Below, in pieces: positions 1-64,000 of a DNA stretch of 64,000 bases. The DNA comes from Halioglobus sp. (GTDB taxonomy: Bacteria > Pseudomonadota > Gammaproteobacteria > Pseudomonadales > Halieaceae). How positions within the stretch are numbered: the stretch's first letter is position 1; every line of letters starts with the position of its first letter. Location of the stretch: positions 37,469 to 101,468 of the forward strand of contig JBDXFZ010000144.1 of NCBI GenBank assembly GCA_039990395.1. The letters are read 5' to 3'. A program made the translations under genes and the position numbers. The notes under the pieces were generated by a model. The model was given only the letters and a program-made list of their open reading frames with translations. It was not told the DNA's origin and made no database searches.

Positions 1-339
1 CGCAATGGCTGCCTGAACAGTAAGAGCGCGATCGGCGGCGGAAATGCCGGTATCGATACCCACTGAAGCTTCTATCGACAGCGTGAAATTAGATTTTTCA
101 CCCCGAGCGTCTCCCACCATGGGCGGCAGATCGAGTAGATCGCAACGCTCAGCAGTAAGGGCAAGACACACCAGTCCCCTTGCTTTGCGCGCCATGAAAT
201 TAACGTAGTCTCCCGTACAATGCTCGGCCGCGACCATCACCACACCCTCGTTATGACTCTCTGCGTCGTCATCGAGGAGTACGACCATTCGACCCTGCCG
301 AATGTCGCTAACCAATTCATCAACTGTGTTGAGTTGCAT
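1..339 (-). CDS. ribB: 3,4-dihydroxy-2-butanone-4-phosphate synthase (RibB or N-terminus of RibBA); 5' part only, runs off the window
   Basis: Reverse translation from ATG (337-339) gives MQLNTVDELVSDIRQGRMVVLLDDDAESHNEGVVMVAAEH..., the RibB N-terminal pattern. It sits directly downstream of ribE in the nrdR-ribD-ribE-ribB order. Confidence 0.8.
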   Translation of the reverse strand, partial: MQLNTVDELVSDIRQGRMVVLLDDDAESHNEGVVMVAAEHCTGDYVNFMARKARGLVCLALTAERCDLLDLPPMVGDARGEKSNFTLSIEASVGIDTGISAADRALTVQAAIA

Positions 340-357
340 ACTGTTTTCCAGTTGGGG

Positions 358-1029
358 TTACGATTTAAGGTAACCGTTCTCCGCCAAAGTTTTAGCGGTT
401 AATTCCGCCGGCTTTTCCGTGCCATTAGTCGCCGCTGCATCTCCCAGCACCAGGCGTTCGAGGTAGCGCGCAATCACATCAACCTCGAGATTGACGCGCG
501 TGCCGGCGCTGTAATCTCCAAACACAGTTTCCGCCATAGTCTGCGGGATAATATTCAAATCAAACTCAGCACCATTCACCGCATTCACGGTTAAGCTGGT
601 GCCATCGATGCAAATACTGCCTTTGTGTGCAATGTACTTGGCAAGTGCATCTGGCGCGCGTACCACCACCCGCCAAGACCGTGCATCCTCGACTGCGCTG
701 ACGATCTCGCCCACACCATCAACATGACCACTCACGATATGCCCGCCCAAGCGACTCTCAGGCGTGAGCGCTTTTTCCAGATTCACCGACGCACCTGGCT
801 TCAGCTGCCCAAGGGTTGTGAAATCCAGAGTCTCCAAGGAGACGTCGGCCCAGTAACCATCGCCGGGTAAATCTGTAACGGTAAGGCACACGCCATTGGT
901 ACAGATGCTATCACCAAGAGCTACATCATCCAGTGGCAGCTTTCCGGTTGAAATACGCAGGCGCAAATCTCCCCCGCTGGGTTCCATCGCCGCGATTGTA
1001 CCAACTGCTTGAATAATGCCTGTAAACAT
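358..1029 (-). CDS. ribE: riboflavin synthase alpha subunit
   Basis: 223 aa starting MFTGIIQAVGTI; internal duplication typical of riboflavin synthase; rib operon context. Confidence 0.9.
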   Translation of the reverse strand: MFTGIIQAVGTIAAMEPSGGDLRLRISTGKLPLDDVALGDSICTNGVCLTVTDLPGDGYWADVSLETLDFTTLGQLKPGASVNLEKALTPESRLGGHIVSGHVDGVGEIVSAVEDARSWRVVVRAPDALAKYIAHKGSICIDGTSLTVNAVNGAEFDLNIIPQTMAETVFGDYSAGTRVNLEVDVIARYLERLVLGDAAATNGTEKPAELTAKTLAENGYLKS

Positions 1030-1086
1030 CGTGTTCCTAAACTTGCACCCACATTCGTTTTGCCCAACCCCAACTCAGCGGATGTG

Positions 1087-2238
1087 TCATTGGGGTGTCA
1101 CGGTAAATCGCCAGTCCTGTCCAACGCGCCGGACATCCGTCAGCTCCAAGTTGATCTTGCCCGCCATCGTATCGATAGGCAGATCCAGGAGCGGTTGTGC
1201 GCTGCTCCCCATAAAGACAGGAGCTGCGTAAATGACCAGTTCATCCAGTAAGCCAGCCCGTAACAGGGCACCCGCCAAACGGGGGCCAGATTCTACCAGA
1301 ATTTCGTTCGCTTGCCGTTTGGATAACTCACCAATGATTTCAGGCAGCATCAGGCCCGACTCATCTGCAGAAACCCCAATAAAACTCGCTCCAGAGGCTA
1401 CCAGCTCATTTGAGGGTGCAGTCGCGGTACTATGAACTACCAGTGTTTCCGCATCCGCTGAGAGCACTCGCGCATCCCCGGGCAGTCTCAACCTCGAGTC
1501 CACTACCACCCGCAATGGCGGGCGCGCCATGGCTCTGTCACGCTCTCCATCACTCAAACCCAGTTGATCAGCGCGCAGTGTCAGCGCGCAGTCATCGGCA
1601 AGTACTGTGCCGATACCTGTAACCACTGCGCAGCTACTGGCCCGCAAACGCTGTACATCGGCACGCGCGGCAGCGCCGGTAATCCACTGGCTCTCACCAG
1701 AGGCCATCGCCGTTCTGCCATCAAGCGACATGGCCAGTTTGGCTCTCACCCTACCTCGACCTCGCGTCATTCGGGCGACAAAACCCGGAATCACCTGTGC
1801 GGCCTCAGCTTCCAGCACACCTTGAACAACGTCGATACCACTAGCTTCTAGTCTCGCGATACCCTGCCCCGCTACCTGCGGATTGGGGTCTTGCATAGCA
1901 ACTACCACGCGTGAAACGCCTGCCGACATCAACGCATCAGCGCAGGGCCCCGTTTTCCCTTGATGACTGCAGGGCTCAAGAGTGACATAAGCAGTTGCCC
2001 CAGTAACTTCTTCCTGAGCTGCCTGCAGCGCCTGTACCTCAGCGTGATTGCCACCAGCAGGTTGAGTGAAACCCTCACCAATAACGTGTCCGTTTTTCAC
2101 CAACACACAGCCCACATGCGGGTTGGGTTTAGCCCAATACTGAGCCTTACGGGCCAACTGCAAGGCCCGCGCCATCATGCGAGTATCAAATTCAAGATCG
2201 CTAGTAGGATTTATCGCGCTATCGCTGGTGAATGTCAT
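1087..2238 (-). CDS. ribD: bifunctional diaminohydroxyphosphoribosylaminopyrimidine deaminase / 5-amino-6-(5-phosphoribosylamino)uracil reductase
   Basis: 383 aa. Deaminase zinc motifs HAEV...PCSHQGKTGPC, followed by a reductase domain. Lies between nrdR and ribE. Confidence 0.9.
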   Translation of the reverse strand: MTFTSDSAINPTSDLEFDTRMMARALQLARKAQYWAKPNPHVGCVLVKNGHVIGEGFTQPAGGNHAEVQALQAAQEEVTGATAYVTLEPCSHQGKTGPCADALMSAGVSRVVVAMQDPNPQVAGQGIARLEASGIDVVQGVLEAEAAQVIPGFVARMTRGRGRVRAKLAMSLDGRTAMASGESQWITGAAARADVQRLRASSCAVVTGIGTVLADDCALTLRADQLGLSDGERDRAMARPPLRVVVDSRLRLPGDARVLSADAETLVVHSTATAPSNELVASGASFIGVSADESGLMLPEIIGELSKRQANEILVESGPRLAGALLRAGLLDELVIYAAPVFMGSSAQPLLDLPIDTMAGKINLELTDVRRVGQDWRFTVTPQ

Positions 2239-2256
2239 GGTGAGACGCCGAATAGG

Positions 2257-2742
2257 CTATGAGGCGTCCTGATCTTCTGGGTCTTTAACTGGTTCGGCTT
2301 CTAGATGCTCAATGGCGTCACGAAACTGCGAGATATCTTCAAAGCTCCGATACACCGAGGCAAAGCGCACATACGCCACCTGATCAAGCTCCTTTAGATG
2401 TTCCATGACCAACTCTCCAAGCTCGAGGCTCTGAATCTCCCGCTCGCCTGTCGCACGCAATGCATGCTTGATGTGGGTGACTACCGCTTCTATGTCTTCT
2501 ACTGAGACCGGCCGCTTTTCCAACGCTCGTAAGAACCCGGCTCGCAACTTGTCCTCGTTAAAGGGCTCCCGATTGCCATTTTGCTTAATCACCCGTGGCA
2601 TCACCAGCTCCGCCACCTCATAGGTGGTAAAGCGCTCTTTGCAGCTGAGGCATTCCCGACGGCGACGCACCTGATCGCCATCGGCGACCAAGCGTGAGTC
2701 GATTACTTTCGTTTCATCGGTAGCGCAAAACGGGCAATGCAT
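2257..2742 (-). CDS. nrdR: transcriptional repressor NrdR
   Basis: 161 aa. MHCPFC...Zn ribbon followed by an ATP-cone; classic nrdR-ribD linkage. Confidence 0.95.
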
Positions 2743-2916
2743 TTGAAGCCCCCTGACCTTGGCTCATTCTGTAAGTGGCTGAAGGGTAACATATTTTTGG
2801 GGGTGGCCTATCCTGGATACATGATTGAATGAGGCAATTTTGGGAAAGCCGCGAGTGCCAAATTCTAGAGCAGACTTCTTCCTGAAATGGGCCACCCAGC
2901 AGGGAAAATGGCCGAC

Positions 2917-3079
2917 AGGCATTCGAATCGAATTGCTGCTGGCTTCGGCCGGCATTCAGGGGCTGCGCAACTCAACCATTTTTCGCTTTGCGAAAAATTG
3001 GGATTCGAACAGTGCTCGCCGAAAACCCTGAATGCCGGCCGATGCCAAAACGCAGCATGATTATTCGATTCGAATGCCT
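2917..3079. repeat. nested imperfect palindrome (~163 nt) in the glyA-nrdR intergenic region
   Basis: Outer arms 2917-2933 aggcattcgaatcgaat and 3063-3079 attcgattcgaatgcct are a perfect 17-bp complement. Inner arms 2945-2961 tcggccggcattcaggg and 3026-3042 are also a perfect 17 bp. tgctgc (2934-2939) pairs with gcagca (3052-3057). Central hairpin 2978-2998 is atttttcgc-ttt-gcgaaaaat. Confidence 0.7.
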
Positions 3080-3126
3080 GGCAGCCCTAATTTGCTGGCA
3101 AACCATTGCGCCACAAGTTCAGCAGA

Positions 3127-4392
3127 TCAATTTCCGTATACCGGGAAGCGGCTGCAAATCTCGAGTACTTTGGCTTTCACCTCTTCGATGACTTGCTCTG
3201 AAGACTCATTTTCCAGAGACTCCAAAACATCACACATCCAGCCTGTAAGCTCGATAGTTTCAGCTTCGCCAAATCCTCGAGTAGTGATTGCCGGAGTACC
3301 CACCCGCAAACCAGAGGTAATGAATGGCGAGCGAGGATCGTTCGGCACCGCATTCTTATTCACGGTGATGTTAGCTAGCCCAAGGGCCTCATCGGCATCT
3401 TTGCCGGTATAGGGCTTACCGATCAGATCTACCAGCATCAGGTGATTATCGGTACCGCCAGACACGATATTAATGCCACGCTCCATGAAGGTCTTGGCCA
3501 TCGCACGAGCATTGGCAACAACCTGCTTCTGGTAGACAACAAAGTCAGGGCTCTGAGCCTCAAGAAATCCAACCGCCTTCGCAGCGATCACATGCATCAG
3601 TGGACCACCCTGCCCGCCAGGAAAAACGGCAGAGTTAAACTTTTTCTCCAACTCCGGGTTGGCCTTGGCCAGAATTATTCCGCCACGGGGGCCCCGCAGT
3701 GTCTTGTGAGTGGTAGACGTCACCACGTCGGCATGAGGAACCGGGTTCGGATAAACACCCGCAGCCACCAGACCAGCAACATGCGCCATATCAACGAGAA
3801 GATAAGCGCCTACCTTGTCGGCAATTTCACGAAAGCGCGCCCAATCCATCACGCGGCTGTAGGCAGAAAAGCCGGCAATGATCATCTTTGGCTTATGCTC
3901 AAGCGCCAATGCCTCAACCTGATCGTAATCAACCTCTCCCGTTTCCTGAACCAGCCCGTACTGCACGGCATTGTATGATTTACCTGAGAAGTTTGGCTTG
4001 GCGCCGTGGGTCAGGTGGCCACCATCGGCCAGACTCATGCCCAGAATCGTATCTCCCACATCACACAGTGCCAGAAAAACTGCGCCATTTGCCTGTGAGC
4101 CCGAGTGCGGCTGTACGTTGGCGTAATCAGCACCAAACAGGGCTTTAACACGCTCTATAGCCAGATCTTCGGCCTTGTCTACAAACTCGCAGCCGCCGTA
4201 GTAGCGTTTGCCCGAGTATCCTTCGGCATACTTGTTGGTGAGCACAGACCCCTGAGCTTGCATGACACGGGGGCTGGTGTAGTTTTCTGACGCGATCAGC
4301 TCGATATGATCTTCCTGACGACGCTCTTCTTCCGCGATCGCATTGAAAATCGAGTCATCAAAGCCTTCGATGGTCTGGTTTTTGTCAAACAT
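3127..4392 (-). CDS. glyA: serine hydroxymethyltransferase
   Basis: 421 aa with [29 protein letters not shown] and the [15 protein letters not shown]-lysine motif. Confidence 0.95.
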
Positions 4393-4647
4393 GATGTCCC
4401 CTGAGTACGCTGAGCCCCAGCTTGATGCCAGCTCGGAAAGGAGCGAAGTTTAACCCAATTGATCGCGCCATTTAAGGGGAATGAGATCAATAGCATGACA
4501 TGTCGGCAATTTGCCCCACTACACCGTTTGATTGCTGATTTTTTGGTGCCCTTGTTGGTTAGCTTTTTGGTTTGAACAAAGAGATTGAAGCGCTGCGAGG
4601 ACCGTTTCAGAGAAACGAGCCCCCGCAATGCATTCGAACAGGCACAT

Positions 4648-4959
4648 CTATGAGCTGGCGATCAGGTTCTGCTTGGACCGGTAGGCGCGCAGCTCGGCAT
4701 TGTAGTTGTCGGCGGCCCTGATAGCCTTCGCTGCCAGCATGTCTCGTTTAACCGAGCTTAACGATCGACTCCTGCAGTCGAGATATGACTCAACGGACGC
4801 CACGAACGCCTTGGTCTGATTCTGCGCAGAGTACATCGCCTCCTCTGAAGCCACCTCCCCTTTTGGGACAACTGGCGACTTGCCCGGTCTTTCCGCTGGG
4901 CACTCTGACCACGCGTTCAGTGAAAAAACCATTGCTAAAAGTGCTACTAAAGACTTCAT
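4648..4959 (-). CDS. small secreted hypothetical protein
   Basis: The ORF has an internal start MKSLVALLAMVFSLNAWSE (signal peptide) preceded by GAGG. No recognisable domain. The upstream 11 codons of the track ORF are probably not translated. Confidence 0.5.
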   Translation of the reverse strand: MKSLVALLAMVFSLNAWSECPAERPGKSPVVPKGEVASEEAMYSAQNQTKAFVASVESYLDCRSRSLSSVKRDMLAAKAIRAADNYNAELRAYRSKQNLIASS

Positions 4960-5288
4960 AACCACTACCTCATCATTGTGTGAATACAGCACCGCCGACA
5001 GGCGATATGTTACATATATTCACACAGTGGGTAACAATTGCAAGCAAGACATGTTTTTTGCAGCTGCTTAACTTACTGTTATTTATGGATTTAATTTCGA
5101 TCGCATCTTTCCCCTGCACCACTATGTTGCGATAAGTAACGTTAAAGGCGCGAGATTCACCAAAATGAAGCAGCCTATTGAAAAATCGCACCATCTAGAA
5201 CCGTGGACTGCACCAATTTATCCCCATAATTCGCGCCAGAGTTTGGTAATATTCGCGCAAATTAATTTCACAGCTCGAGTCTATTCCC

Positions 5289-6953
5289 ATGGCCCAGTAC
5301 GTTTACACAATGAATCGGGTGGGCAAAATCGTCCCACCTAAGAAGAAAATACTCGAGGACATCTCTCTATCATTCTTCCCCGGTGCGAAGATTGGCGTGC
5401 TAGGCCTCAATGGCTCGGGTAAGTCCACGCTATTGCGCATTATGGCTGGCGTAGATACCGACATTCTTGGTGAGGCGCGACCGCAACCCGGTATCAAGAT
5501 TGGTTATCTGGAGCAGGAGCCCCACCTAAACCCCGATAAAGATGTGCGTGGCAACGTGGAAGAAGGCGTGCAAGAAGCTTTGGATGCGCTAGCTGGACTG
5601 GAAAAAGTGTACGCCGACTACGCAGAGCCCGATGCCGATTTCGACACGCTGGCCAAAGAGCAGGCGCGGCTGGAAGATGTTATCCAGGCCACAGACGCTC
5701 ACAACATCGATCATCGCCTGGAAGTGGCCGCCGATGCGCTTCGCTTGCCACCCTGGGATGCAGACGTGAGCACACTGTCTGGTGGCGAACGTCGTCGAGT
5801 GGCGCTGTGCCGACTTCTACTGTCTAACCCCGACATGCTACTACTGGACGAACCGACTAACCATCTGGATGCTGAAAGCGTGGGCTGGCTGGAGCGGTAT
5901 CTGCACGATTTCCCGGGCACTGTGGTCGCGATTACTCACGACCGCTACTTCCTCGACAACGCCGCTGGCTGGATCCTGGAACTAGACAGAGGACGCGGCA
6001 TACCCTACGAGGGCAACTATTCCAACTGGCTGGATGCCAAGGAACAGCGACTGGGTCAGGAACAACGCCAGGAGGCCTCGCACCAGAAGGCCATCAAAGC
6101 AGAGCTGGAATGGGTGCGCTCAAACCCCAAGGGAAGACAGGCCAAGAGCAAGGCTCGCCTTCAGCGCTTCGAAGACCTTCAATCACAGGACTTTCAGGCC
6201 CGCAACGAAACTAACGAAATCTATATTCCCCCCGGCGCACGCCTGGGCGATAACGTGATTGAAGTCAAAAACCTGAAGAAGCAGTTTGGCGACCGCCTCC
6301 TGTTCGAAAATGTAAGCTTTACCGTACCCAAGGGCAGCATCGTGGGTATCATTGGCGCTAACGGCATGGGTAAGTCCACCTTGTTCAATATCCTCATGGA
6401 AAATGAACAGCCAGACGGTGGCGAGGTTAACATCGGCGAAACCGTGCAACTGGGCTATGTTGACCAATCGCGTGACGACCTCGACGGCGGCAAAACCGTG
6501 TGGGAGGAAATCTCAGACGGACAGGACAATATCCGAATTGGCACTTACGAGGTTGGCTCCCGTTCATACGTAGGTCGCTTTAATTTTAAGGGCTCTGATC
6601 AGCAAAAGTTTGTGAAGGATCTGTCGGGGGGCGAACGCAACCGCCTGCACCTTGCCAAGCTGCTGAAGCAAGGTGCCAATGTATTGCTATTGGACGAACC
6701 CACCAACGACCTCGACGTGGAAACTTTGCGTGCACTTGAGGAGGCCTTACTGGCGTTCCCAGGCGCGGCCATGGTGATATCGCACGATCGCTGGTTTCTG
6801 GACCGGATCGCAACCCACATACTGGCCTATGAAGACGATGGCGGCGTGGTATTCCACGAGGGCAACTTTACCGAATATGAAGAAGACCGGCACCAGCGCC
6901 TAGGCGCCGCCGCCGACCAACCTCACCGTGTGAAGTATCGTAAACTGAAGTAG
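5289..6953 (+). CDS. ettA: energy-dependent translational throttle protein EttA (ABC-F ATPase)
   Basis: 554 aa starting MAQYVYTMNRVGKIVPPKK; two ABC cassettes (GLNGSGKST, GANGMGKST; LSGGERRR/LSGGERNR). Confidence 0.92.
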   Translation: MAQYVYTMNRVGKIVPPKKKILEDISLSFFPGAKIGVLGLNGSGKSTLLRIMAGVDTDILGEARPQPGIKIGYLEQEPHLNPDKDVRGNVEEGVQEALDALAGLEKVYADYAEPDADFDTLAKEQARLEDVIQATDAHNIDHRLEVAADALRLPPWDADVSTLSGGERRRVALCRLLLSNPDMLLLDEPTNHLDAESVGWLERYLHDFPGTVVAITHDRYFLDNAAGWILELDRGRGIPYEGNYSNWLDAKEQRLGQEQRQEASHQKAIKAELEWVRSNPKGRQAKSKARLQRFEDLQSQDFQARNETNEIYIPPGARLGDNVIEVKNLKKQFGDRLLFENVSFTVPKGSIVGIIGANGMGKSTLFNILMENEQPDGGEVNIGETVQLGYVDQSRDDLDGGKTVWEEISDGQDNIRIGTYEVGSRSYVGRFNFKGSDQQKFVKDLSGGERNRLHLAKLLKQGANVLLLDEPTNDLDVETLRALEEALLAFPGAAMVISHDRWFLDRIATHILAYEDDGGVVFHEGNFTEYEEDRHQRLGAAADQPHRVKYRKLK

Positions 6954-6995
6954 CGCGATATAGTTACCCCAGACTGAGAGAGCACGAGTTTTACT

Positions 6996-7364
6996 ATGAG
7001 CGAGATTCGCAACGAGCGTCGCAGATTCACACGAGTCAGTATCGATCTTCCCACGGAAGTTCACCAGGGTGGCAGTGTTTGGAAACAACGCCTGATCGAC
7101 CTGTCTTTACTGGGGGCAGCCACCGACCAACCCGACATCTGGGACGCTCAGTACAACGAACCCTTTACCTTAATCATCCACATCAGTGATGACCAACAGC
7201 TGGAACTGCATGCCTATCTACAGCATGTAGAGAGTGGCCGGCTCGGGTTCAGTGTTCAGCATGTTGATCGAGAAAACATCGAGCCGCTACGCGATCTGAT
7301 CGCACAGCACATCGGCGATATAGCGATTCTAGATGAGGAGATGAGCCGGCTAGAGCAAAGTTAG
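6996..7364 (+). CDS. stand-alone PilZ domain protein (c-di-GMP receptor candidate)
   Basis: 122 aa with RRRFTR (RxxxR) and DLSLLG (D/NxSxxG) motifs at the canonical spacing. Confidence 0.7.
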   Translation: MSEIRNERRRFTRVSIDLPTEVHQGGSVWKQRLIDLSLLGAATDQPDIWDAQYNEPFTLIIHISDDQQLELHAYLQHVESGRLGFSVQHVDRENIEPLRDLIAQHIGDIAILDEEMSRLEQS

Positions 7365-7493
7365 CTTTGTTCACCAAGCAGGTTGAATTGACGATAGAAA
7401 TCTGGGGTTGTCACCGAGGCAGAGCCAGCCTGTTGCGAGAAAAATCTGGCTTCGGACCAAATGCCTTAGCCAGCAGTTAGCTAGTGCTAGAGG

Positions 7494-8537
7494 CTATTGC
7501 AAAAAGAAGTAGGCTCCAGCAGCAACCGCCAGCCCTACTACAATCAATGCCACAATTTTTGCCCCTGATCCATTTGAGGCAGTGTTACCTGAATCTCCGC
7601 CAGCTGCCTCAACTGGAGCCGCACCTGCTGTTCCACCCAGCGCGGAATGAAAAACGACTGTTGCCATCCCCAGTGTTATCTCATCGCCATCGGCAAGATA
7701 CGCCGTCAAACGCTTCTCACCATTTACGAATATGCCATTGGCTGAAACAAGATTTACAAGGCGCCAACGGCCGCCTTGATGCACCAACTGAGCGTGACGA
7801 CCTGAAACACTCTCTTCTGTCAGCACAACTTCACATCGTTCCTCGCGGCCTATCTCCCATACATCAGACTCAGCAGTACCACCTGGCTGGAGTTCGAATA
7901 CGGCACCGGCACTCTCACCCTCACTCACAACAATCAGGTGAGGCAAATCAGACGCGCGCCCTACATCAGCAGCGCTAACACCTGGCGCGATATCATCTAA
8001 CGAAAGTACCCGTGTTTCTTCACCGGTACCCGTATCTACCCAACTTCCAGGCAGATCGAAGCTGCCCGATGCTACCGCGGCGGGTTCGCTTTTAGGCTCG
8101 GGCTCAGGGGGTTTTTCGTCTGCCTTTTCTGCCGCTGGCTCACTTGGTGGGGCGGTGGATGGTGCAGGCTCAGGCTCTGGAATATCTACAACCGTGGCGT
8201 CGTCCATTTCTACTACGGTGGCGTCAAGGTCTTCGTCTGAGCCCTGCGTTTCGAGTTTAAAGCTGTGTTTCTCAAAGCTGATCTCATCGCCACCATAGGC
8301 CTGCGTCGGCTTCTCTATACGCAATCCATTAACGCGAGTGCCATTGGAAGAACCCAGATCCTCGATCATTACTTTCTTGGCTTCTACCTTAATCACCGCA
8401 TGATTTCGGGAAACTTTGGCGTCGTCTATGGTAAGCCCGCAGTCAGCCGAACGGCCCACAATGGTCTCTCCCTCTAGCATTACCGCCTCACCTTCTGAAG
8501 GTACCAGCTTGGCAACAAATTCCTGATTTTCGAGCAT
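7494..8537 (-). CDS. dual FHA-domain protein, C-terminally membrane anchored
   Basis: FHA1 is GRSADCGLTIDDAKVSRNHAVI...SSNGTRVNG. FHA2 is GREERCEVVLTEESVSGRHAQL...SANGIFVNG. A Pro/Glu-rich linker joins them, and the C-terminal TM is IVALIVVGLAVAAGAYFFL. Start set at MLENQE (ATG 8535-8537); the track ORF's longer start would overlap the PP2C gene. Confidence 0.8.
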   Translation of the reverse strand: MLENQEFVAKLVPSEGEAVMLEGETIVGRSADCGLTIDDAKVSRNHAVIKVEAKKVMIEDLGSSNGTRVNGLRIEKPTQAYGGDEISFEKHSFKLETQGSDEDLDATVVEMDDATVVDIPEPEPAPSTAPPSEPAAEKADEKPPEPEPKSEPAAVASGSFDLPGSWVDTGTGEETRVLSLDDIAPGVSAADVGRASDLPHLIVVSEGESAGAVFELQPGGTAESDVWEIGREERCEVVLTEESVSGRHAQLVHQGGRWRLVNLVSANGIFVNGEKRLTAYLADGDEITLGMATVVFHSALGGTAGAAPVEAAGGDSGNTASNGSGAKIVALIVVGLAVAAGAYFFLQ

Positions 8538-8548
8538 ATCGATCTCTC

Positions 8549-9574
8549 TTACCGCCCTGTCACAATAAGCCACGCCAGGTAAGCAGCGGCTACTACCGTC
8601 ACCGTGGTCATTCCTATCCAAAATGTTCGTGAACGCGATTTGCGCTTTGCTTCCTTCACCGCGAGTTTGCGCATTGCTTCAACCTGCGCCACCGGTATCA
8701 TCTGCGTAGCGCCCGCACCCTTTGGTGCTACCCGTCGCACTCCCGCCGGTTGCGCTGGCGCACGGTCAAGCTCAGGTAGGCCACTATACTTGCCCGTAGA
8801 AGGATCAAAGCTCCATACCGGCTCCGGTCGCTGTTGCACTGATCCTCGCACGGACTCATCCGCCTCCACCAGAACTACCGTTACGTTGTCACGTCCCCCG
8901 GCATCCAGTGTCGACTGGATCAGGGCCTGGCAACGTTCCGTCAACGTTTCTCCGGAGCGAAGTATGTCGATAATCTGCTGATTTTCCAACACATCGTTAA
9001 GCCCATCGCTACACAGCAGAAGTATCTCACCTGCGTTGATACGACCGGCAATAGCGCCTATATCGAGGTTGTCCTCGCTTTGCAAACCAACAGCCTGAAC
9101 AATCACATTCTTGCGAGGATGGTTACGCGCTTCCTCGATCGTAATCCGACCCAGTTCCAACTGGGCAGCCACAAACGAGTGATCTCTAGTCAATAAATGA
9201 AGCGAACCATCCCACAGGTAGGCGCGGCTGTCGCCCACCCAGTCAATACGATATTCGGCGCCCTGCATACGCATAGCCACCACTGTAGACGCCATGCCGG
9301 GCTTGCCCTTGCCTGCTTCCAGAGCGGCCATCACGTCGTCATTGGCGTTGCGGATGGCCTCTTCCAAACCTAACCCGGCACCAAGATCTCTCTCGATGCT
9401 TTCGCAGGTGATGCCACTGGCAATCTCACCTGCGTGATGACCGCCCACACCATCTGCCACCAATAGCAAACCAATTGATTCATTAATCAGAAATGCATCT
9501 TCGTTATGCTTGCGCCGAGCGACATCGGTTTGTCCGGCACTGCTGATCCCCGGAGCAAGCTGCACAATACTCAT
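8549..9574 (-). CDS. PP2C-family (PPM) Ser/Thr protein phosphatase, C-terminal TM anchor
   Basis: 341 aa with RKHNEDAF, VADGVGGHHAGEIAS, LLCSDGL and GGRDNVTVV motifs. C-terminal TM is TTVTVVAAAYLAWLIV. ATGA overlap with the upstream cytochrome gene. Confidence 0.85.
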   Translation of the reverse strand: MSIVQLAPGISSAGQTDVARRKHNEDAFLINESIGLLLVADGVGGHHAGEIASGITCESIERDLGAGLGLEEAIRNANDDVMAALEAGKGKPGMASTVVAMRMQGAEYRIDWVGDSRAYLWDGSLHLLTRDHSFVAAQLELGRITIEEARNHPRKNVIVQAVGLQSEDNLDIGAIAGRINAGEILLLCSDGLNDVLENQQIIDILRSGETLTERCQALIQSTLDAGGRDNVTVVLVEADESVRGSVQQRPEPVWSFDPSTGKYSGLPELDRAPAQPAGVRRVAPKGAGATQMIPVAQVEAMRKLAVKEAKRKSRSRTFWIGMTTVTVVAAAYLAWLIVTGR

Positions 9575-10875
9575 AAGGAATCCCTAAGTTTTCGCGACAT
9601 CACTGCAAACTGTTTGGGAACAAAGACATTCTCGTCTGTGACAGTGGCAAACAGCTGGTCGAGTTGCTGTTCGTAGCTACCCTGATCATCCAGAGTGATT
9701 GTAATAGTTTCAATGGCCAGAAAAATTTGTTCCGCAGAGGTGAAATGCCTAAAGTCGCCTGCGCCTGCGCGCTCCGCCAGCTGCTGACGTAATAGTTTTA
9801 AATCAGCTGTTTGATACGACCGATTGCCCAACTGCTCAACCAGGGGTTCTAGCACAGCAACAAGAGTTTTAGACTCAGCCACCACTGCACTACGAGACTT
9901 GACTGACTGCACATGTAATGCCACTCGACCCTGTGCAACCTTAGTAGCTGCCGGCGATCCTAGGGCGTTTAACACAGCTTCCAATACCAAAAGAGTTCCG
10001 TCGTTTAACCGGACACTACCCGGCGGTAGCGCTCGACTTCCCCCCTCCGACTCCCAGCGCAGGTCATTCATAGGATGATGGCACGAGTGACATTGATAAA
10101 AGGACAGTTCCGGCATGAGCGTGTCGCCGCCAAACCAATCGGTCTGCAGGAGCTCCAACGACTGGATGCTGGTCAATACCAATCCAGAAAGCCACATGTT
10201 TACCGACGGCGTATATGGCTTACGCTGTGAGTAGTCGGTGTCCACCTCGTAGTGGGCGGGCTGATTAACGGTAAAGGTTTCCAGTTCGAAACTTAACCGG
10301 GGATGGCCTGCGCCCATGATTGCATGCGTTGCAAATTTGTTTCGCGTACCCAGATGACAAGACAAGCACAATCTTGCCCGCGCGGCTGGCTGCTCCGTTG
10401 GATACATGCCAGCCGCTACGTTGTCCGCATGCGACGTCCCCTGCTCGGCATGACTCTGCAACCACTGACCCGAACCACCATGGCAGGCTTCGCAACCCAC
10501 ACCATCAGAGATCTGGAAACGCCTACCTCTACTCTCCACTGCTACATTATCTGCATGGCAATCCAGGCAGATATCCGCCGCATGTGCACTCGGTAAACCC
10601 AGCTTTGCTGCCATGGCCTGCGATTGCTGTGTTTGCAGCGTGCGGTAAGCGCGCGAGTGGAAATCCTCGCGCAACCATATCCGGTATTCATTCAACCAGA
10701 CGGTAGACTCGGGATCAGGACTGACCTTACCGTGACAGACGCTGGTTGCGCACGTCGCAACGCCTTCGTGCACATTCTGCGCTGTTTCAGGCAACAGTTG
10801 GGCGTGCACCTGTACAGCGCAACACACTGCCCCTAGCCACGCTATAAGCGCTAAGGCTTGTTTTCGACAAACCAA
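9571..10875 (-). CDS. periplasmic pentaheme c-type cytochrome (c554/c3-like)
   Basis: Signal peptide present. Heme motifs CATSVCH (CX4CH, as in cytochrome c3), CLDCH, CEACH, CLSCH and CHSCH. TTG start overlaps the upstream gene by 25 nt. Confidence 0.75.
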   Translation of the reverse strand: MVCRKQALALIAWLGAVCCAVQVHAQLLPETAQNVHEGVATCATSVCHGKVSPDPESTVWLNEYRIWLREDFHSRAYRTLQTQQSQAMAAKLGLPSAHAADICLDCHADNVAVESRGRRFQISDGVGCEACHGGSGQWLQSHAEQGTSHADNVAAGMYPTEQPAARARLCLSCHLGTRNKFATHAIMGAGHPRLSFELETFTVNQPAHYEVDTDYSQRKPYTPSVNMWLSGLVLTSIQSLELLQTDWFGGDTLMPELSFYQCHSCHHPMNDLRWESEGGSRALPPGSVRLNDGTLLVLEAVLNALGSPAATKVAQGRVALHVQSVKSRSAVVAESKTLVAVLEPLVEQLGNRSYQTADLKLLRQQLAERAGAGDFRHFTSAEQIFLAIETITITLDDQGSYEQQLDQLFATVTDENVFVPKQFAVMSRKLRDSL

Positions 10876-13800
10876 GGCTTACCCTCCTCATCAAGGAACA
10901 TTTTGCGCATTTCATCCTGGTTCAACGGCCTGGAGCCAAGACGACCGAAGACCGCTATCTGCCCGCCCGTTTCGTCTACGCCGCGATCACGCTCTAGCGG
11001 CCGACTGATTGACAACGCCGGCGACTGCGTCGGATAAACTGCTATCAATTCCGGCTTGGGCGCCGGACTGAAACCGTAAAATTTCGGCTGGCTGTCGGGC
11101 GACGTGAGCTGCACAACCTTCAGGCCAGAGCCGCCATCTGCCACATAAGCAAACAAAGAGGCGTTGGTACTGGCAACAGTGACATCGTAGCTATCACTCA
11201 GTCCATCTTTAAAGCTTTCTACGAGCTTCATCGCTTCAGGATTTTTGATATCAACGATTGTCAGGCCATCCGCGCCGCTAGCGACATAGGCAAACGTACG
11301 TGCCAGATGCAGCCGGCGTGCTTGCCCGAGCGAAATTGTGTTGTCCGGTGTGACAATCGGCTTCGATGGGTCAGTAATATCAACTACTTTCAGACCATCC
11401 GCATCTGTCACAAACAGATACCTGAACTGCTGTGCTAGAGAATGACCGTTACTCAGAGGCAGAACGCTTTCGAGCTTGGGCTCCAAAGGTTTGTCGATAT
11501 TGACTGTAACCAGACCTGCATCAGCAATGATATAGGCGTACATTCCACCAAGAACCATGTGTCGCGCACCTTTAAGCACACCCTGATCATTCCAAGTGAC
11601 CGCACGCGTGAGCTTATTGTTGCGAGGCTCTCCGTCCATGAGAGTATCGATATCAACGAGAATCAGCCCTTCTTCGCTATCGAGAATGTAGGCATAGGTA
11701 TAGAGCGGATGAAACGGCTGCTCTTCGTTAATGTCACGCATCAACTCGCCTTGGTTGCGAGACGGCTGAATCGGCTGAGTAGTCGGCAGCACAACACAGG
11801 TCGCGTTCTTGCTATCGATATGCGTATCGTGGCCCAGCCTGCTGAAGGGGGCGGTGATTATGCGCTGTGATACACCTTTGTTCGCAATGCTGGCCACATC
11901 GTAGACTTGCGTACCTTTCTCACCTTCAGCCACGAACAAATATTCTCCCCGCAACTGCAGGCATTCCGAAACGCCACTGGTATGCGGGTAACCATGCTGT
12001 AGCACGCGATCATTAGTCTGATGCTCGGCAAAATAGTCCGGATACGCATACTTTTGAAGGTAGCTACCAATCACCGCCTGTGGCTCATCCCACTCTGTTA
12101 CTTGTACACCGGTAATATGCTGTTCACCACCTACATACGCTATGTGCCCGAGAAAATTCACGAAGCCCGTACCGTACATCAGAAGCTGCGCCATGATCGC
12201 ATTGTTATCGTTGTTCTTACTTAGGTGACAATCTTCACATTGCTTTGTCTCGGTCTTTCGCACTGTATGTGCAAAATGAGGATTGAATGCCTGAGAGCTA
12301 TAGCCACTTGCTGCGATTGGTGGCTGCTGGATGTAAATCTTCTCTCGATTGGAATTAGTAGAAGAAAGCACAAGAGCAGACGTAGATCGTACGGGTGCAA
12401 TCTTTCCGCCTTTGGCCGTTTCGCGCCGGCCCAGCAAAAACATCTGGTCGCGCGCTACTTGTGGGTTGTACGTAGCGTAGTTACGTGAACTCCCACCTTC
12501 ATAATGGTGTCGCTCTGTTTTTTCGTTCGCCTGAATCGGCAGGTGACAGCCGCCGCAACTCGTTGTCCAAGAGGTATGACAGGTATAGCACTCCATCTCT
12601 TCATCTGAGTGCGCGAGCTCATCCATGCTCACCTCTGCACCCCAAGCTTGTGATGCGGTATCAGTGCTCATGGTTTTTGCGCGCGCCGCTTCTGAGTTGT
12701 AGCCCGTGTGTTCTGGGTCAACGCTATCCTTCACGAGGCTGACCTCCCACTCCAGCTCAGGATCCAGCACCGATCGTTGAATCAGCTTTTCTCCTATCCA
12801 CTCAAAACGCCGACGTCCATCTGGATTTCTAATTGCCCCTAAATCTGTGCCGCCTTCCAATGCGGCCGGGCCTGAGGTAAAGAGGTTCGGGTAGGCAGAA
12901 ACAGAGCCATGGCAATCCTTGCAATCTATTTCTACAGCGGCGGCGACTTCGCCATAAATGTGTCCATTGCCATGATTGTCTTGTGAGTAGTGGCAATCGA
13001 CACAGTGCATGCCGGCATCAAGGTGAATTGAAGACATATGAACAGCCTTCTGAAATTTATCTGGATCTTCATCGCTCACCTGCGCACCTTCAGCATCCAA
13101 CAGGTTGCCATCACGATCGCGCTTGAACACCGCGCGGAAGTTCCAGCCGTGACCATGGTAATCGGCGAACTGGGTATCTTTTAGCTCTGGATTCATCTCA
13201 GACACCGCTTTGAGAAACTCTAGGTCCGCCCACTTTCCGCGCGGCGCAGCACCCTCAGGGTTTCTCTCTAACACCTTGCGGCGCTCTTCGTCTGTTGGGT
13301 ACACCTGTTTTTCTGGCCACATAGACGGCGCGTCAGACTCGTAGTCCCACATCGTGTAACCCAAGTAACTGTTCACGAACATATTGGGCTGGTGCATATG
13401 GCAAACCATACACTGGCTGGTTGGAATTGCCCGTGTGAACTTGTGTTGCAGCGGATGTCCCGGCTCCTCTTTGGGAATCATTGGATCTACCGACTGGCTT
13501 TCCCCAATATGGCCAAACTGCGCATAGGCACCTGAGTGGCGTGGATCACGATCGTTCGCATAAACGACATGGCAGGCAGCACATCCGGAGTTACGGTAGT
13601 CACCGGGCTGATCGTTAGTACCCATAAACCAGGTATGCGGGTCATTCAATCGAGTCTTGGTAATATTAATCAGCGGCACTGAAATGCGGGCTCCCGTTCC
13701 GGGGCCACGATTACTCTGACGAAAATCTGGTCTGCCGGGTTCTTCAAGACGTTGTAACTGTCCCAGCGCATTGGGCAATCCCGTTTCTGGAAACAGGTTA

Positions 13801-14603
13801 CTGATATTACGTCCACCACGCTCAAACACCCTGAAAATATCGCCGGGTTTCACCGTCTCCCACGCGGGCAAGGGATAGAGCTCTGGTAAAATTCCTGCCA
13901 GAGTCATTTCTTCGGTAGGTATTACTGGTCCCTTTACCGCCGCACCCACGCCTTCGCGCGTATAGGACTCGCCTAAAATATAGCGTTTGAAAGGTAGTAT
14001 TCCGTTGTTGTACGAGGCTCCTCCCCACAACATGGCTGAGGTCGCCATCAAACTGCGCTCGGCAGCTTCAATGATGGGCAGATGGCAGGCCCCGCAGGCT
14101 TCTCTGGCGATGCGATAGTCCGAGGGGTTAACAAACCGCACGAACTCAGGACTTTCCCTGTTGAGCAAAGTGTAGGTTTGTTCCGGATTGGCGCTTGATG
14201 GATAGTGCCAGTCATCAGGATAACTTGGGAGAACGTGCGCTGACTCCATCGCCGCCAGGTAAGCTGGATTCGACAAACCCTCGGTCACACCCTGAGGCGC
14301 TCGCACCGTGGCGTTACCCCCGTGGCAGTCGGTACAACCCAATTTAACTGCCGGATTCATGTGCATTGTTTTTTCATCAGTACTGGTGTGACAGGTTTCG
14401 CACCCTTCCGACTTAGCCGCCATCTGTTCCTGTGTCTGACTGACCGGCGCGTTCGGCGCAGTCACGTATTGCCTCGCTACCGCCTCGCCGCCCGAAGAGC
14501 CGAGAGTAACGCTCACAGGCAATGCGACGCCGACCAGCATCAGGCTCGCTAGCCAGATTTTCATCACCGCTGAAGTTGTTGGTTTTCCCTGTGCCAAGAT
14601 CAT
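10851..14603 (-). CDS. 1250-aa decaheme c-type cytochrome fused to a C-terminal LVIVD-repeat beta-propeller
   Basis: Signal peptide present. Ten CXXCH motifs: CETCH, CTDCH, CGACH, CAACH, CMVCH, CVDCH, CKDCH, CYTCH, CGGCH, CEDCH. The C-terminal third carries GLILVDID, GLVTVNID, GLKVVDIT, GLTIVDIK and GLKVVQLT repeats. Confidence 0.8.
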   Translation of the reverse strand: MILAQGKPTTSAVMKIWLASLMLVGVALPVSVTLGSSGGEAVARQYVTAPNAPVSQTQEQMAAKSEGCETCHTSTDEKTMHMNPAVKLGCTDCHGGNATVRAPQGVTEGLSNPAYLAAMESAHVLPSYPDDWHYPSSANPEQTYTLLNRESPEFVRFVNPSDYRIAREACGACHLPIIEAAERSLMATSAMLWGGASYNNGILPFKRYILGESYTREGVGAAVKGPVIPTEEMTLAGILPELYPLPAWETVKPGDIFRVFERGGRNISNLFPETGLPNALGQLQRLEEPGRPDFRQSNRGPGTGARISVPLINITKTRLNDPHTWFMGTNDQPGDYRNSGCAACHVVYANDRDPRHSGAYAQFGHIGESQSVDPMIPKEEPGHPLQHKFTRAIPTSQCMVCHMHQPNMFVNSYLGYTMWDYESDAPSMWPEKQVYPTDEERRKVLERNPEGAAPRGKWADLEFLKAVSEMNPELKDTQFADYHGHGWNFRAVFKRDRDGNLLDAEGAQVSDEDPDKFQKAVHMSSIHLDAGMHCVDCHYSQDNHGNGHIYGEVAAAVEIDCKDCHGSVSAYPNLFTSGPAALEGGTDLGAIRNPDGRRRFEWIGEKLIQRSVLDPELEWEVSLVKDSVDPEHTGYNSEAARAKTMSTDTASQAWGAEVSMDELAHSDEEMECYTCHTSWTTSCGGCHLPIQANEKTERHHYEGGSSRNYATYNPQVARDQMFLLGRRETAKGGKIAPVRSTSALVLSSTNSNREKIYIQQPPIAASGYSSQAFNPHFAHTVRKTETKQCEDCHLSKNNDNNAIMAQLLMYGTGFVNFLGHIAYVGGEQHITGVQVTEWDEPQAVIGSYLQKYAYPDYFAEHQTNDRVLQHGYPHTSGVSECLQLRGEYLFVAEGEKGTQVYDVASIANKGVSQRIITAPFSRLGHDTHIDSKNATCVVLPTTQPIQPSRNQGELMRDINEEQPFHPLYTYAYILDSEEGLILVDIDTLMDGEPRNNKLTRAVTWNDQGVLKGARHMVLGGMYAYIIADAGLVTVNIDKPLEPKLESVLPLSNGHSLAQQFRYLFVTDADGLKVVDITDPSKPIVTPDNTISLGQARRLHLARTFAYVASGADGLTIVDIKNPEAMKLVESFKDGLSDSYDVTVASTNASLFAYVADGGSGLKVVQLTSPDSQPKFYGFSPAPKPELIAVYPTQSPALSISRPLERDRGVDETGGQIAVFGRLGSRPLNQDEMRKMFLDEEGKPWFVENKP

Positions 14604-14612
14604 TGTCGCCCC

Positions 14613-16496
14613 TTAGAAAGTCAGGATTACATTAAAAAGAACAGAGTAAGGATCTTCATCGCCGTACAGATCCTTGAAACCATCACCACCCAACAGTTGA
14701 GCGTAGGACGCTCGCACCACCACATTCTGACTCATAAACGGCCGCCAAATGACTGCTGCAGACAAATCCATGCCGATCTCTTCATCAACATTGCTTTGCG
14801 CCCGCGCTACCTCAAGTACTTCAGTCTCGGCAAACGCCAGGTAGTTGGCGTTAAATGACAAGCGCAGTTCGGGCAAAATATCCATATCAACACCACCACC
14901 AAGCAGCAAGATACCGGGATTGGTGAAGTTTGATTGCCCGTGCTCTTTGGAGGACCTAAGCGAGTTGAGGATTCCGTTGCGCTGTGACAACGCTACGCGT
15001 CCACCACCGATCAATGGCACGCCCTGCCGTATCCAATAGCTGGTATCGGCACCTGCAAACTGGGGGTTTTCGAAGATGGCATCGAAACCCTCACTCTTGC
15101 CGTCAAACGGATCATCATCGCCAGAACCATAAAGGAACGACAGGCGCGCCCGCATCCAGTCAAAGTCCATCGAAGGTTCAACCGCAAAGAAATACGCCTG
15201 AATATCTGAGTCCTCCGATCCGAAGACTGAGTCTTTCTCTTCACCTAGTGCCAAATAAGCCGAGGTTGTTAAATTGAGACGGCCAAAATGGCCGTCGCCA
15301 CTGTAGCCCAGGTAATACACGTCGTACTCTCGCAGGCGCTCCTCACCTATCGACGCAGGCCTTGCGATAAAGTCGTTGGTGTCATAAAAAATTTCGTCCT
15401 CACGATTTCGATTGTAGATGGCCGAAAATTGCGAGAAAAAACCTAGTGTAGGCTCATCCTGAAAATAGAGGTTCGCAACGTAAACATCGTCGTCGCGCAG
15501 AGACTCGGTAACATCGTTCAAACCGGAATTAGTATCTTTCTCCATCCGCCGGAACCAGGCAAGATTATACTGATAGCGGTTGTTGTCGCGCGTACCGAAG
15601 AGGCGAACGCCAAACGGAGAGTCCTGAAAAAGAAAGCCCCTGAAGTCACTAGAGAATGGCTGAATACCCACACGCACACTATCGAAATCGTAGCGCTCAG
15701 AGACATCTCTTAAGTGTTTATCTACAAACGCTGCTTGAATACCAATGTGATTGTCTTCTCGGGTTCGACCAATCGCCGGATCAGCATTCGTGCCTAGTGT
15801 TTCATCCAACTTCGTATAGTTGTAGTTGAATACAGGCGTGAACCTAAACTCCCAATCCGGGGGTCTGAACACAGTATCGCCCTGATAGTACACAAGCTCT
15901 ACTGCCAGATTCTGATTAATCAGCGTTTGGTCGAGGCCACCCAGTACATCTAGCGAGCCTGGGCTGTTTGTCGTTTGTACTCCAACAGGCGTTGGCACTT
16001 CACGAACTTCGACAACCGTGTCGGAGATGACCGCCACATTGAAGAACCAGTCATCGTGGATCGGTTTGTCGCCCTTAATCGTATTTTGATCATAGGGATT
16101 AAACCAGTTGTCTTCATAACCCAGGCTGTCGACTATGCGCCAGCGATCGGGAATCGGCACGGCCTCAACATACTGCTCGGCCGTAGGACGGGGAATCGGT
16201 GAATAGCGACGTGGTAAAACAGTTCGTTCACGCGCTACGGGTGTTTCGCGTAATACTTCACCTGTCTCTTCATTAACCACCGTTTCCCGATACTCGCAAT
16301 CCCGGTTGGAGCCACCCGCCCTGCGACGTCCGCTACGCGCACGGTCTCGCACATCTTTATCATCACAGGCAGGCAAAGCGGTGTCAGCCGTTTCTGATTG
16401 TGCCGACGCATTTATGGGTGCTGCCAATATCATTAGCGCAAATGCAAAAGCTATGGAAGTTGTGAGAACAGGCCGTAACGAGGTTGTAGTAGTCAT
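14613..16496 (-). CDS. large outer-membrane beta-barrel protein (porin-like candidate)
   Basis: 627 aa. Signal peptide ...APINASA-QSE. Alternating amphipathic Tyr/Gly/Asp-rich segments and a C-terminal ...FNVILTF with terminal Phe. No family recognised. Confidence 0.6.
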   Translation of the reverse strand: MTTTTSLRPVLTTSIAFAFALMILAAPINASAQSETADTALPACDDKDVRDRARSGRRRAGGSNRDCEYRETVVNEETGEVLRETPVARERTVLPRRYSPIPRPTAEQYVEAVPIPDRWRIVDSLGYEDNWFNPYDQNTIKGDKPIHDDWFFNVAVISDTVVEVREVPTPVGVQTTNSPGSLDVLGGLDQTLINQNLAVELVYYQGDTVFRPPDWEFRFTPVFNYNYTKLDETLGTNADPAIGRTREDNHIGIQAAFVDKHLRDVSERYDFDSVRVGIQPFSSDFRGFLFQDSPFGVRLFGTRDNNRYQYNLAWFRRMEKDTNSGLNDVTESLRDDDVYVANLYFQDEPTLGFFSQFSAIYNRNREDEIFYDTNDFIARPASIGEERLREYDVYYLGYSGDGHFGRLNLTTSAYLALGEEKDSVFGSEDSDIQAYFFAVEPSMDFDWMRARLSFLYGSGDDDPFDGKSEGFDAIFENPQFAGADTSYWIRQGVPLIGGGRVALSQRNGILNSLRSSKEHGQSNFTNPGILLLGGGVDMDILPELRLSFNANYLAFAETEVLEVARAQSNVDEEIGMDLSAAVIWRPFMSQNVVVRASYAQLLGGDGFKDLYGDEDPYSVLFNVILTF

Positions 16497-16498
16497 CG

Positions 16499-18472
16499 CT
16501 ATTTACCTCCACACACGTTCTGCTGATCACTATCGATATAGGGCGTCTGCGGACACTGAATATATCTCAGTCTTTCTCCCATGGGCGCTAGCCTATCGGC
16601 ACGTATTTCGGGAGGTGCGTTATTAATGCTGTTTCCGAGCTGCTGGCCGGCCTCATCCAGTCCCAGGAAAGCAATCATGTCATCCTGATCGATACCATCG
16701 CCAGAAACACCGATGCCGCCCACCAACTGATTACCTCGGTAGATAGGCACACTACCTGGAAAAATCTGAATACCATTTGCGATTCTGGGCGCTGCGGCAT
16801 CGGGACAATTTGACTGGACGTCCTGATCAGTTGCACCTGCAGCAAACAACACGTGGGTAAAGATGCTGTTAATCGTCAGATCAAGCTGTAACCCGGTCGA
16901 AAAAACACTCCATTCATCGTTTGCGAAGGGCTTACTGAACGGACCACTGGGATTCCCCCTAATGCCATCGGGGTAGAATGGCCGCGACAGATTGCCACCC
17001 GCTCTGTCAGAAAAAGCCGTACCGTCTGTCAGTGCATTCGGGCCCACAAATGCCTGCACTTGATCAACATAGGTGGGAATAAACACTTCGGCTTTGGGAG
17101 ACAGATCTGGATTTAAGTAAACCGCGGGGGTTGTGATTGCCCGCAAGAACGCGGCCGCGTCGCGTGAGGAAAAAAGCGCAGCTGTACGCGCTTTCTGCAG
17201 CGAAACATCGGCACCAAAAACCGGGGCATCAGCCGAACGGACAACTCCCAAAATTACACCCTGACTATCAACTACGGAGATAGTCACTCTGGCGGGCGTA
17301 CCAATCGGTCGGCGTATTTGCGCCCGGCTGCGGGCCGCGACTACCAGCGCGCTTTCAAGCAGCGTGGCTACCTCGCTGGCCGACAACGGAGCCACGGGAA
17401 GCGTGCCGCCATCGGAGCCGCCTCTGGGCGGGAAGCGATTGTTGTTGTCTTCGTCTACGAATACGAACGATTCTATACTTGCCAATGCACCTGCCCTGAT
17501 ACCGGATGCCGGTGTGCCAAATGCGGTGCCTGCAATAATGCGTCCGCCACCATAACCTTGAACATCAACAAGATTGCCACGGTCTACCAACGAATCGTAA
17601 GCAGGTGCTTGCTCCGGAGACACTGGCAAATTGCCAAACTCAACATCCGTAAAGCGAAGAGTTTTTCCCTCAACGGTAATTCGGTCGGCACGCCTGTCAC
17701 GAGGCGCTGCAAAATCGTAGGTCGCAGCCAAGGCTATTTGCTCATCTATATCACGATCGTCATTGAGAATATTCTTATCGATTGTGTAGCGACCATCGGC
17801 AATGACGCCTACACCACCGACCGGTGTGCCAGATTTATAAAGCGGAAAACCACCTGGATCTGCTGACAAACCCAGCGGGGAACGCTGAGGTCCTACGTTA
17901 CTGCCCGCCGAAGCGCCGGACAGCACAAAATCAGAGCACGCGAGCTGACTAAACTGCACCCCAAACAACGGGCCGGCAGGTTGGTTCTCTTCGCCTGGGT
18001 TGAAGTGCTCCTGAACAATTTGATTAGCGGTACGGCTGGAGAACGCATTGCCTTCGCTAGATAAGTAGGCGCCGGTTACCGCCTTGGTGATTGCAGCAAG
18101 CGCTCCCGCATTGGTGCCGGCTGGTAGCACAACTCCTTCAAGACCGGTGCTGATCGTAGTGGGAAAAGTCGTGCCTATCTCAACTGCGGCTCCTTGGACA
18201 GCCATCCTGTGAATAGCCAATACGTTGCCTACGCGATCTACCACGGCGATCGTCGCCTCAACACCCAACGCCTCTGCTTGGGCTATTCCCTGCGCCAGAA
18301 CCTGCTTTACATCAGCTATCGTAAGCGATGTTGATTGCGTAGCACACTGACCCACACACGGTGTCGAACTATCATCTGTCGCGGGTGACGCCCCTGCGCT
18401 ACTGCCACCGCTGCCACCCCCCCCACACGCGGTGAGTAACAACAAGCCGGCCGCACATCCAAGTAACCTCAT
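16499..18472 (-). CDS. lipoprotein with two GlcG/HbpS-like (DUF336) heme-binding-type domains
   Basis: Lipobox LLLTAC followed by a Gly/Ser linker. Domain 1 is LTIADVKQVLAQGIAQAEALGVEATIAVVDRVGNVLA...GGVGVIADG. Domain 2 is VTISVVDSQGVILGVV...GGIGVSGDGIDQDDMIA. Confidence 0.65.
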   Translation of the reverse strand: MRLLGCAAGLLLLTACGGGGSGGSSAGASPATDDSSTPCVGQCATQSTSLTIADVKQVLAQGIAQAEALGVEATIAVVDRVGNVLAIHRMAVQGAAVEIGTTFPTTISTGLEGVVLPAGTNAGALAAITKAVTGAYLSSEGNAFSSRTANQIVQEHFNPGEENQPAGPLFGVQFSQLACSDFVLSGASAGSNVGPQRSPLGLSADPGGFPLYKSGTPVGGVGVIADGRYTIDKNILNDDRDIDEQIALAATYDFAAPRDRRADRITVEGKTLRFTDVEFGNLPVSPEQAPAYDSLVDRGNLVDVQGYGGGRIIAGTAFGTPASGIRAGALASIESFVFVDEDNNNRFPPRGGSDGGTLPVAPLSASEVATLLESALVVAARSRAQIRRPIGTPARVTISVVDSQGVILGVVRSADAPVFGADVSLQKARTAALFSSRDAAAFLRAITTPAVYLNPDLSPKAEVFIPTYVDQVQAFVGPNALTDGTAFSDRAGGNLSRPFYPDGIRGNPSGPFSKPFANDEWSVFSTGLQLDLTINSIFTHVLFAAGATDQDVQSNCPDAAAPRIANGIQIFPGSVPIYRGNQLVGGIGVSGDGIDQDDMIAFLGLDEAGQQLGNSINNAPPEIRADRLAPMGERLRYIQCPQTPYIDSDQQNVCGGK

Positions 18473-20166
18473 TGTTCGAGTTCCCCCCTCGCTAATATTG
18501 AGCGAGTTCCATCAGATTGATGAAACGCATGGCAGCCCACGCAGTCCACTGCACTGAATCCCTTATCCTGAGAATGGCAGGTAAGACAGTTGTCCTGTCC
18601 GGGGATGAGAACATCACTAGCCTTCTCCGAAACGGAGGCCTCGTGGCAGGTTTCGCAGACCTCGTCTTCGTCTCCGGCAAGACTCAAATGACTCACGTGA
18701 TCAAAGCGGCTCTTGGGATACCAGTCGTCTATAATTTTTACTGGCTGAACGAACCAGCGATCACTTATGTCGGCAAGCCCCGTATCCATCACTTCATGAC
18801 AGGTGATACATCCTGTCTCTGCAAACTGATACTCAGCTTCTTTAAGTGCTTCGGCGCGACCACAGTCCAGCCCCGAACCCTGACATTCAGCCAGCCCTTC
18901 ACGTTTCCCTGGAACTCGCCTTGGCTTGGTTGCTGCACGCTGCTGCCTTAACACCGGATCGGTAAACTCTCTAATAAAATGCGCTTCCATCGCGACAATC
19001 GCTTCACGCAAGTTACCGTGTGGCAGCTCAATGTCTGGCTCAAAAACATCAAAATTGAGCGTGTGGCATGAACGGCAGTGCTGATCCATAGTAATCGGTT
19101 CAAAGTGTTCGCCATCGTCTTTCAGGGTATGGCAAGAGTCGCACTGAAGTGCATCCCCACTCTGTGCATCCTGTACCTTGTCGATATCCAGATGCACTGT
19201 GTGCGTGAACTTCAAATTTGATGCTTCTGCAATTTCACCTTCGCCCCGCCTTACGCGTTCAGTTGCCCAACCATGCGCTCCGCCGGGCCCCTGCGCAGTA
19301 AGCAACGACACGCGAAACTCCGGATGCGCAGCCTGCGTAAACGCTGAAACGCTGCCTGGTAGTGCAGCCATAGAAGTAACCCAAGTATCAGGGTCGGCGT
19401 GGCAATCTACGCACAAGCCATTATCCCGATTCACTATCTGAGGTGGCTCGTTGTGTTCGCGGTGACAACTACCACACCTTGCTTCCGCGAACACCTCAGT
19501 CTCGTGTAGCGAAACATCAACATGTTCACGCAGGTTTCGGTGACAATCCAGACACGTATCATCTTTTACCATTTTGAAAGGCTCAACGTGACACGCCTGA
19601 CAATCTTCGCTGATACCGGCGGTCTGATGCGCAGCTGCCAGCGGGCCTGAAGACCAGACTCCATCGTCAGGAAGGGGCGTCTGACGCAGCATAGAGGCAA
19701 GCTGGGGTGACAGCATGCCTCCAAGCGGTATCAGCAAAAACAGAGCCATCACGACCAGCAGTAGAATCCAGCTCAGGCGCCGAACGTTCCATATTCTGCT
19801 CTGCAACTCCATCCCATCAAGGAGAAAGGACGCTGGGGAGCTTGAGAGCGGCGTCTGCTCCAGCGCAAAATCAAATCCAACGGGGGCCGCCACCACCTCG
19901 AATCGAAAACCGCCAAATTCAAAATTGTCGCCTGCGGCAAGAGCTGCCTTGCTCGTTAATTTCTGATTGACGGTGAGCTGCGCTCGCTTTGACGTTATCT
20001 GCCAGTTATCGCCAGACGATCGCCAAATCTGAACACTACCCTTAGCGCCAACAATTTGAACCAGCGCGTTCTCGTCTCCGCCAAGAGTAAGGCTGTCTGC
20101 CTGAAACTCTGTTTCGGCAGCCTCGGCACTTTCACGACCCGTCTTCTTTCTGATAAGAAAATACAT
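18469..20166 (-). CDS. inner-membrane-anchored decaheme cytochrome c3-family protein with a ~120-aa cytoplasmic N-terminal domain
   Basis: One TM (LSWILLLVVMALFLLIPLGGML), then ten CXXCH motifs: CQACH, CLDCH, CGSCH, CVDCH, CDSCH, CRSCH, CITCH, CETCH, CLTCH, CVGCH. ATGA overlap with the next gene. Confidence 0.8.
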   Translation of the reverse strand: MYFLIRKKTGRESAEAAETEFQADSLTLGGDENALVQIVGAKGSVQIWRSSGDNWQITSKRAQLTVNQKLTSKAALAAGDNFEFGGFRFEVVAAPVGFDFALEQTPLSSSPASFLLDGMELQSRIWNVRRLSWILLLVVMALFLLIPLGGMLSPQLASMLRQTPLPDDGVWSSGPLAAAHQTAGISEDCQACHVEPFKMVKDDTCLDCHRNLREHVDVSLHETEVFAEARCGSCHREHNEPPQIVNRDNGLCVDCHADPDTWVTSMAALPGSVSAFTQAAHPEFRVSLLTAQGPGGAHGWATERVRRGEGEIAEASNLKFTHTVHLDIDKVQDAQSGDALQCDSCHTLKDDGEHFEPITMDQHCRSCHTLNFDVFEPDIELPHGNLREAIVAMEAHFIREFTDPVLRQQRAATKPRRVPGKREGLAECQGSGLDCGRAEALKEAEYQFAETGCITCHEVMDTGLADISDRWFVQPVKIIDDWYPKSRFDHVSHLSLAGDEDEVCETCHEASVSEKASDVLIPGQDNCLTCHSQDKGFSAVDCVGCHAFHQSDGTRSILARGELEQ

Positions 20167-20170
20167 AGCG

Positions 20171-21049
20171 CTACCAGTAGAGGAAAACGGAGATGATGTG
20201 AACCGTTAAAGCACCCAGCAGCGCTACGGTTAACGGAATATGTAACGCCAGCCATACTTTGACCAATCCACGAAGACGCGTGTCTCGCCTAAGTAGGTGG
20301 AGTACAAACTGTCGTCGGCCAAACAGGGCAAGAAGTTCATTCAGAACTTCGGCATCGGCCGCCTTTCTGGCGTCAGGGATACGCTTGGTCAGAACATCGA
20401 TAACAGCCGACTGCTCCGTGTTGGCGATCGGGCGACCCCCATCTGTTATCTGTACCATCGATTTATCGGTTGCGCGTAGCTGCTGCCATACGCCGCCACC
20501 CAGGCGCGTTAGCTCCAGCGCACTCACAACCATCAACTGTATGTCTGCATCCGTCCGGCGCACAACTTTACGGATTTCTTCATCCAGGTCTACAAGCTCT
20601 GCCAGCCACTGCTCGTTGTTTCTACCGGAACTGTTTTCGGCGATTCGCGTCGGCAAATGCATATACACATAGAGTCCGTAGACGCCAGATGCAATCACCA
20701 AACACATGAGCACGTAGGCTAATGTATGCACATTCCAGCCAAACTGAGCGGCGCAGTGCAGTGTCGCAATGATCAATAAGGCGATACCCAAATAGACGTG
20801 CGCCGACGTCCAACCCTGCACGGTGCCTATTGCGGAGCGGTACTTCCGTTTTCGAATACCTAGCAGGCTCAACCAGATAATCAGGCCAGCACCAACGGTT
20901 CCCAGCACATAGCCCTGCCAGGTACCTCCATTCGGTGGCTGACCTGGCTGAAAGGACTGAGAGACGTAGAGTGCTATACACACAACTGCAGCGAAGATTG
21001 ACCACTTCAAGTAACGTTGCTTTTGCCAACCTAAAAGGCTCTCTCGCAT
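20171..21049 (-). CDS. polytopic inner-membrane protein with conserved-looking intramembrane His (b-type heme candidate)
   Basis: 292 aa, about five TM helices. His residues lie in TM3 (SAHVYLG..TLHC), TM4 (NVHT) and TM5 (ALHIPL..TVHII). Only 2 nt separate it from the FAD/FeS protein gene and 4 nt from the decaheme gene. Confidence 0.6.
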   Translation of the reverse strand: MRESLLGWQKQRYLKWSIFAAVVCIALYVSQSFQPGQPPNGGTWQGYVLGTVGAGLIIWLSLLGIRKRKYRSAIGTVQGWTSAHVYLGIALLIIATLHCAAQFGWNVHTLAYVLMCLVIASGVYGLYVYMHLPTRIAENSSGRNNEQWLAELVDLDEEIRKVVRRTDADIQLMVVSALELTRLGGGVWQQLRATDKSMVQITDGGRPIANTEQSAVIDVLTKRIPDARKAADAEVLNELLALFGRRQFVLHLLRRDTRLRGLVKVWLALHIPLTVALLGALTVHIISVFLYW

Positions 21050-21051
21050 AG

Positions 21052-23532
21052 CTAGCGTGCCTCTACAAGTTCTACAAACTGCTCAGGCCCTACTCTAGTG
21101 GCAGCACCAGTAGGACAGGCGCGCACACAAGCGGGGCCACCCGCCTGCCCCATGCAGGCATCGCACTTAACGGCCTTTTTGACAGCATCGGCATCAGCTG
21201 GCTTCATGTTATCTGGCTCTCCAGGGCCAGAGCCTGCACCAAACATTAGCCACGATAGCAAGCCAGGTTTTGGTGGCGCCGGGTAACTAAGTTTAATTGC
21301 ATCATAGGGACAATTCGTCTCGCAGTTACCACAGCCTATACAGGTATCAGCAATGAATACCTGACCATCTGCTGCTCGGCGAATGGCGTCTGGCGGACAG
21401 TCTTTCATGCAATGCGGTAACTCGCAGTGCCTGCATGAAACCGGCACATGAAGATTGGCCATCGACGCTCCAGACTTTCTGTCTAGCCGTGATATGCCAC
21501 CATGAGTTTCCGCGCAGGCTTTTTCACAATTATCGCAACCTACACAAAGCGTTTCGTCGATAACCAAAGCATTAGTGGCCTCGCCCAACCCTTCTGCCAC
21601 GAGAAAGCCAACTGCCTTGGCCGACTCTGGCTGCGAGGCCATCACGTTGGATTTCTGAAGCAGCGTGCTCAATCTATCTTGAAGCACTTCTACGTAATCG
21701 GGCTGGCTGTTTACCAGCGCAAGAAACTCTGCCTTATGAATTTCCAAGGTCTCGGTACGTACTGCCGCAGTGGCCGTATCGCGACGCATCGGTGCGCCCA
21801 TTAGCGCCATTTGCCCTGCAAGCTCACCCGAATGCAGTTGAGCCAGCACCAGGTCTGCGCTACCTCGCGACAATACGATTGTGCCGCTGCGAATCAATTG
21901 CAGCGAATCGCCCTCTTCGCCCTCGCGAAAAACCGTTTCGCCAGCATTGTATTGACGGGCATCCGCCTTATCGGCAATCTCACCCAGCGCATCAATACTG
22001 AGGTTTGGCCTGAACGCCGACTGCAGCGCACGAATCTTGAATATGCGGTCAATTCCGGATCTGACGTCCTCATTAGAGTTCATCAGCTTAACCATAATCC
22101 GGCGAGGCGTTTCTATTAGGATTGCGTCTTCACTCACTACTGCATCCCCCTGTCTGGGGCGACCCGAGATCAAGCTCATCTCTCCAAAAAACTGCCCAGG
22201 CACGATGGTATGCCAGGGACCGTCTTTTTCGAGCTGCAGTTTCACTTCTCCTTCTACCAGCGTAAAGAAGCCGGTAGAAAACTCCCCGTGGCGATAAAGC
22301 GGTTCGCCAGCGGGTACAAATGCAGTGGAGCGCTCAGTAGGCGCAGGCATGCTGGCCAGTTGCTCCTTTGGCACACTTACCATAATCCGGCTCTCAATAA
22401 TCAACTCCCTGAAAGCCAGTGGATTCATGCGCCTGAACATCGGCACACGCTGCTGATATAGCGCGAGAACCTCTTCAGCGTCCATCACATAAGGCAGGCC
22501 CGAGAACTGATCCTGAAGCAATGGGTAGTCGGCAGGCTTGGTGTCCTTGCCGTGGATAAACTCCACTACGTCGTAGCCCTGATTCATCGCTTGCTTTATC
22601 AGCGGGTAACCACCGAGAGCGCCAATGATATACAAACCCGATACATTACTCTGATAGTGCCGATCTACATCCGGGGTTGCATCTGGGTTCTTACTGGTGA
22701 TTTCAATACCACAGGATTCCACGAACCGACGCGGTGGAACGGTCCCTAAGCGCGCGATAATTCTGTTGCATTCAATGCGTTCTTCACCAGAAGCGGTATT
22801 AAGTACGATCGCTCCCTTGCCATCGGTTTCAGCAGGTAGCTCGAGCGAGGAAACCGAGCTTTCATAGCGACAACTAAACGGATTGGATTTATCGTTGATA
22901 GCTGCCAACACATTATTCAGATTGCCGTCTTTCGCCCTGCTGAATTCGTTGCGCCGGTTGACAATGACGACCTTGTTTTGCTCCGAAAGCGCAATTGCGT
23001 TTTCAATCGCTGCATCACCCGCACCGATAACTACGATGGTTTCGTCTGTATAGTCTGCTGGATCATCGAGCGTATAAAGTACGAAGTCAGACTCACCATC
23101 TCCTGGCACACCAAGCGTTCTTGGGTTGCCTTGCGTTCCAATAGACAGAACAACGTGCTCGGCACGAATACTCTCGCCTGTTTGCAAAGCAAGTTCAAAG
23201 CTACCGCGCTCGCCCTGGATGGACACCACCTCGCTGTTATAGCGAATATTGATTCCACCCTCGATGCTATCAGACCACTTGCCCAGTATTTCTTCGCGCT
23301 TGCCCGCGTCAAAGGGAACCGGTGAGCGCAGCGCAAGAAAGCCAGGCTCATCCATTACATGCTTGCCTTTCTGGTATTTCTGAATGGTTTTAGCAAAAAC
23401 AGAAAAACCTTCTAGAAGCACATAAGAAGGAGTTTCCCTACCCTCTTCCCGGTCATACTCTGCAGCACGACCGGCGGCACTCAAGCCTGCAGGGCCCGCC
23501 CCTATAATTACAATGTGGTAATTGTCTGCCAA
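21052..23532 (-). CDS. fusion protein: FAD/NAD(P)H pyridine-nucleotide-disulfide-type oxidoreductase + 2 cyclic-nucleotide-binding domains + 4x[4Fe-4S] ferredoxin domain
   Basis: 826 aa. Rossmann motifs IVIIGAGPAGLSAA and VVIGAGDAAIENA. cNMP-like segments FFGEMSLISGRPRQGDAV and LAGQMALMGAPMRRDTATA. Cys clusters CVGCDNCEKAC, CRHCELPHCMKDCP, CIGCGNCETNCP, CDAC...CVRACP. Apparent TTG start preceded by AGGGG. Confidence 0.8.
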   Translation of the reverse strand: MADNYHIVIIGAGPAGLSAAGRAAEYDREEGRETPSYVLLEGFSVFAKTIQKYQKGKHVMDEPGFLALRSPVPFDAGKREEILGKWSDSIEGGINIRYNSEVVSIQGERGSFELALQTGESIRAEHVVLSIGTQGNPRTLGVPGDGESDFVLYTLDDPADYTDETIVVIGAGDAAIENAIALSEQNKVVIVNRRNEFSRAKDGNLNNVLAAINDKSNPFSCRYESSVSSLELPAETDGKGAIVLNTASGEERIECNRIIARLGTVPPRRFVESCGIEITSKNPDATPDVDRHYQSNVSGLYIIGALGGYPLIKQAMNQGYDVVEFIHGKDTKPADYPLLQDQFSGLPYVMDAEEVLALYQQRVPMFRRMNPLAFRELIIESRIMVSVPKEQLASMPAPTERSTAFVPAGEPLYRHGEFSTGFFTLVEGEVKLQLEKDGPWHTIVPGQFFGEMSLISGRPRQGDAVVSEDAILIETPRRIMVKLMNSNEDVRSGIDRIFKIRALQSAFRPNLSIDALGEIADKADARQYNAGETVFREGEEGDSLQLIRSGTIVLSRGSADLVLAQLHSGELAGQMALMGAPMRRDTATAAVRTETLEIHKAEFLALVNSQPDYVEVLQDRLSTLLQKSNVMASQPESAKAVGFLVAEGLGEATNALVIDETLCVGCDNCEKACAETHGGISRLDRKSGASMANLHVPVSCRHCELPHCMKDCPPDAIRRAADGQVFIADTCIGCGNCETNCPYDAIKLSYPAPPKPGLLSWLMFGAGSGPGEPDNMKPADADAVKKAVKCDACMGQAGGPACVRACPTGAATRVGPEQFVELVEAR

Positions 23533-23547
23533 CGTCGAAACCCCTAG

Positions 23548-28138
<4,591 letters not shown>

Positions 28139-28201
28139 ATTCCTCTACACACAAATAAGCAACGCAGTAACTGTAAAACCAAAGAATGCATAGACGGCGC
28201 C

Positions 28202-29752
28202 CTATCTGGAAACGAAGAAAAAGTCTCCCACCTCGTCACCCGCCCGCTTTATTGCTTTGAATTGCGGATTAAGGTCTGGCTGACGACTCTCGAGTGCATC
28301 CATTACATTTAGATACAGTGCCGGCGCTGTCAGCACCGATTTATTATTCACCAGCGCATCGATAAATGCGTCTGCAAACACCGAGGAATTGACGTTCCCG
28401 GTTTGTGGCAAGGGTGCATCCGTTCCAGAGGTAAAAAGTAAGCGTGAGCGATTTGGAAACCGGAGAGAGACATAGGCTTCGCTCTTGAGTTGCGCGGGAT
28501 CGCTCGTCAACAAAAACGCTGGGTTATCTGCAAGCAAGCCGGCAAAAGCCGAGTCGGCAACCACAATGATACGTTTAGCCTGTAGGCGCGCCAGATGCCC
28601 GCTGACCTGCTCAGTGGGAACCCAATAGGTATCGTTAGGCGGCAGCTGCGCATTTACCGGCAGCCAATATCCTACATCCAAAGAGCCGCTGCGCCGGCTA
28701 TTACCGTGGCCGGAATAGTAGATAAATAGATTGTCTTCGGGCTTGAGCACATCGTTCAATTGATTCAAGGCTTGCAGTAACGAGGCGTCGTCGCCATTGG
28801 TTACTGTTTTTACATTGAATCCGTACTGCTGCTCGAGAACCTTGGCCAAGCGACCAACATCTGAAACAGGTGTGTCGAGGTGACTGAGAAATTGATAGTC
28901 GTTGTTGCCGATCATTAATGCGTAGTAACGGCCGAAGTTGCGCCCATCTGCTGTTACTTCCTTGGCAGCGGTAGACGTTTGCTGAACACTAGCGGCCACC
29001 TGTTGAGTCACGTCCGTTTTGGCGCTTGAGGAACCCTTGGCGGCCATTCGTTGCTGGGCCTGCTGAGCAGCCTCGGCTTCAGCACGAGCGACTTTGGCTT
29101 CAATTTGCGCCGCCTCGGCTTCTGCCTTGGCGATCGAGGCCTCAGTTTTTGCGGCGTCAACCTCGTTGGCCAGCTTTGCATTGACCTCTGCCTGCGCCAA
29201 TAAGGCGCCCTCGGCCTCTGACCGATAGGTCAATTCATCTTCAGAGATCCCCCAGGCCTGGCGGTAATAGTTAAGTGCGGCAACCTTGTCCTCGGGAACA
29301 CCTCTGCCCATCTCGTATAAGGTACCGAGATTAAACAAAGCACCCTTATGGCCTTGATCAGCGGCCTTTTTGTACCACAGCAGAGCAACTTCATAATTGG
29401 GCTGTGTGCCTAGACCCTGCTCGAAAATCTCTCCGACGGTATTCTGTGCCTCGGCATCCCCACCTTCTGCCTCGGGTAGCCAAATCTTAAGTGCTGTTTT
29501 GTAATCAGCTCTATCGTAGGCGACGTACTCTCCACCTCTCACCCTGCAGTCAACGGCAGTGGTACGCACAGGGCGTCTTGGAGTCATGTAGGTGGTAGAG
29601 CCCAACTGCCTCAATTGCCCCGGTAGCAGGCAATCGACTATGTAGAGGTCTTTGACTTTAGCGTCGGCGGGAACGTCGGGCGCATTATTGGGGCTAGCAC
29701 AGGCAGTCAACAGCGCTGACGTGGCCAGTAATCGGATACTAAGCTTAATCAC
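28202..29752 (-). CDS. lipoprotein with Sel1 repeats, Ala/Glu coiled-coil and a caspase-like (peptidase C14) domain lacking the catalytic Cys
   Basis: Lipobox LLTAC. Sel1 segments AEAQNTVGEIFEQGLG..YEVALLWYKKAADQGH..ALFNLGTLYEMGRGV. The caspase His motif IYYSGHG is present, but the Cys motif reads VADSAFAG where DSCHSG is expected. Confidence 0.7.
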   Translation of the reverse strand: MIKLSIRLLATSALLTACASPNNAPDVPADAKVKDLYIVDCLLPGQLRQLGSTTYMTPRRPVRTTAVDCRVRGGEYVAYDRADYKTALKIWLPEAEGGDAEAQNTVGEIFEQGLGTQPNYEVALLWYKKAADQGHKGALFNLGTLYEMGRGVPEDKVAALNYYRQAWGISEDELTYRSEAEGALLAQAEVNAKLANEVDAAKTEASIAKAEAEAAQIEAKVARAEAEAAQQAQQRMAAKGSSSAKTDVTQQVAASVQQTSTAAKEVTADGRNFGRYYALMIGNNDYQFLSHLDTPVSDVGRLAKVLEQQYGFNVKTVTNGDDASLLQALNQLNDVLKPEDNLFIYYSGHGNSRRSGSLDVGYWLPVNAQLPPNDTYWVPTEQVSGHLARLQAKRIIVVADSAFAGLLADNPAFLLTSDPAQLKSEAYVSLRFPNRSRLLFTSGTDAPLPQTGNVNSSVFADAFIDALVNNKSVLTAPALYLNVMDALESRQPDLNPQFKAIKRAGDEVGDFFFVSR

Positions 29753-29796
29753 TTTTCCCCCAACTTAGCTGACCCACCCGCTATACTTCGGCTAAA

Positions 29797-30654
29797 ATGG
29801 TGAGACAACATATCAAAGTCCTTTTCCATAAAAGTAGTTCATATTTTCGTGTGGAGCAAACCATTAAGCACCTGCACGGCATTATTTTTGTCTTCCTGAT
29901 CACATCTTGTGCATCAACACCAAGTTTGCGCGACATATCGCTGCAGTACGATTTGTTGTGGGCCCCAGTTGAGACCAGCGGATTTACACTGCATGCCATT
30001 GCAAAGCCACTAGCCAAACCGGTAGATGATCTTCACATTTATATCGGCGGAGACGGCACGCCCTGGCAAGACAATAAGCCCACCGCAAACCCAACAGGCC
30101 GTCGCAATCTCACCATAGATCTATTACTTGCAGACTCTACACCTGCGATCTACCTGACCCGCCCTTGCTATCAGCTCATACACATGCCGCCTGAATGTCA
30201 CTCCGAGCTATGGACATCGGCACGCTACTCCGAGCCTGTAGTCCTTGCCATGGCAGATGCAATCACACAACTGGTAGACAAATGGAATCCCGACAGCTTT
30301 ACGCTGATTGGGTACAGTGGCGGCGGCGTATTGGCTCTGCTGGCGGCCGCCCAAATTGAGCCGCAGCCTAGGGTAATAACAGTTGCCAGCAACCTGGATA
30401 CAAAAGCCTGGACCGAGTTTCATGGGCATCTGCCATTGTCTGAATCATCAAACCCGCTTCTTGCGATACACAAAAGCGGCGGGGCAGGCCACACCCATTT
30501 GATTGGGGGAAAGGACAAGGTCGTCCCCCCGTCCACTGTTGAGAGCTACCGCTCAGCGCATCCGCTGGCGACATACCGATACTTCGAAGATTTCGACCAC
30601 CAATGCTGCTGGGCGGCGCATTGGCGTGAGATTTTGCGAGAGTCGACTCTATGA
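29797..30654 (+). CDS. alpha/beta-hydrolase-fold lipoprotein
   Basis: Nucleophile elbow LIGYSGGG and lipobox FLITSC. An alternative GTG start at 29851 would give a cleaner signal peptide. Confidence 0.6.
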   Translation: MVRQHIKVLFHKSSSYFRVEQTIKHLHGIIFVFLITSCASTPSLRDISLQYDLLWAPVETSGFTLHAIAKPLAKPVDDLHIYIGGDGTPWQDNKPTANPTGRRNLTIDLLLADSTPAIYLTRPCYQLIHMPPECHSELWTSARYSEPVVLAMADAITQLVDKWNPDSFTLIGYSGGGVLALLAAAQIEPQPRVITVASNLDTKAWTEFHGHLPLSESSNPLLAIHKSGGAGHTHLIGGKDKVVPPSTVESYRSAHPLATYRYFEDFDHQCCWAAHWREILRESTL

Positions 30655-30693
30655 GTGTTTCACACTGACCTAGCCGATAATATCTGAATGCAA

Positions 30694-32148
30694 TTATTGC
30701 CCGAGATCTATTTCGATCCTGGCTTTCAGGTCATTCAAAGCGACGTGATTTGCCAAGTATTCATTCGCGCTGAATGACTGAATAAGCGTTAGCAGATACT
30801 CCTTTTGCCGCTCACTCGTCATACGCGGCGCGGCAGTGAGGAGGTATTCGGCCAGCTGTTCCAGCCCAGCTTCAGCGTCGGCGTTGCGAGGATGCAACTC
30901 ATAGGCAGCCAGATAGTAGCGAGAAGCGCCATCCCAATCCTGTATTGCAGCTGACTTTTCACCCAAATCCATGGCGTTGTTAAACTCCGCCTGCTCAACT
31001 GCGGGTAGCTCTGCAAAAGGTATTGCCGGGCCTTCCGTCTGGGTTGACTGATACCCAAAGTAAGCCGAACTAATCGCGAGAACCAATACGGCAACGGCCA
31101 ACACCCGATTACGAATGGGAGTACCTTGGTACTCTCGCAAAAACTTCTCGGCAGACTCTGTGCGCGACTCGCGTTTGAGTGCAATAGCACGTTCAATCGC
31201 CTTCCACTGATGCCGCTTTATCTCCTTGATGGGCTCAGCGATCAATCCGCTCTTGAATGCCTCTTCAGCCGTTTTCCCATCGTAGGGATGATTGCCGGTG
31301 TAAAGCTGATAGGCGACCAAACCCAGGGCGTATACGTCGTCCGATGGCTGAGGGTCGTGCCCACCTTCGAGCATCTCCAGCGACGCATACCGCAATGTGA
31401 GCGCACCCAGGTCTCCCGCATCGAAGCTATCGCTTTGAGTCGCGCTGTCGACGATTCGTGCGATGCCGAAATCCAGCACCTTGACCCTGCCTTCATTTGT
31501 CACGAAGACATTGTCAGGCTTGAAATCCGAATGCACTACGCCATGCTGGTGGGCATAGGCTAACCCGTCGGCCATTTGTTCAATGAGTGCCGAAATGGTT
31601 GGCTTAAGATCTTCGGCAAACTCCAGCGACTTCCACTTGGATAGCGGCGCACCGTCAAGCAATTCCATCGTCATATAGACGCGGTCGCCATCACGATCAA
31701 AATCGTAAACTGTTAGAATATTCGGGTGAGCCAGCTGCTGGGATTTTTTGGCTTCGCGTTGAAGGCTGATGAGCGCCATGGGATGACGACTAAAATCTTC
31801 ACCCAGAAACTTGATCGCCAAATAGGGATTGTCGTCGTTTGCCTCTTCCTTGCGCAAATCGCGGGCTTTATAAATCTGCCCCTGACCACCCCGACCCAAA
31901 CGCTCCTCGAGTACAAACCGATCTTTGATCACAAACTCGTTTGAGCTTGCCTGCCGAGAACCGCTTTGCTCTGAGGCTGGTGAATCACCGATCTTGGTGA
32001 CTTCGCCGAGATCGACCACCAACTCTGTGCCAGGCTCAGTTAGCAAACCTGAGGGGTCTTCAGCGAACTCGGTAGGATTCACCTGAGTAAGATCCTCTTC
32101 GATCTCCTCTCCCGTTTTTTCGTCCGGCAAATCTTTTGAGTCTTTCAT
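30694..32148 (-). CDS. membrane Ser/Thr protein kinase (Hanks type, non-RD) with a periplasmic helical-repeat domain
   Basis: Gly loop LGRGGQGQIYKA and lysine motif LAIKFL. The catalytic loop is HSDFKPDNV (HRD replaced by HSD). DFG is present, followed by the TM VLAVAVLVLAISSAYFGY. Confidence 0.85.
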   Translation of the reverse strand: MKDSKDLPDEKTGEEIEEDLTQVNPTEFAEDPSGLLTEPGTELVVDLGEVTKIGDSPASEQSGSRQASSNEFVIKDRFVLEERLGRGGQGQIYKARDLRKEEANDDNPYLAIKFLGEDFSRHPMALISLQREAKKSQQLAHPNILTVYDFDRDGDRVYMTMELLDGAPLSKWKSLEFAEDLKPTISALIEQMADGLAYAHQHGVVHSDFKPDNVFVTNEGRVKVLDFGIARIVDSATQSDSFDAGDLGALTLRYASLEMLEGGHDPQPSDDVYALGLVAYQLYTGNHPYDGKTAEEAFKSGLIAEPIKEIKRHQWKAIERAIALKRESRTESAEKFLREYQGTPIRNRVLAVAVLVLAISSAYFGYQSTQTEGPAIPFAELPAVEQAEFNNAMDLGEKSAAIQDWDGASRYYLAAYELHPRNADAEAGLEQLAEYLLTAAPRMTSERQKEYLLTLIQSFSANEYLANHVALNDLKARIEIDLGQ

Positions 32149-32193
32149 ACGCCCTTTTTAGACCAGCTTATAGAATTGCACAACCAGAAAAGA

Positions 32194-33576
32194 TTACTCA
32201 ACCGCCGCCAGGGCCTCAGATAATTTCGATACCGCGGTTACCTGCATACCCTCGATTTTGCCTTTAGGCGCATTTCCTCTGGGTATTATCGCGCGCTTGA
32301 AGCCGTGTTTAGCCGCCTCTGACAGTCGCTCTTGACCACTGGGCACAGGGCGAATCTCACCAGACAAGCCCACCTCACCAAAAATCACCATATCTCGGGG
32401 CAACTGTCGATCGCGAAAGCTGGACACAATAGCCAACAGCAATGCCAGGTCGGCACTGGTCTCCAGTACCTTAACGCCGCCCACTACGTTCGCAAACACA
32501 TCCTGATCACCCACCTGCAAGCCGCCGTGACGATGTAAAACCGCCAGCAACATGGCCAGGCGGTTCTGCTCCAGACCCACTGCTACCCGTCTGGGGTTGC
32601 CCAGTTGGCTATCGTCTACCAACGCCTGTATTTCTACCAGTAGTGGTCGAGTGCCCTCCCAGACCACCATCACTGCTGAGCCCGATGCAGGGTCATCACT
32701 GCGGTCAAGAAAAATGGCTGAGGGATTTTTAACCTCGCGCATGCCTCGGTCAGTCATGGCAAAAATACCCAGCTCATTGACCGCGCCAAACCGGTTTTTC
32801 TGTCCTCGCAATGTCCTGAAGCGGGAGTCGTCGCTACCCTCAAGCAAAATGGAGCAGTCGATCATATGTTCAAGTACCTTGGGGCCTGCGAGGCTACCAT
32901 CTTTGGTGACGTGGCCAACCAGAAACAGCACCATGCCTGTTTGTTTAGCATATCGCGTGAGATAGGCTGCGCATTCGCGCACCTGAGAGACACTACCGGG
33001 GGCCGAGGCTATCTCGTCGGTATGAACAACCTGAATTGAGTCGACCACAAGCACCTTGGGCTTGTATTCCTCAGCCGCCGCCACAATTGCCTCTACATTG
33101 GTCTCGGACATTAGCCGAAGTCGATCTGCTGGCAGAGCCAGGCGCTGTCCTCGCATAGCAATCTGCTGCAGCGACTCTTCGCCCGTGATGTACAGAGCTT
33201 CCATGGTCTGCGCCAAATGACACATTGTTTGGAGCAGCAACGTACTCTTGCCCGCTCCGGGGTTACCGCCGATAAGAATGGCCGAGCCCGGTACCAGACC
33301 GCCGCCCAGCACGCGGTCGAACTCCTCTGCCCCGCTCGTAAAGCGAGGCAAATCTTCAAAATTGATATCTTGTAGAACCTGCGCCTGCGCCAATTTACCT
33401 GCAAACCCTGCCCGATTAGCGCCCGCTCCTGCCCCAGCTCTACCGGAACCCTTGGCGGGTCCGAGTCTGATTTCGGTCAGCGTATTCCAAGCACCGCAAT
33501 CGTTACATTGGCCCTGCCACTTACTGTAATCTGAGCCACAATCGTTGCACACGAAGGCTGTTTTCTGCTTTGCCAT
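32194..33576 (-). CDS. radA: DNA repair protein RadA
   Basis: Zn finger FVCNDCGS..CNDCGAW, Walker A GGNPGAGKST, KNRFG motif and Lon-like C-terminus. Start set at MAKQKTAF. Confidence 0.92.
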   Translation of the reverse strand: MAKQKTAFVCNDCGSDYSKWQGQCNDCGAWNTLTEIRLGPAKGSGRAGAGAGANRAGFAGKLAQAQVLQDINFEDLPRFTSGAEEFDRVLGGGLVPGSAILIGGNPGAGKSTLLLQTMCHLAQTMEALYITGEESLQQIAMRGQRLALPADRLRLMSETNVEAIVAAAEEYKPKVLVVDSIQVVHTDEIASAPGSVSQVRECAAYLTRYAKQTGMVLFLVGHVTKDGSLAGPKVLEHMIDCSILLEGSDDSRFRTLRGQKNRFGAVNELGIFAMTDRGMREVKNPSAIFLDRSDDPASGSAVMVVWEGTRPLLVEIQALVDDSQLGNPRRVAVGLEQNRLAMLLAVLHRHGGLQVGDQDVFANVVGGVKVLETSADLALLLAIVSSFRDRQLPRDMVIFGEVGLSGEIRPVPSGQERLSEAAKHGFKRAIIPRGNAPKGKIEGMQVTAVSKLSEALAAVE

Positions 33577-33679
33577 TCCAATCCCTGATGAATTTTTCTT
33601 TAACTGCTGTTCGTCCCGCGGCAAGCTGGGTATCCTAGCAGACTTCGTTGTGTACTCGTTGCACCTTTACGGTCATATC

Positions 33680-34807
33680 ATGTCAGATTCTTCCATCGTT
33701 CCTGAGCGCCAGCTGGTCTTTTCACCCGGCCTGGCAGCGACTATCGGGCTGGAAGAGGCTATTTTACTGCAACACCTGCAGACCCTGTTCGAGCACAGGG
33801 CCTCACAGGCCAGAAATGGCTATGCCTGGATCACTGTAGAAAGAGACTACCTGCTTGGCAGCTTGCCATTCTGGGGCGCCGTTGATTTGCATCGCATCAC
33901 CCGCAGCCTGACAGACAAAGGGGTGATCCTGATGGACTCACCACCACTGCATTCAGAGCATCAACTGGTGTTTGCGCTCAACGAACCTATCAACGCACCC
34001 CCTGAGAAGAGGCAGCCCGTTGCAGAAGCCGCCCCCCAGCGACGCTCGGCAGGCTTGCTGTCCGCCAACTGGTCGCCCAGCGACGAGATGTTTGAACTGC
34101 TCACGCTAAACCACAATATCCCCAGACAGTTTGCTGTGGACCAACTGGAAGACTTTATCCTTTACTGGCGCGAGCGCGGTGAGACGCATCACGCTTGGGA
34201 GAACAAGTTTCGCCAGCAAGTACTCAGCAGTTGGCGCCATCACCAGCAACAAGAGGCGCAATCATTCAAGATCAAACCACCAGCGTCTTTAGACAGTCAC
34301 TGGCAACCTAGCCGGGACGCGATGGATATTATGGAGCGCTCTGGAATCGATCCACACTTTATTGCAGACGCAATACCCGAGTTTGTACTGTATTGGCGTG
34401 AACGCGGTGATGCACCAAAAGGACTCAACTCCAAATTCATTCAACACATCCGTATCCAGTGGGCACGCTTTAGCTCAAGCATGGAACACAGCACAGAGCC
34501 CAAGCGCATCTCCGAGCAGTTTCAGCCTACCGAAGACACACTGGATATTCTGCGAATGTGTCATATAGACCCCGAATTTGCGCGCGCCATGGTACCCGAG
34601 TTCGTACTGTATTGGCGGGACTCCAACAAACTACACACATCATGGAACAGCAAATTCCTTCAGCATGTAAAATACAAATGGGCAGAACGCCTTAAGCAGG
34701 AACAACAGAGACAAAACCATGGCGGACAGCAAGGATCTCATTCAACAGGTCGCACTCGGGATAGAAGTCTCGCAGACGACCTCAGCGACACCTCCTGGGC
34801 AGACTGA
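33680..34807 (+). CDS. replication-associated protein with an N-terminal winged-helix-like region and three tandem DnaT-type domains
   Basis: Three repeats of W.PS.....L....I......L.EF.LYWRERG......W..KF..H. Compare the E. coli DnaT C-terminus WQPDADFIRLAALWGV...[24 protein letters not shown]. Start set at MSDSSIV (33680). Confidence 0.6.
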   Translation: MSDSSIVPERQLVFSPGLAATIGLEEAILLQHLQTLFEHRASQARNGYAWITVERDYLLGSLPFWGAVDLHRITRSLTDKGVILMDSPPLHSEHQLVFALNEPINAPPEKRQPVAEAAPQRRSAGLLSANWSPSDEMFELLTLNHNIPRQFAVDQLEDFILYWRERGETHHAWENKFRQQVLSSWRHHQQQEAQSFKIKPPASLDSHWQPSRDAMDIMERSGIDPHFIADAIPEFVLYWRERGDAPKGLNSKFIQHIRIQWARFSSSMEHSTEPKRISEQFQPTEDTLDILRMCHIDPEFARAMVPEFVLYWRDSNKLHTSWNSKFLQHVKYKWAERLKQEQQRQNHGGQQGSHSTGRTRDRSLADDLSDTSWAD

Positions 34808-35390
34808 GCGTAGCCACAACACCACCGGCGAAAGTCACGTTGAGGCAATCAACCAGGTGTTCGCGTTATTCAGGCTCAACTATCACAACCAGTACTACGC
34901 CGCGTATCCGGATGCCGAGCAGCTCGCCCAAATAAAGAAGCTGTGGCTGGAATCCTTGCGGGATTATCACGTTGAGCAGATTCTCAAAGGTGCAAAACAC
35001 GCCATCGAGCACAGTGAATACCTACCCACATTGCATCGCATGCACGAGTGCTGTCAGCACGGACTGGGAGAGCTCGGACTACCTACCGCACATGATGCCT
35101 ACATGGAGGCCTGCAAGGCGCCCTCCCCCAAATCCGCGCAGAACTGGAGTCATCCGGCGGTCTATCTCGCGGGACGAGACAGTGATTGGTTTTTTCTTGC
35201 CAACAATCAAGAACGCCAAACGTGGCCCGTATTCAGGGATCATTATCAGGGTTATTGCGCGCGGGTTTTACAGGGCGAATCGCTGGTGGTCCCTGCACCT
35301 GAGTCATTGGAAAAGAAGGTCGATAAGCCTATGACCAAAGAAGAACAACTGGCTGCTCTGAAAAACTTACGCCGCAAGAGCGGTCTTTAA
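34719..35390 (+). CDS. phage lambda P-like replication (DnaB-helicase loader family) protein
   Basis: 223 aa, colinear with lambda P by eye. INQVFALF..IKKLWLESL..LPTLHRMHECC matches INGVFSQL..IRRQWVLAF..LPSPGQFVAWC, followed by GLP..., and both have a basic C-terminus. Overlaps the upstream gene by 89 nt. Confidence 0.6.
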   Translation: MADSKDLIQQVALGIEVSQTTSATPPGQTERSHNTTGESHVEAINQVFALFRLNYHNQYYAAYPDAEQLAQIKKLWLESLRDYHVEQILKGAKHAIEHSEYLPTLHRMHECCQHGLGELGLPTAHDAYMEACKAPSPKSAQNWSHPAVYLAGRDSDWFFLANNQERQTWPVFRDHYQGYCARVLQGESLVVPAPESLEKKVDKPMTKEEQLAALKNLRRKSGL

Positions 35391-35411
35391 CCGAGGTAAC
35401 GCCGTGCTGTA

Positions 35412-36842
35412 TCAATACTCGTCGTAGCTACCGCGGGCGAGATTATCGAAGCGAGTGTACTGGCCCACGAAGGCCAAACGGGCAGTACCTATTGGTCCAT
35501 TACGCTGCTTGCCAATAATGATCTCTGCCGTGCCCTTGTCCGGCGAATCTTCGTTATAAACCTCATCGCGATAGATAAACATGATGACGTCCGCATCCTG
35601 CTCGATCGCACCTGATTCGCGCAGATCTGAGTTTACCGGGCGTTTGTTGGGTCGCTGCTCCAGCGAACGATTCAGCTGCGACAATGCCACCATGGGGCAT
35701 TTGAATTCTTTCGCGATCGCCTTCAGGTTTCGGGAAATCTCGGAGATCTCTGCAGTTCGACCCTCTGATGATCCTGCTATTTGCATCAACTGCATATAAT
35801 CCACCATGATCATACCCAGCTGCCCGTGCTCTCGGTGAATACGTCGGGCCCGGCTGCGCAGCTCCGTGGGCGTCAAGGCTGCCGTATCATCAATAAACAA
35901 TGGCACGTCTTTGAGCTTACTGACGGCCGCGCTGAGCTTTGGCCAATCTTCCTGCTCCAGCTTGCCATTACGGATGCGTGTCTGATCGATCTTGCCTACT
36001 GACGACAGAATACGAATCACCAATTGCTCTGCCGGCATCTCCATACTAAACACAAGAATGGGTTTGTCTTGTGCTAGTACGGCGTTCTCAACCAGGTTCA
36101 TCGCAAAACTGGTTTTACCCATAGAAGGTCTGCCCGCAACAATCACCAGATCGGACGGCTGCAAACCGGAAGTCATGCCGTCGAGATCAGTAAAGCCGGT
36201 GGACAGGCCGGTAATATCGCCACCCGAGTTGAAGAGCTCTTCTATGCGATCCACCGCACCCTGCAACAGCGGGTTTACTTCCTTTGGACCGCCCGCCTTA
36301 GGGCCCTGCTCGGAAATCTGCATGATGAGGCGCTCTGCCTCATCAATTAGCTCACCTGATGTGCGCCCTTCGGGGTTAAAGCCGCTCTCGGCGATATCTT
36401 GAGCCGCCTCGATCAGTTTGCGTAAACTCGCGCGCTCGTTCACCACCTGGCCATAGGCACGAATATTGGAGGCGCTGGGAGTGTTCTTGGCCAGTTCTGC
36501 CAAGTAGTTCAATCCGCCCGCAGCATCCAACTCACCACTGGCTTCAAGCTTGTCTGCAACAGTGATCACATCCACTGGCTCGGCAGCTTCGGCAAGCTTG
36601 GCTATCTGTTTAAAGATGAGGCGATGGTCGGGGCGATAGAAATCTGAGGAAGCGACAGTCTCTGCAACCGAATCCCACGCTTCTGCGCTGAGCAACAACC
36701 CACCCAGCACGGACTGCTCGGCCTCTATAGAGTGGGGCTGCATCTTGATGCGAGCCACGTCACCGTCTGCAGAATACGGCAGTTCAGAGACGTTGTCGGG
36801 GTAATCAGTATCGGCCATGACGGGCTTTACTCGCTTGGGCAC
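35412..36842 (-). CDS. dnaB: replicative DNA helicase DnaB
   Basis: 476 aa with PHSIEAEQSVLGGLLL, Walker A AGRPSMGKTSFA and SQLNRSLEQR. Confidence 0.93.
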   Translation of the reverse strand: MPKRVKPVMADTDYPDNVSELPYSADGDVARIKMQPHSIEAEQSVLGGLLLSAEAWDSVAETVASSDFYRPDHRLIFKQIAKLAEAAEPVDVITVADKLEASGELDAAGGLNYLAELAKNTPSASNIRAYGQVVNERASLRKLIEAAQDIAESGFNPEGRTSGELIDEAERLIMQISEQGPKAGGPKEVNPLLQGAVDRIEELFNSGGDITGLSTGFTDLDGMTSGLQPSDLVIVAGRPSMGKTSFAMNLVENAVLAQDKPILVFSMEMPAEQLVIRILSSVGKIDQTRIRNGKLEQEDWPKLSAAVSKLKDVPLFIDDTAALTPTELRSRARRIHREHGQLGMIMVDYMQLMQIAGSSEGRTAEISEISRNLKAIAKEFKCPMVALSQLNRSLEQRPNKRPVNSDLRESGAIEQDADVIMFIYRDEVYNEDSPDKGTAEIIIGKQRNGPIGTARLAFVGQYTRFDNLARGSYDEY

Positions 36843-36876
36843 AACAGACTAACGAAATTTGGCTGGGTTGCGAAGC

Positions 36877-36917
36877 AAAATCAAAAAATGCACCGGAACT
36901 TGCGCTCGGGTGCATTT
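36877..36917 (-). terminator. rho-independent terminator downstream of rplI
   Basis: The minus strand reads aaatgcaccc-gagcgcaagttcc-ggtgcattt (9-bp stem) followed by tttgatttt. Confidence 0.5.
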
Positions 36918-36974
36918 CTAGATTCATCCAGCCGCTGCCAACACTGTTGGCAGAAACCTATGAGGGGCGTGCAG

Positions 36975-37424
36975 TTACTCAGGTACGACCGCTACGACGA
37001 CCATGGCAGACACATCGTGGTGTACCGCAATGGCAACTTCGTACTCACCCAGCTCACGCAATGCGCCATCTGGAAGGCGAACTTCAGACTTATCAACTTC
37101 GGTGCCTGCCGCAGTAAGAGCATCGGCGATGTCACGAGTACCAATAGATCCGAAGAGCTTACCCTCTTCACCTGCATTAGCTTCTATCGTCAGCAGGCCG
37201 AACCCGTTGATCGCTTCAGCACGAGTCTCAGCAGCAGCCAAAACAGTTGCAGCCGCAGCTTCCAGCTCTGCACGGCGAGCTTCAAACTCCACCAGGTTGG
37301 CCGCAGTTGCTGCAACAGCCTTGCCCTGAGGGATCAAAAAGTTGCGTCCGTAGCCAGACTTAACATTTACCTTGTCACCCAGGCCACCCAGGTTGCCGAT
37401 ATTCTCCAGCAGAATGACTTCCAT
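36975..37424 (-). CDS. rplI: 50S ribosomal protein L9
   Basis: 149 aa starting [37 protein letters not shown]. Confidence 0.95.
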
Positions 37425-37464
37425 CTCACTTACCTCTGTTCGGGGGAGCTCGCTCCCGCGTTAA

Positions 37465-38334
37465 TCAATTCGTATCGGGTGGCTGCTGCCAGCGCTGTCG
37501 AAAATCGAACCAGCTATCGGCTATTGCTGCAAATACCACCATCATTTTGACCGGGTCAAACAGCAGCCAAGCGAGGTAAAACCCCGTCAACCACCCTGTG
37601 CCCTGGCCACGCGCTTTCACGCGCGCATGTACTAGCGCCAGTCCCGCAAAGTTCAAAGGCATCACGCCGATGACTGCCCAGGTGCGGTACTCCACACCAA
37701 GACTGGCAACACCCACTGCGATTAATGCCAATAAACCAGCAATCGCAGGAGCAAAACGCAATTGGCGAAACTCATCACCAAAACCGTTGGGGTTATACAA
37801 CGCAGCCTGCCAGTATCGTCCTAACAACAGGCACAACACTGATACCGCGGCATTACCCGCCCCCATCAGGCCCGCCACTTGTATTGCGGTAGGCCGGGGT
37901 AAAACTACATTCTGCTCGGACTGGATAGAGGCTTGCTGCTCCAGCTGGGCAAGGAAGTCACTGAATATCGCAACTACCTGCTGCAGGAACTCCCCGCCAA
38001 ACACTATCAGCACCAGCCCGGTACCTACTCCCACCGCGACGCTACACAATAACGCCAGTGAAAGGCTCACTGTTTCTCTTAACACGACCGCGAGCAGCAT
38101 TGTGCCCAGCAATAATGTTAGTGGGCCGCTGTCGCCAAAGGCATACAGCAGTACGCCGGCGGGCAGCAACGCCCAAAGCAAAAGCCAAGCACCCTGTGCC
38201 GTGCCCTTACGCAATGTGACCAGTGCAATCACTGCGGCACTGATCCAACAAAACATCAAGCTTCCAGCGCCCGCTACCACCAGTAGCAAGGCCTGAAAGC
38301 GACCACGCATAACGAATTCCGCCAGACTCTTCAT
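37465..38334 (-). CDS. conserved polytopic membrane protein between rpsR and rplI
   Basis: 289 aa with multiple TM helices. It occupies the same position as the hypothetical membrane gene in the Pseudomonas rpsF-rpsR-x-rplI cluster. Confidence 0.6.
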   Translation of the reverse strand: MKSLAEFVMRGRFQALLLVVAGAGSLMFCWISAAVIALVTLRKGTAQGAWLLLWALLPAGVLLYAFGDSGPLTLLLGTMLLAVVLRETVSLSLALLCSVAVGVGTGLVLIVFGGEFLQQVVAIFSDFLAQLEQQASIQSEQNVVLPRPTAIQVAGLMGAGNAAVSVLCLLLGRYWQAALYNPNGFGDEFRQLRFAPAIAGLLALIAVGVASLGVEYRTWAVIGVMPLNFAGLALVHARVKARGQGTGWLTGFYLAWLLFDPVKMMVVFAAIADSWFDFRQRWQQPPDTN

Positions 38335-38383
38335 TCTATATCTGCAAGCCTGAGCAGAGCGTCAGCGCGGGATCCGCAACTTC

Positions 38384-38611
38384 TTACTGGTGAGCATCCG
38401 TATAAGGCAACAGTGCCAGGAAACGCGCGCGCTTCACTGCTGTTGCCAGCTGACGCTGATACTTGGCCTTAGTGCCAGTGATGCGGCTAGGTACAATCTT
38501 GCCAGTCTCTGATACGTACGCCTTCAGCGTATCCAGATCCTTGTAATCAATCTCTTTCACGCCTTCGGCGGTGAAACGACAAAACTTACGGCGGCGGAAA
38601 AAACGTGCCAT
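38384..38611 (-). CDS. rpsR: 30S ribosomal protein S18
   Basis: 75 aa starting [25 protein letters not shown]. Confidence 0.95.
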
Positions 38612-38659
38612 GGTGTGACTCCTTGAAATTCTCAGTATTCGTTACGAGCTAGGCGCTTA

Positions 38660-39121
38660 CTATTCAGCAGCCGGTTCTTCACTCGCGGCTTCTTCAGCGG
38701 GTGCTGCTTCTGGCGCTGGCTTGGCAGCTTCGGTGCGCTCACTGCGCGCAGAATCGGCCGCTTGGCGCTCTTCGTAACGGCTCTTGCGCTCGCGATGCTC
38801 TTTCTCGGCCTTCATGATGAAGGATTCGTCAGTCACTGACTCGTCGCGACGGATAACCAGGTTGCGGATAACAGCATCGTTGAAACGGAAGGTGGTAGTC
38901 AGTTCTTCCATTGCTTCGTTAGACGCTTCCACGTTCATGAGAACGTAGTGTGCCTTGTGGATTTTGTTGATTGGGTAGGCCAACTGACGACGACCCCAGT
39001 CTTCCAGACGATGAACTGTGCCGCCGTCTTTCTGAATTGCACTGGAGTAGCGCTCGACCATGCCGGGCACTTGCTCAGACTGGTCCGGATGAACCATGAA
39101 TACGATTTCGTAATGACGCAT
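38660..39121 (-). CDS. rpsF: 30S ribosomal protein S6
   Basis: 153 aa starting [18 protein letters not shown], with an Ala/Glu/Pro-rich C-terminal tail. Confidence 0.95.
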
Positions 39122-39226
39122 TTTTAAGCTCCTTACGGGTTAATGCTACCCATCAATCCAACAGGAAAGCGGTGTAGCAAGGAGGATCGACCACCAGAGG
39201 TAGTCGGGCAAATTTTGAGGAGCGGG

Positions 39227-39255
39227 ATTCTACAGGCTATCGGACAGCGCTGCAA
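39227..39255 (-). promoter_or_regulatory. candidate sigma70 promoter for rpsF-rpsR
   Basis: The minus strand reads TTGCAG-N17-TAGAAT about 105 nt upstream of the rpsF ATG. Confidence 0.4.
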
Positions 39256-39306
39256 GGCGCGATTCAAAGCCGCTTTTTAGCGTCTTCGAGGAGAAGCTGT
39301 GGGGCA

Positions 39307-40062
39307 CTAGCCTCGTTGGCGCACTGCCTCAAACAGGCAGACCCCGGTGGCGACAGACACATTGAGACTGCTCACATCTCCGGCCATGGGCAGGTTTACA
39401 AGAAAATCGCATTCTTGCCGTGTTAAACGCCTCAAGCCGGCACCCTCCGCCCCCATGACCAGCGCCATTGGGCCGGTTAAGTCACTGTCATATATAGATT
39501 TTTCAGCCTCACCCGCTGTACCAAACAACCAGACCCCGCGCTCTTTTAATGCTGCTAATGTTCTGGCTAGATTGGTCACCCGAGCAAATGGAATGGTCTC
39601 CGCGGCACCACACGCCACTTTCCGGGTGGTTGGGTTCAGGTCGGCAGACTTGTCTTTTGGCACTATCACCGCATCGACGCCTGCGGCGTCTGCACTCCGT
39701 AGACACGCACCCAGGTTGTGGGGGTCGGTGACGCCGTCGAGTACTAACAACAGACAAGGCCCACTTTTGGCATCAACCAGGCGCAGCAGCTCTGCCTCGC
39801 TGATGGTGTTCCCCTGCCCATCGTCACTTGTACCGGATTGGCTTACCGTTTGGGCTACCACGCCCTGATGCCGACCCTGCACTCTCGCATCGAGTGCCTT
39901 ACGCGGTTCACGACTCACGGGTACACCCTGGTTTGTCGCCAGCGCTAACAATCCGGCTATGCGCTTATCTTCCCGGCCCTGCTGCACCCAAAGCTGCTGC
40001 ACCGCTCTGGGGTTATTGCGCAGCAAACCGTCAACCGCGTGAATGCCGTAAATGTACTGCAT
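39307..40062 (-). CDS. rlmB: 23S rRNA (guanosine-2'-O)-methyltransferase RlmB (SpoU family)
   Basis: 251 aa. SpoU motifs LDGVTDPHNLGACLRSA and LVMGAEGAGLRRLT..NLPMAG..SLNVSVA. Adjacent to rnr. Confidence 0.88.
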   Translation of the reverse strand: MQYIYGIHAVDGLLRNNPRAVQQLWVQQGREDKRIAGLLALATNQGVPVSREPRKALDARVQGRHQGVVAQTVSQSGTSDDGQGNTISEAELLRLVDAKSGPCLLLVLDGVTDPHNLGACLRSADAAGVDAVIVPKDKSADLNPTTRKVACGAAETIPFARVTNLARTLAALKERGVWLFGTAGEAEKSIYDSDLTGPMALVMGAEGAGLRRLTRQECDFLVNLPMAGDVSSLNVSVATGVCLFEAVRQRG

Positions 40063-40083
40063 TAGATAATCATCCAGCTTTTT

Positions 40084-42516
40084 TTAGCTATCACGACGTC
40101 GGCGCAAGCCCGTCTTCTTACCAGGCTTCTTCCCTGCTTTAGCTGAAGAGCCCCCTTTCTTTGATTTCCGCTCACCTGGAGATGTACCGGCACCACCGCC
40201 CTTCTTTTTAGCTTTACCCGGCGCGCCCTGCCGTGCCGACTTATCTGCCTTGCCCTTGCGCGCTTTGCTACTGCCCGATTTCTTACGCGGCGCAGACCCG
40301 CCATCCAGCAACTCCAGATCAATTTTCTTATCGTCCAGATTGACGCGCGCCACCTGTACCCGAACTTTGCCACCCAATTGGAAACTGCGCCCACTGCGCT
40401 CGCCAACCAAGCGCTGGTGCGCCATATCGAAATTGTAGTAGTCACCTGGCAGCGCCGTAATATGCACGAGCCCTTCGATATAGATGTCTATCAGCTCTAC
40501 GAACAGACCAAAACTGGTGACCGCGCTAATTACACCGTCGAACTCATCGCCCACATGATCTTGCAGGTATTCGCACTTAAGCCAGGCTTCGACCTCTCGC
40601 GTGGCGTCATCTGCCCGCCGTTCGGTCATGGAGCTGTGCTCACCCATAACCACCATTGCGGCTTCGTCATACGGAAAAATACGATTTGGAGGAATCGGGG
40701 CCACACCGTCGACCCGCCTTACGTTTTCGCTGCGTACTTGCGAGCGCACAACGCTGCGGATACCACGATGCACCAATAGGTCCGGGTAGCGCCTGATAGG
40801 CGAGGTAAAATGCGCATACTCGAGGTAGTTGAGACCAAAATGCCCCTGATTGTCGGGCTGGTACTTGGCTTGGCTGAGCGATCTCAACAGCATGGTCTGT
40901 ATGACATGAGCATCATCTCGCTCGACAACCTCTGCGAGCAACGTCTGGTAGTCGGTGGGAGTCGGTTTGTTTCCCCCACGAAGATCGAGACCTAGCTCAC
41001 CAAGAAAGCTGCGCAGATTTTCGAGCTTCTCTTCACTGGGTCCCTCATGCACCCGGTACACCATGGGCACTTCATGCTTATCAAAGAAGCGGGCTGCCGC
41101 GACATTCGCGCACAGCATGCACTCTTCGATCAGTTTGTGCGCATCATTGCGAACTACAGGAATGATCGACTCAATTTTGCGTAGATCATCGAAAATGATC
41201 CGGGTTTCGACTGTCTCAAAATCGATTGCTCCACGCTGATCACGCGCTGCGCGTAATACCTTGTACAGCTCCTGCAATCGCGTCAGGTCACCAATCCGTT
41301 GCGAATCTACATCTGGATGGCTACCACTTGAGAGCACCTCTCCTACCTGTGTATAAGTGAGGCGCGCATGGGAATGAATTACAGATTCATAAAACTGATA
41401 TTTGCCGAGATTGCCACTGGGATCCAGCTCCATCTCACAAACCATGGCTAGTCGATCAACAGCCGGTTTTAGCGAACACAGGCCATTGGACAACGCTTCT
41501 GGCAGCATGGGAACAACGCGCTCAGGGAAATAGACCGAGGTGCCCCGCTTGGCGGCCTCGTCATCCAGCGCTGATCCGGGACGCACGTAGTGCGACACAT
41601 CGGCAATAGCCACCCACAGGCGCCAGCCTCCTCCGCGGCGTTTCTCACAGTACACCGCATCATCGAAATCGCGCGCATCTTCACCATCAATGGTGACAAA
41701 GGGCAGCGTTCTAAGGTCGATTCGGCCTTCTTTATCATCCTCATTGGGCTCTGCATCTAATGCAGCAGCCTCCGACAGCACCGCTTCTGGCCACTCCCAC
41801 GGAATATCGTGGGATCGAATGGCAACATCGATCTCTAACCCGGGATCAAGGTGTTCACCGAGGACTTCACTAATCTCTGCTTTGGGACCGAGCTTGCCTG
41901 TGGGATACGCTGTAATAGTGGCGGTAACGATCTGCCCTGATAGCGCACCTGCTTTCGCGTTCGGGGGTATCAATAGATGCTGACGAATACGCCCGTTTTC
42001 GGGAATGACAAAGCCGATACCGCTTTCTTCCTGATAGCGGCCCACAATACTGCTGGTACCCCGCTCCAGAACCTCCACAACCTTGCCTTCGCTACGACCA
42101 CGCTTATCCAGACCTGTGATCGCAACCAGCACGATATCGCCATCAAACACCTTCTGCATTTGGCGCGCGCTTAGATAGATGTCATCACCGTCTCCCACCG
42201 GCATCGCAAAACCATAGCCGTCGCGATGCCCCTGCACACGACAACGTATGAGATTCATTTTGTCGACCAGTCCATAGGCCCCTTTACGATTGACCATCAG
42301 CTGGCCATCGCGCTCCATCGCACGCAGGCGCTTGCGCAACGCTTCCACTTCCTCATGGTCACGCAACTTCAGTAGCTGGGAGATTTTGTTGTGATTCAAT
42401 GGACCGGCCGCATCGGCCAACAGCTCAAGAATGACTTCCCGACTGGGAATGGGGTTGTCGTAACGCGCTGCCTCGCGAACAGTATGGGGGTCGGCAATTT
42501 TGCCTTTTTTGGACAT
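40084..42516 (-). CDS. rnr: ribonuclease R
   Basis: 810 aa. RNB domain (TIDGEDARDFDDAV), S1 domain and a Lys-rich C-terminal tail. Confidence 0.93.
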   Translation of the reverse strand: MSKKGKIADPHTVREAARYDNPIPSREVILELLADAAGPLNHNKISQLLKLRDHEEVEALRKRLRAMERDGQLMVNRKGAYGLVDKMNLIRCRVQGHRDGYGFAMPVGDGDDIYLSARQMQKVFDGDIVLVAITGLDKRGRSEGKVVEVLERGTSSIVGRYQEESGIGFVIPENGRIRQHLLIPPNAKAGALSGQIVTATITAYPTGKLGPKAEISEVLGEHLDPGLEIDVAIRSHDIPWEWPEAVLSEAAALDAEPNEDDKEGRIDLRTLPFVTIDGEDARDFDDAVYCEKRRGGGWRLWVAIADVSHYVRPGSALDDEAAKRGTSVYFPERVVPMLPEALSNGLCSLKPAVDRLAMVCEMELDPSGNLGKYQFYESVIHSHARLTYTQVGEVLSSGSHPDVDSQRIGDLTRLQELYKVLRAARDQRGAIDFETVETRIIFDDLRKIESIIPVVRNDAHKLIEECMLCANVAAARFFDKHEVPMVYRVHEGPSEEKLENLRSFLGELGLDLRGGNKPTPTDYQTLLAEVVERDDAHVIQTMLLRSLSQAKYQPDNQGHFGLNYLEYAHFTSPIRRYPDLLVHRGIRSVVRSQVRSENVRRVDGVAPIPPNRIFPYDEAAMVVMGEHSSMTERRADDATREVEAWLKCEYLQDHVGDEFDGVISAVTSFGLFVELIDIYIEGLVHITALPGDYYNFDMAHQRLVGERSGRSFQLGGKVRVQVARVNLDDKKIDLELLDGGSAPRKKSGSSKARKGKADKSARQGAPGKAKKKGGGAGTSPGERKSKKGGSSAKAGKKPGKKTGLRRRRDS

Positions 42517-42647
42517 AGTGGATTGGTATTCCGTAGAGTAGTGTGGCGCATCTTGCGCCTAGATAGACCCAGTATACGCGAGGATTGACAATGACGGGCC
42601 AGAAAAGTAAAGTGCCCGCCCTCGGGTAATCCTACAGATTACGCGCT

Positions 42648-42734
42648 GCCCAGGTGGTGAAATTGGTAGACACGCTAGCTTCAGGTGCTAGTGCTCGCAA
42701 GGGCGTGGAGGTTCAAGTCCTCTTCTGGGCACCA
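42648..42734 (+). tRNA. tRNA-Leu (anticodon CAG)
   Basis: GCCCAGGTGGTGAAATTGGTAGACACGCTAGCTTCAGGTGCTAG...GGTTCAAGTCCTCTTCTGGGCACCA. It has a long variable arm, the anticodon loop TTCAGGT and an encoded CCA, and is near-identical in layout to E. coli leuQPV-type tRNA. Confidence 0.93.
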
Positions 42735-42740
42735 TATTAG

Positions 42741-42767
42741 AAACCCGCTCACCGAGCGGGTTTTTTT
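42741..42767 (+). terminator. rho-independent terminator after tRNA-Leu
   Basis: aaacccgctc-accg-agcgggttt followed by ttttt. Confidence 0.7.
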
Positions 42768-42815
42768 ATGCCTCGAGCGTCGGACTCCCGGCCCGCCAGC
42801 ACAGCTGACGCTCGT

Positions 42816-45800
42816 TCAACTCGACGTGGTGGGCGCTAACTGCTCTTTCCTGCCACGCTGCGACAACTCCAGCGCAGTGACCGTTAACGCTGGCAACATT
42901 GTCAATGTCACAATCGCAGCACCAAGAATGCCAAACATCACGATAGCACCCACGCCGCGGTACAGCTCTGTGCCAGCGCCTGGGATCAGCACCAGCGGTG
43001 CCAGACCCAGAATCGTAGTGATGGTGGTCATTGCAATGGGACGCAGACGCGCATGCACGGCTTCGCTGACAGCCTCATGTGCGGTCATTCCTGCGTCGTT
43101 CAGGTTTTTCACAGCACGGTCGACAATCAGTATCGGGTTGTTGACTACCGCACCCATCAAGATCAGGAAACCCAGCATGGAGATCATATCGAATGGCTGC
43201 ACTATTGCCGGAATTCCTATCAGCGGCAGCAATCCACCCAGGCCATTAAGTAAGGCAAGCCCTACAATTCCCCCTGCAATGCCCAGCGGAATTGTGGTCA
43301 TGATGAGTAATGGGTAGCCCCAGTGAGAAAAAATGGCAACCAGTAGCAAGTAAACCACGACCAACGCTATCGCGTAGTTTCCTACCAGTGATTCGCGCGT
43401 GGCATCCAATTGATCGGCGGCGCCTGATATAGCAATATCGACACCCACTGGCAGGTCTCCCTGATCGCGCAGATACTGAACCAAGTCCTCTCGAACACGC
43501 TGCACTCCAGTTTCCAGGGCCACGCTACGCGGAGGGATGATATTCAATGTAACCGTACGCCTGCCATTAACGCGGCGAAGTGAGTCTGTACCAATCGTCT
43601 CCTGTATAGACGCCAATGATCCCAACGGCAGCACTGCCCCAGAGGGCGTATAAACAGGCAGCTGACCCAGACTATCCAAATCTGCATTCTGGCCAACATT
43701 GCTGTAAACATACATATCGATTTTGTCGTCATCGAGAAAGAACTCATCAACGAAACTACCGTCCGTTAATGCAGCCACGGTAAAACCCAACTCCTGAGCG
43801 CTCAGGCCCAACTCGGCCGCGCGTTCCCAGTCAGGGCGTATCTCGATCATCGGCTGGGCTAGCGCAAACGACGAAGGCTGGCTCTGAATTCGGGGATTAT
43901 CGAACACCTCCTGAGCACGTTCGTAGGCCATACCAGCAACTTTATAAATGGTGGCCAAATCGTTACCCGCGATATCGAGGTTGATGCTGCGTGTGCCTCC
44001 ATCGTTACTACTGATGATGGACCCTCGGCTCGCGAAAGCGCGCATGCCGGGATACTCACGGTACTTCGTTGTTAACGCATCCATCAATGCTTCGATATCA
44101 GACGGATCCACCGGCTGGGTGATAATACGCAGGGAATCGATGCCGATTCTGAAATTTAAATACTCGATAGCAGGAACATCACTTTGGCCACCGTGAAAAA
44201 GCGCGGGGTCACTTTGCACGTAAGGCAAAAAGTACGCTTCAACTTCATCGCCTATTGCGCGCATCGCCTGCAGGTTGTACCCCGGCGGCGCGCTCATCAC
44301 GGCGAACACTTTAGGCTCTTCCCCTTCTGGCAAGTATTCCGCTGCAGGCGTTAGCAGCGCAATAATTGCCGCGCTGATGAATATCGTGAGGCCAATGCAG
44401 GCAAAGCGACGCTGACCGGTTGCCAACATGGCATCAACCGCACGTAGCGTGACCAGACGACCTTTCTCGCCAATCTCACTCACTTTGCCTGGCTTTCTCT
44501 CTATCGGCGTAAACCTTGCTGCAGCAGCAGGCAATACAGTAATGGCCACCAGCATGGACGCCAGAATTGCGGCCGACACCGCAATAGCTACATCTGAGTA
44601 GAGCTGCCCTGCCTCCTGCTCGACAAACACCACCGGCACAAACACCAGTATCGTGGTCATCGTAGAGGCAAATACGGCGGACCATACTTGCTTCACACCA
44701 TCGAGTGCCGCCTGAAATCTCGTCTTTCCCTTGCGCCACTCCAGCTCGATACTTTCCAGTACAACAATGCTGTTATCCAGCGTCATACCTATAGCGAACG
44801 CAATGCCCGCCAGCGAGATAACATTAATGGTACGCCCGGCGAGCAATAATCCCAGAAACGCCACAATGATACAGACAGGTATACCCAGCACCCCGATGGA
44901 GGTGGTTCGAGCTGACCGCAAGAACAAAAACATCACCACGGTTGCAAGCAATGCGCCTAGAATCAAATTCTGCCAGACGTTGCGTATCGAGCTTTCCACA
45001 TACGTTACGTCATCGGAGATTAGTGTGAGTTTCAGCCCTGCAGGCTCTAACAGCTCTCGATTAATTGGGCCTAATTCACCGAGTATGGCGCGCTTGATAT
45101 CAATCACATTCGAACCCGACTCACGCCGCAGGGAAATACCAATACTGGGCTCACCGTTAAAACTGGAATAGCCACGCTTTTCGAAGTGATCAAGCTGAAT
45201 CTGAGCAACATCTGCCAATCGAGTAATGGCATCGCCTCGCCGATTCAAAACCAGATCATTAAGTTCTTCAATAGATTCGAAGCGGCCTATCGTGCGCAGC
45301 AAATATTGTCGTTTACCCGATTCAATCTCGCCGCCTGAGCGGTCCCGATTACGAGCGCGAATGGCGCTACGTACGTCGGTCAAGCTTAAGCCGCGCTGCG
45401 CCAGTCTGGCCGGGTCAATCAGTATCTGGATCTGACGCTCAGCTCCGCCCCATACCGACACCTCGGAAATACCCGGCACCCTGGAAAGCCGGGGCCTTAC
45501 CGTATCCTGTAAAAAGTCGACGGTGAGATCGAGATCCAGCTGACGCGGGTTGCCTGCCAATGGCGTGACAGCAAAAAACATAAAGTTGTTGCTAGAAAAG
45601 GAGGTTGCGTAGATTCTCGGCTCATCCACATTATCGGGATAAGACGGCACCTGACTCAGTGCATTATTAACCCGTATTAGCATCTCGTTTGTGTCTGTGC
45701 CAAACGGGAATTCGAGTGCTATGCGAGAGCGACCACTCTCGGCAGTTGCCAGAATACGCGAAACGCTCGGCAGCGTGCGCAGGTATTCCTCCTGCTCGAT

Positions 45801-45986
45801 CAGAATTTCTTTCTCGATATCCTGGGGGTTGGCCCCAGGCCAACTGGTAACCACTGTGATTACCCTTACATCCAGATCCGGAATCATCTGCACCGGTATT
45901 CGCAATCCAGCAAAAATACCCAGCACACAGACAATCAGCACTACGACCGCGGTGAGTGTGCCGCGACGAATCACCTGCTCAAACAT
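42816..45986 (-). CDS. RND efflux transporter permease (AcrB/HAE family)
   Basis: 1056 aa starting MFEQVIRRGTLTAVVVLIVCVLGIFAGLRIPVQMIPD; 12-TM architecture with two large periplasmic loops. Confidence 0.9.
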   Translation of the reverse strand: MFEQVIRRGTLTAVVVLIVCVLGIFAGLRIPVQMIPDLDVRVITVVTSWPGANPQDIEKEILIEQEEYLRTLPSVSRILATAESGRSRIALEFPFGTDTNEMLIRVNNALSQVPSYPDNVDEPRIYATSFSSNNFMFFAVTPLAGNPRQLDLDLTVDFLQDTVRPRLSRVPGISEVSVWGGAERQIQILIDPARLAQRGLSLTDVRSAIRARNRDRSGGEIESGKRQYLLRTIGRFESIEELNDLVLNRRGDAITRLADVAQIQLDHFEKRGYSSFNGEPSIGISLRRESGSNVIDIKRAILGELGPINRELLEPAGLKLTLISDDVTYVESSIRNVWQNLILGALLATVVMFLFLRSARTTSIGVLGIPVCIIVAFLGLLLAGRTINVISLAGIAFAIGMTLDNSIVVLESIELEWRKGKTRFQAALDGVKQVWSAVFASTMTTILVFVPVVFVEQEAGQLYSDVAIAVSAAILASMLVAITVLPAAAARFTPIERKPGKVSEIGEKGRLVTLRAVDAMLATGQRRFACIGLTIFISAAIIALLTPAAEYLPEGEEPKVFAVMSAPPGYNLQAMRAIGDEVEAYFLPYVQSDPALFHGGQSDVPAIEYLNFRIGIDSLRIITQPVDPSDIEALMDALTTKYREYPGMRAFASRGSIISSNDGGTRSINLDIAGNDLATIYKVAGMAYERAQEVFDNPRIQSQPSSFALAQPMIEIRPDWERAAELGLSAQELGFTVAALTDGSFVDEFFLDDDKIDMYVYSNVGQNADLDSLGQLPVYTPSGAVLPLGSLASIQETIGTDSLRRVNGRRTVTLNIIPPRSVALETGVQRVREDLVQYLRDQGDLPVGVDIAISGAADQLDATRESLVGNYAIALVVVYLLLVAIFSHWGYPLLIMTTIPLGIAGGIVGLALLNGLGGLLPLIGIPAIVQPFDMISMLGFLILMGAVVNNPILIVDRAVKNLNDAGMTAHEAVSEAVHARLRPIAMTTITTILGLAPLVLIPGAGTELYRGVGAIVMFGILGAAIVTLTMLPALTVTALELSQRGRKEQLAPTTSS

Positions 45987-46013
45987 ACCTACCCCAACCC
46001 TTCAACGTAACTG

Positions 46014-47150
46014 TCATGGCTGTGTTGCACCTGCAGACGCTCGCAGAGACACCTTCTGCCCTGGCCGAAGCGTTTCATTACCCTGTACCACCACCCGATC
46101 ACCCGCACTCAAGCCATCGCGAACTTCAACGAAACCATCAAATTGTAATCCCGTTTCCACCAGTAGCTCGCGCGCTGTAAGAGAGTCGCCTTGTGTGTCT
46201 ATTACCCAGATTACCGATCGACCGTCCGGATAACGCAATAGAGCGTCTCGCGGCACCACAATACCTGTCCTGCCCGTGGGTATTTTGAGGGTGGCACTCA
46301 CGGAGCGCCCTGTTATCAATCCCGGGTGGGTTTCCAACGGTGCTACTCGTAGTAAAAACGTTCTATCGTCGCGATCAGCTACGGGTACGGCAGTCGCAAA
46401 CCGCCCTACATAACGAGCGTCAGCGTTGGGTCCCACGCTGTATTCAATCTGGGTTTCTGGGCCCACCAAAGGCAGAAAATCTTCCGCCACCTGAAAATCC
46501 AGCCGCAGCTGTGTTGTTGAGATCAACGTAAAGATTGCCTGCCCAGGTGTTACCCACTCACCTGATTCCGTCAGCTTGGCTGCGACCACTCCATCAAACG
46601 GAGCACGCACTGTGTGCCTGGCAAGTATCGCCTCATCTCGCGCGGCCTGAGCCTTCACCTCACGCAGCAGTGCTTCGTCCTCGGCAACCTCAGCTTGAAT
46701 ATCCAACACCAGACTCTCGGCAATACTCTGCTGTGGCGCCAGTTTACGCACCTCGAGGAGGCGTCTATTAGCGTCCGACACAGCCTGCTGTGCCTGCTCA
46801 ACACGGGCACTTGCACCATCTACCTGCAATTGCGCCAGCTCGGCATCGAGCGTCAATAACACATCGCCGGCCATCACTCTGGATCCAGCATCCACCATCA
46901 CCAATTCTACCTGGCCACTCGTTGCCGCAGAGAGCTGCGCGCTGCGCGCTGAGGTCACCGTGCCTTGAACTTGAAGCTGCCGCAAAATGGGCTGCTCCAC
47001 CGCCTCAGTTACCACCACAGGTAAGCCGTCTTGCGCCGCTGCCGGCATACTCCATCCGAGCAAAATACACATCAGGATGGCAATACAAGAGGACACCCGA
47101 TATCTACTCGACAACGGCACACCTGTGTCTACTAAATTGCACTTCATCAA
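46014..47150 (-). CDS. RND efflux periplasmic adaptor (membrane fusion protein)
   Basis: 378 aa with signal/TM, lipoyl/coiled-coil hairpin and beta-barrel pattern. Lies directly upstream of the RND permease. Confidence 0.8.
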   Translation of the reverse strand: MMKCNLVDTGVPLSSRYRVSSCIAILMCILLGWSMPAAAQDGLPVVVTEAVEQPILRQLQVQGTVTSARSAQLSAATSGQVELVMVDAGSRVMAGDVLLTLDAELAQLQVDGASARVEQAQQAVSDANRRLLEVRKLAPQQSIAESLVLDIQAEVAEDEALLREVKAQAARDEAILARHTVRAPFDGVVAAKLTESGEWVTPGQAIFTLISTTQLRLDFQVAEDFLPLVGPETQIEYSVGPNADARYVGRFATAVPVADRDDRTFLLRVAPLETHPGLITGRSVSATLKIPTGRTGIVVPRDALLRYPDGRSVIWVIDTQGDSLTARELLVETGLQFDGFVEVRDGLSAGDRVVVQGNETLRPGQKVSLRASAGATQP

Positions 47151-47378
47151 AAACTACTCATCCGGTTGGTTGATCTCCAAAATTCAGCCCGCAAACATCC
47201 AGCCGCGGTTACGCATACGGTGTGCATGCAGATCAATCACAGCCTGAAGCCGCGATGGCCATTTAGCTGCGCACCATGGAACACCGACAACTTCAAGATG
47301 GCATTTACGCCCTTCAGGCGATATATTCGCTAACCCTGCAGACAACATACAACTTCTTTTCTCGGAAACTGCCTCTTC

Positions 47379-48140
47379 ATGACTTATTGCCTCGCCATCG
47401 CCCTGAATGAGGGCTTGGTGTTCTGCTCTGACTCCCGCACCAATGCTGGCCCGGATCGCGTGAGCTCTTACAGCAAGATGCATCGCTTCTCAGTGCCCTA
47501 TGACCGCTCACTGGTTATCCTCACAGCAGGCAATCTCGCCACCAGTCAGGCTGTGATTGCACAGATTCAACGCGATCTGGAAGAAGACGCCGAGTTTAAC
47601 ATCATGAAGGCCGAATACGTTGCGGATGTGGCTGACTATCTGGGTGCACTCAGCGTTGCAGAACAAGCCAAGTACGCCAAAAAAGGCGGACCCAACGCTG
47701 GGTTCAATGCGTCAGCCACGTTTATCCTGGGTGGTCAGATCAAAAATCACCCGCCTGAGCTCTACATGATCTATCCGGAGGGGAATCATATTACCGCGTC
47801 TGATCAATACCCATATCTGCAGATCGGCGAGACCAAATATGGCAAGCCTATACTGGATAGAATTATTCGCTCAGACACACCCTTTGAGACCGCGATGCGC
47901 TGTGCGTTGGTTTCTGTCGATTCAACGATGCGATCCAATGCCACGGTGGGACCGCCACTGGAGTGCCTGTTCTATCGGGCAGATAGCCTACGACCGCAAG
48001 AACGCTTTTTAAGGTTGGAGGAACATCACCCGTATCTGGCTGAGCTACGAGAGTCGTGGGACGACAGCATTCGCTCTGCTTTCAACCAGCTGCCACCATT
48101 GCAGCCAGTATTCGACGAGCACACCAACGAGTCAGCCTGA
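47379..48140 (+). CDS. Anbu-type proteasome beta-subunit homologue
   Basis: 253 aa starting MTYCLAIALNEGLVFCSDSRTNAG (Thr directly after the initiator Met, no propeptide). Adjacent to the alpha-E and ATP-grasp genes. Confidence 0.75.
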   Translation: MTYCLAIALNEGLVFCSDSRTNAGPDRVSSYSKMHRFSVPYDRSLVILTAGNLATSQAVIAQIQRDLEEDAEFNIMKAEYVADVADYLGALSVAEQAKYAKKGGPNAGFNASATFILGGQIKNHPPELYMIYPEGNHITASDQYPYLQIGETKYGKPILDRIIRSDTPFETAMRCALVSVDSTMRSNATVGPPLECLFYRADSLRPQERFLRLEEHHPYLAELRESWDDSIRSAFNQLPPLQPVFDEHTNESA

Positions 48141-48167
48141 GCTGGAAAGCACTCCGTTTAAAGCGGT

Positions 48168-49100
48168 TTACTCTGGCTGGAACCAGGTATCGGTAATCAC
48201 TGCACTCAAATCATTCAACGTGAGTTGAAAACCATCGATAAAGCGGTGCAACTCTTCTCGTGTCGCGTTATTTGGATCAAACCGCCTCAATTTTCGCCGC
48301 GCACGCTCTACGACTCGCAGCGCATTTTTATTCGAGCGCAACGGACCAAGTTCCTCACGAATACCGCTTAGGCAAAATCTGACTGAGCGCGGAAACATTT
48401 GCTCCGAGAAAACGAAATCAACAACTGCGTTCTTCTCTACCAAGGGCCCCACGGCACGGCGATAGGCCCCCATCGCGGACAAACCTTGCAACAACGCACC
48501 CCACAACAGCGGGTCGATTGCCTCGAATGCGCCTTCGCGCTCAAGAATATCGCCCGCACCCACATCTATTACCCGCGTGATCATGTCAGACCGTTCAAGC
48601 AGCCGGCCTAACTTAATAAACCTGTAGGAATGGTCTCTGCTTAAGTTGCTCATTAGCAAACCATTGATCATCTGACACCGAGAGACAACGTGTTCCAGAA
48701 ACGCGTGCCGATTACGCCGGCCCACCGAGCCCTCACTCATCTCCTCCACGTAGAGATGCAGTTCGTTGACCATTTCCCAGGCTTCTTCAGGCAGCACATC
48801 GCGGGTTGTTCTCACATTTTCACGAGCCGCCTTGATGGAGGACGGAATACTGGAAAAATTGTCCCGATCGGCGATCAGAAACTTCAACACATTCTGCTCG
48901 TTTGCCGCACGATAGCGTTCATTGAACACCGGGTTGGCATCAAGAATGGAGATCAATACGTCCCAACCCGGCTCTGAGCCTTTGGGTATGTCCATAATAA
49001 TGTGCTGATAGGCCATCACCAGCCTTGCAGTATCCTCGGCGCGCTCAAGATACCGCGCCATCCAGTACAAACGTTCGGCCACTCGCGAGAGCATCGTCAT
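48168..49100 (-). CDS. alpha-E domain protein
   Basis: 310 aa starting MLSRVAERLYWMARYLERAEDTARL; 4-nt overlap with the upstream ATP-grasp gene. Confidence 0.75.
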   Translation of the reverse strand: MTMLSRVAERLYWMARYLERAEDTARLVMAYQHIIMDIPKGSEPGWDVLISILDANPVFNERYRAANEQNVLKFLIADRDNFSSIPSSIKAARENVRTTRDVLPEEAWEMVNELHLYVEEMSEGSVGRRNRHAFLEHVVSRCQMINGLLMSNLSRDHSYRFIKLGRLLERSDMITRVIDVGAGDILEREGAFEAIDPLLWGALLQGLSAMGAYRRAVGPLVEKNAVVDFVFSEQMFPRSVRFCLSGIREELGPLRSNKNALRVVERARRKLRRFDPNNATREELHRFIDGFQLTLNDLSAVITDTWFQPE

Positions 49101-50545
49101 TTTTTGCCCTCCACAATCCAGGTATCCTTACTGCCGCCACCCTGCGAGGAGTTAACGACCAGTGACCCCTTGACCAACGCCACACGCGTCAATCCCCCTG
49201 GTGTCACCCAGCAATCTTTGCCTTGCAATATAAAGGGTCGCAAATCGAGGTGACGCGGCTGCACTGAATCGTCAATGTAAGTCGGTGCCGTAGAGAGGCT
49301 AAGCGTGGGTTGTGCAATATAATTGCGAGGGTCTTCTTTGATCAGCTGGGCAAATTTGCGATGCACTCCCTTGGTGCTATGTGGCCCTACCATGAGGCCA
49401 TAACCACCGGATTCGTTGGCAGGCTTAACCACAAGATCCTTTAAATTTTTGAGCACATACTCTCGATCTTTTTCACGCATGCACAAATAGGTGGGAACAC
49501 TTTCGAGCAGCGGCTCTTCCTTTAAGTAATACCGAATCATATCGGGCACGTACGCGTACACCACCTTATCGTCGGCGACCCCAGCACCGGGTGCGTTCGC
49601 TATTGCGACCTTGCCCGCCTTCCACGCACGCATCAATCCCGGTACGCCAAGCGCGGAGTCCTCACGGAAGACTTCCGGGTCCATAAAGTCTTCATCGATT
49701 CGTCTGTAAATGACATCTACTCGCACGGGGCCGTCCACTGTGCGCATATAAACCTTGTCGGTGTCATCAACGAAAAGATCACCGCCCTCCACCAACTCGG
49801 CGCCCATACCTTGGGCCAGAAACGCATGTTCAAAGTAGGCAGAGTTATAAATCCCGGGAGTTAACACAACTATGCAGGGGCGCCTTCTGTCTCTGGGAGA
49901 CAATGACGCCAGCATTTGGTAAAGACGAGAGGGGTAATCGTCTACCGGTAAAATAGAGTAGTTCTCAAACAGCTCGGGTAGCACACGCTTGGTAATCTCG
50001 CGATTTTCTATCATGTACGACACACCCGATGGTACGCGCAGGTTGTCTTCAAGCACATAGAACTTGCCATCACCGGCGCGAACCAGATCGCTACCACAGA
50101 TGTGTGCCCAAACCCCGTGACGTGGAGATATGCCCGCACACTCCGGCCTATAGTTAGGTGAGTCGAGCACGATCTCAGACGGCACTACACCGTCTTTCAA
50201 AATTTTCTGGGCGTTGTATATATCGTCGATAAAGCAATTGAGCGCGCGGCTTCGCTGAGTCAGCCCGGTACTAACCTCTGCCCAGTCCTTGGCAGGTATC
50301 ACCCGGGGAATAATATCGAACGGCCAGGCGCGGTCGATATTGCCGCCCTCGGTATAGACCGTAAAGGAGATGCCCATTTCCTTTATAGCAAGCTCTGCTG
50401 CGGCGCGTCGGGCATCCATTTCATCCCGGGGGAGACTTTGCAGCAGTTTCACCGCCTGTCGTGCGGCCACTCGAGGTTGACCCTTTGGAGTAATCAACTC
50501 ATCAAAGAAATCGCCAGCCTGATAGGATTTCCAGCTCTTGTTCAT
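49097..50545 (-). CDS. circularly permuted type-2 ATP-grasp protein
   Basis: About 482 aa counted from MNKSWKSYQAGDFFDELI. Typical partner of alpha-E and Anbu. The N-terminal 31 codons of the track ORF are probably not used. Confidence 0.75.
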   Translation of the reverse strand: MNKSWKSYQAGDFFDELITPKGQPRVAARQAVKLLQSLPRDEMDARRAAAELAIKEMGISFTVYTEGGNIDRAWPFDIIPRVIPAKDWAEVSTGLTQRSRALNCFIDDIYNAQKILKDGVVPSEIVLDSPNYRPECAGISPRHGVWAHICGSDLVRAGDGKFYVLEDNLRVPSGVSYMIENREITKRVLPELFENYSILPVDDYPSRLYQMLASLSPRDRRRPCIVVLTPGIYNSAYFEHAFLAQGMGAELVEGGDLFVDDTDKVYMRTVDGPVRVDVIYRRIDEDFMDPEVFREDSALGVPGLMRAWKAGKVAIANAPGAGVADDKVVYAYVPDMIRYYLKEEPLLESVPTYLCMREKDREYVLKNLKDLVVKPANESGGYGLMVGPHSTKGVHRKFAQLIKEDPRNYIAQPTLSLSTAPTYIDDSVQPRHLDLRPFILQGKDCWVTPGGLTRVALVKGSLVVNSSQGGGSKDTWIVEGKK

Positions 50546-50655
50546 GCCATTACACTTCAATAACGGAATAACGTTCGAGAGTACTCCAATGACAGGACAG
50601 CTTCCAGCCGAATGGACTACACTACCCAACACAATCACTGAACGCCTTCCCGACT

Positions 50656-50937
50656 ATGAATCTGAAACAAACCATTACCCTGTCTCCGGATGTAATCTCT
50701 CAGGAAGTTTCAGGTGAAACTGTATTGCTGGATCTAAAGAGCGAGAATTACTTTGGACTGGACGAGGTAGGCACGCGAATCTGGCAACTGATTGAAAGCG
50801 CCGGCGATCTCGAAGCTATATTCAATACACTAATGGAAGAATACGACGTAGATGAGGAACAACTGCTGGGCGATTTATCAGAGCTCGTCGGCGAAGTTGA
50901 AAAACTGGGACTAGTAAAATTGGAGACACGCGCATGA
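50656..50937 (+). CDS. PqqD-family (RRE-like) small protein
   Basis: 93 aa with ISQEVSGETVLLDLKSENYFGLDEVGTRIWQLIE...LEAIFNTLMEEYDVDEEQLLGDLSELV. Confidence 0.65.
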   Translation: MNLKQTITLSPDVISQEVSGETVLLDLKSENYFGLDEVGTRIWQLIESAGDLEAIFNTLMEEYDVDEEQLLGDLSELVGEVEKLGLVKLETRA

Positions 50938-53060
50938 ACGAACGGAAAACCCACTATCGAGCCTGCCATCTTTGTGAGGCCATTTGCGGCGTTGTCATCG
51001 AAACAGAAGGCGAAGAGATCATCTCTATTAAGGGTGACGACAACGACCCCCTAAGCCGCGGCCACATTTGTCCCAAAGCCGTCGCCCTGCGTGATATCCA
51101 TCAAGATCCGGATCGCCTGCGCAAACCGGTTAAAAAGGTTACCGATGAGAATGGCGCTATTACGTGGCAGGAAATCAGCTGGAAAGAAGCGCTGGATACT
51201 ACAGCCGAACGCCTGCTGGACATGCACGACCGCCACGGTGTGGATTCAGTTGGTGCTTACTTTGGCAACCCCAGCGTTCACAACTACGGAATGCTGACTC
51301 ATCAGAACAACCTGTTTCGTTTTTTCAAAACCAAGAACCGCTTCTCAGCGACGTCTGTCGACCAGCTGCCGCATCACCTAACCGCCATGTGGCTTTTTGG
51401 TCACAAGTCGATGTTTCCTATTCCCGATATTGATCGCACCGACTACTTCATGATGCTTGGCGCCAACCCGATTGCGTCCAACGGCAGCATCTGGACAGTC
51501 CCCGATGTCAAAAAGCGAATCAAAGACATGAAGGCCCGTGGTGGCAAACTCATTGTCATCGACCCTCGCAGAACAGAGACCGCCGAACTGGCAACCGAAC
51601 ACCTGTTCATTAAGCCCGGAACCGATGCCGTATTCATCGCTGCCATGCTCAACACCATTCTTGATGAGAATTTGGCAGACCCTGGTGCCCTCAAGAGCTT
51701 CGTAGACGGGCTAGATGAGGTCGCCGTCGCAGTGGCCGTATTCACGCCGGAAATGGCCGAAAAACACACGGGGATAAATGCCGATGATACGCGCCGACTC
51801 GCCAGAGAATTAGCACAGGCACCTGCCGGCATCTGCTACGGCAGGATGGGCGTCTCCACTCAGGTGTACGGCGCGTTATGCCAATGGCTCATCGGTGTCA
51901 TCAATGTTGCCACCGGCAATATCGACAAACCTGGCGGGTCAATGTTCACACTGCCGGCAGTAGATCAAATTCACAACACAGGCCCAGGTGGCTTTGGTCG
52001 TCATCTCAGCCGCGTCCGCGGACTGCCCGAATTCGATCGGGAGATTCCAGCCTCCACCCTAGCTGAAGAGATCACCACGCCCGGCGATGGGCAGGTGCGT
52101 GCGCTATTCACAGGCGCGGGCAATCCAGTGCTCTCTACCCCAAACGGTCGCCAGCTAGACGACGCGATGGAGCAATTGGAATTTATGGTGTCGCTGGACC
52201 CTTACATCAACGAGACCACACGACACGCCGATATCATTCTGCCGCCCACCTCGCCTCTGGAGCACGATCATTACGATATCGGGTTTCACACTAACGCAAT
52301 ACGCAACACCACCCGCTTCAACGAGCCAGTGTTTGAAAAGCCGCAGGACAGCCTGCACGATTGGGAGATTTTTACGGCACTTGGCGATCGGGTTGCCGAA
52401 GCGATGGGGTTGGAGCCGCGTCCGCCACGTGCACCGCATGAGATTATCGACGCGGGCTTGCAGGTAGGCCCTTACAGCGAGAATCAAGACAGCGAGCATA
52501 AGTTGTCGCTGGATGTCTTGCGTGCCAACCCGTCGGGCATTGACCTGGGCGCTCTCGTGCCGATGCTGCCAGAAAGGCTGTTCACGCCGGACAAGCGAAT
52601 AAACTGCGCCTCACCCTTACCCATGAGCGACTTAGAAAGGCTGCATGAAGAATTCTCGCAGGACGGCGACGATGGTCTACGTCTTATCGGGCGTCGCCAC
52701 GTGCGCTCGAATAACTCCTGGATGCATAACTACCATCGATTGGTTAAAGGCAAAGATCGCTGCACCCTACTCATGCATCCTCAGGACATGCAACAACGAG
52801 AAATTAGCGATGGCAGCGCCGTTGCACTTAGCTCTCGTGCAGGCAGCGTAACGGTTCGGGTAGAGCAGTCTGAAGATGTCATGCCCGGTGTGGTTAGCCT
52901 GCCACATGGCTATGGCCACAACCGAAACGGCATACGCATGGACACTGCCGTGGCAAACGCGGGCGTCTCCTGCAACGATGTCACTGATGAATTGTTTCTG
53001 GATAAACTATCAGGTAACGCTGCCATCAATGGCGTGCCTGTTACTGTGTCACTGGCGTGA
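50934..53060 (+). CDS. cytoplasmic molybdopterin (MopB-family) oxidoreductase
   Basis: 708 aa. N-terminal 4Fe-4S motif CHLCEAICG...(27 aa)...C, no Tat signal, and a C-terminal molydop-binding beta-barrel (GVVSLPHGYGH). Confidence 0.8.
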   Translation: MNERKTHYRACHLCEAICGVVIETEGEEIISIKGDDNDPLSRGHICPKAVALRDIHQDPDRLRKPVKKVTDENGAITWQEISWKEALDTTAERLLDMHDRHGVDSVGAYFGNPSVHNYGMLTHQNNLFRFFKTKNRFSATSVDQLPHHLTAMWLFGHKSMFPIPDIDRTDYFMMLGANPIASNGSIWTVPDVKKRIKDMKARGGKLIVIDPRRTETAELATEHLFIKPGTDAVFIAAMLNTILDENLADPGALKSFVDGLDEVAVAVAVFTPEMAEKHTGINADDTRRLARELAQAPAGICYGRMGVSTQVYGALCQWLIGVINVATGNIDKPGGSMFTLPAVDQIHNTGPGGFGRHLSRVRGLPEFDREIPASTLAEEITTPGDGQVRALFTGAGNPVLSTPNGRQLDDAMEQLEFMVSLDPYINETTRHADIILPPTSPLEHDHYDIGFHTNAIRNTTRFNEPVFEKPQDSLHDWEIFTALGDRVAEAMGLEPRPPRAPHEIIDAGLQVGPYSENQDSEHKLSLDVLRANPSGIDLGALVPMLPERLFTPDKRINCASPLPMSDLERLHEEFSQDGDDGLRLIGRRHVRSNNSWMHNYHRLVKGKDRCTLLMHPQDMQQREISDGSAVALSSRAGSVTVRVEQSEDVMPGVVSLPHGYGHNRNGIRMDTAVANAGVSCNDVTDELFLDKLSGNAAINGVPVTVSLA

Positions 53061-53108
53061 CTCGAGTACATGGATAAGTTTCATCAATAACACTGGGGGT
53101 AGAGGGTC

Positions 53109-53705
53109 ATGGACATTTCAACCATCGTATTTTGGCTGGTATTGCTTGGGGCGGTCATTTATGTCGTCAATATCTATAACACCCTCGTCACGCTTAAGAA
53201 TCGCTTTCTTAATGCGTTTTCGCAGATTGAGGTTCAACTAAAACGGCGCTACGACCTTATTCCCAACCTTGTGGAGACTGCCAAGGGCTATCTGGATCAC
53301 GAACGCGAGACACTGGAAGCGGTGATTGCTGCACGCAATGAGGCGGCGGCCATTCTCAAAGGCTTAGGTGACAGCAGTATTGGGGGAGAAGCGATGAAGC
53401 AACTCGCCGGCGCAGAAAATGCTCTTCAAGGTGCATTGGGAAAACTCAACGTCACGATGGAGGCCTATCCAGACCTCAAGGCCAGCGAGAATATGCAGCA
53501 ATTGTCGGAAGAGTTGACCTCTACAGAGAATCGGATCTCTTTTGCCCGCCAGGGCTACAACGATGCGGTAATGACATATAACACCTACCGACAGACTTTT
53601 CCGCCCGTGTTTTTTGCCGCTCGATTTGGCCATCCAACGGACGCAGAGCTACTGGAGTTCGACGATACAGAGCAGATTCAAGCTGCGCCCAAAGTCTCGT
53701 TTTAA
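53109..53705 (+). CDS. lemA: LemA family protein
   Basis: 198 aa. N-terminal TM followed by NTLVTLKNRFLNAFSQIEVQLKRRYDLIPNLVETAKGY. Confidence 0.85.
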   Translation: MDISTIVFWLVLLGAVIYVVNIYNTLVTLKNRFLNAFSQIEVQLKRRYDLIPNLVETAKGYLDHERETLEAVIAARNEAAAILKGLGDSSIGGEAMKQLAGAENALQGALGKLNVTMEAYPDLKASENMQQLSEELTSTENRISFARQGYNDAVMTYNTYRQTFPPVFFAARFGHPTDAELLEFDDTEQIQAAPKVSF

Positions 53706-53750
53706 TCACTACTTTGCAGGCAATTTGTTCGCCACGATACGCTGCCTGAA

Positions 53751-55709
53751 ATGAACTTCTTTGAGCAGCAGGACGCAGCGAGGCGCAATACCAAACTGCT
53801 GTCACTGCTGTTTGCAGTTGCCGTTCTACTCCTCGTATTACTCACCAACCTCCTCGTCGCGGGGTTTCTGTGGTTTAGCCAGGACTACAACCTATACGCC
53901 GGTAGCCGCGAGGGCATCCAAGGGTTTCTGTCGTACATTAGCTGGGCCCGGTTTGGCAGTATCGGACTCGCTATTACGGCCACCGTGGCACTAATCGTGC
54001 TGGTGAAGTGGTGGCAGCTTTCTACCGGCGGCAAGACCGTCGCCGAAAATATGGGAGGCACCCGCATTGTGCCTCAAACTGATGATCGCGCAGAGCGGCG
54101 CTGCCTGAACGTAGTCCAAGAAATATCACTGGCTGCCAACATGCCAGTGCCTGCAGTGTATGTATTGAACGGAGAACGTGGTATCAACGCGTTCGCAGCG
54201 GGTATCACGCCCTCAGATGCTGTGGTGGCAGTCACACGAGGTACTCTCGAGCACTTGACCCGTGATGAGCTACAGGGCGTTATAGCTCACGAGTTCAGTC
54301 ACATTCTCAATGGTGATATGCGTCTAAATATTCGGCTGGCGGCCATGCTCAAGGGAATCACCTTTATTGGTGATGTTGGCCACTTTCTGCTGCGCTCCGG
54401 TTCGCGGCATCGATCCGGCGGCTCATCCAAACGAGGCAATTCGGCGGCATTGCCTTTATTGGGCTTGGCTCTCTGGATTCTGGGTTGGTTGGGTGGCCTC
54501 GCCGCTGGCTTTATCAAGGCTGCCATCAGCCGACAGAAGGAATATCTGGCAGATGCATCTGCCGTACAATTTACCCGGCACGCTGATGGTATAGGTAATG
54601 CACTTAAAGTAATCGGTGGCTATATTCCCGGCACACTGGTGCACGCCGCCAGAGCGAATGAAATGTCGCATATTTTCTTCGGCCAGATACAACATAGTTT
54701 ATGGCAGGTATTTGCCACTCATCCACCGCTAAAGGACCGCATTCTGCGCATTGATCCACGCTGGAATGGACAGTACATCAAACGCAAGGTACGTCATTAC
54801 GACGACACACCTTCTCGACCAGGCTATGGTGAGGTCGGCGTGGGTCGCGCTGCTTTGGTTGCTGCCGCCATCGCCTCTACTGCAGTGAAGCTGGAAAATA
54901 GTGAAACTGCCTCCGACGCCGATTTTGGCCCCTCGCCCGAGTCTCTCGACCAAGCGCTGGCTCAGCGTCATGAATTACCCACCGCTTTTGTGCAGCAGAG
55001 CCGTGAGCCGCTCGGTGCCAGTGCGCTTGTGCTTGCCCTGCTATCCAGTCGTGATCCCCAAGTGCTCAAAGAACAGCTGACGCTGATAGGCAATAGTCAC
55101 CCGCAATCCACGGTAGATTTGGTGTATACGGTAACGTCAGGCGTCCAGCAACTGGCACCGCCTCAACGTCTGCCATTGCTGGAGCTGTGTATTCCCACGC
55201 TTAAAAGTATGTCACTTGCCCAGTATCGCGTTTTCAAGAACACCCTGCTCCATGTCATTCAAGCCGACAGTAAAACTGAGCTGTTCGAATGGTGCTTTTT
55301 TCAGCTGGTAAGGCACTATCTTGATCCCGAGTTTTTTCAGGTAAAGCCCAGCAAACCACGCTATCGCTCGCTCGAAAAAGTGCGCCACCCTATCCGGGTG
55401 GTGATCTCTGTATTGGCGCATGAAGGAGTGGGGGATGCCAACCGTGCATTCGCTCTTGGTGCCAGTGAACTCGGCATGAAAAAGCTGGTGTTGATGCCCC
55501 GCGAGCAGTGCAGTGTTGCACTCTTTAGCAAATCGGTACATGAACTCGCTGATTGCTATCCACTGCTCAAGCCCAGATTGCTAAAAGCGATGGCGCTAGC
55601 GGCCGCGGAAGACGGCATCGTTTGTGAGGTAGAGCGCGAGATCATCGCCAGCATCGCAGCAGTAATGGACTGCCCAGTGCCGATCGACCTACGTGAGCAC
55701 TATAGCTAG
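53751..55709 (+). CDS. membrane M48-family Zn metallopeptidase with a C-terminal TerB-like domain
   Basis: 652 aa. HEFSHILNGD (HExxH), TM helices, and a C-terminus AAAEDGIVCEVEREIIASIAAVMDCP. Confidence 0.75.
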   Translation: MNFFEQQDAARRNTKLLSLLFAVAVLLLVLLTNLLVAGFLWFSQDYNLYAGSREGIQGFLSYISWARFGSIGLAITATVALIVLVKWWQLSTGGKTVAENMGGTRIVPQTDDRAERRCLNVVQEISLAANMPVPAVYVLNGERGINAFAAGITPSDAVVAVTRGTLEHLTRDELQGVIAHEFSHILNGDMRLNIRLAAMLKGITFIGDVGHFLLRSGSRHRSGGSSKRGNSAALPLLGLALWILGWLGGLAAGFIKAAISRQKEYLADASAVQFTRHADGIGNALKVIGGYIPGTLVHAARANEMSHIFFGQIQHSLWQVFATHPPLKDRILRIDPRWNGQYIKRKVRHYDDTPSRPGYGEVGVGRAALVAAAIASTAVKLENSETASDADFGPSPESLDQALAQRHELPTAFVQQSREPLGASALVLALLSSRDPQVLKEQLTLIGNSHPQSTVDLVYTVTSGVQQLAPPQRLPLLELCIPTLKSMSLAQYRVFKNTLLHVIQADSKTELFEWCFFQLVRHYLDPEFFQVKPSKPRYRSLEKVRHPIRVVISVLAHEGVGDANRAFALGASELGMKKLVLMPREQCSVALFSKSVHELADCYPLLKPRLLKAMALAAAEDGIVCEVEREIIASIAAVMDCPVPIDLREHYS

Positions 55710-55866
55710 CACTATCTTTCAAGCATAAGTGGCCGATCTCAACGCACACACTTTCGCTTCTGGTAAATCCTGCTAAGGTAAATGACAGCAGATCAGGTGA
55801 AGGATCACCCGCTGCAAAACAGGATTCATCCCCCAATCCATCATCCAGAACAAGGAGGTTCCGGCA

Positions 55867-56262
55867 ATGGACATGCAATACATTCGTACTCGTGGAGGTG
55901 AGGGCTACGCCCCACCACCACCCAAACCTCGCCACTTCCCACTCTCTCGCACGACTGACAAGGTTCTTCAAATACTGCTGGAGGAAGATTTGGCGAGGGT
56001 GCGGGCTGATCGGGTAGCAGAAGAACTCGGTATCAGCGGTACCACCCTGCGCAGACGGCTCCGCGGCGACCATACCAGCTATCAGTTCCTGCTTGATCGG
56101 GCGCGGCAGTATCGCTGTGAGAAACAGCTGCGGGAAAAGTGGCTACCCGGAAAATGCCTGGCAGATGACCTAGGCTATCTAGAGGTTAACAGTTTCTATC
56201 GGGCTTTCCGGCGCTGGACAGGCATGAGTTATAGCCAATACAAGGTTGAGTATTGCTATTAA
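55867..56262 (+). CDS. AraC-family HTH-only protein
   Basis: 131 aa containing only the dual-HTH region (LGISGTTLRRRL..., LGYLEVNSFYRAFRRWTGMSYSQYK). AAGGAGG RBS upstream. Confidence 0.65.
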   Translation: MDMQYIRTRGGEGYAPPPPKPRHFPLSRTTDKVLQILLEEDLARVRADRVAEELGISGTTLRRRLRGDHTSYQFLLDRARQYRCEKQLREKWLPGKCLADDLGYLEVNSFYRAFRRWTGMSYSQYKVEYCY

Positions 56263-56279
56263 CTATTCGAATCAGCGTA

Positions 56280-58100
56280 CTACGCCGACGCCTTTTGGTT
56301 ACCCACAATGACTCTGTTGCGGCCAGCCGCCTTGCCTTCATAGAGGGCGGCATCCGCCCTGGCGATACAAGCTTCCAGCGTCTCGCCTTTACGGAAAGTG
56401 GTCACACCAAACGTTAAGGTAATTGAGAGTCGTCGGTCCTGGAAATCGAATACGTTATCGCTGATCGTATCGCGCAATTTTTCTGCCAGAAGTGCAGCGC
56501 CTTCAGAATCGGTTTCGGGCAGCAGCAGGATAAACTCCTCACCACCCCAGCGCCCCAGCCGGTCAATATCCCGTATCCGCCCGCGCATGATTGCGGCCGC
56601 ACGCGATAGCACATGGTCACCACAGGCGTGGCCGTACTGATCGTTAAACGATTTGAAGTTATCGATATCAGACAACACAATGCTAAAGCCTTTGCCGCCC
56701 CGGAACATGCGCTGTACCTCGACCTCGGCCTCTTCTCTGAAACCGCGGCGATTGTACAAACCCGTCAATGGGTCGATTCTGGCAGCCTCGCCCAAGCGCT
56801 CATTGGCCAGGCTCAAAGACTCCGTGCGCTCTGCCACCACTTGCTCCAAATGACTCATACTAGCCGTGAAGCGGTTTGCCAGCGACACAGCCATGGCGAG
56901 CATAATGGCAACAAACCCGAAGGGGACAAGCCTAGTGGTATCAACAGCCACAAAGTCGATCAGCAAGTCATTCACGCAGGCTGCAATAAAAATCAGCACA
57001 CCCAAAAATAGGGTGCGGGCTTCTGGGTGGTGATCACGGAGCTTTCGCACCATGAGCAGTGGCGTTAGCAATAGGGCAGGCAAGGTCCAAGCTTGCCAAA
57101 AACGTAATGTCTCAGCGTTTATATCATGTCCAGGTACCAGCACCACAACAAAGGCAGCTATTGGAAAACTGAGTTGATACGCACGCAAATACCGTCCAAC
57201 GGGCTCGTCGAGTAGTGACCAAACAGTTTGTATCGCCAGTGCCGGGAACAGATAAATTGCGCCAAACTCAATCTTTTTGAGCGTCAGGAACGGAATGTCC
57301 ACCGCATACTTCAGTTGGTTGAGCATCAAACCATACAGGCCAATGTTGATCGCCATAAGACCAAACCAAAGGAAGCTGCTCAACTGCGGATTTCGGCGAT
57401 AAAGGTAGATATGGTAAAGACCAAAGCCAACAAACAGCAGACAAGCTAATAACTGCGGCAACTGACTGAGCACACCCTCAACAACGAGGCTTGCATAGTT
57501 CCCGATCTTAAATTCGCCATCAAAAGGGCCACTACCAAAGCGCACTGGTAAGGCGCCCTCGCCTCCCCACACCCGTAATGCAATAACGACCTTACCGTCT
57601 TCACTGATTGCCGATGTCGGCAAAGGATAAATGTACTCCTGGTCATAATCTGGCTCACTGAGCGGTGGCAGCTTGCCGCGACCACCCAGCAATTTGCCAC
57701 CTGCGTAGAGCTCGTAGGCGCTCATTACCTTGCCGATTCTAATACCCAGTTGCTCACGATCCTCCCAGAACTGAGCATCACCTGAATCCAGCGCAATGGA
57801 CAACCGGTACCAGGCAAATTGCTGCTCGTCGGGGTAACCGCCCAATGACCACCGCCCGGGTATGCGCCGAGTGGCCCACCGAGTATCATCCAGCGCTGGC
57901 GATGACCACGAGGCATTGTCGCCCTCCTGAAAACGCCAGCGACCATGCAGCGAAAAGCCCAGGTTGAGGTCTTCTTCCGTCACCAACGGCACGAGATGAC
58001 TAGAGACAGACTCCACGACCTGCGCCACTGCCATGGGCGCTGTTACGAGAGACAACACCAGTAGCAGCGCTGGTTGGAGTAATTTTCTAACAGCTAACAT
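56280..58100 (-). CDS. 7TMR-DISM sensor diguanylate cyclase (GGDEF)
   Basis: Signal peptide, extracellular DISMED2-like domain, seven TM helices and a coiled coil. Then DPLTGLYNRRGF...RWGGEEF, giving an RxxD I-site candidate and a GGEEF active site. Start set at MLAVRKLL. Confidence 0.8.
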   Translation of the reverse strand: MLAVRKLLQPALLLVLSLVTAPMAVAQVVESVSSHLVPLVTEEDLNLGFSLHGRWRFQEGDNASWSSPALDDTRWATRRIPGRWSLGGYPDEQQFAWYRLSIALDSGDAQFWEDREQLGIRIGKVMSAYELYAGGKLLGGRGKLPPLSEPDYDQEYIYPLPTSAISEDGKVVIALRVWGGEGALPVRFGSGPFDGEFKIGNYASLVVEGVLSQLPQLLACLLFVGFGLYHIYLYRRNPQLSSFLWFGLMAINIGLYGLMLNQLKYAVDIPFLTLKKIEFGAIYLFPALAIQTVWSLLDEPVGRYLRAYQLSFPIAAFVVVLVPGHDINAETLRFWQAWTLPALLLTPLLMVRKLRDHHPEARTLFLGVLIFIAACVNDLLIDFVAVDTTRLVPFGFVAIMLAMAVSLANRFTASMSHLEQVVAERTESLSLANERLGEAARIDPLTGLYNRRGFREEAEVEVQRMFRGGKGFSIVLSDIDNFKSFNDQYGHACGDHVLSRAAAIMRGRIRDIDRLGRWGGEEFILLLPETDSEGAALLAEKLRDTISDNVFDFQDRRLSITLTFGVTTFRKGETLEACIARADAALYEGKAAGRNRVIVGNQKASA

Positions 58101-58281
58101 ACGGCGATTATAGACCTTGAGCCTGGGAGAATGGATACCCAGACCAAAAAGCTTGAACCGAATCACACTACTATCGTTGCAGCAGGATATAACCAGATAG
58201 AAAACAAATGACATTGTGATAAATTACATTGGCATTTCCGCCAGTCGGAATGACTTTAAGCCTTAACCGAATTGTCAGTAA

Positions 58282-59322
58282 ATGATCACAAGCCTGCTTC
58301 TTATATCACTGATCAGCACACTAGCAGCCACTACTGTGTGCCGGTGGGCGGGCCTTGTAGACAATCCAGATGATCGTAAGCGGCATGTGGGTAACATTCC
58401 TCTATCTGGCGGAATCGCTGTTTTTATTACCTTCGTTATAAGTGTGTTCGCACTTAAGATTCCACCTTACACACCTTCTATGCTGACCATCGCCATCTTA
58501 GTATTTGGGCTCGGAGTATTCGATGACTTTAAGCACATTGCGCCCTGGCTGAGGCTGAGCCTGCAGTATGGCGCCGGCGTCGCTCTAGCTACTTACGGCG
58601 GAATTGCTATCTATAGCGTTGGGAATCTACTCGCGCTGGGTGATATCCCGCTATTGATACTGGCTGTACCACTTACGGCACTGGCCGTTGCAGGGCTCAG
58701 CAACGCCTACAACATGATCGATGGTATCGACGGACTTTCTGCGTCGCTGATGCTAATCCCACTTGCTGTGCTTTCGGCTTTAGCGCTGCTTTCGAGCCAT
58801 CCAATGCTCAATAGTCTCTAGGTGATGGTAGTACCACTGATTGTATTTTTGCTCTTTAACTTAGGGCCAAATACAAAGTATCTACCCAAGATATTTCTCG
58901 GTGATGGCGGCAGCATAACGATGGGGTTTCTGATCACTGCCTCGCTCGTATACTTTTCTCAGGGCGATTCAACATTGATCAACCCTGTTACGGCACTATG
59001 GCTGGTAACAGTACCTTTGATGGATATGCTGGCAACCATGGCAAGACGGCATCGACATGGTAGGAAACTGATGGAAGCGGATCGATCCCATCTCCACCAT
59101 AGTCTTCTAGATCTCGGCTTGAGCCCAAGAATTGCTCTACTGACAATAGTTGTTTACGCGCTGGGCTGCGCGCTGCTCGGGCTATTTTTGGAGTTATTCG
59201 CGGACTACATCAGCATGTTCAGCTTCTTCGCTCTTTTCATTCTGCATCTGGCATTTATTGCCACGGCATCCCGAAAGCTGGAAACAAGAAGCGCAAAGTC
59301 CGAGACGCTGGAAACCACCTAG
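58282..59322 (+). pseudogene. WecA/WbpL-type (GT4/MraY family) undecaprenyl-phosphate sugar-phosphate transferase interrupted by an in-frame TAG
   Basis: The two track ORFs (58282-58821 and 58822-59322) share one frame and are separated only by TAG at 58819-58821. The N-terminal part carries LVDNPDDRKRH and NAYNMIDGIDGL. The C-terminal part carries FLGDGGS. The combined length of ~346 aa is the normal size for this family. Confidence 0.7.
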
Positions 59323-59388
59323 CATTCTCGCTGAGCATACACTCGCTACGTTGCTACCTCGTGAACGTCATAGCTGCCTCGGGCGGCT

Positions 59389-60153
59389 TCAAGCCTTGCC
59401 CAGCGCAAAAACCAGAAAACCTACATATTCCCTAAGCGCATAGGTCGTTCTCTGCAGGTCATCCACGGTTGGCAACCACTTGGGTACAACCGGTGGCGCA
59501 TGTACGATTTGATAATCGGTAGCTGAGGGCGTGAGAGTGACGCCTTCCATTCGGAACATAGCCTCTGCCCTGCGCATATGAAAGGCTGAGGTTACCAGCA
59601 GAACAGACGAGAGGTTTTCTTGTTGCAGCATCTCTGCCGTAAAGCGGGCGTTTTCAAGCGTATTGCGACTGCGACGCTCCTCAATGACTGCCTCATCCGG
59701 CACACCCATTGCCACGAGAATTTGACTCATTAGCACTGCCTCGGGTGCTTCCCAATCTCTGGATCCGCCAGCAACAATAATCTTGCCAGCCTTGCCAGCC
59801 TTGTACAGCTCCACAGCATGCAGAAGGCGGTCGCTCTGTGCGTTCATATCAGCGGGTCGAGAAGGGAACGCCACACCATTAGTCGCGCCACCCAACACAA
59901 CAATGGCATCTGCCGGTTGGGTACGTTCGACAGAACGCGGCGGATAGTCAGACTCCAGGGAGGACATCACTGCATCAGCCATAAAGCCTGTAGAGCTGAG
60001 GTACAGCCACGAAAACGCCAGTAGGGCACACCAACCGGCAAAGCGCGTCGCGTTGGCAAAACGGGCCAGAGAGGCTATCAGCATTAGCGCAAGACTCTGA
60101 CTGAGTGGAAATACCAGCAGCGAAATTAACTTGGTTAATTCAAAGGACAACAC
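59389..60153 (-). CDS. DUF218/YdcF(ElyC)-family protein
   Basis: 254 aa. N-terminal TMs, then IVVLGGA..., IIVAGGS and LLVTSAFHMRRA motifs. Confidence 0.7.
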   Translation of the reverse strand: MLSFELTKLISLLVFPLSQSLALMLIASLARFANATRFAGWCALLAFSWLYLSSTGFMADAVMSSLESDYPPRSVERTQPADAIVVLGGATNGVAFPSRPADMNAQSDRLLHAVELYKAGKAGKIIVAGGSRDWEAPEAVLMSQILVAMGVPDEAVIEERRSRNTLENARFTAEMLQQENLSSVLLVTSAFHMRRAEAMFRMEGVTLTPSATDYQIVHAPPVVPKWLPTVDDLQRTTYALREYVGFLVFALGKA

Positions 60154-60290
60154 TCAATACACCAATCAAGCAGGTTTATATAGGAACTTCATAATGTCTG
60201 ACTGACGCTTTGTGTTCAACCGACACAAATCTCCTGTTGCGGGGTGCAACACGTTCAGCCTATGCTGATCGTTTTTAGGAGGGACACACT

Positions 60291-60671
60291 ATGGCTCTAG
60301 TTGCACTGGTTACACTTTTATTGTTGCTTCAATACATCACATTCATGATGCTCACCGGTAAGGCGCGAGGAGCGTCTGAACTGGTTGCACCGGCCTGTGT
60401 TGGCGATCTCGATTTTGAAAAGGCCTATCGTGTTCAAATGAACACACTGGAGCAGCTGATTGTTACACTCCCTGCCATGTGGGTCTGCGCGCACTTTTTT
60501 ATGCCGGTGGTAGCGGCTGCACTGGGACTCGCCTTCTTTGTCGGCAGAATATTATTTCGCAACGCGTATGTCACCGACCCGACCAAAAGAGGACCTGGCA
60601 TGATCGTGGGCTTTCTGGCCAATGTCGGTCTGATTCTCACTGCTGGGTGGGGAGTTATTTTCCAACTCTAA
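60291..60671 (+). CDS. MAPEG-family membrane protein
   Basis: 126 aa, four TM helices, RVQMNTLEQL motif; AGGAGG RBS upstream. Confidence 0.65.
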   Translation: MALVALVTLLLLLQYITFMMLTGKARGASELVAPACVGDLDFEKAYRVQMNTLEQLIVTLPAMWVCAHFFMPVVAAALGLAFFVGRILFRNAYVTDPTKRGPGMIVGFLANVGLILTAGWGVIFQL

Positions 60672-60726
60672 AGTTGCAAGGCTCAGTAAGACGTAGCGTA
60701 GAACTAACTACTGAGCCGAAGACCAC

Positions 60727-62952
60727 CTATGCCTTTTCGTCCGCCTGGTAGTAGTCGCCATACTGATAATAGCGGTCCCCATAACGGGTACTGCTTGCTC
60801 GTTTGGCATTGAAGTGATTGAGTACGACACCAGCCAGCGGCTCATTTGATCCCAGTATGCTGGCAATACCCTTTTGCACAGCCGTGGCGGGCGTGGCGTC
60901 CGCTTTAACAACGTAGATAACTGCATCGGCGTAGGAAGATAAAATCAATGCGTCGCTCACCGCCTGCACCGGTGCTGAATCTATAACAATTCGATCGTAG
61001 CGCTCACGCAGCTCAGCTAATGCTTCTACAAATCGAGAAGAGCTGATCATCTCCAGTGGATTGGGGGGAATTATTCCCGCTGGCATTACATCAAGATGCA
61101 AGTCAGCCATGTGCTCAATACATTGCTCCAGCGGCGTTGTGCCTGCAACAAAGTGACTCAACCCATTGTGATTCGGCTCCAACTTACACTTTTGCGCCAG
61201 GCTGGGCCTACGCAAATCAGCACCTATTACCAGCGTTTTCTCCATCTGCCCCATCGCCGAGCCCAGGTTTAGGGCAATTGTAGATTTGCCCTCTCCGGGC
61301 ACGGTGCTGGTTACCACAATTATTTTTGCAGGGTTATTCAAACTACTGAGTATCACCCCGGTACGTATTGTACGGATCGATTCAGCGTAGATGCCCTGAG
61401 GCTTTTCCCAAAATTGCTCAAACTCCCCCCCAGCATCCAGCTCTTGCACGGGAACAAAACCAAGCAGTGGCGCGTTGAGCTTTTCGCTGACATCATCGGG
61501 CGACTTAATCGTGTTATCCAGCATATCCAGAAGAACCGCCACTGCGCAGCCGAGCATGATGCCCAGAATAAACGCCAGCGTAATACTTAGTCGCTTGTTG
61601 GGTTTAACAGGCCAGCTTGGCACCATGGCTCGGTCGACGATGCGCGCATGGGGTTTCTCAAAACCACCGGTCTCACTCACGCTCTTGATACGCGTAAAGA
61701 AAATGTCGTAAAGCTGCCGATTCGCTTCTACTTCTCGTTGCAATTCCTGCAGCCTGAACTCGGTTCGGTTGAAGTCCTGCATCTCACTCTTGCGGGCCTC
61801 CCAATCATCCTGCAGCTGCTGCTCGTTCCGCTGAGCAATTTCATACTCACGACTAATACCAGAAACCACTTTACGCACTTCCTGTGCCAAATCCGCATTA
61901 GCCTGCTTCAGATCAGATTCGGCGGCGATCATTCTGGGGTGTCGACCTCCATAACGTTTTCCCAGTTCTGCAACGCTTCGCTCAGCTGCAGACTGCTCGC
62001 GCTTGATGTCCCTAATCACCTGATGTTGAAGAACCGCCGGTATCGTGAGCAACTCTTCAATGCTCGCGTTGGCCAGCCCCTGCACTTCTTCCTTGATATT
62101 CTCCGCTTCTATTCGCGCGCGCTGAGCTTCTTGAAGTCGCTGAGACAGTATTTGCAACTCGCTACCACCCAAGCCTGTAACACCCTCTACGCTCACCAGA
62201 CCCTCTCGATCACGAAAGTCCTGCAGTGCCTGCTCGGAAGCACTGAGGTTCTGCGCCAGAATCGCCAATCGCTCGTCCAGCCAATCGGTTGCCTGCAACG
62301 TCCCCTCAAGCCGTGTTTCCAGATTGCTAGCGATAAACTCCTCTGCAATCACATTGACTATCTGCGCCGCAAGGCGAGGGTTGGTACTCTCGTAGCTTAG
62401 GTAAACAACGTAACTGTACTCCACAGGCGATATTTGCAATCCACCCGCAACCGCTCCGGTCAAACCCCGGATGGCCATTTCATCGCGCTCTTCCTGTGTG
62501 TATTGAACAGGCGGTTCTTGTTCACGCGCTGGAAGCAGCGCCTTAAGATCGATGGCATACCAGGACGGCTCTTCCGGCTCGTCGCCCTCCTCATCGGCGA
62601 AATGTGGGTGCTTATGTAACTGCAGCCTGCGTACCACTCGCTCTGCCAGACTGAGGCTTTTAAGTATTTCGTATTGTGTCTGGCTGTAATTATAGTCGTA
62701 TGTATCGTAGGTGTAGATTTCCTCAACATTTACCACATTGGCCTGCTGGCTCTCTAACACGATAGAAGCTGAAGCTGAATACACAGGCTCCATGGAGTAA
62801 ACGTACAGACCGCTCACGAGCGTGACTGCAAATGCAAAACCCAGGATTCCCCACTTGTGACGGAGCACTGCGCGCAAAAGCCGCCCAAGGTCGATAAAGT
62901 CATCGTCCATAGATTGGGGCACGGAATTGGCCTGATGCTCTGAAAGATTCAT
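60727..62952 (-). CDS. wzc: polysaccharide co-polymerase / tyrosine autokinase (Wzc-like)
   Basis: 741 aa. Wzz domain, long coiled coil, second TM and Walker A TSTVPGEGKST. The C-terminal Tyr cluster is YGDRYYQYGDYYQ. Confidence 0.85.
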   Translation of the reverse strand: MNLSEHQANSVPQSMDDDFIDLGRLLRAVLRHKWGILGFAFAVTLVSGLYVYSMEPVYSASASIVLESQQANVVNVEEIYTYDTYDYNYSQTQYEILKSLSLAERVVRRLQLHKHPHFADEEGDEPEEPSWYAIDLKALLPAREQEPPVQYTQEERDEMAIRGLTGAVAGGLQISPVEYSYVVYLSYESTNPRLAAQIVNVIAEEFIASNLETRLEGTLQATDWLDERLAILAQNLSASEQALQDFRDREGLVSVEGVTGLGGSELQILSQRLQEAQRARIEAENIKEEVQGLANASIEELLTIPAVLQHQVIRDIKREQSAAERSVAELGKRYGGRHPRMIAAESDLKQANADLAQEVRKVVSGISREYEIAQRNEQQLQDDWEARKSEMQDFNRTEFRLQELQREVEANRQLYDIFFTRIKSVSETGGFEKPHARIVDRAMVPSWPVKPNKRLSITLAFILGIMLGCAVAVLLDMLDNTIKSPDDVSEKLNAPLLGFVPVQELDAGGEFEQFWEKPQGIYAESIRTIRTGVILSSLNNPAKIIVVTSTVPGEGKSTIALNLGSAMGQMEKTLVIGADLRRPSLAQKCKLEPNHNGLSHFVAGTTPLEQCIEHMADLHLDVMPAGIIPPNPLEMISSSRFVEALAELRERYDRIVIDSAPVQAVSDALILSSYADAVIYVVKADATPATAVQKGIASILGSNEPLAGVVLNHFNAKRASSTRYGDRYYQYGDYYQADEKA

Positions 62953-63486
62953 TTAGAAGAAGGTGTCCCGCACGGTAATTATGTCACCAGGCTGTATGCG
63001 ATAGTCGAGACCCACCTCTTGCTCCTCACGCGACGGGTCTTTGTCGGCAATCAGCAAAAACTTCTTTTTGTTGGCTCGTTCGGTGAATCCACCAGCAAGT
63101 GAAATCGCTTTGCGCAGCGTAAGCCCTGGCTGAAAATCCAATCCGCCCGGCTTCTTGACCTCTCCGTTCACGAAAAAGGGCCGATACCTCACGATACTCA
63201 CCGATATACGAGGATCGATAAGATAATCTGGCTTTAGGCCGTCTATGAGGCTTTGCTGCAGCTGGGCGGAGGTTTTGCCGACGACTTTCAGCTCACCCAG
63301 AAACGGAAACGATATTCGCCCGTTTTGGCCGACCAACAAGGTATCGAAGGTGAGGTCAGGCTCGCCGTACACGTAAATGCGGATGGCGTCACCCGCATTG
63401 AGCGTATACCCCTCTTCCTGCGCAATGAGAACAGATGGATATAGTACTAAAAATAGGATTAACCAGCGTTTCACGGTAGTGAACAT
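62953..63486 (-). CDS. short polysaccharide export protein (Wza/GumB-like; Poly_export + SLBB)
   Basis: 177 aa with signal peptide. Contains YTLNAGDAIRIYVYGEPDL and YRIQPGDIITV. Its stop abuts the wzc start with no gap. Confidence 0.75.
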   Translation of the reverse strand: MFTTVKRWLILFLVLYPSVLIAQEEGYTLNAGDAIRIYVYGEPDLTFDTLLVGQNGRISFPFLGELKVVGKTSAQLQQSLIDGLKPDYLIDPRISVSIVRYRPFFVNGEVKKPGGLDFQPGLTLRKAISLAGGFTERANKKKFLLIADKDPSREEQEVGLDYRIQPGDIITVRDTFF

Positions 63487-63500
63487 CCAACCTCAGGTAT

Positions 63501-63962
63501 CTACTGCCAGCGCTTAAGTTTCTGCAGTTGGGGTTCAACCGCGTTATGCAACTCTTCACCGGGCTCATCTACAGCCTGATACTGTAACAATTTTGTCCAG
63601 CCCTGTCCGTAAGCTGGCCGGGTCAGCAAAGATGCATATTGGGCTGCTAAAGCCTGCCGTGAGTACTCGCGATAATCTTCATCAGAGTCCGCCCAAAAGC
63701 CCTCCCAAGCCAACTGGTTTGCTCTAACCGCAAGCAGTTTGGAGTTACGCGGGTTTCGCTGCAGCTGTTGCTCGAGGGATAAGGCAATACGTTGGCGCGT
63801 AAGCTGGGACGGATGATAACTGTCATCCCCCCAGAAACTAACCTCAGTATCCAGTTCGCTAAAACTAAGGTCGTCTTGTATCCCTTGCCACGCTTTGGCT
63901 GCCAACAGAAGCAGCACCAGGGTTATTGAGGACAAACGTGCCAGCAGGTTGTGCGAAGCCAC
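63501..63962 (-). CDS. hypothetical membrane-anchored/secreted protein
   Basis: 153 aa with apparent GTG start, an N-terminal hydrophobic segment and a helical remainder. Only position in the EPS locus supports it. Confidence 0.4.
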   Translation of the reverse strand: MASHNLLARLSSITLVLLLLAAKAWQGIQDDLSFSELDTEVSFWGDDSYHPSQLTRQRIALSLEQQLQRNPRNSKLLAVRANQLAWEGFWADSDEDYREYSRQALAAQYASLLTRPAYGQGWTKLLQYQAVDEPGEELHNAVEPQLQKLKRWQ

Positions 63963-64000
63963 AGTAGCGCTACAGGCTCATGTCCGCACGAAGAAAATAG

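Follow-up and report, generated by a model that had tools for sequence, protein, structure and literature searches.

Nine minus-strand open reading frames, here called g1 to g9 in the order of transcription, occupy positions 7494-23532 of the window, i.e. the whole 64,000-nucleotide stretch of Halioglobus sp. DNA that was analysed (Table 1). Both their coordinates and their junctions (+2, +4, -4, +2, +9, -25, -4 and +11 nt) are exactly those given by an earlier sequence-only reading, assuming that g9 starts at 8537 (Met29 of the longest ORF). Its total of 25 haem motifs, distributed over g3, g6 and g7, was also recovered, and the motif counts are kept in the homologues (51/54 for g3, 77/80 for g6 and 59/59 for g7). 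Searches of Pfam and NCBIfam bore out all of its domain calls for the cluster. Its description is corrected by an N-terminal cytoplasmic FHA domain in g3, which it had not listed, and by the C-terminal TM anchors of g8 and g9.

Table 1. Genes of the cluster and two genes upstream of it in the window
Feature	Position	Strand	Description	Matches and motifs
g9	7494..8537	-	two canonical FHA domains, Pro/Glu-rich linker, C-terminal TM anchor	Pfam FHA 2e-37, two stretches
g8	8549..9574	-	PP2C-type Ser/Thr phosphatase, C-terminal TM anchor	Pfam PP2C/PP2C_2
g7	9571..10875	-	periplasmic pentahaem cytochrome, 434 aa	4 CXXCH + CX4CH; signal peptide ending VHA-Q
g6	10851..14603	-	decahaem cytochrome with C-terminal LVIVD beta-propeller, 1250 aa; candidate terminal reductase	10 CXXCH
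g5	14613..16496	-	outer-membrane beta-barrel, 627 aa	signal peptide ending ASA-Q
g4	16499..18472	-	outer-membrane lipoprotein, 657 aa	tandem GlcG/HbpS-like (DUF336) domains
g3	18469..20166	-	FHA(-like) + TM + decahaem, 565 aa	10 CXXCH, one TM segment
g2	20171..21049	-	inner-membrane 5-TM protein, 292 aa	two WX3HX13H motifs
g1	21052..23532	-	cytoplasmic entry module, 826 aa	fusion of three parts
gdhA	23548..24891	-	NADP-specific glutamate dehydrogenase	NCBIfam PRK09414, 751 bits (cut-off 536)
Kinase	30694..32148	-	candidate cognate Ser/Thr protein kinase, 484 aa, one TM segment	Pfam Pkinase 8e-38

The 5' edge of the cluster is not defined by spacing, because gdhA ends 15 nt upstream of g1. This gap has a GGGG Shine-Dalgarno-like run as its sole feature and leaves no room for a promoter, and beyond gdhA two more minus-strand genes follow 19 and 63 nt further upstream. 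In this genome gdhA is possibly co-transcribed with the cluster and is a possible source of its NADPH. It nevertheless lies outside the conserved core, a gdh gene being found within 10 kb of the cluster at 9 of 80 loci and in varied orientations.

Relatives of g6 occur in at least 598 species genomes of Gamma-, Beta- and Alphaproteobacteria and Acidobacteriota, and across these four bacterial classes/phyla the gene order around them is either kept or shuffled as blocks. For the 38 loci with full flanks around the g6 homologue, on which all presence counts rest, g1 to g6 are each found in 36-38 (g1 in 37, g4 in 36 and g5 in 38), g7 in 31, g8 in 11 and g9 in 9. The orthologues thus co-occur in other genomes, with the same genes in the same order beside g6 homologues, and the cluster is a genuine and widely conserved functional unit rather than a chance neighbourhood. 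This unit consists of g1-g6, usually with g7, and the function is carried by these six to seven genes. The FHA/PP2C pair that the sequence-only reading had counted within the operon is indeed present here, but it is not a core member, being found in about a quarter of the full loci; g8 and g9 are a lineage-specific add-on gained in Halieaceae and some other Gammaproteobacteria. Blocks can also be separated. For instance, the genes form two separate blocks in Sphingobium pMSHV, g1-g2-g3 and cytochrome-g4-g5-g6, and the trio of cNMP-FeS protein, inner-membrane protein and multihaem cytochrome recurs alone on unrelated contigs. The hosts, as judged from genome titles, are mainly aerobes, mostly heterotrophs, with sulfur- and methane-oxidising lineages among them.

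In g1, tandem cNMP-binding domains are located between a TrxR-type FAD/NAD(P)H oxidoreductase and a HycB-like ferredoxin domain with four 4-Cys motifs (Pfam Pyr_redox_2, 4e-26, and also Pyr_redox_3; cNMP_binding, 1e-31 in two stretches; Fer4 families). In the PDB it is related to HycB, the PKA regulatory subunit and TrxR/FNR/YpdA. Features conserved among 50 homologues are the four Cys4 motifs, both GxGxxG motifs, the stretch N192-R193-x-x-E-F-x-R-A-K and the Glu/Arg of the phosphate-binding cassette, and the family consensus has canonical phosphate-binding cassettes. No signal peptide or TM segment was found in the g1 sequence, and the protein is fused or adjacent to the membrane module.

The following protein, g2, is predicted from its sequence to bind two b-type haems and to carry electrons across the inner membrane. 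Its W80xxxH84x13H98, S121-G122-x-x-G125 and W266xxxH270x13H284 do not vary across 15 aligned homologues and reach at least 93% conservation among 53 sequences, and exactly this motif signature has been reported for the inner-membrane proteins of PCC3 and PCC4 (PMC5566968). All of the 15 g2 homologues match the Pfam cytochrome b561 family (Ni_hydr_CYTB) weakly (best 8.8e-7), and a sequence search found no PDB relative of g2. Because members of this superfamily often react with quinones, the electrons could come from the quinone pool instead of g1. The cytoplasmic FHA(-like) domain of g3 (about residues 1-100) precedes a TM helix (134-152), and the periplasmic part is a decahaem domain built from c7/c3-type modules (Pfam Cytochrome_C7, c3 and Paired_CXXCH). 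The g3 profile matches the Geobacter dodecahaem protein GSU1996, a c7 polymer (3ov0, 1e-20), and the FHA proteins GarA and OdhI, and of 15 homologues, 10 match Pfam FHA and 11 match Yop-YscD_cpl. The sequence-only proposal of a cytoplasmic NAD(P)H-type entry leading through a transmembrane haem protein to periplasmic multihaem cytochromes is therefore upheld by domains, motifs and PDB relatives, and the inner half of the pathway (g1-g3) is well supported by its domains. A further periplasmic cytochrome, g7, combines a c554-like N-terminal half with a helical C-terminal half (Pfam Cytochrome_C554, 2.7e-11; profile match to N. europaea cytochrome c554, 1bvb, 3.5e-5) and lies on the other strand in some loci.

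These inner components could also be read in the opposite direction, following the model that He et al. proposed for PCC3/PCC4. A donor outside the cell or in the periplasm, for example Fe(II), Mn(II) or reduced sulfur, would then be oxidised and its electrons would travel inward via g2, into the quinone pool or to g1. The cytochrome c554 to which g7 is related acts in an oxidative pathway, g2-type proteins resemble quinone-reactive di-haem cytochromes b, and the sulfur- and methane-oxidising hosts would be in keeping with such uptake, as would the finding of PCC4 in iron-oxidising Zetaproteobacteria and Hyphomicrobium (PMC5566968). We nevertheless consider this direction improbable, as the membrane module is accompanied in 37 of the 38 full loci by an NAD(P)H flavoprotein of TrxR type that carries four Fe-S clusters, reduction of NAD(P)+ from Fe(II)/Mn(II) would be strongly uphill with no energy-coupling subunit in the cluster, and most hosts are heterotrophs that are not known metal oxidisers.

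At the outer membrane, g4 (Pfam HbpS-like, 1.4e-21, three stretches) carries the lipobox LLLTAC followed by Gly, and a lipobox-like motif is present in 46 of 60 homologues. Its PDB relatives are the GlcG-like 2a2l, EfgA, a PduO-associated protein and HbpS, and no conserved His for haem binding was found among the g4 homologues. The barrel g5, which has a charged N-terminal extension of about 115 residues, matches no Pfam family, MtrB_PioB included, and no PDB entry by sequence. Its AF2 model has 18 strands (mean pLDDT 58, barrel strands 60-85), and Foldseek with this model ranks AlgE first (3rbh, 4e-14), followed by MOMP, OccK/OprD and chitoporin. Two g5 homologues are named 'alginate export' in UniRef and Pfam Alginate_exp matches 1 of 14, so that the likeness to AlgE is one of fold alone, in a medium-confidence model. 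The electron-transferring step across the outer membrane proposed by the sequence-only reading is accordingly disfavoured by this 18-strand AlgE/OprD-type channel.

The decahaem protein g6 (Pfam LVIVD, 2.6e-20; a weak match to NCBIfam ExtM, 75.7 bits against a cut-off of 800) begins with a signal-type hydrophobic segment, a plain signal peptide in which no lipobox or lipid anchor was found, and has no PDB relative by sequence. Its propeller is modelled by AF2 with pLDDT 85-95 and its haem domain below 50. Of all the proteins of the cluster, g6 is the best conserved: its mean pairwise identity across classes is 0.64 (minimum 0.59), compared with 0.32 for the wire-like g3 and 0.40 for g7, and it contains long invariant haem-free stretches, e.g. 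residues 245-340. Such a pattern is more fitting for an enzyme than for a terminal reductase at the surface, but the conserved His and Met are enough for ten six-coordinate haems, as in a pure electron carrier, which counts against an enzyme. The gene order, from which the sequence-only reading had derived an outward succession, does not put g6 outside the cell, and a surface role for g6 is weakened by its signal peptide and its conservation. A type II system may still carry g6 to the cell surface.

Extracellular electron transfer by a complete trans-envelope conduit, from NAD(P)H to a surface g6 through the g5 barrel, would place g7 or part of g3/g6 inside g5 and would reduce insoluble or extracellular acceptors, for example Fe(III)/Mn(IV) oxides, humics and electrodes. 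A porin beside multihaem cytochromes is the classical signature of such transfer; here the porin gene adjoins multihaem cytochrome genes with 25 haems in total, an arrangement that counts against a periplasmic reductase. The lipoprotein g4 could be exposed at the surface, the original description of LVIVD repeats came from cell-surface proteins (PMC2447325), and the authors who described PCC4/ptd and 'group 1 PCC' interpreted them as such conduits (PMC5566968; 10.1101/2023.11.21.568154; PMC13264449). Against this stand the 18 modelled strands of g5 and its lack of an MtrB_PioB match, the scores of g3 and g7 far below the MtrA/DmsE cut-off and the missing lipid anchor of g6. Surface cytochromes are the least conserved components of Mtr-type systems, whereas g6 is the most conserved component here. 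Moreover, it would be odd for a respiratory pathway to spend NAD(P)H past the quinone pool, where no energy is conserved from it, and the hosts are mainly aerobes. On balance, such a conduit seems somewhat unlikely, with a larger share of probability than inward electron uptake.

Most likely, cytoplasmic NAD(P)H supplies electrons that the cluster takes through the inner membrane to a large ten-haem envelope protein. Because the barrel models as 18-stranded and AlgE-like, and g6 lacks a lipid anchor and is the most conserved component, we tentatively favour, at a little under an even chance, a periplasmic reductase that is driven by NAD(P)H and has an outer-membrane channel of its own, in preference to a wire reaching the cell surface. 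The analysis shows the gene content, the conservation, the motifs, the domain families and the size class of the barrel; from here on we infer the direction of electron flow, the donor, and the location, enzyme role and substrate of g6. NAD(P)H, probably NADPH, would reduce the FAD of g1, and electrons would run along its four [4Fe-4S] clusters to the two b-haems of g2, crossing the inner membrane, and then through the membrane-anchored decahaem wire g3 to the c554-like g7. The path would end in g6, whose decahaem and propeller parts may form a periplasmic terminal reductase, while g5 with g4 would provide a dedicated outer-membrane access route for its substrate, possibly an anion, rather than a sheath around a haem wire. 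Such a path would bypass the quinone pool and would therefore constitute a non-energy-conserving reducing system of a detoxifying, repairing or assimilatory kind, a role that fits its presence in mostly aerobic heterotrophs.

That cNMP and phospho-Thr signalling parts are built into the cluster, as previously noticed, holds true. The phosphatase g8 scores 198.5 bits against NCBIfam Stp1/IreP, slightly under the cut-off of 230, and has its TM segment at 320-338, while both FHA domains of g9 (TM segment at 328-346) retain the GR, SxxH and NG residues. The FHA domain of the window's g3 has lost these canonical residues. The candidate kinase sits 7 kb upstream of g1 and is 39-43% identical to g9-adjacent kinases of Parahaliea maris (L003), L004 and two Spectribacter loci (L024, L025). 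Control of the reductase might be exerted by cNMP binding to the tandem domains of g1 and by phospho-Thr recognition through the FHA domain of g3, which in this lineage g9, g8 and the membrane Ser/Thr kinase may replace.

This unusual density of signalling domains would also agree with an envelope device against redox stress or reactive oxygen, which might export reducing power to the periplasm in the manner of NOX/MsrQ and remove peroxide/hypochlorite damage or make superoxide, or with a sensor in which the HbpS-like protein and the cNMP, FHA and PP2C parts report the envelope redox state. The logic of g1/g2 parallels that of Fre-MsrQ and NADPH oxidases, the g4 relatives HbpS and EfgA are stress sensors, and the hosts are aerobic. 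However, thirty-five redox centres (1 FAD, 4 Fe-S, 2 haem b, 25 haem c and others) with a dedicated barrel would be a heavy investment for sensing, no conserved transcription factor or histidine kinase accompanies the cluster across loci, g4 lacks a conserved His for haem binding, and no peroxidase-type family was matched in the Pfam and NCBIfam searches. We give both versions a low probability compared with the periplasmic reductase.

Compared with described systems, the outer half of the cluster looks unlike Mtr, with a barrel modelled as AlgE-like and a g6 that has no lipid anchor yet is the most conserved component. MtrB/PioB is a sheath of 26-28 strands, whereas g5 models as an 18-strand AlgE/OprD-like channel, and against the MtrA/DmsE family cut-off of 192 bits g3 scores 24 and g7 20. 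The sequence-only reading could recall no named system with these parts; it is right that no named, characterised system matches, but a resemblance to PCC4/ptd exists, as those clusters contain the same inner-membrane module (PMC5566968; bioRxiv 10.1101/2023.11.21.568154). Moreover, the unnamed 'group 1 PCC' of a 2026 MAG survey almost certainly represents the present type of cluster (PMC13264449). Among described clusters, PCC4/ptd and 'group 1 PCC' are hence the nearest relatives, and the kind is known bioinformatically, from surveys.

Nine consecutive minus-strand ORFs occupy nucleotides 7494-23532 of the window, exactly where the sequence-only reading had placed them, and the junctions of +2, +4, -4, +2, +9, -25, -4 and +11 nt are reproduced when the start of the last gene, g9, is taken at 8537, i.e. 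at Met29 of its longest ORF. The count of 25 haem-attachment motifs was also recovered (ten in g3, ten in g6, and four CXXCH plus one CX4CH in g7), and all earlier domain calls are borne out by Pfam and NCBIfam.

Upstream, only 15 nt, which include a GGGG Shine-Dalgarno-like run, separate the end of gdhA from the start codon of g1. Beyond gdhA follow two more closely spaced minus-strand genes, encoding an autotransporter and a caspase-domain/Sel1-repeat protein; hence tight spacing alone does not delimit the unit. A consensus scan of 6800-25200 was uninformative on the operon limits, with 6 promoter-like sites against 14.2 in shuffled sequence and 16 terminator-like sites against 16.9 expected. 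Neither gdhA nor the autotransporter gene was accepted as a core member, because both are close here without being conserved neighbours elsewhere; the autotransporter and caspase-domain/Sel1 genes are likewise not conserved beside the cluster in the other loci. A gdh gene is found at most 10 kb from the cluster in nine of the 80 loci compared (named are L011, L012, L019, L024, L025, L053 and L070, besides the window), in several families and in varied orientation. This seems to be more often than chance would allow for a single-copy gene, and gdhA could provide g1 with NADPH locally. At the other end, DNA colinearity with the closely related strain L001 stops at window 7438, which is the point of convergence between the PilZ gene and g9. 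The riboflavin synthase, RibD and serine hydroxymethyltransferase genes are probably unrelated housekeeping genes, though flavin-supplying.

Features around and within the cluster, and stand-alone modules on other contigs
Feature	Position (nt)	Strand	Remark
Riboflavin synthase, RibD, serine hydroxymethyltransferase	358-2238 and 3127-4392	-	Downstream of the cluster region
ABC-F ATPase	5289-6953	+	Converges on the g9 end
Small PilZ-domain protein, possible c-di-GMP receptor	6996-7364	+	Converges on the g9 end
Putative regulatory site, g3 N-terminus	~19870-20166		Compared over L001-L080 (loci around g6 relatives)
Putative regulatory sites, g1 cNMP cassettes	~21770-22200		Compared over L001-L080
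gdhA, NADP-specific glutamate dehydrogenase	23548-24891	-	NCBIfam 751 bits
Autotransporter, 1075 aa, thrombospondin type 3 repeats	24911-28138	-	19 nt spacing to gdhA
Caspase-domain/Sel1-repeat protein, 516 aa	28202-29752	-	63 nt spacing to the autotransporter gene
Hanks-type Ser/Thr kinase, one TM segment	30694-32148	-	7 kb upstream
Stand-alone modules on contigs L082, L083, L084, L087 and L088	5945-13515 (L082)		cNMP-FeS protein, then 5-TM protein with two WX3HX13H, then penta- to heptahaem cytochrome

One protein from a Halioglobus MAG shares 99% identity with g6. A scan of one genome per species revealed relatives of g6 at 598 loci at least, in Gamma-, Beta- and Alphaproteobacteria and in Acidobacteriota. 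In the best 80 of these, g6 is 63-98% identical over ~1250 residues, and tblastn with the nine proteins shows that the same neighbours recur there, which confirms that the neighbourhood is conserved. The commonest gene order is g1-g7, with g1 lying behind g7 in many Betaproteobacteria and others. On plasmid pMSHV of Sphingobium herbicidovorans the cluster is divided into a cytochrome-g4-g5-g6 block and a g1-g2-g3 block, and all annotations of its genes are generic. Searches of plasmids by tblastn with g6 and g3 found only the g6-type cluster, on sphingomonad replicons (12 of Sphingobium; also Sphingopyxis for g6). A very distant g1 (34% identity) also lies beside an LVIVD cytochrome, a barrel, a c554-like cytochrome, a membrane protein and an FHA-decahaem, with g4 missing.

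Genes of the cluster, their domain families, their occurrence in the 38 full-flank loci (at least 9 kb upstream and at least 5.5 kb downstream of g6) and mean pairwise identity computed over the 30 loci holding all seven genes g1-g7
Gene	Product	Pfam/NCBIfam domains	Full-flank loci	Mean pairwise identity
g1	FAD/NAD(P)H-cNMP-FeS fusion	Pyr_redox_2/3, two cNMP_binding, Fer4	37/38	0.53
g2	5-TM inner-membrane protein		37/38	0.44
g3	TM-anchored decahaem		37/38	0.32
g4	Tandem GlcG/HbpS-like lipoprotein	Three HbpS-like stretches	36/38	0.54
g5	Outer-membrane barrel		38/38	0.53
g6	1250-aa decahaem	LVIVD		0.64 (minimum 0.59)
g7	Pentahaem cytochrome	Cytochrome c554-like	31/38	0.40
g8	Phosphatase	PP2C	11/38	
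g9	Dual-FHA protein	Two FHA	9/38	

From these neighbour counts and the split blocks, the conserved unit is g1-g6, usually together with g7, and consists of an inner-membrane module (g1-g3) and an outer module (g4-g7). The FHA/PP2C pair, highlighted earlier as part of the operon, is indeed present here with both genes, but is an add-on of some gammaproteobacterial lineages only. The ccmA-, ccmB- and ccmI-like genes of cytochrome c maturation lie immediately upstream of the cluster in Burkholderiales loci L047, L062, L074, L076 and L080 (~300-3300), which fits its heavy demand for haem c. Four alphaproteobacterial loci (L034, L039, L061 and L078) carry an extra gene for a ~170-aa secreted protein between g3 and g4 (~5600-6280), and g7 is absent within reach in the same four.

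No export signal was found in g1. At its N-terminus it is similar to TrxR-type ferredoxin-NADP+ reductases and YpdA, in the middle to the paired cNMP domains found in PKA regulatory subunits, and at its C-terminus to the four-cluster ferredoxins HycB, NrfC and PsrB. Four Cys4 motifs, both dinucleotide-binding motifs and the motif N-R-[RK]-x-E-F-x-R-A-K are conserved, the last of which we take to resemble the NADPH 2'-phosphate site of thioredoxin reductase, and the family consensus holds two canonical cNMP phosphate-binding cassettes. The five predicted TM segments of g2 are accompanied by W80xxxH84x13H98, S121-G122-x-x-G125 and W266xxxH270x13H284, which show no variation among 15 homologues and a conservation of at least 93% across 53; the two invariant HX13H motifs are placed in predicted TM3 and TM5. 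All 15 homologues match Ni_hydr_CYTB (cytochrome b561) weakly, below the gathering score, and one of the 15 matches Pfam Ferric_reduct (PF01794) at E 0.26, short of membership in that family. A PDB profile search with g2 gave nothing useful. Following a single TM helix, g3 has ten haems in c7/c3-type modules, with the Geobacter dodecahaem GSU1996 as its best solved relative. Its cytoplasmic N-terminus of ~100 residues is an FHA domain that had been overlooked: Pfam recognises FHA in 10 of 15 homologues, and the profile leads to GarA, OdhI and Rv1827.

A cNMP-FeS protein, a WX3HX13H membrane protein and a multihaem cytochrome also occur on their own on unrelated metagenome contigs, and the trio is therefore a self-standing device. 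In L082-L084 the penta- to heptahaem cytochrome is fused to the membrane protein. A gene for a 1107-aa adenylate/guanylate cyclase is situated just upstream of the L082 module, as would fit cNMP control. In the simplest reading, the trio would export electrons to the periplasm from a donor in the cytoplasm, with the same logic as in Fre-MsrQ or NADPH oxidases. Electrons from NAD(P)H would pass through the g1 flavin and four Fe-S clusters to the di-haem b of g2 and on to the g3 decahaem. A quinol dehydrogenase donor (CymA/NapC, ImcH or CbcL) is not indicated, as none of the nine proteins has a NapC/NirT or NrfD-type match and no quinol dehydrogenase gene is conserved across the 80 loci. The relay proposed in the sequence-only reading is well founded in its cytoplasm-to-periplasm half, by motifs and domain families, but not in its crossing of the outer membrane.

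In the outer module, g5 starts with a signal peptide and matches no family in Pfam, hence not MtrB_PioB either, and a PDB profile search with it found no sequence match. Its AF2 model has 18 strands and is of medium quality (mean pLDDT 58, strands 60-85). With the model at this pLDDT, the top Foldseek match is the 18-strand alginate exporter AlgE (E 4e-14, target TM-score 0.63), with MOMP and OccK/OprD ranking next, and the top 50 consist of AlgE, MOMP, OccK/OprD, chitoporins and general porins; MtrB is absent from these 50. One of 14 homologues matches Pfam Alginate_exp, at 6.6e-4, and two are named 'alginate export' by UniRef. Arg and Asp are conserved at many positions of g5, and the protein is extended at its N-terminus by ~115 residues of charged character and interrupted by an insert of 70 residues. 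The lipoprotein g4 has an LTAC lipobox with Gly at +2 and GlcG/HbpS/EfgA-like domains; a role as a classical haem carrier was rejected, as no His is conserved. The soluble g7 is a c554-like pentahaem.

The cytochrome g6 carries a plain signal peptide and lacks a lipobox. No solved relative was found in a PDB profile search by sequence, there is no Pfam match to Cytochrom_C552 (NrfA), and the sole named-family match is to ExtM (2e-21; 75.7 bits against a cut-off of 800), over short stretches only. The AF2 model of residues 46-1245, built on 39 homologues that are all at least 70% identical, has pLDDT <50 across the entire haem domain and is confident in the C-terminal propeller only, for which Foldseek returned only generic beta-propellers (AztD, LRP6, WD40, BtuG) and no functional lead. 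Among g1-g7, g6 has the highest pairwise identity of the set, and conservation is higher in its haem domain, long haem-free stretches included, than in the propeller.

We tentatively favour a periplasmic terminal reductase with its own channel, although we rate this at somewhat less than an even chance. In this arrangement g6 would be the terminal reductase, fed by g3 and g7, and g5, with g4, would be a dedicated outer-membrane channel serving it. Three points argue for it over an Mtr-like sheathed wire: the barrel is of the solute-channel size class, at the medium confidence of its model, g6 is unanchored, and g6 is under enzyme-like constraint. The same points weaken the full extracellular conduit of the sequence-only reading, with g6 at the cell surface, which we consider rather unlikely. 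Since NAD(P)H would be spent bypassing the quinone pool, a role in aerobes as a reducing, detoxifying or assimilatory device seems to fit better than a respiratory one. The only hint to a substrate of g6 is the Arg/Asp-rich barrel together with the weak ExtM link, and it points to an oxyanion.

There is more signalling content than had been stated, and it follows a pattern. Of 50 g3 homologues, 38 keep the canonical FHA Arg, and 33 of these have no PP2C/FHA neighbour; the other 12 have S, G or C in its place, and 11 of them are accompanied by g8 and/or g9; these counts, like those for the g1 cassettes, come from related lineages and are not independent events. The g3 of the window is itself without the canonical Arg. 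In g1, [ST]A is changed to xG in the first cNMP cassette of 7/10 PP2C-bearing loci, and Glu to Gln in the second cassette of 6/10. The cassettes are altered in the window too, and mostly canonical in loci that lack PP2C. Both FHA domains of g9 are canonical, with the pThr-binding GR, SxxH and NG kept (Pfam 2e-37). No kinase gene is present inside the operon itself, and the Hanks-type kinase found upstream in the window is 39-43% identical to kinases directly beside g9 in Parahaliea maris, in a further Halieaceae-like contig (L004) and in two Spectribacter species. In the near-identical strain L001 another kinase, with 30% identity to that of the window, comes right after g9. Together, the loss of the g3 Arg, the altered g1 cassettes, the canonical g9 FHA domains and the upstream kinase suggest that control may have been rewired from cNMP and the built-in g3 FHA to a kinase/PP2C/dual-FHA circuit. 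A redox-stress or sensing device would be another way to read such a cluster, but we consider it improbable.

If the path is right, cytoplasmic NAD(P)H would be spent directly in the periplasm or beyond, independently of the quinone pool, and an electron-transfer chain under direct control by cNMP (allosteric) and through FHA (phospho-protein) would be unusual. The parts might even define a new class of NADPH-driven periplasmic reductase system of aerobic bacteria, in which a cNMP/pThr-gated exporter that bypasses the respiratory chain powers a decahaem-propeller enzyme of a kind not seen before, the substrate enters by an AlgE-like channel, and control has been rewired in the lineage of the window; as a whole this combination is doubtful. 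The cluster is carried by at least ~600 species representatives of four major lineages, among them abundant bacteria such as marine Halieaceae and Woeseiaceae, soil Steroidobacteraceae, Vicinamibacteria and Sphingobium, and freshwater Burkholderiales and Methylococcales. It is testable in cultured hosts such as Sphingobium herbicidovorans, Parahaliea maris, Kineobactrum salinum, Limnobacter alexandrii and Oceanicoccus sagamiensis. The combination of porin and multihaem cytochrome is used in metagenomes as a marker of extracellular electron transfer, and the present cluster affects that use: because the g5 barrel resembles a solute channel, it may be a mistake to score such clusters as conduits that reduce or oxidise metals.

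Compared with known systems, the cluster resembles MtrCAB, PioAB and MtoAB in having a barrel gene adjoining decahaem cytochromes, and in the overall idea of a haem chain through the envelope. However, it has no barrel of the MtrB_PioB family, whose members are 26-28-strand barrels sheathing a cytochrome (18 strands in the g5 model, 26 in MtrB). With the NCBIfam MtrA/DmsE model TIGR03508, whose cut-off is 192.2 bits, the scores are 24.3 bits for g3 and 20 for g7, and g3 differs further in being TM-anchored and built of c7/c3-type modules. There is also no lipoprotein surface cytochrome as in MtrCAB, and the donor is an NAD(P)H flavoprotein instead of a quinol dehydrogenase such as CymA.

The proposed g1-g2 step works like Fre-MsrQ (YedZ) and NADPH oxidases/ferric reductases (FRD), where a cytoplasmic NAD(P)H flavoprotein feeds a di-haem b membrane protein for periplasmic delivery; as in FRD, g2 has two predicted bis-His haem b sites with His 13 apart on two TM helices. 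The g2 protein is nevertheless not a Ferric_reduct member and has 5 TM helices instead of 6, and four Fe-S clusters and cNMP domains are interposed here, with a multihaem c chain as acceptor instead of a molybdoenzyme or O2. CbcL likewise joins a di-haem b to a multihaem c, as do g2 plus g3 and the fused L082-L084 forms, but it is thought to oxidise quinol, not to be fed by an NAD(P)H flavoprotein. On the outer side, the g5 model finds its best structural counterparts in the 18-strand barrels AlgE and OprD/OccK, although sequence-level support for AlgE is thin (Pfam in 1/14 homologues, no PDB sequence match) and no polysaccharide synthesis genes are near g5. The selenite/tellurite cluster ExtHIJKL-MNOPQS of Geobacter (PMC5877670) shares a porin-like protein (ExtI) paired with periplasmic cytochromes, a link to oxyanion reduction and the weak match of g6 to ExtM, but the rhodanese lipoprotein and bc-type complex are lacking here.

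The statement that no named system matches holds for named and characterised systems, but the architecture had already been noticed in surveys. The closest entities described are 'PCC4', reported by He et al. in 2017 (PMC5566968), and ptdABCDEFG, an operon reported by Elbon et al. (bioRxiv 10.1101/2023.11.21.568154); going by their descriptions, the two seem to be a single cluster type. The inner-membrane proteins of PCC3 and PCC4 carry a WX3HX13H signature that He et al. likened to the di-haem ferric-reductase domain (PMC5566968). Judged by descriptions and motifs, PCC4/ptd and the present cluster share a porin gene that adjoins multihaem cytochromes, a 5-TM protein that has SGxxG and two WX3HX13H motifs (the exact signature of g2), a cNMP-binding/4Fe-4S protein, an FAD/NAD(P) oxidoreductase, a decahaem cytochrome, hosts among marine and freshwater Proteobacteria and others, and an interpretation as possible porin-cytochrome complexes. 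For PCC4, inward electron uptake was proposed; in the present case we give that direction little credence. The differences are that the FAD, cNMP and Fe-S parts are fused here (826 aa) but separate in PtdC and PtdE, that the porin-adjacent cytochrome is a 1250-aa LVIVD decahaem and not a pentahaem NrfA-COG protein with a beta-sandwich, that the haem set is 10/10/5 instead of 10/5/4, that the tandem HbpS-like lipoprotein is extra, and that the decahaem has both a TM anchor and an FHA domain. A g1 search among representatives also found split cNMP-FeS proteins (~475 aa, 33-35% identity). Their contexts were rejected as ptd clusters, being minimal modules of cNMP-FeS protein, inner-membrane protein and cytochrome, and a cluster look-up of these proteins returned no accession from Table S7 of the ptd preprint.

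Our searches of the literature on LVIVD, on Halieaceae with multihaem cytochromes and on ptd follow-ups found no characterisation of such a cluster, and, among the LVIVD papers searched, none on such a multihaem cytochrome. An LVIVD protein of Tenderiales was rejected as a relative, as it has no haems and is a proposed attachment protein. The Woeseiaceae decahaems in PMC6850669 group with Tenderia and Leptothrix types and not with the present type. A further close description is that of the porin-cytochrome clusters called 'group 1', from MAGs of karst ghost-rock and groundwater (2026, PMC13264449), where a large decahaem gene adjoins a ~20-strand porin and a ferredoxin-NADP+ reductase gene is near in 7/11; the PCC-bearing MAGs of that study are mostly Gammaproteobacteria and Acidobacteriota. 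Compared by description only, these features match g6, g5, g1 and the host taxa, so that group 1 is almost certainly the same cluster type. However, that two-sentence account leaves it unnamed, does not include the g2, g3, g4, g7, cNMP, FHA and PP2C parts, and gives the cytochrome gene as 4-5 kb, compared with 3.75 kb for g6 (PMC13264449). The general architecture has already been noticed bioinformatically, and the cluster is very widespread and mechanistically unusual.

Follow-up and report, generated by a model that had tools for sequence, protein, structure and literature searches.

Title: A tail-anchored PP2C phosphatase and a dual-FHA protein close a ptd/PCC4 porin-cytochrome operon in Halioglobus and may belong to a threonine-phosphorylation pathway that controls it

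In the H1-T6SS pathway of Pseudomonas aeruginosa, which comprises the kinase PpkA, the PP2C phosphatase PppA, Fha1, and TagQRST as envelope proteins acting upstream, assembly is triggered when FHA binds phosphothreonine. Agrobacterium has a PpkA-TssL-Fha threonine phosphorylation pathway. In Actinobacteria, membrane-anchored PP2Cs and FHA proteins act in envelope growth or division. Rv1747 of Mycobacterium tuberculosis has an FHA-1 domain, a disordered linker with the phospho-acceptor residues T152 and T210, and an FHA-2 domain; this module is held at the membrane, and its cognate Hanks-type kinase, PknF, is encoded nearby (PMC8339232, PMC3138270). A porin-cytochrome gene cluster has been published as PCC4 (He et al. 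2017, PMC5566968) and as ptdABCDEFG (Elbon et al., bioRxiv 10.1101/2023.11.21.568154) and is uncharacterised.

I analysed a stretch of 64,000 nucleotides (the window) from Halioglobus sp. GCA_039990395.1, contig JBDXFZ010000144.1, positions 37,469 to 101,468 of the forward strand. It holds the following features, with their basis in parentheses.

7494-8537, minus strand: tail-anchored dual-FHA protein, 347 aa (Pfam, 21-orthologue alignment, AlphaFold, start codon)
8549-9574, minus strand: tail-anchored PP2C (PPM) phosphatase, predicted, 341 aa (Pfam, motifs, hydropathy, ATGA overlap)
9571-10875, minus strand: periplasmic c554-like multihaem cytochrome, the last core ptd/PCC4 gene (Pfam Cytochrome_C554)
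10851-14603, minus strand: decahaem cytochrome fused to an LVIVD beta-propeller (Pfam LVIVD)
14613-16496, minus strand: candidate outer-membrane barrel, or porin (conserved position, 58-98% identity in related clusters)
16499-18472, minus strand: HbpS-like lipoprotein (Pfam HbpS-like, 1.4e-21)
18469-20166, minus strand: inner-membrane decahaem cytochrome (FHA-fold domain, TM helix, periplasmic haem domain)
20171-21049, minus strand: five-TM b-type (ferric-reductase-like) membrane protein (weak Pfam Ni_hydr_CYTB match)
21052-23532, minus strand: cytoplasmic fusion of an FAD/NAD(P)H oxidoreductase with two cNMP-binding domains and 4Fe-4S domains (Pfam)
24911-28138, minus strand: autotransporter with thrombospondin type 3 repeats (Pfam)
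28202-29752, minus strand: lipoprotein with Sel1 repeats and a caspase domain, Peptidase_C14 (Pfam; lipobox LTAC in the translation)
29797-30654, plus strand: alpha/beta-hydrolase, probably a lipoprotein (Pfam Abhydrolase_1)
30694-32148, minus strand: receptor-type Hanks Ser/Thr kinase, 484 aa (Pfam Pkinase, 8e-38)

The seven genes upstream of the PP2C gene in this operon are the published PCC4/ptd cluster. Both the window and the published cluster have a porin, multihaem cytochromes, a five-TM membrane protein, and an FAD/Fe-S/cNMP protein. The fusion gene of the latter (21052-23532) is the first gene of the operon, and the five-TM protein is the conserved IMP of PCC4 (PMC5566968). The decahaem-propeller protein is the best conserved Ptd protein (63-98% identity, more than 100 loci), while the porin candidate (14613-16496) matched no Pfam family. 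FHA, phosphatase, and kinase are not mentioned for PCC4 in He et al. 2017 (PMC5566968), and FHA and phosphatase are not mentioned for ptd in Elbon et al. (10.1101/2023.11.21.568154). Neither the extension by PP2C, dual-FHA, and kinase genes nor the FHA-type fold in the inner-membrane decahaem is described in these papers.

It was confirmed that the PP2C and dual-FHA genes, which the first-pass annotation had placed at the end of the cytochrome operon, are its last two genes. Their operonic linkage with the cytochromes was also claimed there and holds: the ATG of the PP2C gene overlaps with the stop codon of the c554-like gene (ATGA; TTATGAGT), and a simple promoter/terminator scan found nothing above chance level, promoter-like sites included. 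On the other hand, the dual-FHA gene had been given a TTG start (7494-8621), which would make it overlap the PP2C gene by 73 nt. The start was corrected to an ATG at 8537, which lies 11 nt past the PP2C stop codon, has a GAGAG sequence 7 nt upstream, and lines up with the starts of 20 orthologues.

The PP2C protein matches the Pfam profiles PP2C_2 (PF13672; 2.1e-12, 47.5 bits, cut-off 24) and PP2C (PF00481; 2.9e-12, 47.2 bits, cut-off 20.3). Its catalytic domain spans residues 1 to about 240 and is followed by a linker and a TM helix. As judged by 35 homologues, in which NED24-26, DGxGG41-45, GDSR114-117, SDG189-191, and DN229-230 are invariant or nearly so, every catalytic motif is intact and the protein is a predicted phosphatase. 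A single C-terminal TM helix had been proposed for both this protein and the dual-FHA protein, and hydropathy places it at residues 318-340 and 320-347, respectively (330-346 for the latter in the AlphaFold model). No signal peptide was found in either protein, and only 1-3 residues lie past each helix. Thus, the PP2C and dual-FHA proteins are tail-anchored, and their domains lie on the cytoplasmic side. The membrane-anchored PstP of mycobacteria differs in having an extracellular domain beyond its TM helix, where the window PP2C has 1-3 residues.

The dual-FHA protein matches PF00498 in two stretches (127.9 bits, 2e-37), and two domains are present in every complete orthologue. FHA1 (residues 8-98) and FHA2 (about 190-300) are separated by a disordered linker (100-190; AlphaFold pLDDT 50-62), in which at least 90% of the orthologues in an alignment of 21 share T107 and T175. 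The domains were compared for the residues that contact phosphothreonine, namely the Arg of the GR motif, the Ser and His of S-x-x-H, and the Asn of NG. FHA1 of the window has G28, R29, S43, R44, H46, and N65, and FHA2 has G230, R231, S245, H248, and N267; both keep the contacting residues and are predicted phosphothreonine readers. FHA1 is canonical in 20 of the 21 orthologues, the exception (L056) having His for Arg. The Arg of FHA2 is retained only in Halieaceae, the Spectribacter group, and locus L071 among these 21, and most lineages other than Halieaceae lack this key residue. The layout resembles Rv1747, with T107 and T175 as predicted phospho-sites only. Unlike Rv1747, which is fused to the ABC transporter it regulates, the window protein is separate and ends after one TM helix. 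Such a tail-anchored tandem-FHA adaptor represents a new family. Taken together with the PP2C, the odds slightly favour an arrangement at the cytoplasmic face of the inner membrane in which the phosphatase would be the eraser and the dual-FHA protein the reader.

The receptor kinase (30694-32148) is likely to be the writer of the pathway. It has a cytoplasmic kinase domain (residues 79-337), a TM helix (347-367), and a periplasmic tail of about 117 aa, for which no Pfam family was found; the tail of the Zhongshania orthologue gave a TPR hint, below the cut-off only. Among 40 relatives, full-length orthologues of the kinase (55-95% identity) were found only in the six genomes that have ptd, PP2C, and FHA genes together, and in five of these six the kinase gene lies 18-29 kb from the PP2C gene on the same contig. 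Kinase homologues abut the FHA gene in Spectribacter and in genomes G587 and G698.

Thus assembled, the set can be compared with the H1-T6SS pathway. In each, a TM Hanks kinase that has a periplasmic domain is encoded with a PP2C, an FHA protein, and a large envelope-spanning machine, and both are accompanied by accessory lipoprotein and outer-membrane genes, which act upstream in the H1-T6SS. However, the machine in the window is a multihaem-cytochrome/porin conduit; the reader has two FHA domains and a C-terminal anchor; the PP2C is tail-anchored; and the partners are the Sel1-caspase, hydrolase, and autotransporter proteins rather than TagQRST. In Gram-negative bacteria, FHA/PP2C/kinase sets classically go with type VI or type III secretion systems. 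Does the pair regulate such a system? Pfam Yop-YscD_cpl is matched by the FHA domains as well, a similarity at the domain level only. In contrast, TssC/VipB (PF05943) is absent from the genome, which is 100% complete, while it was detected in a control genome, and no secretion-system genes were found in the window region examined. The earlier remark that no T6SS genes are in view therefore holds genome-wide. This explanation was rejected as almost certainly wrong, the T6SS version being refuted by the absence of TssC.

The kinase, Sel1-caspase, hydrolase, and autotransporter genes flank ptd in shuffled orders in related genomes. In G587, all of these genes stand in one same-strand row. Sel1-caspase homologues (39-72% identity) flank ptd in Parahaliea, Spectribacter, and several MAGs, while that of Zhongshania lies beside a dual-FHA gene and a kinase gene, away from ptd. 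Autotransporter homologues in other lineages adjoin either ptd with PP2C and FHA genes or kinase and caspase genes, and the hydrolase co-occurs with kinase and caspase genes in five loci (L035, L042, L043, L114, and L198). The PP2C/FHA pair is one arm of this kinase/Sel1-caspase/hydrolase/autotransporter module. The Sel1-caspase lipoprotein, the hydrolase, and the autotransporter are probable periplasmic or outer-membrane partners of the kinase.

Is the pair common among ptd clusters? The first-pass annotation had stated that its idea would fail if the pair were not conserved beside the cytochrome genes in relatives; it was found to be conserved in six of the seven other ptd-holding genera of Halieaceae. 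With the order sampled evenly, a dual-FHA homologue stands on the ptd contig or an adjoining contig in 13 of 16 ptd genomes, in 12 of them at most 3 kb downstream of ptd, while a weaker homologue covering both FHA domains was found in 6 of 285 genomes without ptd. The distribution was overlaid on a tree of the decahaem-propeller protein (FastTree). All 38 scorable clusters with PP2C and/or dual-FHA genes form one clade (local support 81%), and none of the 41 scorable clusters outside it has the pair, so that 38 against 41 clusters are explained by a single state change. The initial idea that the pair is restricted to Halieaceae was overturned, since this module clade includes Halieaceae, Steroidobacteraceae, Salinisphaeraceae, Granulosicoccaceae, and other families, and spans at least six orders (Cellvibrionales, Steroidobacterales, Salinisphaerales, Chromatiales, and MAGs of Thiotrichales and Pseudomonadales). 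When the class was sampled evenly, 13 clusters were without the pair; overall, it is missing from 41 of the 79 that could be scored. Since most ptd clusters outside the clade lack it, the pair is a clade-specific accessory and not a core part of ptd. Variants occur: FHA precedes PP2C in Granulosicoccaceae and L071, L068 has its FHA gene upstream, and L059 and L063 have FHA and kinase genes without PP2C. That the dual-FHA family occurs only with ptd was rejected as well, since homologues were found in genomes without ptd and away from ptd.

The pair might serve housekeeping Ser/Thr signalling in envelope growth or division and merely be co-transcribed with the cytochrome genes. The mycobacterial fhaA-fhaB-pstP-rodA-pbpA-pknA-pknB locus similarly brings together FHA proteins, a membrane-anchored PP2C (PstP), and Hanks kinases, but its neighbours are cell-wall genes, whereas those in the window are cytochrome genes; rodA, pbpA, and division genes were not found nearby. 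A scan for a generic FHA pattern with the dual-FHA alignment gave mostly unrelated FHA proteins among the matches listed, of which L112-L116 were informative. Actinobacterial FHA-FHA-PP2C-kinase loci were numerous among these matches, but in the confirmation step of the scan the actinobacterial FHA matches listed have E values of 2e-10 or weaker versus 2e-41 for the best ptd-linked locus. A better candidate for housekeeping is a separate PP2C-kinase-FHA triad by queG, which is conserved in most relatives. In addition, an orthologue of the PP2C (at least 44% identity) is missing from 17 of 24 sampled Halieaceae genera. Since the ptd-linked pair is absent from most members of the family, it is not essential housekeeping, and this explanation seems quite improbable.

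A further FHA fold was found in the operon itself. The inner-membrane decahaem consists of an N-terminal domain (residues 1-105; 19852-20166), a TM helix (125-157), and a periplasmic haem domain. The N-terminal part, earlier described as a tail at the cytoplasmic face, proved to be an FHA-fold domain: hhalign against the dual-FHA family gave a probability of 97.9% (E 6.5e-13), and the AlphaFold model (pLDDT 94.4) has FHA domains as all of its top PDB matches, that of EssC included; Rv1747 FHA-2 is also among the structural matches. Pfam FHA is matched by 28 of 37 decahaem homologues, not including the window's copy, and Yop-YscD_cpl by 29 of the 37. The Ptd decahaem thus resembles YscD/PrgH/EscD of T3SS and EssC of T7SS in combining a cytoplasmic FHA fold, a TM helix, and a large extracytoplasmic domain; unlike the ring-building or ATPase domains of those proteins, its extracytoplasmic part is a ten-haem cytochrome. 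The phosphate-binding Arg of this domain is kept in all 29 clusters without the module versus 2 of 22 with it. A juxtamembrane Arg/Lys-Thr motif of the decahaem was considered as a general phospho-site and dropped, being present in a minority of clusters only.

Could the pair have merely hitch-hiked, serving only a self-standing envelope module with another output that landed by ptd once and was then inherited? The tree needs only one state change, and retention after a single gain could partly reflect inheritance. A complete module, with genes for dual-FHA, caspase, kinase, hydrolase, autotransporter, and PP2C proteins, is present in genome G638, which lacks ptd, and Zhongshania has a second module copy, without PP2C, distant from ptd. 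Two Halieaceae genomes of different genera (G006 and G013) have a PP2C orthologue between PilZ and radA genes without ptd or an FHA gene, and many genomes without ptd have kinases of this type. In contrast, the pair is kept in all 38 scorable members of the clade across its orders, despite divergence of the FHA proteins to 27-55% identity. Start/stop overlap with the last cytochrome gene has also persisted: in 32 related loci, the junction between the c554-like gene and the next gene is -4 in 14, -1 in 3, and 0-20 nt in 11 (28 of 32), and the junction is mostly -4 to +20 nt in the clade. The adjacency outlasts several rearrangements, and PP2C, FHA, or kinase genes adjoin ptd in two lineages outside the clade; Fontimonas has a PP2C gene and two kinase genes packed around an inverted c554-like gene, and a small TM-FHA gene adjoins the cluster in Vicinamibacteria. 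Finally, changes in the decahaem FHA domain track whether the module is present. Hitch-hiking is therefore regarded as rather unlikely.

In one ptd clade, the putative pathway has become attached to the cytochrome operon at its 3′ end, and it therefore most likely controls the Ptd conduit. Gene context supports this control well, and I lean, by a modest degree, towards a Hanks-type threonine-phosphorylation pathway that would control the assembly, clustering, or activity of the conduit. An envelope cue would activate the kinase, which would phosphorylate T107 and T175 of the dual-FHA linker and possibly cytoplasmic parts of Ptd proteins. The canonical FHA1, together with FHA2 in Halieaceae, would bind phosphothreonine and thereby form multivalent membrane-bound assemblies. 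These may bring in or position the FAD/Fe-S subunit on the cytoplasmic side, the b-type membrane protein, and the decahaem with its FHA domain, and the PP2C would reset the pathway. A more specific version is put forward only tentatively: the pathway, fed by the Sel1-caspase, hydrolase, and autotransporter proteins, might gate or organise the conduit post-translationally, with the dual-FHA protein replacing the reading role that the decahaem FHA domain has in clusters without the module.

If this pathway does control the conduit, eukaryote-like Ser/Thr signalling would for the first time be seen to govern a porin-cytochrome machine. Control by threonine phosphorylation, which is known for T6SS and mycobacterial transporters, would extend to respiratory-type electron conduits. 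The coupled kinase/phosphatase/FHA circuit would offer a genetic handle on ptd, as circuit mutants should turn the machine on or off, and the periplasmic partners of the kinase hint at the cue of the machine. The full set is present in cultured Parahaliea, Steroidobacter, Spectribacter, and Zhongshania, which makes the idea directly testable.

In one-genome-per-species collections, ptd/PCC4 was found at more than 595 loci. The hosts are marine, soil, and groundwater Proteobacteria.

The ptd cluster of the window, a multihaem-cytochrome/porin conduit cluster, has been described as PCC4 (He et al. 2017, PMC5566968) and as ptdABCDEFG (Elbon et al., bioRxiv 10.1101/2023.11.21.568154), both times with its function unknown. 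By Pfam assignment, nine genes run on the minus strand from 23532 to 7494, and the last two encode a PP2C phosphatase and a dual-FHA protein. They are given here with a receptor kinase gene of the same window.

Features of the operon, in gene order, and the receptor kinase
Gene 1, minus strand: FAD/NAD(P)H oxidoreductase fused with two cNMP-binding domains and 4Fe-4S domains
Gene 2, minus strand: five-TM b-type protein
Gene 3, minus strand: TM-anchored decahaem cytochrome
Gene 4, minus strand: HbpS-like lipoprotein
Gene 5, minus strand: outer-membrane barrel, unclassified in the Pfam run
Gene 6, minus strand: LVIVD propeller fused to a decahaem cytochrome
Gene 7, minus strand: c554-like cytochrome
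Gene 8, 8549-9574, minus strand: PP2C phosphatase, 341 aa
Gene 9, best start ATG at 8537, minus strand: two-FHA-domain protein, 347 aa
30694-32148: receptor kinase, kinase domain at residues 79-337, TM helix at 347-367, periplasmic tail of ~117 aa

The start codon of the PP2C gene overlaps with the stop codon of the c554-like gene (ATGA), and the PP2C stop codon lies 11 nt before the ATG of the dual-FHA gene, which is preceded by GAGAG. These junctions agree with the first-pass annotation, which had placed the pair at the end of the cytochrome operon. Its TTG start at 8621 for the FHA gene lacks support because 20 dual-FHA orthologues align from the ATG at 8537 (alignment A1). From 6900 to 11000, promoter-like and terminator-like sites were no commoner than in shuffled sequence. 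At the other end of the operon, an NADP-type glutamate dehydrogenase gene (gdhA, 23548-24891) directly adjoins ptd. The same adjacency was seen at L032, L036, L047, L049, L057, L064, L065, L015, and L106, across several unrelated lineages, whether or not the cluster has the PP2C/FHA module; GdhA could provide the FAD/NAD(P)H subunit with NADPH.

Neither protein of the pair has a signal peptide, and each has a single C-terminal hydrophobic helix (residues 318-340 in PP2C; 320-347 in the dual-FHA protein, placed at 330-346 in the AlphaFold model). Both are therefore predicted to be tail-anchored with cytoplasmic domains, as had been proposed from the sequence. Most lineages have the PP2C helix, and a few have lost it. 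The canonical PPM motifs NED24-26, DGxGG41-45, GDSR114-117, DH131-132, SDG189-191, and DN229-230 are all invariant in 35 homologues. The AlphaFold model of the dual-FHA protein has two confident FHA domains (8-98 and about 190-300) joined by a disordered linker (100-190), and every complete orthologue shares this architecture. All but the Spectribacter group, which has an amphipathic ...FLRRLFG tail instead, keep the C-terminal TM helix. In FHA1, the phosphothreonine-contact residues G28, S43, R44, H46, and N65 are kept in 21 of 21 A1 orthologues, and R29 in all but one (His in L056). In FHA2, S245, H248, and N267 are kept in all 21, while the GR arginine R231 is missing outside Halieaceae, the Spectribacter group, and L071. 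In the linker, A1 has an invariant P163..W166 motif and two nearly invariant threonines, T175 and T107, the latter within a consensus D-x-T-V-x-R that is duplicated as DATVV in Halieaceae.

Is the pair kept beside ptd in relatives? The window belongs to a Halioglobus species of the Halieaceae. Among 40 relatives, a c554-like gene was found in eight genomes of this family (the window's own included), and a PP2C orthologue lies immediately downstream of it in seven of the eight. In these seven, the c554-like/PP2C overlap is 4 or 1 nt, and the PP2C-to-FHA gap is 11-41 nt. In one Halieaceae genome (L021:5122-8425, G009), the phosphatase gene is duplicated in tandem, with a copy on either side of the dual-FHA gene. 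Sampling the class evenly yielded 13 ptd clusters in 12 genomes, none with the pair. The resulting impression that the pair is family-specific was overturned by the 80 loci with the greatest similarity to the decahaem-propeller protein (10851-14603). A PP2C gene and a dual-FHA gene come after the c554-like gene in many further lineages: Steroidobacter and other Steroidobacteraceae, Spectribacter and other Salinisphaeraceae, Granulosicoccaceae, Spongiibacteraceae including Zhongshania, Thiotrichales and Pseudomonadales MAGs, and several unclassified gammaproteobacterial MAGs. The junction between the c554-like gene and the next gene is -4 nt at 14 loci, -1 nt at 3, 0-20 nt at 11, and 45-153 nt at 4. 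Of 300 genomes sampled evenly across the order, 16 have ptd (again with the window's own); 13 of these have a dual-FHA homologue beside it, within 3 kb downstream in 12 and at the start of the adjoining contig in G606. A weaker homologue covering both FHA domains occurs in 6 of 285 genomes without ptd.

In a FastTree phylogeny of 100 decahaem-propeller proteins, all pair-bearing lineages fall within one 42-row clade (local support 81, sub-clades 100). Persistence beside the cytochrome genes, which had been set as a test beforehand, was thus seen both in the seven Halieaceae genomes and in this clade. One clade member, a Steroidobacteraceae MAG (L052), has a reduced cluster of three genes (HbpS-like, barrel, and decahaem-propeller), and its c554-like, inner-membrane, PP2C, and FHA genes are absent within 10 kb. 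Outside the clade, Fontimonas sp. (L079:17162-22840) has an inverted c554-like gene tightly flanked by two Hanks kinase genes and a PP2C gene, apparently a case in which Ser/Thr signalling was recruited to ptd independently. In Acidobacteriota/Vicinamibacteria (L086:2764-3333, L092:2853-3446), a divergent gene beside ptd encodes a small protein whose TM helix is N-terminal and whose FHA domain is C-terminal.

One state change on the tree suffices for the 38 module-bearing and 41 module-lacking clusters, and such a single gain would also be expected if the pair were hitch-hiking beside ptd without a functional link. The occurrence of the module without ptd and the persistence of PP2C alone in two genera point the same way. 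I regard this explanation as possible but rather unlikely, since every scorable clade member retains the pair, the pair stays translationally coupled to the last cytochrome gene, the adjacency outlasts rearrangement, and Fontimonas and Vicinamibacteria gained PP2C, kinase, or FHA genes beside ptd on separate occasions. On these genomic grounds, the same facts argue for a functional link between the pair and ptd.

The receptor kinase is a non-RD kinase as read from its translation: HSD replaces the usual HRD catalytic-loop motif, with Lys, Asp, Asn, and DFG otherwise all in place. Among the 40 relatives, full-length orthologues were found only in the six genomes with ptd, PP2C, and FHA, in five of which the kinase gene lies 18-29 kb from PP2C on the same contig. 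Zhongshania borealis has, on one strand, a dual-FHA gene followed by Sel1-caspase, autotransporter, hydrolase, and window-type kinase genes, and these gene types also occur at 24911-30654 of the window, between the kinase and the ptd operon. Homologues of the set, with shuffled orders and orientations, flank ptd, PP2C, and FHA in Parahaliea, L040, L042, L043, L053, L055, L059, L062, L063, L066, and the Spectribacter loci L064 and L065. In G587, the ptd, PP2C, FHA, kinase, caspase, and autotransporter genes stand in one unbroken row on a single strand. The set also occurs apart from ptd: G638, without ptd, has dual-FHA, caspase, kinase, hydrolase, autotransporter, and PP2C genes together; Zhongshania has an extra set without PP2C besides its ptd cluster, which has a PP2C and an FHA gene to itself; and window-type kinases occur in many genomes without ptd.

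In Halieaceae, the entire kinase-to-FHA stretch forms an island, with radA and PilZ as the backbone genes that border it. The radA neighbours (33545-36842) encode a three-DnaT-repeat (DNA-binding) protein, a phage lambda P-like replication-domain protein, and DnaB; the DnaT-like and DnaB genes are backbone, being found also in G006 or G013. These two genomes have only a TM-anchored PP2C orthologue at the radA-PilZ site (50-53% identity; L027:10041-11141 in G006, L028:9516-10634 in G013), with neither ptd nor an FHA gene there, and neither a c554-like gene nor a window-kinase orthologue was found in their genomes. In G001, of the window's genus, an 11-kb insert between the dual-FHA gene and PilZ (L031:5867-16736) is another kinase-plus-caspase set at this spot: it has genes for a second Hanks kinase of 505 aa and a WD40-caspase protein, along with an OmpA/DUF4384 protein and a ShlB/TpsA two-partner secretion pair.

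A housekeeping role for the pair is unlikely, since most Halieaceae genera lack the ptd-linked pair, and the window genome has a further PP2C-kinase-FHA triad, next to queG, that is widely conserved. The triad lies outside the window (G000:C144:126627-129263, equal to L030:6627-9263), consists of a PP2C with a C-terminal TM helix, a 289-aa kinase, and a single-FHA protein, and is kept in most relatives; it is likely a housekeeping Ser/Thr module. A T6SS role was excluded because TssC was not found in the complete window genome, which extends genome-wide the earlier remark that no T6SS genes are in view. The best reading would be a threonine-phosphorylation pathway attached to the conduit, in which the receptor kinase may be the writer, the tail-anchored tandem-FHA protein the reader, and the tail-anchored PP2C the eraser, with the Sel1-caspase, hydrolase, and autotransporter as putative upstream envelope partners. 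The T6SS has a threonine-phosphorylation pathway of its own, PpkA/PppA/Fha1/TagQRST, and the window pathway, which I infer from genes, would be its parallel. The dual-FHA reader likewise parallels the tandem-FHA module of Rv1747, whose linker threonines are phosphorylated by PknF (PMC8339232, PMC3138270).

The words 'FHA' and 'phosphatase' are absent from the texts of both ptd papers, as is 'kinase' from that of He et al., and a literature full-text search gave no paper that brings multihaem cytochromes together with FHA and PP2C. What comes closest is a Gallionellaceae pangenome paper (PMC10734462), which lists a ten-haem 'Forkhead-associated protein' in a table. The individual components are of known kinds; undescribed in the searchable literature are the attachment to a porin-cytochrome conduit, the tail-anchored tandem-FHA adaptor, and the caspase/autotransporter partners.

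It was revealed that the inner-membrane decahaem cytochrome also has an FHA domain. Its residues 1-105 (19852-20166) matched the dual-FHA family in a profile-profile comparison (probability 97.9%, E 6.5e-13). Pfam FHA is matched individually by 28 of 37 decahaem homologues, the window's copy not being among them. The AlphaFold model of this domain has a pLDDT of 94.4, and its 50 best PDB matches are all FHA domains, including GarA, OdhI, EssC, FhaA, and Rv1747 FHA-2. In an alignment of the domain (A2), all 29 clusters that lack the module have the phosphate-binding Arg of the GR motif, against just 2 of the 22 with the module. This coincidence of the Arg change with the arrival of a separate dual-FHA protein may represent only one or a few events on the tree, and it is therefore suggestive but carries no statistical weight.

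Follow-up and report, generated by a model that had tools for sequence, protein, structure and literature searches.

The question raised by this locus, which lies in a window of 64,000 nucleotides from Halioglobus sp. (GCA_039990395.1 JBDXFZ010000144.1:37469-101468; positions below are counted from its first letter), is what purpose is served by a cytochrome with ten heme-binding motifs that ends in an LVIVD beta-propeller. This protein has no name, structure or assigned function, despite being conserved much like a housekeeping enzyme, and all of its orthologues are annotated as 'hypothetical'. The only literature found that links LVIVD proteins with multiheme cytochromes is a preprint on Tenderiales, in which the LVIVD protein is separate, carries no heme and has been proposed to act in attachment; no decaheme-LVIVD family is named in the MHCscan survey, and in the clusters of D. 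ferrophilus the propellers are separate and of the NHL type. Our understanding of extracellular and periplasmic electron transfer is most advanced for anaerobic metal reducers and iron oxidisers; the hosts of the gene module described here are mostly aerobic heterotrophs.

The decaheme-propeller protein

ORF search and translation placed the gene at 10851-14603 on the minus strand, encoding 1250 amino acids, such that the coordinates and length given by the first-pass annotation stood, but the strand had been missed. A plus-strand reading of the same interval is ruled out, as that frame is crowded with stops throughout and is not open. The ATG at 14603 is preceded, 6-7 nt on its 5' side, by the Shine-Dalgarno sequence AAGGGG. 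A promoter and terminator scan of 7000-25500 was uninformative, with site counts no higher than those in shuffled sequence. The N-terminus encodes a predicted Sec signal peptide of the SPase I type (approximately residues 1-37; 14493..14603, minus strand), with one hydrophobic segment at residues 16-34 and no lipobox cysteine. Most orthologues likewise lack this cysteine and have a plain SPase I signal, mostly with AxA-like ends, although a lipobox is present in a Planctomycetota homologue (L081). In addition, no linked secretion system and no anchor or sorting signal was found for the target, and a protein with neither lipobox nor linked secretion system may stay periplasmic throughout. The surface exposure first proposed for the protein is not supported. 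The earlier proposal of an exported multiheme cytochrome c fused to an LVIVD propeller is thus upheld, as far as can be predicted from the ten CXXCH motifs, the signal peptide, the orthologues, and Pfam matches to LVIVD and to cytochrome c3/c7.

The heme domain (approximately residues 60-860; 12024..14426, minus strand) carries CXXCH at residues 68, 90, 170, 341, 398, 534, 561, 672, 683 and 789, the same ten that had been counted at first; shuffles of the same protein contain a mean of 0.0135, and 79 of 81 orthologues retain the full set. It also includes a beta-rich subdomain (approximately aa 700-775) and highly conserved non-heme blocks, e.g. YHGHGW, the most conserved block of the domain being FADYHGHGWNFRAVFKRDR (aa 476-500). 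Approximately 15 conserved histidines lie outside the motifs, which is enough for bis-His ligation of ten hemes and leaves five to spare. Since the ten motifs are all standard CXXCH, with no CXXCK and no CX3-4CH, and the histidines suffice, no candidate active-site heme is visible. The first-pass annotation had argued for an enzyme from low heme density; we reject this argument as weak, because the heme domain alone has approximately 82 aa per heme, an ordinary value within the usual multiheme range of 60-70 ± 30 (as cited in PMC5566968).

No match to the heme domain emerged among solved structures, whether sequences or folds were compared. Searches of the PDB, with the single sequence and with a 47-sequence profile, returned only insignificant matches to c7, NrfA, ActA and YncE (best profile E 0.023). 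Foldseek found no fold relative for an AlphaFold2 model of the heme domain alone (pLDDT 66; best E 2.7), a weak negative given that hemes are missing from the model. A local match to an NrfA heme-4/5-like module was detected over 46 columns (hhalign probability 73%).

The C-terminal part (approximately residues 871-1200; 11004..11993, minus strand) matches Pfam LVIVD (PF08309) at 71.9 bits, above the gathering cut-off of 20.2 (E 2.6e-20), as the Pfam check proposed beforehand had anticipated. The five blades first listed are all present, namely, GLILVDID at 979, GLVTVNID at approximately 1031, GLKVVDIT at 1070, GLTIVDIK at 1113 and GLKVVQLT at 1160; that list was short, however, as degenerate blades occur at approximately 885-905 and in the C-terminal region. 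In the full-length AlphaFold2 model (pLDDT 79, pTM 0.84; propeller mostly above 90), some 28 strands form about seven four-stranded blades, and Foldseek on the whole model returned beta-propellers at probability 1.0 (AztD, YncE/BtuG-type, WD40), all of them generic. The predicted fold therefore agrees with the propeller initially envisaged, and the model indicates that the C-terminus is a roughly seven-bladed closed beta-propeller. It is followed by a conserved tail (RPLERDRGVDETGGQIAVFGRLGSRP...; 10854..11003, minus strand), with column conservation of 0.87 for aa 1201-1225 and R/D/G residues that are invariant across a deep alignment.

Could the propeller be no more than a means of attachment? 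LVIVD repeats are cell-surface modules according to Pfam, the propeller region of the target is matched by giant LVIVD proteins (2000-6000 aa), and the Tenderiales protein mentioned above was proposed to serve attachment; these observations would suit a surface adhesin or structural protein that merely bears a heme wire, the propeller having no specific catalytic or docking role. We regard this as very improbable, given that the target has just one propeller, compact and strongly conserved, in which many charged residues are invariant, and that its partner genes are fixed. Adhesins tend to evolve quickly and to differ in how many repeats they have. Nor does the target have any anchor or sorting signal.

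A conserved seven-gene module

Operon context, absent from the first-pass annotation, carries most of the functional information at this locus. The target is one of seven minus-strand genes that, compared by published descriptions, motifs and gene content, appear to be a variant of the PCC4 cluster (He et al., 2017; PMC5566968), described elsewhere as ptdABCDEFG (bioRxiv 10.1101/2023.11.21.568154), a predicted, uncharacterised porin-cytochrome module on which we found no follow-up work under the name ptd. Gaps between the seven genes range from -4 to +9 nt, bar one 25-nt overlap between the end of the target and the called TTG start of the gene that follows it.

First, on the input side, Pfam and NCBIfam identify a predicted cytoplasmic FAD/NAD(P) oxidoreductase of 826 aa (21052..23532), equivalent to PtdC and PtdE fused. 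It has two cyclic-nucleotide-binding (cNMP) domains, four [4Fe-4S] motifs (Cys clusters at residues 663-673, 700-712, 731-741 and 790-806) and a TrxR-like FAD domain without CxxC, and neither signal peptide nor transmembrane segment was found in it. The PtdC and PtdE equivalents are split in a divergent locus (L083), where three FHA domains, a multiheme segment and a FAD domain are fused into one 1296-aa protein. Next to it is a predicted inner-membrane di-heme b protein of 292 aa (20171..21049), ferric-reductase-like and of the PtdF or PCC4 inner-membrane type, with WX3HX13H at residues 80 and 266 and SGXXG at residue 121. Two WX3HX13H are found in 50 of 50 orthologues and SGXXG in 49 of 50, and this combination is the ferric-reductase/NOX-like signature reported for the PCC3 and PCC4 inner-membrane proteins (PMC5566968). 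In Pfam this protein gave no match to the ferric-reductase family PF01794, only weak ones to PF01292 and DUF4405. The third gene encodes a PtdG-like, membrane-anchored decaheme cytochrome of 565 aa (18469..20166; 10 CXXCH, with matches to Pfam multiheme families), in which a cytoplasmic segment of approximately 130 aa is predicted to precede one transmembrane helix (residues 134-152). An assignment of these 130 residues as a FHA domain was discarded, having no Pfam support.

Second, on the outer side, a lipoprotein of 657 aa (16499..18472; lipobox LLTAC) has three HbpS/GlcG-like domains (PF03928 in three stretches, E 1.4e-21), and is conserved along with the target in 63 of 80 loci, as well as in Planctomycetota. 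A predicted outer-membrane beta-barrel protein of 627 aa with a signal peptide (14613..16496) then ends 9 nt upstream of the target. Its C-terminal residue is aromatic in all 50 of 50 orthologues, it has a weak outer-membrane porin match in NCBIfam and the UniRef name 'Alginate export family', and its identity ranges from 49 to 99% (minimum to maximum, 46 complete loci); it matched nothing in the PDB, by single sequence or profile, and nothing in Pfam even at E 10. Third, downstream of the target lies a PtdD-like, predicted periplasmic c554-type cytochrome of 434 aa (9571..10875; 4 CXXCH plus 1 CX4CH), which matches Pfam Cytochrome_C554 at 44.7 bits (cut-off 20.8), has a helical C-terminal domain and keeps its motif count in 69 of 69 orthologues. 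The cytochromes encoded near the target gave only weak, sub-threshold matches to MtrA/DmsE (TIGR03508). After the module come, also on the minus strand, a PP2C phosphatase (8549-9574) and a double-FHA protein (7494-8621), both assigned with Pfam and with a C-terminal transmembrane anchor. Of 80 loci, 31 have the phosphatase after the module and 23 the double-FHA protein; both proteins probably regulate the module in Gammaproteobacteria.

All seven genes occur together in 46 loci, and single genes in 51-80 of the 80 loci compared, many of which end at contig edges; the module spans three proteobacterial classes, Myxococcales and Acidobacteriota. The barrel gene is directly upstream of the target in every lineage checked, Planctomycetota, Xenobia and two unclassified ones among them, although the identity of the target falls to 41-49% there. 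This makes it probable that the target is, as first proposed, a terminal redox element. In one homologue (P0131), 18 additional CXXCH are N-terminal to the ten of the family, which suggests that electrons enter at the N-terminus.

Full-length orthologues of the target, at 63-98% identity, were found in at least 595 species-representative genomes of Gamma-, Beta- and Alphaproteobacteria, Myxococcales and Acidobacteriota, and relatives at 41-54% in Planctomycetota and Xenobia. The hosts, mostly aerobic heterotrophs from sea water, sediments, soils and streams, include Halieaceae, Woeseiaceae, Steroidobacteraceae, Burkholderiales and Vicinamibacteria; one orthologue comes from a Haliea MAG with the isolate label 'Biocath_Gamma_022'. 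Among the 46 complete loci, the median identity of the target is 67%, against 33-59% for the other six proteins, and it is the most identical of the seven in 40. Being the most conserved of the module, the target looks less like a generic wire than like an enzyme or a protein that docks precisely, so that the early preference for an enzyme over a simple wire survives in part, on conservation rather than on heme density.

This constraint, 63-67% identity across phyla, bears on a possible though less probable alternative, namely, that the target is a periplasmic multi-electron enzyme, a small-molecule reductase or oxidase. In such a case the barrel would be a substrate-specific porin, and the c554-type and anchored decaheme cytochromes would link the enzyme to the membrane, as c554 and cM552 do for hydroxylamine oxidoreductase. 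The plain Sec signal without lipid anchor, the conserved non-heme blocks such as YHGHGW, the five spare histidines and the true c554-family gene downstream would all fit this proposal. So would the local NrfA-like module, the NrfA-like character of the target's counterpart in Ptd clusters, and the alginate-export-like name of the barrel, the Geobacter porin ExtI being thought to admit substrate. However, ten standard CXXCH with enough histidines for bis-His ligation leave no visible active-site heme, known multiheme enzymes include no relative in fold or sequence, and a soluble substrate needs neither an outer-membrane lipoprotein nor a co-conserved 627-aa barrel.

Proposed direction and end point of electron flow

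We favour, with moderate confidence, the reading that the target is the distal and most constrained subunit of a trans-envelope electron-transfer module, a PCC4/Ptd variant that exports electrons from NAD(P)H. Domains, motifs, export signals, gene order, co-conservation and gene fusions are observed features of these loci. Along this conduit, cytoplasmic NAD(P)H would reduce the FAD of the 826-aa protein, from which electrons would pass to the four [4Fe-4S] clusters of the same polypeptide, with its two cNMP-binding domains, and across the inner membrane via the two b-hemes of the ferric-reductase-like protein. They would then travel through the ten c-hemes of the membrane-anchored cytochrome and the c554-type cytochrome and enter the target at the N-terminal end of its decaheme domain. 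The seven-bladed propeller may be docked on or under the adjoining barrel, together with the triple HbpS-like lipoprotein, and this assembly could form the binding site for a final acceptor or partner. What we infer here is the physical assembly, the outward flow, whether the target catalyses or relays, and the substrate.

Several observations weigh against the conduit. The target, like most of its orthologues, may stay in the periplasm, for the reasons given above; the barrel is alginate-export-like according to one source and, if it has 18 strands, would be too narrow for a cytochrome; the input module is not adjacent to the target in the Planctomycetota locus L081; and electron export has no obvious role in hosts that are mostly aerobic heterotrophs. 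Moreover, the di-heme b protein weakly resembles quinone-reactive cytochromes of the b561 and HyaC types, and thus quinol, rather than NAD(P)H, could be the donor, or flow could be inward.

Inward flow is what He et al. proposed for PCC4, a cluster known from Zetaproteobacteria, from Hyphomicrobium and from filters that remove Fe/Mn (PMC5566968). Applied to this locus, the target would oxidise a donor outside the cell or in the periplasm, be it Fe(II) or Mn(II), a cathode or a mineral in reduced form, and electrons would move through the cytochromes and the b-type protein to the quinone pool. The hosts are aerobic, with O2 available as a sink, and the 'Biocath' label would suit such a role, albeit as a single anecdote. 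In the Hmc and Tmc complexes of sulfate reducers, periplasmic hemes can feed cytoplasmic Fe-S proteins, a precedent for this direction. We nonetheless think electron uptake unlikely: with quinone as the end point, the strictly co-conserved FAD/NAD(P)-4x[4Fe-4S] subunit would have no role; flow to NAD(P)+ would, by our reasoning, run uphill, against the membrane potential; and most hosts are heterotrophs, not known to oxidise Fe or Mn.

Returning to electron export, a bolder and rather doubtful version of it is a new class of terminal oxidoreductase, i.e., an outer-membrane decaheme-propeller enzyme that has its own barrel and an HbpS-like lipoprotein, draws directly on cytoplasmic NAD(P)H by way of a NOX-like flavo-FeS/cytochrome-b module in split form, and is itself gated by cyclic nucleotides and Ser/Thr phosphorylation (FHA/PP2C/kinase). 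If this were true, hundreds of aerobic soil and marine species would gain regulated extracytoplasmic reduction, candidate acceptors being Fe(III)/Mn(IV), to acquire the metals, an oxidant to be detoxified, or O2, giving extracellular superoxide. If NAD(P)H electrons are indeed exported under cNMP and phospho-threonine control, the module would be a bacterial counterpart of regulated NOX and ferric-reductase systems, extended to the outer membrane. Such a system may bear on the enzymatic source of bacterial extracellular superoxide, on reductive metal acquisition and on redox balancing at oxic-anoxic interfaces. The function of the module is directly testable, since cultured hosts exist, among them Steroidobacter agaridevorans, S. 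gossypii, Parahaliea spp., Kineobactrum spp., Oceanicoccus sagamiensis and Spectribacter spp.

Comparison with known electron-transfer systems

As in MtrCAB, MtoAB and PioAB, the module sets an outer-membrane barrel beside decaheme cytochromes, and both suggest hemes strung in a chain across the envelope. The likeness does not extend to the proteins themselves: the target gives no NCBIfam match to MtrA/DmsE (TIGR03508) and none at E <= 1 to MtrC/MtrF domain II/IV (PF22113; precomputed for some homologues only), the lipoprotein signal of the MtrC/OmcA type is not in the target or most orthologues, and the barrel is unrelated to solved structures. The input also differs, a CymA-type quinol dehydrogenase being replaced by cytoplasmic NAD(P)H/FeS and cytochrome b components.

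With NrfA, octaheme nitrite reductase, and HAO with its c554, the target shares an enzyme-like ratio of residues per heme, enzyme-like conservation, and a genuine c554-family gene directly downstream. It has, however, no global similarity to them (best PDB E 0.02-0.03) and no fold match, and its ten CXXCH include none of their atypical active-site features (CXXCK, Tyr cross-link, CX15CH). The best NCBIfam match of the target is ExtM, the 12-heme cytochrome of the selenite/tellurite-linked extHIJKLMNOPQS cluster of Geobacter, where a cytochrome b, an Fe-S protein and a protein resembling porins are likewise encoded. This match (E 2.3e-21) covers three short stretches, and membership of the family (NF040943) was rejected on a score of 75.7 bits, the equivalog cut-off being 800; ExtM differs in heme number, has no propeller and has partners of the Rieske/bc type.

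In the characterised systems with a ferric-reductase domain (NOX, FRE, and MsrQ with Fre), electrons move outward. The module resembles these in that a membrane protein with two HX13H b-heme motifs is accompanied by a cytoplasmic flavoprotein for NAD(P)H, an arrangement that could export electrons across the inner membrane. It differs in that its flavoprotein is TrxR-like and continues into two cNMP domains and four 4Fe-4S clusters, and in its acceptor side, with 25 c-type hemes and a barrel where NOX, FRE and MsrQ-Fre reduce O2, Fe(III) or MsrP directly.

Against the descriptions of PCC4/Ptd, five of seven components match: a porin gene (here the 627-aa barrel, recognised by its signal peptide and aromatic C-terminus), a five-helix inner-membrane protein with two WX3HX13H and SGXXG, a FAD/NAD(P) oxidoreductase, a cNMP-binding 4Fe-4S protein, and decaheme and tetraheme cytochromes whose counterparts here have 565 aa (10 CXXCH) and 434 aa (4 CXXCH plus 1 CX4CH). 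Both clusters occur in marine and soil Proteobacteria and in Planctomycetes. Heme counts are 10/10/5 in the module and 10/5/4 in Ptd. PtdA, a NrfA-like pentaheme protein whose C-terminal region forms a beta-sandwich, is absent from the module, and its place beside the porin is taken by the decaheme-propeller protein and the triple HbpS-like lipoprotein.

Heme motifs, propeller and fold of the decaheme protein

The gene at 10851-14603 of the window is a single minus-strand open reading frame for a product of 1250 aa, with an AAGGGG ribosome-binding site 5' of its ATG at 14603; a plus-strand reading of the same interval was ruled out by many in-frame stops. The predicted protein carries one N-terminal hydrophobic segment of Sec type (residues 16-34), and neither it nor most of its orthologues has a lipobox Cys before the mature N-terminus. 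The first-pass annotation had read it as a decaheme cytochrome fused to an LVIVD propeller. All ten CXXCH motifs were found, at residues 68, 90, 170, 341, 398, 534, 561, 672, 683 and 789, against an average of 0.0135 in shuffled sequences of the same composition, and a motif scan of the protein detected no atypical CXXCK or CX3-4CH variants. Cytochrome c3/c7 Pfam models also score above threshold. Every one of the five blade strings listed in that annotation is present, and the protein matches the Pfam LVIVD model with 71.9 bits (cut-off 20.2).

An AlphaFold2 model spanning residues 52-1250, computed from an alignment of 47 sequences, reached a mean pLDDT of 79 and a pTM of 0.84. In this model the last ~330 residues form approximately seven four-stranded blades, mostly with pLDDT >90, which Foldseek matches, always at low identity, to propellers that include the zinc chaperone AztD, the BtuG/YncE family and WD40 proteins. 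The heme domain shows a mixed alpha/coil fold with a beta-rich subdomain at residues ~700-775; modelled alone, with lower confidence (pLDDT 66), it gave no PDB fold match (best E 2.7). In the PDB, neither sequence nor profile searching gave a significant hit, the best being fragments of NrfA and ActA (E 0.02-0.03). Profile-to-sequence alignment with E. coli NrfA by hhalign covered 46 columns only, at a probability of 73%, and paired hemes 6-7 with NrfA hemes 4-5, a correspondence that reads as a local di-heme module in common and not as family membership. The best NCBIfam match, ExtM of Geobacter, scored 75.7 bits, far under its cut-off of 800. Membership in the Mtr, DmsE, NrfA or ExtM families was rejected by the sequence and fold tests run.

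Approximately 15 His residues outside the heme motifs are conserved among orthologues, so bis-His ligation is possible for all ten hemes, and an open heme site cannot be inferred from the sequence. The most conserved block, FADYHGHGWNFRAVFKRDR (residues 476-500, window ~13104-13178, minus strand; column conservation 0.93), contains H-G-H-G-W, which together with the roughly five His beyond those needed for bis-His ligation could form a candidate non-heme metal or catalytic site. A second stretch of 47 aa, rich in Gly, Pro, Arg and Asn (residues ~259-305, window ~13689-13829, minus strand), has a column conservation of 0.82-0.86 despite a pLDDT of ~31 in both AlphaFold2 runs. This combination suggests that its structure may depend on a partner or cofactor, with folding perhaps only in the presence of a partner protein, heme or the barrel.

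The protein has over 7,800 database matches with E <= 1e-5, of which the best 120 are full-length and 69-99% identical; the nearest among the matches listed, at 99%, comes from a Halioglobus MAG, which makes Halioglobus/Halieaceae the most likely origin of the window. Where relatives have names at all, these are 'hypothetical' or 'LVIVD repeat-containing'. Scanning at one genome per species turned up at least 595 loci; the 80 that were retained have full-length orthologues of 63-98% identity, in Halieaceae, Steroidobacteraceae, Woeseiaceae, Nevskiales, Spectribacter, Burkholderiales, Casimicrobiaceae, Usitatibacteraceae, Rhodospirillaceae, Kiloniellales, Myxococcales and Vicinamibacteria. Only ~15 more full-length clusters (41-66% identity, in a library clustered at 50% identity) were found, including Planctomycetota and Ca. 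Xenobia, and these retain the propeller as well as 8-10 CXXCH motifs at unchanged spacing. One metagenomic member of 1648 aa, P0131, has 18 extra CXXCH motifs N-terminal to the usual ten, 28 in total, and looks like a heme wire joined in nature to the N-terminal end of a decaheme-propeller protein.

A seven-gene module and its invariant core

The decaheme-propeller gene is the sixth of seven genes, all on the minus strand and spaced by -4 to +9 nt, except for one 25-nt overlap. The first encodes a cytoplasmic FAD/FeS protein of 826 aa (21052-23532), with a TrxR-like FAD/NAD(P) domain lacking CxxC, two cNMP-binding domains and four [4Fe-4S] motifs. It is followed by a 292-aa cytochrome b-type membrane protein (20171-21049) with two WX3HX13H motifs and SGXXG; by an anchored decaheme cytochrome (18469-20166) whose N-terminal ~130 aa are cytoplasmic and which has a single TM helix; by a lipoprotein with three HbpS/GlcG-like domains (16499-18472); and by a predicted barrel protein (14613-16496) with a signal peptide, a C-terminus ending in NVILTF and a weak porin match, one orthologue of which is named 'alginate export family' in one source. 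Ahead of its barrel, at residues ~44-100, this protein has a conserved N-terminal extension that is rich in Arg, highly charged and marked by two Cys, invariant or nearly so (CDDxDxRDRxRSxRRRxGGSNRDCEYRE); the extension could be a plug or a partner-binding segment. The last gene encodes a c554-family cytochrome (9571-10875) with four CXXCH and one CX4CH motif; its called TTG start lies within the overlap with the 3' end of the decaheme-propeller gene, and the gene may in fact begin at a more 3' position, or its translation may be coupled to that of the decaheme-propeller gene.

The complete module was found in 46 loci, and many other loci end at a contig edge. Heme counts of 10, 10 and 4+1 are kept throughout the orthologues, as are the two WX3HX13H motifs of the membrane protein and the aromatic C-terminus of the barrel (50/50 each). 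The decaheme-propeller protein is the highest-identity member in 40 of the 46 complete loci, with a median identity of 67%, followed by the barrel (59%), the HbpS-like lipoprotein (56%), the FAD/FeS protein (48%), cytochrome b (45%), the c554-type cytochrome (43%) and the anchored decaheme (33%).

Divergent loci keep only part of this set. In a planctomycetotal locus, L081 (1138-14329), a homologue 44% identical and bearing a lipobox (LLWGC) directly follows a barrel homologue (41%); a triple HbpS-like gene and ResB/CcsA system-II cytochrome c maturation genes adjoin, and no flavo-FeS or cytochrome-b input genes are adjacent. In Ca. Xenobia and two unclassified lineages the barrel homologue is again immediately upstream. 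Since the divergent loci all pair these two genes, the invariant core is barrel plus decaheme-propeller protein. The membrane protein with two HX13H motifs also occurs in divergent loci L082 and L083; the latter also has a separate cNMP and 4Fe-4S protein, and a protein of 1296 aa in which three FHA domains are fused to a nine-heme segment and the FAD domain (4278-8168). In L084 an FHA protein is accompanied by a 17-heme cytochrome. The flavo-FeS/cytochrome-b input and FHA-based control are partners that recur and are sometimes fused.

Proposed direction of electron flow and its possible control

The architecture of the module is most simply read as an electron chain from NAD(P)H to the outer membrane. 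The cytoplasmic flavoprotein would oxidise NAD(P)H, and electrons would pass through four Fe-S clusters to two transmembrane b-hemes and from there to 25 c-type hemes, ending at the outer membrane. We infer outward flow for three reasons. First, the flavo-FeS subunit has no export signal. Second, di-heme proteins of the ferric-reductase type, namely, NOX, FRE and MsrQ with Fre, export electrons. Third, to run inward, from plausible external donors to NAD(P)+, electrons would have to go uphill and against the membrane potential. This last point bears on one of the two main rivals, an electron-uptake system as proposed for the porin-cytochrome cluster PCC4 by He et al. (2017; PMC5566968); a MAG that contains one of the orthologues carries the label 'Biocath', which would fit such a system.

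Within an outward chain, three observations support the terminal redox position that had been suggested for the decaheme-propeller protein: its gene is always paired with the barrel gene, P0131 has a heme wire fused at the N-terminus, and its conservation is exceptional. The other main rival would make it a periplasmic enzyme served by the barrel as a substrate porin; its plain signal peptide, its c554-type neighbour and the enzyme-like constraint on its sequence speak for this. The feature is real, and the earlier interpretation is partly supported: the place at the end of the chain gains support, and there the protein may act as a catalyst, perhaps of a new terminal enzyme class, or as a docking relay, and may be exposed at the surface.

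Signalling genes accompany the proposed outward chain. Directly 3' of the module lie genes for a membrane-anchored PP2C phosphatase and then a double-FHA protein (7494-9574, minus strand), which in Gammaproteobacteria trail it in 31 and 23 of the 80 loci, respectively. Genes for a Ser/Thr kinase and for a caspase(C14)-Sel1 protein lie ~5-8 kb upstream (28202-29752 and 30694-32148, both minus strand). Other gammaproteobacterial loci again have genes of all four types close to the module, with the kinase and caspase-Sel1 genes often among them. The fusion of FHA domains to heme and FAD segments in L083 suggests phospho-threonine control of the conduit, and the cNMP domains, taken with the FHA, PP2C and kinase association, point to tight regulation of the module.

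The 3' end of a glutamate dehydrogenase gene (23548-24891, minus strand) is only 15 nt away from where the FAD/FeS gene starts; the two are neighbours again only in close relatives (7/80 loci), which makes glutamate dehydrogenase an unlikely part of the module. Two genes upstream of the module, a 1075-aa autotransporter (24911-28138, minus strand) with thrombospondin type-3 repeats and an InlB B-repeat-like domain is not co-conserved (1/80 loci). A 420-aa plus-strand open reading frame (33545-34807), between a RadA-like gene and DnaB, has an unusual arrangement of three DnaT DNA-binding domains (Pfam E 3e-70).

Relation to predicted porin-cytochrome clusters

Our literature search found no paper on this module variant or on the family of the decaheme-propeller protein. 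The closest comparison is with the predicted clusters PCC3 and PCC4, whose inner-membrane proteins have five helices, two WX3HX13H motifs and SGXXG, and were compared by He et al. to the ferric-reductase/NOX domain (PMC5566968); the 292-aa membrane protein has exactly this motif signature. PCC4 comprises a porin, 4-, 5- and 10-heme cytochromes, this inner-membrane protein, one Fe-S protein and further proteins of redox function (PMC5566968), and was later named ptdABCDEFG (bioRxiv 10.1101/2023.11.21.568154). Its products are PtdA, a pentaheme, NrfA-like protein with a beta-sandwich; PtdB, a porin; PtdC, an FAD/NAD(P) oxidoreductase; PtdD, a tetraheme cytochrome; PtdE, a cNMP-binding protein with 4Fe-4S; PtdF, a ferric-reductase-like protein; and PtdG, a decaheme cytochrome, with a function that its authors call 'completely unknown' (10.1101/2023.11.21.568154). 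Likened by description, five of the seven genes of the present module correspond to PtdB-G, PtdC and PtdE being fused, whereas PtdA is replaced by the decaheme-propeller protein and the HbpS-like lipoprotein. What sets the module apart is how widely it occurs in aerobic bacteria, how well it is conserved, and an input that is NOX-like and probably gated by signalling, and the decaheme-propeller protein is the signature subunit of this new variant of a predicted porin-cytochrome module.

Follow-up and report, generated by a model that had tools for sequence, protein, structure and literature searches.

We propose that gene E, an 826-amino-acid (aa) protein encoded at positions 21052 to 23532 (minus strand) of the 64-kb stretch of DNA analyzed here (the window), is probably the subunit through which electrons from the cytoplasm enter E-F-G, an inner-membrane export module that feeds an envelope-spanning multihaem system. 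The protein joins a FAD/NAD(P)H flavoprotein module, two cNMP-binding (CNB) domains, and a polyferredoxin tail with Cys groups for four [4Fe-4S] clusters. The family is already in the literature as the PCC4 Fe-S gene and as PtdE; the new point on this family is that its sensor sites split between a canonical ancestor and a derived clade.

Domain content of gene E

The three-part architecture put forward in an initial annotation was borne out by Pfam, by alignments, and by an AlphaFold2 model (overall pLDDT 83, pTM 0.74), and the Pfam scores for Pyr_redox_2, cNMP_binding, and Fer4_11 were far above chance. All of the motifs quoted in that annotation were found, namely, IIGAGPAG at residue 9, VIGAGDAA at residue 168, the cassettes GRPRQGDAV at residue 457 and APMRRDTATA at residue 580, and four Cys groups at residues 663, 700, 731, and 790. 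The suggested TTG start is supported by three observations: no other ATG, GTG, or TTG codon occurs from the in-frame stop that ends the upstream gdh (23550-23548) to the first Rossmann strand, an AGGGG is found 8 nt 5' of the TTG, and orthologues start at the equivalent position with ATG, GTG, or TTG. Three RNA-seq runs labelled as the same species contained zero reads on 18400-25000 and are uninformative on expression; sequence matches to this region under the same species label were DNA contigs only.

The N-terminal part (residues 1-345; 22498 to 23532, minus strand) is a YpdA/TrxR-like flavoprotein module with two dinucleotide folds, as judged from Pfam, NCBIfam, and Foldseek. Pyr_redox_2 matched residues 5-319 (E = 4e-26; 92 bits against a cutoff of 26), with the GxGxxG motif at residues 11-16 and a second Rossmann motif, GAGDAA, at residues 170-175. 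The segment N192-R193-R194…R199 is similar to the TrxR motif for the NADPH 2'-phosphate, and R193 and R199 are invariant in both homologue alignments (64 and 78 sequences). The top Foldseek matches were Bdr/YpdA structures (7a76, 7apr, and 7a7b; E = 4e-22; TM 0.80-0.83 per target), followed by TrxR-type ferredoxin-NADP+ reductases. These two groups (7a76, 7apr, 3lzw, and 3ab1) are the closest structural and HMM relatives of residues 1-345 and have the two-Rossmann FAD/NADPH fold in common with gene E; in gene E, unlike in these relatives, the module is joined to CNB and FeS domains in a single polypeptide. It also lacks the active-site Cys of Bdr and the CxxC of TrxR. Only C221, C255, and C274 occur within residues 1-345, none of them in a CxxC, and the Bdr active-site position is Ala15 in gene E and Ala or Gly in 77 of 78 homologues. 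The scores for thioredoxin-disulfide reductase (TIGR01292; 56.7 bits against a cutoff of 343) and for YpdA/Bdr, with its GxGPCG Cys (TIGR04018; 87.4 bits against 339.9), were far below cutoff. With these scores and without a redox-active thiol, the module is no disulfide reductase, and both thioredoxin reductase and bacillithiol-disulfide reductase were ruled out as identities for gene E.

The C-terminal tail (residues 655-826; 21055 to 21570, minus strand) is a polyferredoxin of the four-cluster HycB/HydN/DmsB type. Its 16 Cys residues, none of which varies in either alignment (64 and 78 homologues), form the groups CX2CX2CX3C (residue 663), CX2CX4CX3C (700), CX2CX2CX3C (731), and CX2CX8CX3C (790), which would be enough for four predicted [4Fe-4S] clusters and which align with the four Cys groups of HycB, DmsB, HydN, and NrfC. 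Fer4_11 (PF13247) scored 33.4 bits against a cutoff of 26.2, so that gene E has both this domain and the 16 Cys residues that define the type; other Fer4 models matched across residues 657-810, and HycB (7z0s_B) matched residues 656-812 (E = 4e-18). Unlike HycB, HydN, FdnH, and DmsB, the FeS domain of gene E is cytoplasmic and fused to its own flavin donor.

Between the flavin module and the tail lie two CNB domains, delimited by Pfam and by alignment to 3OF1: domain A (residues ~382-500; 22033 to 22389, minus strand) and domain B (residues ~510-632; 21637 to 22005, minus strand). The cNMP_binding model (PF00027) matched two stretches (E = 1e-31; 108.9 bits against a cutoff of 27.5), an end-to-end alignment of the tandem to 3OF1, the regulatory subunit of yeast PKA, spanned both cAMP domains (E = 2e-17), and AlphaFold2 predicted two beta-barrel-plus-helix units (pLDDT about 85-92). 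Score and predicted fold both place the domains in PF00027, and the proposal that they are cNMP-type barrels was thus upheld.

The E-F-G module and its relatives

Gene F (20171 to 21049, minus strand) begins 2 nt past the gene E stop codon, and the F-G junction is 4 nt. It encodes a 292-aa membrane protein with five transmembrane (TM) segments (AlphaFold2 pLDDT 90) that, from its motifs, is the presumed dihaem-b partner of E. These motifs are two copies of WX3HX13H (W80/H84/H98 and W266/H270/H284), with their HX13H pairs on TM3 and TM5, and an SGxxG (SGVYG); all of these residues are invariant. Ni_hydr_CYTB matched weakly (E = 5e-4, below cutoff), PF01794 (FRD) gave no match in gene F, and a Foldseek search of the PDB returned no NOX/FRD, cytochrome b561, or FdnI fold at E <= 0.001; gene F is not recognizable by HMM or fold as a member of the FdnI, NOX/FRD, or b561 families. 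Haem b binding by gene F is therefore predicted from its His pattern.

Gene G (18469 to 20166, minus strand) encodes a 565-aa decahaem protein (10 CxxCH) that is anchored by one TM segment and whose N-terminus, in the cytoplasm, is FHA-like; its orthologues gave weak FHA/Yop-YscD_cpl matches. The operon continues on the minus strand beyond G (7494 to 18472) with genes for an HbpS-like lipoprotein (16499-18472), a 627-aa outer-membrane barrel (14613-16496), a decahaem-LVIVD (propeller) protein (10851-14603), and a c554-like 4-5-haem cytochrome (9571-10875), and it is closed by genes for a PP2C phosphatase (8549-9574) and a dual-FHA protein (7494-8621).

Relatives of gene E occur in at least 589 GTDB species, and we inspected 80 loci. 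Nearly all of these, from Gamma- and Alphaproteobacteria, keep the order E-F-G-Hbp-OMP-decahaem, with E first. In one locus (L084), E and F are naturally fused into a protein of 1110 aa, and G comes next; this fusion and the synteny across loci rule out a coincidental adjacency of E and F. Gene E exists in long forms, with the flavin domain, and in short forms without it. In locus L082, the gene that comes after a short 2xCNB-FeS form encodes an IMP-multihaem fusion, and in locus L086 the short form adjoins a small ferredoxin and a flavoprotein of the NAD(P)H-ferredoxin-reductase type. Since FAD-less forms stand beside a ferredoxin and a ferredoxin reductase, the flavin input is modular and the link from FeS to the membrane constant. 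Together, the synteny, the fusion, and the FAD-less forms support the initial annotation's view of gene E as the cytoplasmic entry point of a cytochrome operon. The clustered upstream open reading frames of the 80 loci included no universally conserved partner of E; the upstream neighbors are lineage specific (gdh, cyclase, FecR-like, TPR, and Ser/Thr kinase genes). A Ser/Thr kinase gene is also present near the operon in the window.

The E-F-G core matches two published gene sets, the "Fe-S gene + IMP" of PCC4 and PtdE-F-G. He et al. (2017; PMC5566968) define the WX3HX13H dihaem motif for the inner-membrane proteins of PCC3 and PCC4. In PCC4 subgroup II, an Fe-S (pfam13247) gene stands directly 5' of the gene for an IMP that has five TM segments, SGXXG, and two WX3HX13H motifs, and it adjoins genes for 4-, 5-, and 10-haem cytochromes and a porin; in one genome, the Fe-S gene and the IMP are annotated as a single gene. 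The ptdABCDEFG cluster of Elbon et al. (10.1101/2023.11.21.568154) is found in marine Alpha- and Gammaproteobacteria and in other phyla, and in it PtdE is succeeded by PtdF, a transmembrane protein resembling ferric reductases, and by PtdG, a decahaem protein of the periplasm; its function is, per the authors, completely unknown. Both gene sets are genome-based predictions that were never tested (PMC5566968; 10.1101/2023.11.21.568154). Our searches of the literature found no biochemical or genetic data on any gene E family member and, in the later papers, no functional study of Ptd, PCC4, LVIVD cytochromes, or cNMP-FeS flavoproteins.

The window carries the module that these sets describe: the gene order E-F-G is identical to that of Ptd, gene F has exactly the IMP motifs of PCC4, gene E has PF13247 above cutoff, and the decahaem G and the conserved order at the 80 loci complete the match. 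The surrounding genes differ. The remaining Ptd proteins are PtdA (pentahaem), PtdB (porin), PtdC (a separate FAD/NAD(P) oxidoreductase), and PtdD (tetrahaem), and this full set is not found beside E-F-G in the window, which instead has the HbpS-like lipoprotein, the 627-aa barrel, the decahaem-LVIVD protein, the c554-like (4(+1)-haem) cytochrome, and the FHA/PP2C pair. The flavin module is fused to E, and the operon contains no separate PtdC-like gene. Elbon et al. assigned two clusters to PtdE, whereas the gene E sequence supports four. Our homologue searches with gene E returned no match named as coming from the organisms of the published PtdE accessions (Table S7). The haem-protein set is also unlike that of PCC4, with 10, 10, and 4-5 haems plus a beta-propeller fusion in the window, and the available excerpts of He et al. 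mention neither FAD nor cNMP domains.

Cyclic nucleotide sites in the family and in the derived clade

The phosphate-binding cassettes of gene E lie at residues 448-465 in domain A (window 22138-22191, minus strand; FFGEMSLISGRPRQGDAV) and at residues 571-589 in domain B (window 21766-21822, minus strand; LAGQMALMGAPMRRDTATA). Site A reads G450-E451…R460-Q-G-D and site B reads G573-Q574…R583-R-D-T, and neither conforms to the pattern G-E-x(n)-R-[STAQ]-A-[TS] of a functional cAMP/cGMP site. In a 64-row alignment, G450, E451, and R460 of site A and G573 and R583 of site B are invariant. The three positions after the site A Arg are Q-G-D here versus S-A-T in the family consensus; in site B, Gln574 stands in place of Glu, and Asp585 stands at +2 in place of Ala, a residue conserved in classical cNMP cassettes. 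The contiguous alignment to CNB-A and CNB-B of yeast Bcy1 (3OF1) leads to the same view: both Gly and Arg residues and the site A Glu of PKA-R are retained, but the residues after the Arg are non-canonical, and the effector is a redox module in gene E, whereas it is a kinase in PKA-R. Alignment to 3OF1 and to the homologues thus confirmed that both cassettes deviate. The two cNMP domains are real, but the classical ligand-binding signature has been lost in the window's lineage, and with it, probably, any response of the gene E protein to cAMP or cGMP in the classical manner.

The rest of the family differs in this respect. Its consensus cassettes are FGEMSLISGRRRSATV and VGEMALMG..RRSATV, and FGE…R[ST]A[TS] cassettes occur in the sister clade of the window's protein, where Ala at +2 is conserved throughout. 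A tree made without the cassette columns placed the sequences with non-canonical cassettes in one clade; within it, positions +1 to +3 of site A are unconstrained (entropy 2.3-3.5 bits), and site B retains a semi-conserved R-[ED]-[TS]. The ancestral sensor sites of the family are of the canonical FGE…R[ST]A[TS] type. Canonical members often adjoin class III cyclases or cNMP phosphodiesterases (PDEs): a class III cyclase lies 5' of E in nine canonical-clade loci, and on the Sphingobium herbicidovorans plasmid pMSHV a CpdA/SpdA-like phosphodiesterase follows G. An MBL-type gene resembling a "cyclic nucleotide-degrading phosphodiesterase" adjoins one short (FAD-less) form. We found no cyclase or PDE in the 64-kb window or in any locus of its clade. 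Among loci with at least 5 kb upstream, a cyclase was adjacent in 0 of 18 from the derived clade versus 7 of 35 from the canonical clade, a contrast in the expected direction that is non-significant (Fisher p = 0.08) and drawn from lineages that are not independent. The window's protein therefore belongs to a single derived clade with both cassettes degenerate and no cyclase or PDE nearby, which makes apt the caution in the initial annotation that its ligand may not be cAMP or cGMP.

These data bear on whether a nucleotide second messenger, be it cAMP, cGMP, or a non-classical one, binds to the CNB domains of gene E and thereby switches the flow from flavin to FeS. Such gating seems plausible for the family but doubtful for the window's protein, for which we consider it unlikely. 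The fold of both domains is intact, and because the invariant Gly, Glu, and Arg residues are kept even in the derived clade, some ligand may still be bound; a Gln after the Arg is also present in a genuine cAMP site, that of Bcy1 domain B, the semi-conserved residues of site B suggest selection for some function, and relatives are linked to cyclases and PDEs. However, site A has Gly where Ala is expected at +2 and Asp where Thr/Ser is expected at +3, and its positions +1 to +3 are free to vary in a clade whose loci lack these enzymes. In site B, Asp takes the place of the +2 Ala, and Gln that of the Glu that binds ribose. The gene E tandem may be ligand independent, tuned to another ligand, or under phospho-signaling by the FHA/PP2C proteins of the operon. 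As we picture its history, the PKA-R-like tandem would have been inherited from a 2xCNB-4xFeS core, also found without the flavin domain, and in the wider family it most likely binds a cyclic nucleotide and sets how the electron-input module and the FeS wire are placed relative to each other.

Proposed route and direction of electron flow

We infer the cofactors of the export module, the docking of E on F, and the direction of flow as follows. NAD(P)H, probably NADPH, would reduce the FAD of the YpdA/TrxR-like module, from which electrons would pass to the four [4Fe-4S] clusters of the HycB/DmsB-like domain and then to a cytoplasmic-side haem b of F (His84/His270). They would next cross the membrane to an outer haem b (His98/His284) and move on to the anchored decahaem G and the periplasmic and outer-membrane haem proteins. 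No quinone would be used on this route. As the electrons would exit from the negative side of the membrane, the membrane potential would aid their flow, and no energy would be conserved. In NADPH oxidases and ferric reductases, an NAD(P)H-flavin unit feeds two stacked b haems, which makes them a functional analogue of E-F; in FdnH-FdnI, an FeS wire feeds a dihaem membrane protein, as proposed here for E-F. The E-F-G module could thus be likened to a split, FeS-extended NADPH oxidase/ferric reductase or to an FdnH-FdnI pair facing the cytoplasm.

The opposite direction was favored for PCC4, which was first found in Fe(II) oxidizers and was modeled by He et al. (2017; PMC5566968) with uptake to the quinone pool. 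Applied to the window, the conduit would take electrons from Fe(II), Mn(II), or a cathode, and gene E, as their sink in the cytoplasm, would pass them to NAD(P)+ or another acceptor. Wires of haems and FeS clusters can in principle run either way, but we regard inward flow as improbable here. On bioenergetic grounds, moving electrons inward against a negative-inside membrane and uphill from c haems to NAD(P)+ (about -320 mV) would need energy input, and no coupling device is evident in E, F, or G; moreover, most carriers live as aerobic heterotrophs (Halieaceae, Woeseiaceae, Lysobacterales, and Sphingobium), and the FAD module is similar to NADPH-oxidizing Bdr and to ferredoxin-NADP reductases. 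It is very improbable that the haem chain instead reports periplasmic or extracellular redox state to E, with flavin, FeS, CNB, and FHA/PP2C parts making a cytoplasmic signal: the dual-FHA and PP2C genes in the operon, the kinase gene nearby, the FHA-like domain of G, an FHA-FHA-E fusion in a homologue (P0148), and the annotation of HbpS-like proteins as haem-dependent sensor accessories would fit it, but a sensor would seem overbuilt with about 25 c haems, a barrel in the outer membrane, and a wire of four clusters, Pfam and NCBIfam recognized no output domain (DNA-binding, kinase, or cyclase) in gene E, and the NAD(P)H/FAD module suggests catalytic turnover.

If electron export by E-F-G is correct, hundreds of mostly aerobic marine and soil bacteria, including members of the four groups named above, would be able to pass electrons directly from NAD(P)H to periplasmic haems without going through the quinone pool. 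This would bear on how iron and manganese are reduced outside cells in oxic and suboxic waters, on bacterial extracellular superoxide production, and on the disposal of surplus cellular reducing power. Second-messenger sensor domains built into a redox enzyme are rare, and the gene E family has them.

A bolder, tentative extension, to which we give a low probability, is that E-F-G represents a hitherto uncharacterized class of quinone-independent inner-membrane exporter, a "split NADPH oxidase" whose FeS wire is switched by the CNB tandem and was rewired in the Halieaceae-type clade. The switch would be operated by cyclic nucleotides in most lineages, with dedicated cyclases and PDEs encoded adjacent; in the Halieaceae-type clade, site A would have decayed, site B would have gained a conserved R-R-[DE]-T, and the rewired valve would answer to a different small ligand or to FHA/PP2C-mediated phosphorylation. 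Were this so, the family would be a natural example of regulatory rewiring in one redox machine and could give abundant aerobic marine bacteria a regulated supply of extracellular reducing power, which might serve to reduce Fe(III) or Mn(IV) or to produce superoxide. The split between canonical and derived clades offers a ready comparison for whether CNB domains gate electron flow, a question that is testable because cultured carriers exist, among them Oceanicoccus sagamiensis, Sphingobium herbicidovorans MH, Parahaliea, and Cognaticolwellia sediminilitoris.

Architecture of E and its operon

The open reading frame at 21052-23532, to which the initial annotation drew attention, is on the minus strand and encodes a protein of 826 aa, here designated E. 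All of the motifs quoted in that annotation were located in it: IIGAGPAG at residue 9, VIGAGDAA at 168, GRPRQGDAV at 457, APMRRDTATA at 580, and four cysteine groups at 663, 700, 731, and 790. Three features make the proposed TTG start credible. No other ATG, GTG, or TTG separates the first Rossmann strand from the stop codon (23550-23548, in the same frame) of the upstream glutamate dehydrogenase gene, gdh; an AGGGG is located 8 nt 5′ of the TTG; and E orthologues use this start position, with ATG, GTG, or TTG. All three parts suggested for the protein were matched in Pfam. Pyr_redox_2 covered residues 5 to 319 (E value 4e-26), cNMP_binding matched two stretches (E value 1e-31; 109 bits versus a gathering score of 27.5), and several Fer4 models matched residues 657 to 810, with Fer4_11 above its cutoff.

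E heads a tightly packed minus-strand operon. It is followed by a membrane protein, F (20171-21049, minus strand; 292 aa, five transmembrane [TM] helices), and by G (565 aa), which has an FHA-like N-terminus, one TM helix, and 10 CxxCH motifs. Next, in order and on the same strand, are an HbpS-like lipoprotein (Hbp), a 627-aa outer-membrane barrel, a 1,250-aa decahaem-LVIVD protein, a c554-like 4(+1)-haem cytochrome, a PP2C phosphatase, and a dual-FHA protein. Scanning one genome per GTDB species identified E relatives in at least 589 species. Among 80 loci fetched, whose carriers include Halieaceae, Woeseiaceae, Steroidobacteraceae, Lysobacterales, Alcanivoracaceae, and Alphaproteobacteria, the order E-F-G-Hbp-OMP-decahaem was retained wherever the contig was long enough; Oceanicoccus sagamiensis and an alphaproteobacterial MAG likewise retain it. 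In Sphingobium herbicidovorans, these genes are split into two convergent groups on pMSHV, a conjugative 959-kb megaplasmid. The closest fetched locus was that of a Halioglobus MAG (98% identity).

A Glu/Leu/Phe/Val-dehydrogenase-family (GdhA-like) gene, gdh (23548-24891, minus strand), ends 15 nt 5′ of E in the same frame. Its homologue also adjoins E in four other loci (loci carry L numbers here and below), L001, L003, L042, and L043, and lies divergently beside it in Oceanicoccus (L081). This adjacency could stem from a connection via NADPH or 2-oxoglutarate, or simply from inherited synteny.

Proposed electron transfer through E and F

The flavoprotein module of E (residues 1 to 345) scored best with models for YpdA/Bdr and thioredoxin reductase (TrxR), in both cases well under the model cutoff (87 versus 340 bits and 57 versus 343 bits, respectively). 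In an AlphaFold2 model of E built from 64 homologues (pLDDT 83, pTM 0.74), structure comparison placed this module nearest to Bdr/YpdA (TM 0.80 to 0.83 per target, E value 4e-22), followed by TrxR-type ferredoxin-NADP+ reductases and TrxRs. The module lacks a CxxC and has Ala where Bdr carries its active-site Cys (A or G in 77/78 homologues); thus, it has the appearance of a simple NAD(P)H-to-flavin dehydrogenase rather than of a disulfide reductase. The 2′-phosphate motif of TrxRs is HRRxxxR. N192-R193-R194…R199 of E, in which R193 and R199 are invariant, resembles it, and this resemblance suggests that NADPH is the substrate. Separately, the FAD domain contains a stretch, T-I-Q-x-Y-Q-K-G-K-x-V-M (residues 49 to 59; 23356-23388, minus strand), that is nearly invariant across 64 homologues, with T49, Y53, Q54, K55, K57, V59, and M60 invariant and I50 and G56 at least 90% conserved. 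It is not known from TrxR or Bdr, and it could mark a flavin-to-FeS interface.

The C-terminal tail of E can be aligned with HycB, a four-cluster ferredoxin (7z0s_B, E value 4e-18), and with models for DmsB, HydN, NrfC, and FdnH. Because all 16 of its cysteines are invariant among the aligned homologues and the alignment is of the HycB type, four clusters are expected, rather than the two stated for PtdE (bioRxiv 10.1101/2023.11.21.568154).

F contains two WX3HX13H motifs (W80/H84/H98 and W266/H270/H284) and an SGxxG, all invariant across 37 orthologues. Putative haem b binding, the weak point of this scheme, is suggested by the invariant His geometry alone; the best Pfam match, Ni_hydr_CYTB (E value 5e-4), was not significant. 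A confident AlphaFold2 model (pLDDT 90) comprises five TM helices and a helical cytoplasmic insert of ~120 aa. Foldseek found no solved analogue in the PDB at an E value of ≤0.001, and the predicted structure may represent a new haem-b membrane fold.

The synteny and gene fusions offer good support for the proposal that E is the entry point of the cytochrome operon. E and F occur as a natural single-ORF fusion (FAD-CNB-CNB-FeS plus F, where CNB is a cNMP-binding domain; 1,110 aa) at L084 8001-11333 (GCA_039908105.1), followed by an FHA-cytochrome G with outer-membrane genes absent nearby; therefore, the E-F-G core can stand alone. There are also short 2xCNB-4xFeS forms, which lack the flavin module. 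One of them precedes an IMP-multihaem fusion (L082), one is the neighbour of a small ferredoxin and of a flavoprotein of the NAD(P)H-ferredoxin-reductase type (L086), and one has an IMP-like gene on one side and an FHA-cytochrome on the other (L089). In two Planctomycetota proteins (P0333 and P0360), NuoG-like 2Fe-2S/4Fe-4S N-terminal modules (PF13510, PF22117, and PF10588) replace the flavin domain of the CNB-FeS core. From these fusions, short forms, and Planctomycete variants, we infer a constant unit of CNB tandem, FeS wire, membrane protein, and multihaem cytochrome with an exchangeable electron-input module. Such a unit fits a flavin domain on the input side, from which electrons would pass outward. 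For inward flow to NAD(P)+, redox gradient and membrane potential would, on bioenergetic grounds, both be unfavourable, and no coupling device for it is visible.

Possible control by cyclic nucleotides and phosphorylation

The middle region of E is a PKA-R-like CNB-A/CNB-B tandem: its alignment to the regulatory subunit of yeast PKA (3OF1, E value 2e-17) runs contiguously over the two cAMP domains. Family-wide, the phosphate-binding cassettes are canonical (site A, FFGEMSLISGRRRSATV; site B, VGEMALMG..RRSATV), also in the short forms, and those of the window's E deviate as the initial annotation had noted (site A, G-E…R-Q-G-D; site B, G-Q…R-R-D-T). In a tree computed without the cassette columns, all sequences with non-canonical cassettes grouped together in a single clade, with the canonical sequences as its sister group. 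This derived clade includes the window, other Halieaceae, Wenzhouxiangella, and some Steroidobacteraceae and Woeseiaceae MAGs. At its site A, the three positions past the Arg are essentially unconstrained (2.3 to 3.5 bits), and at site B, R-[ED]-[TS] is semi-conserved. Since the core Gly, Glu, and Arg persist, some ligand is possible.

In 9 loci (L033, at 4770-7061, L038, L039, L040, L043, L051, L054, L074, and L079), every one in the canonical clade, E has an upstream gene for a class III adenylate/guanylate cyclase of GAF-GAF-PAS architecture. A CpdA/SpdA-like metallophosphoesterase, a putative phosphodiesterase (PDE), follows G on pMSHV (L087 19245-20093), and an MBL-fold protein resembling a "cyclic nucleotide-degrading phosphodiesterase" (NF041851, E value 7.5e-46, below cutoff) adjoins a short-form E (L086 2571-3332). 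No cyclase or PDE was found in the 64-kb window or in the derived-clade loci. With at least 5 kb upstream, cyclase adjacency occurred in 0/18 derived versus 7/35 canonical loci, which is suggestive only (Fisher test, P = 0.08; lineages non-independent). Because cyclic-nucleotide metabolism genes recur beside canonical members, a cyclic-nucleotide link is likely at the family level. The proposed nucleotide gating is plausible for the family and weakened for the window's protein, for which classical cAMP or cGMP gating is doubtful. The contrast between the clades, together with cultured carriers in which the hypothesis can be tested, such as the canonical carriers Sphingobium herbicidovorans MH and Oceanicoccus sagamiensis, is the most useful outcome of this analysis.

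P0148, a protein of 1,134 aa from a representative library, consists of a full-length E with two FHA domains at its N-terminus, a fusion that would tie E directly to phospho-Thr signalling. Together with the FHA-like head of G and the FHA and PP2C genes of the operon, this fusion points towards an added or replacement control by phospho-signalling. A Ser/Thr protein kinase gene upstream of gdh (30694-32148, minus strand) could encode a partner of the operon's FHA and PP2C proteins.

Published relatives and other genes

In the "PCC4" clusters described by He et al. (2017, PMC5566968), an Fe-S (pfam13247) gene lies upstream of an IMP whose motifs are exactly those in F; these authors modelled inward flow to quinone. 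Elbon et al. (bioRxiv 10.1101/2023.11.21.568154) named ptdABCDEFG, whose function they regarded as completely unknown. Its products include a 4Fe-4S protein with cNMP binding (PtdE), a membrane protein resembling ferric reductases (PtdF), and a decahaem protein (PtdG). The window and Ptd have the E-F-G core in common, and PtdA, PtdC, and PtdD are without counterpart in the window. In the window, the flavin module is fused to E, and the outer set is a different one, of HbpS-like lipoprotein, barrel, and decahaem-propeller. No functional study of any E-family member was found in the literature searched.

Also upstream of gdh on the minus strand are a thrombospondin type-3 repeat autotransporter (24911-28138) and a Sel1-repeat caspase-domain protein (28202-29752). 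A 420-aa ORF (33545-34807, plus strand) has three matches to the DnaT DNA-binding domain (E value 3e-70), an unusual repeated architecture; it overlaps the end of the adjoining RadA/Sms-like gene and has a DnaB helicase gene in its vicinity.
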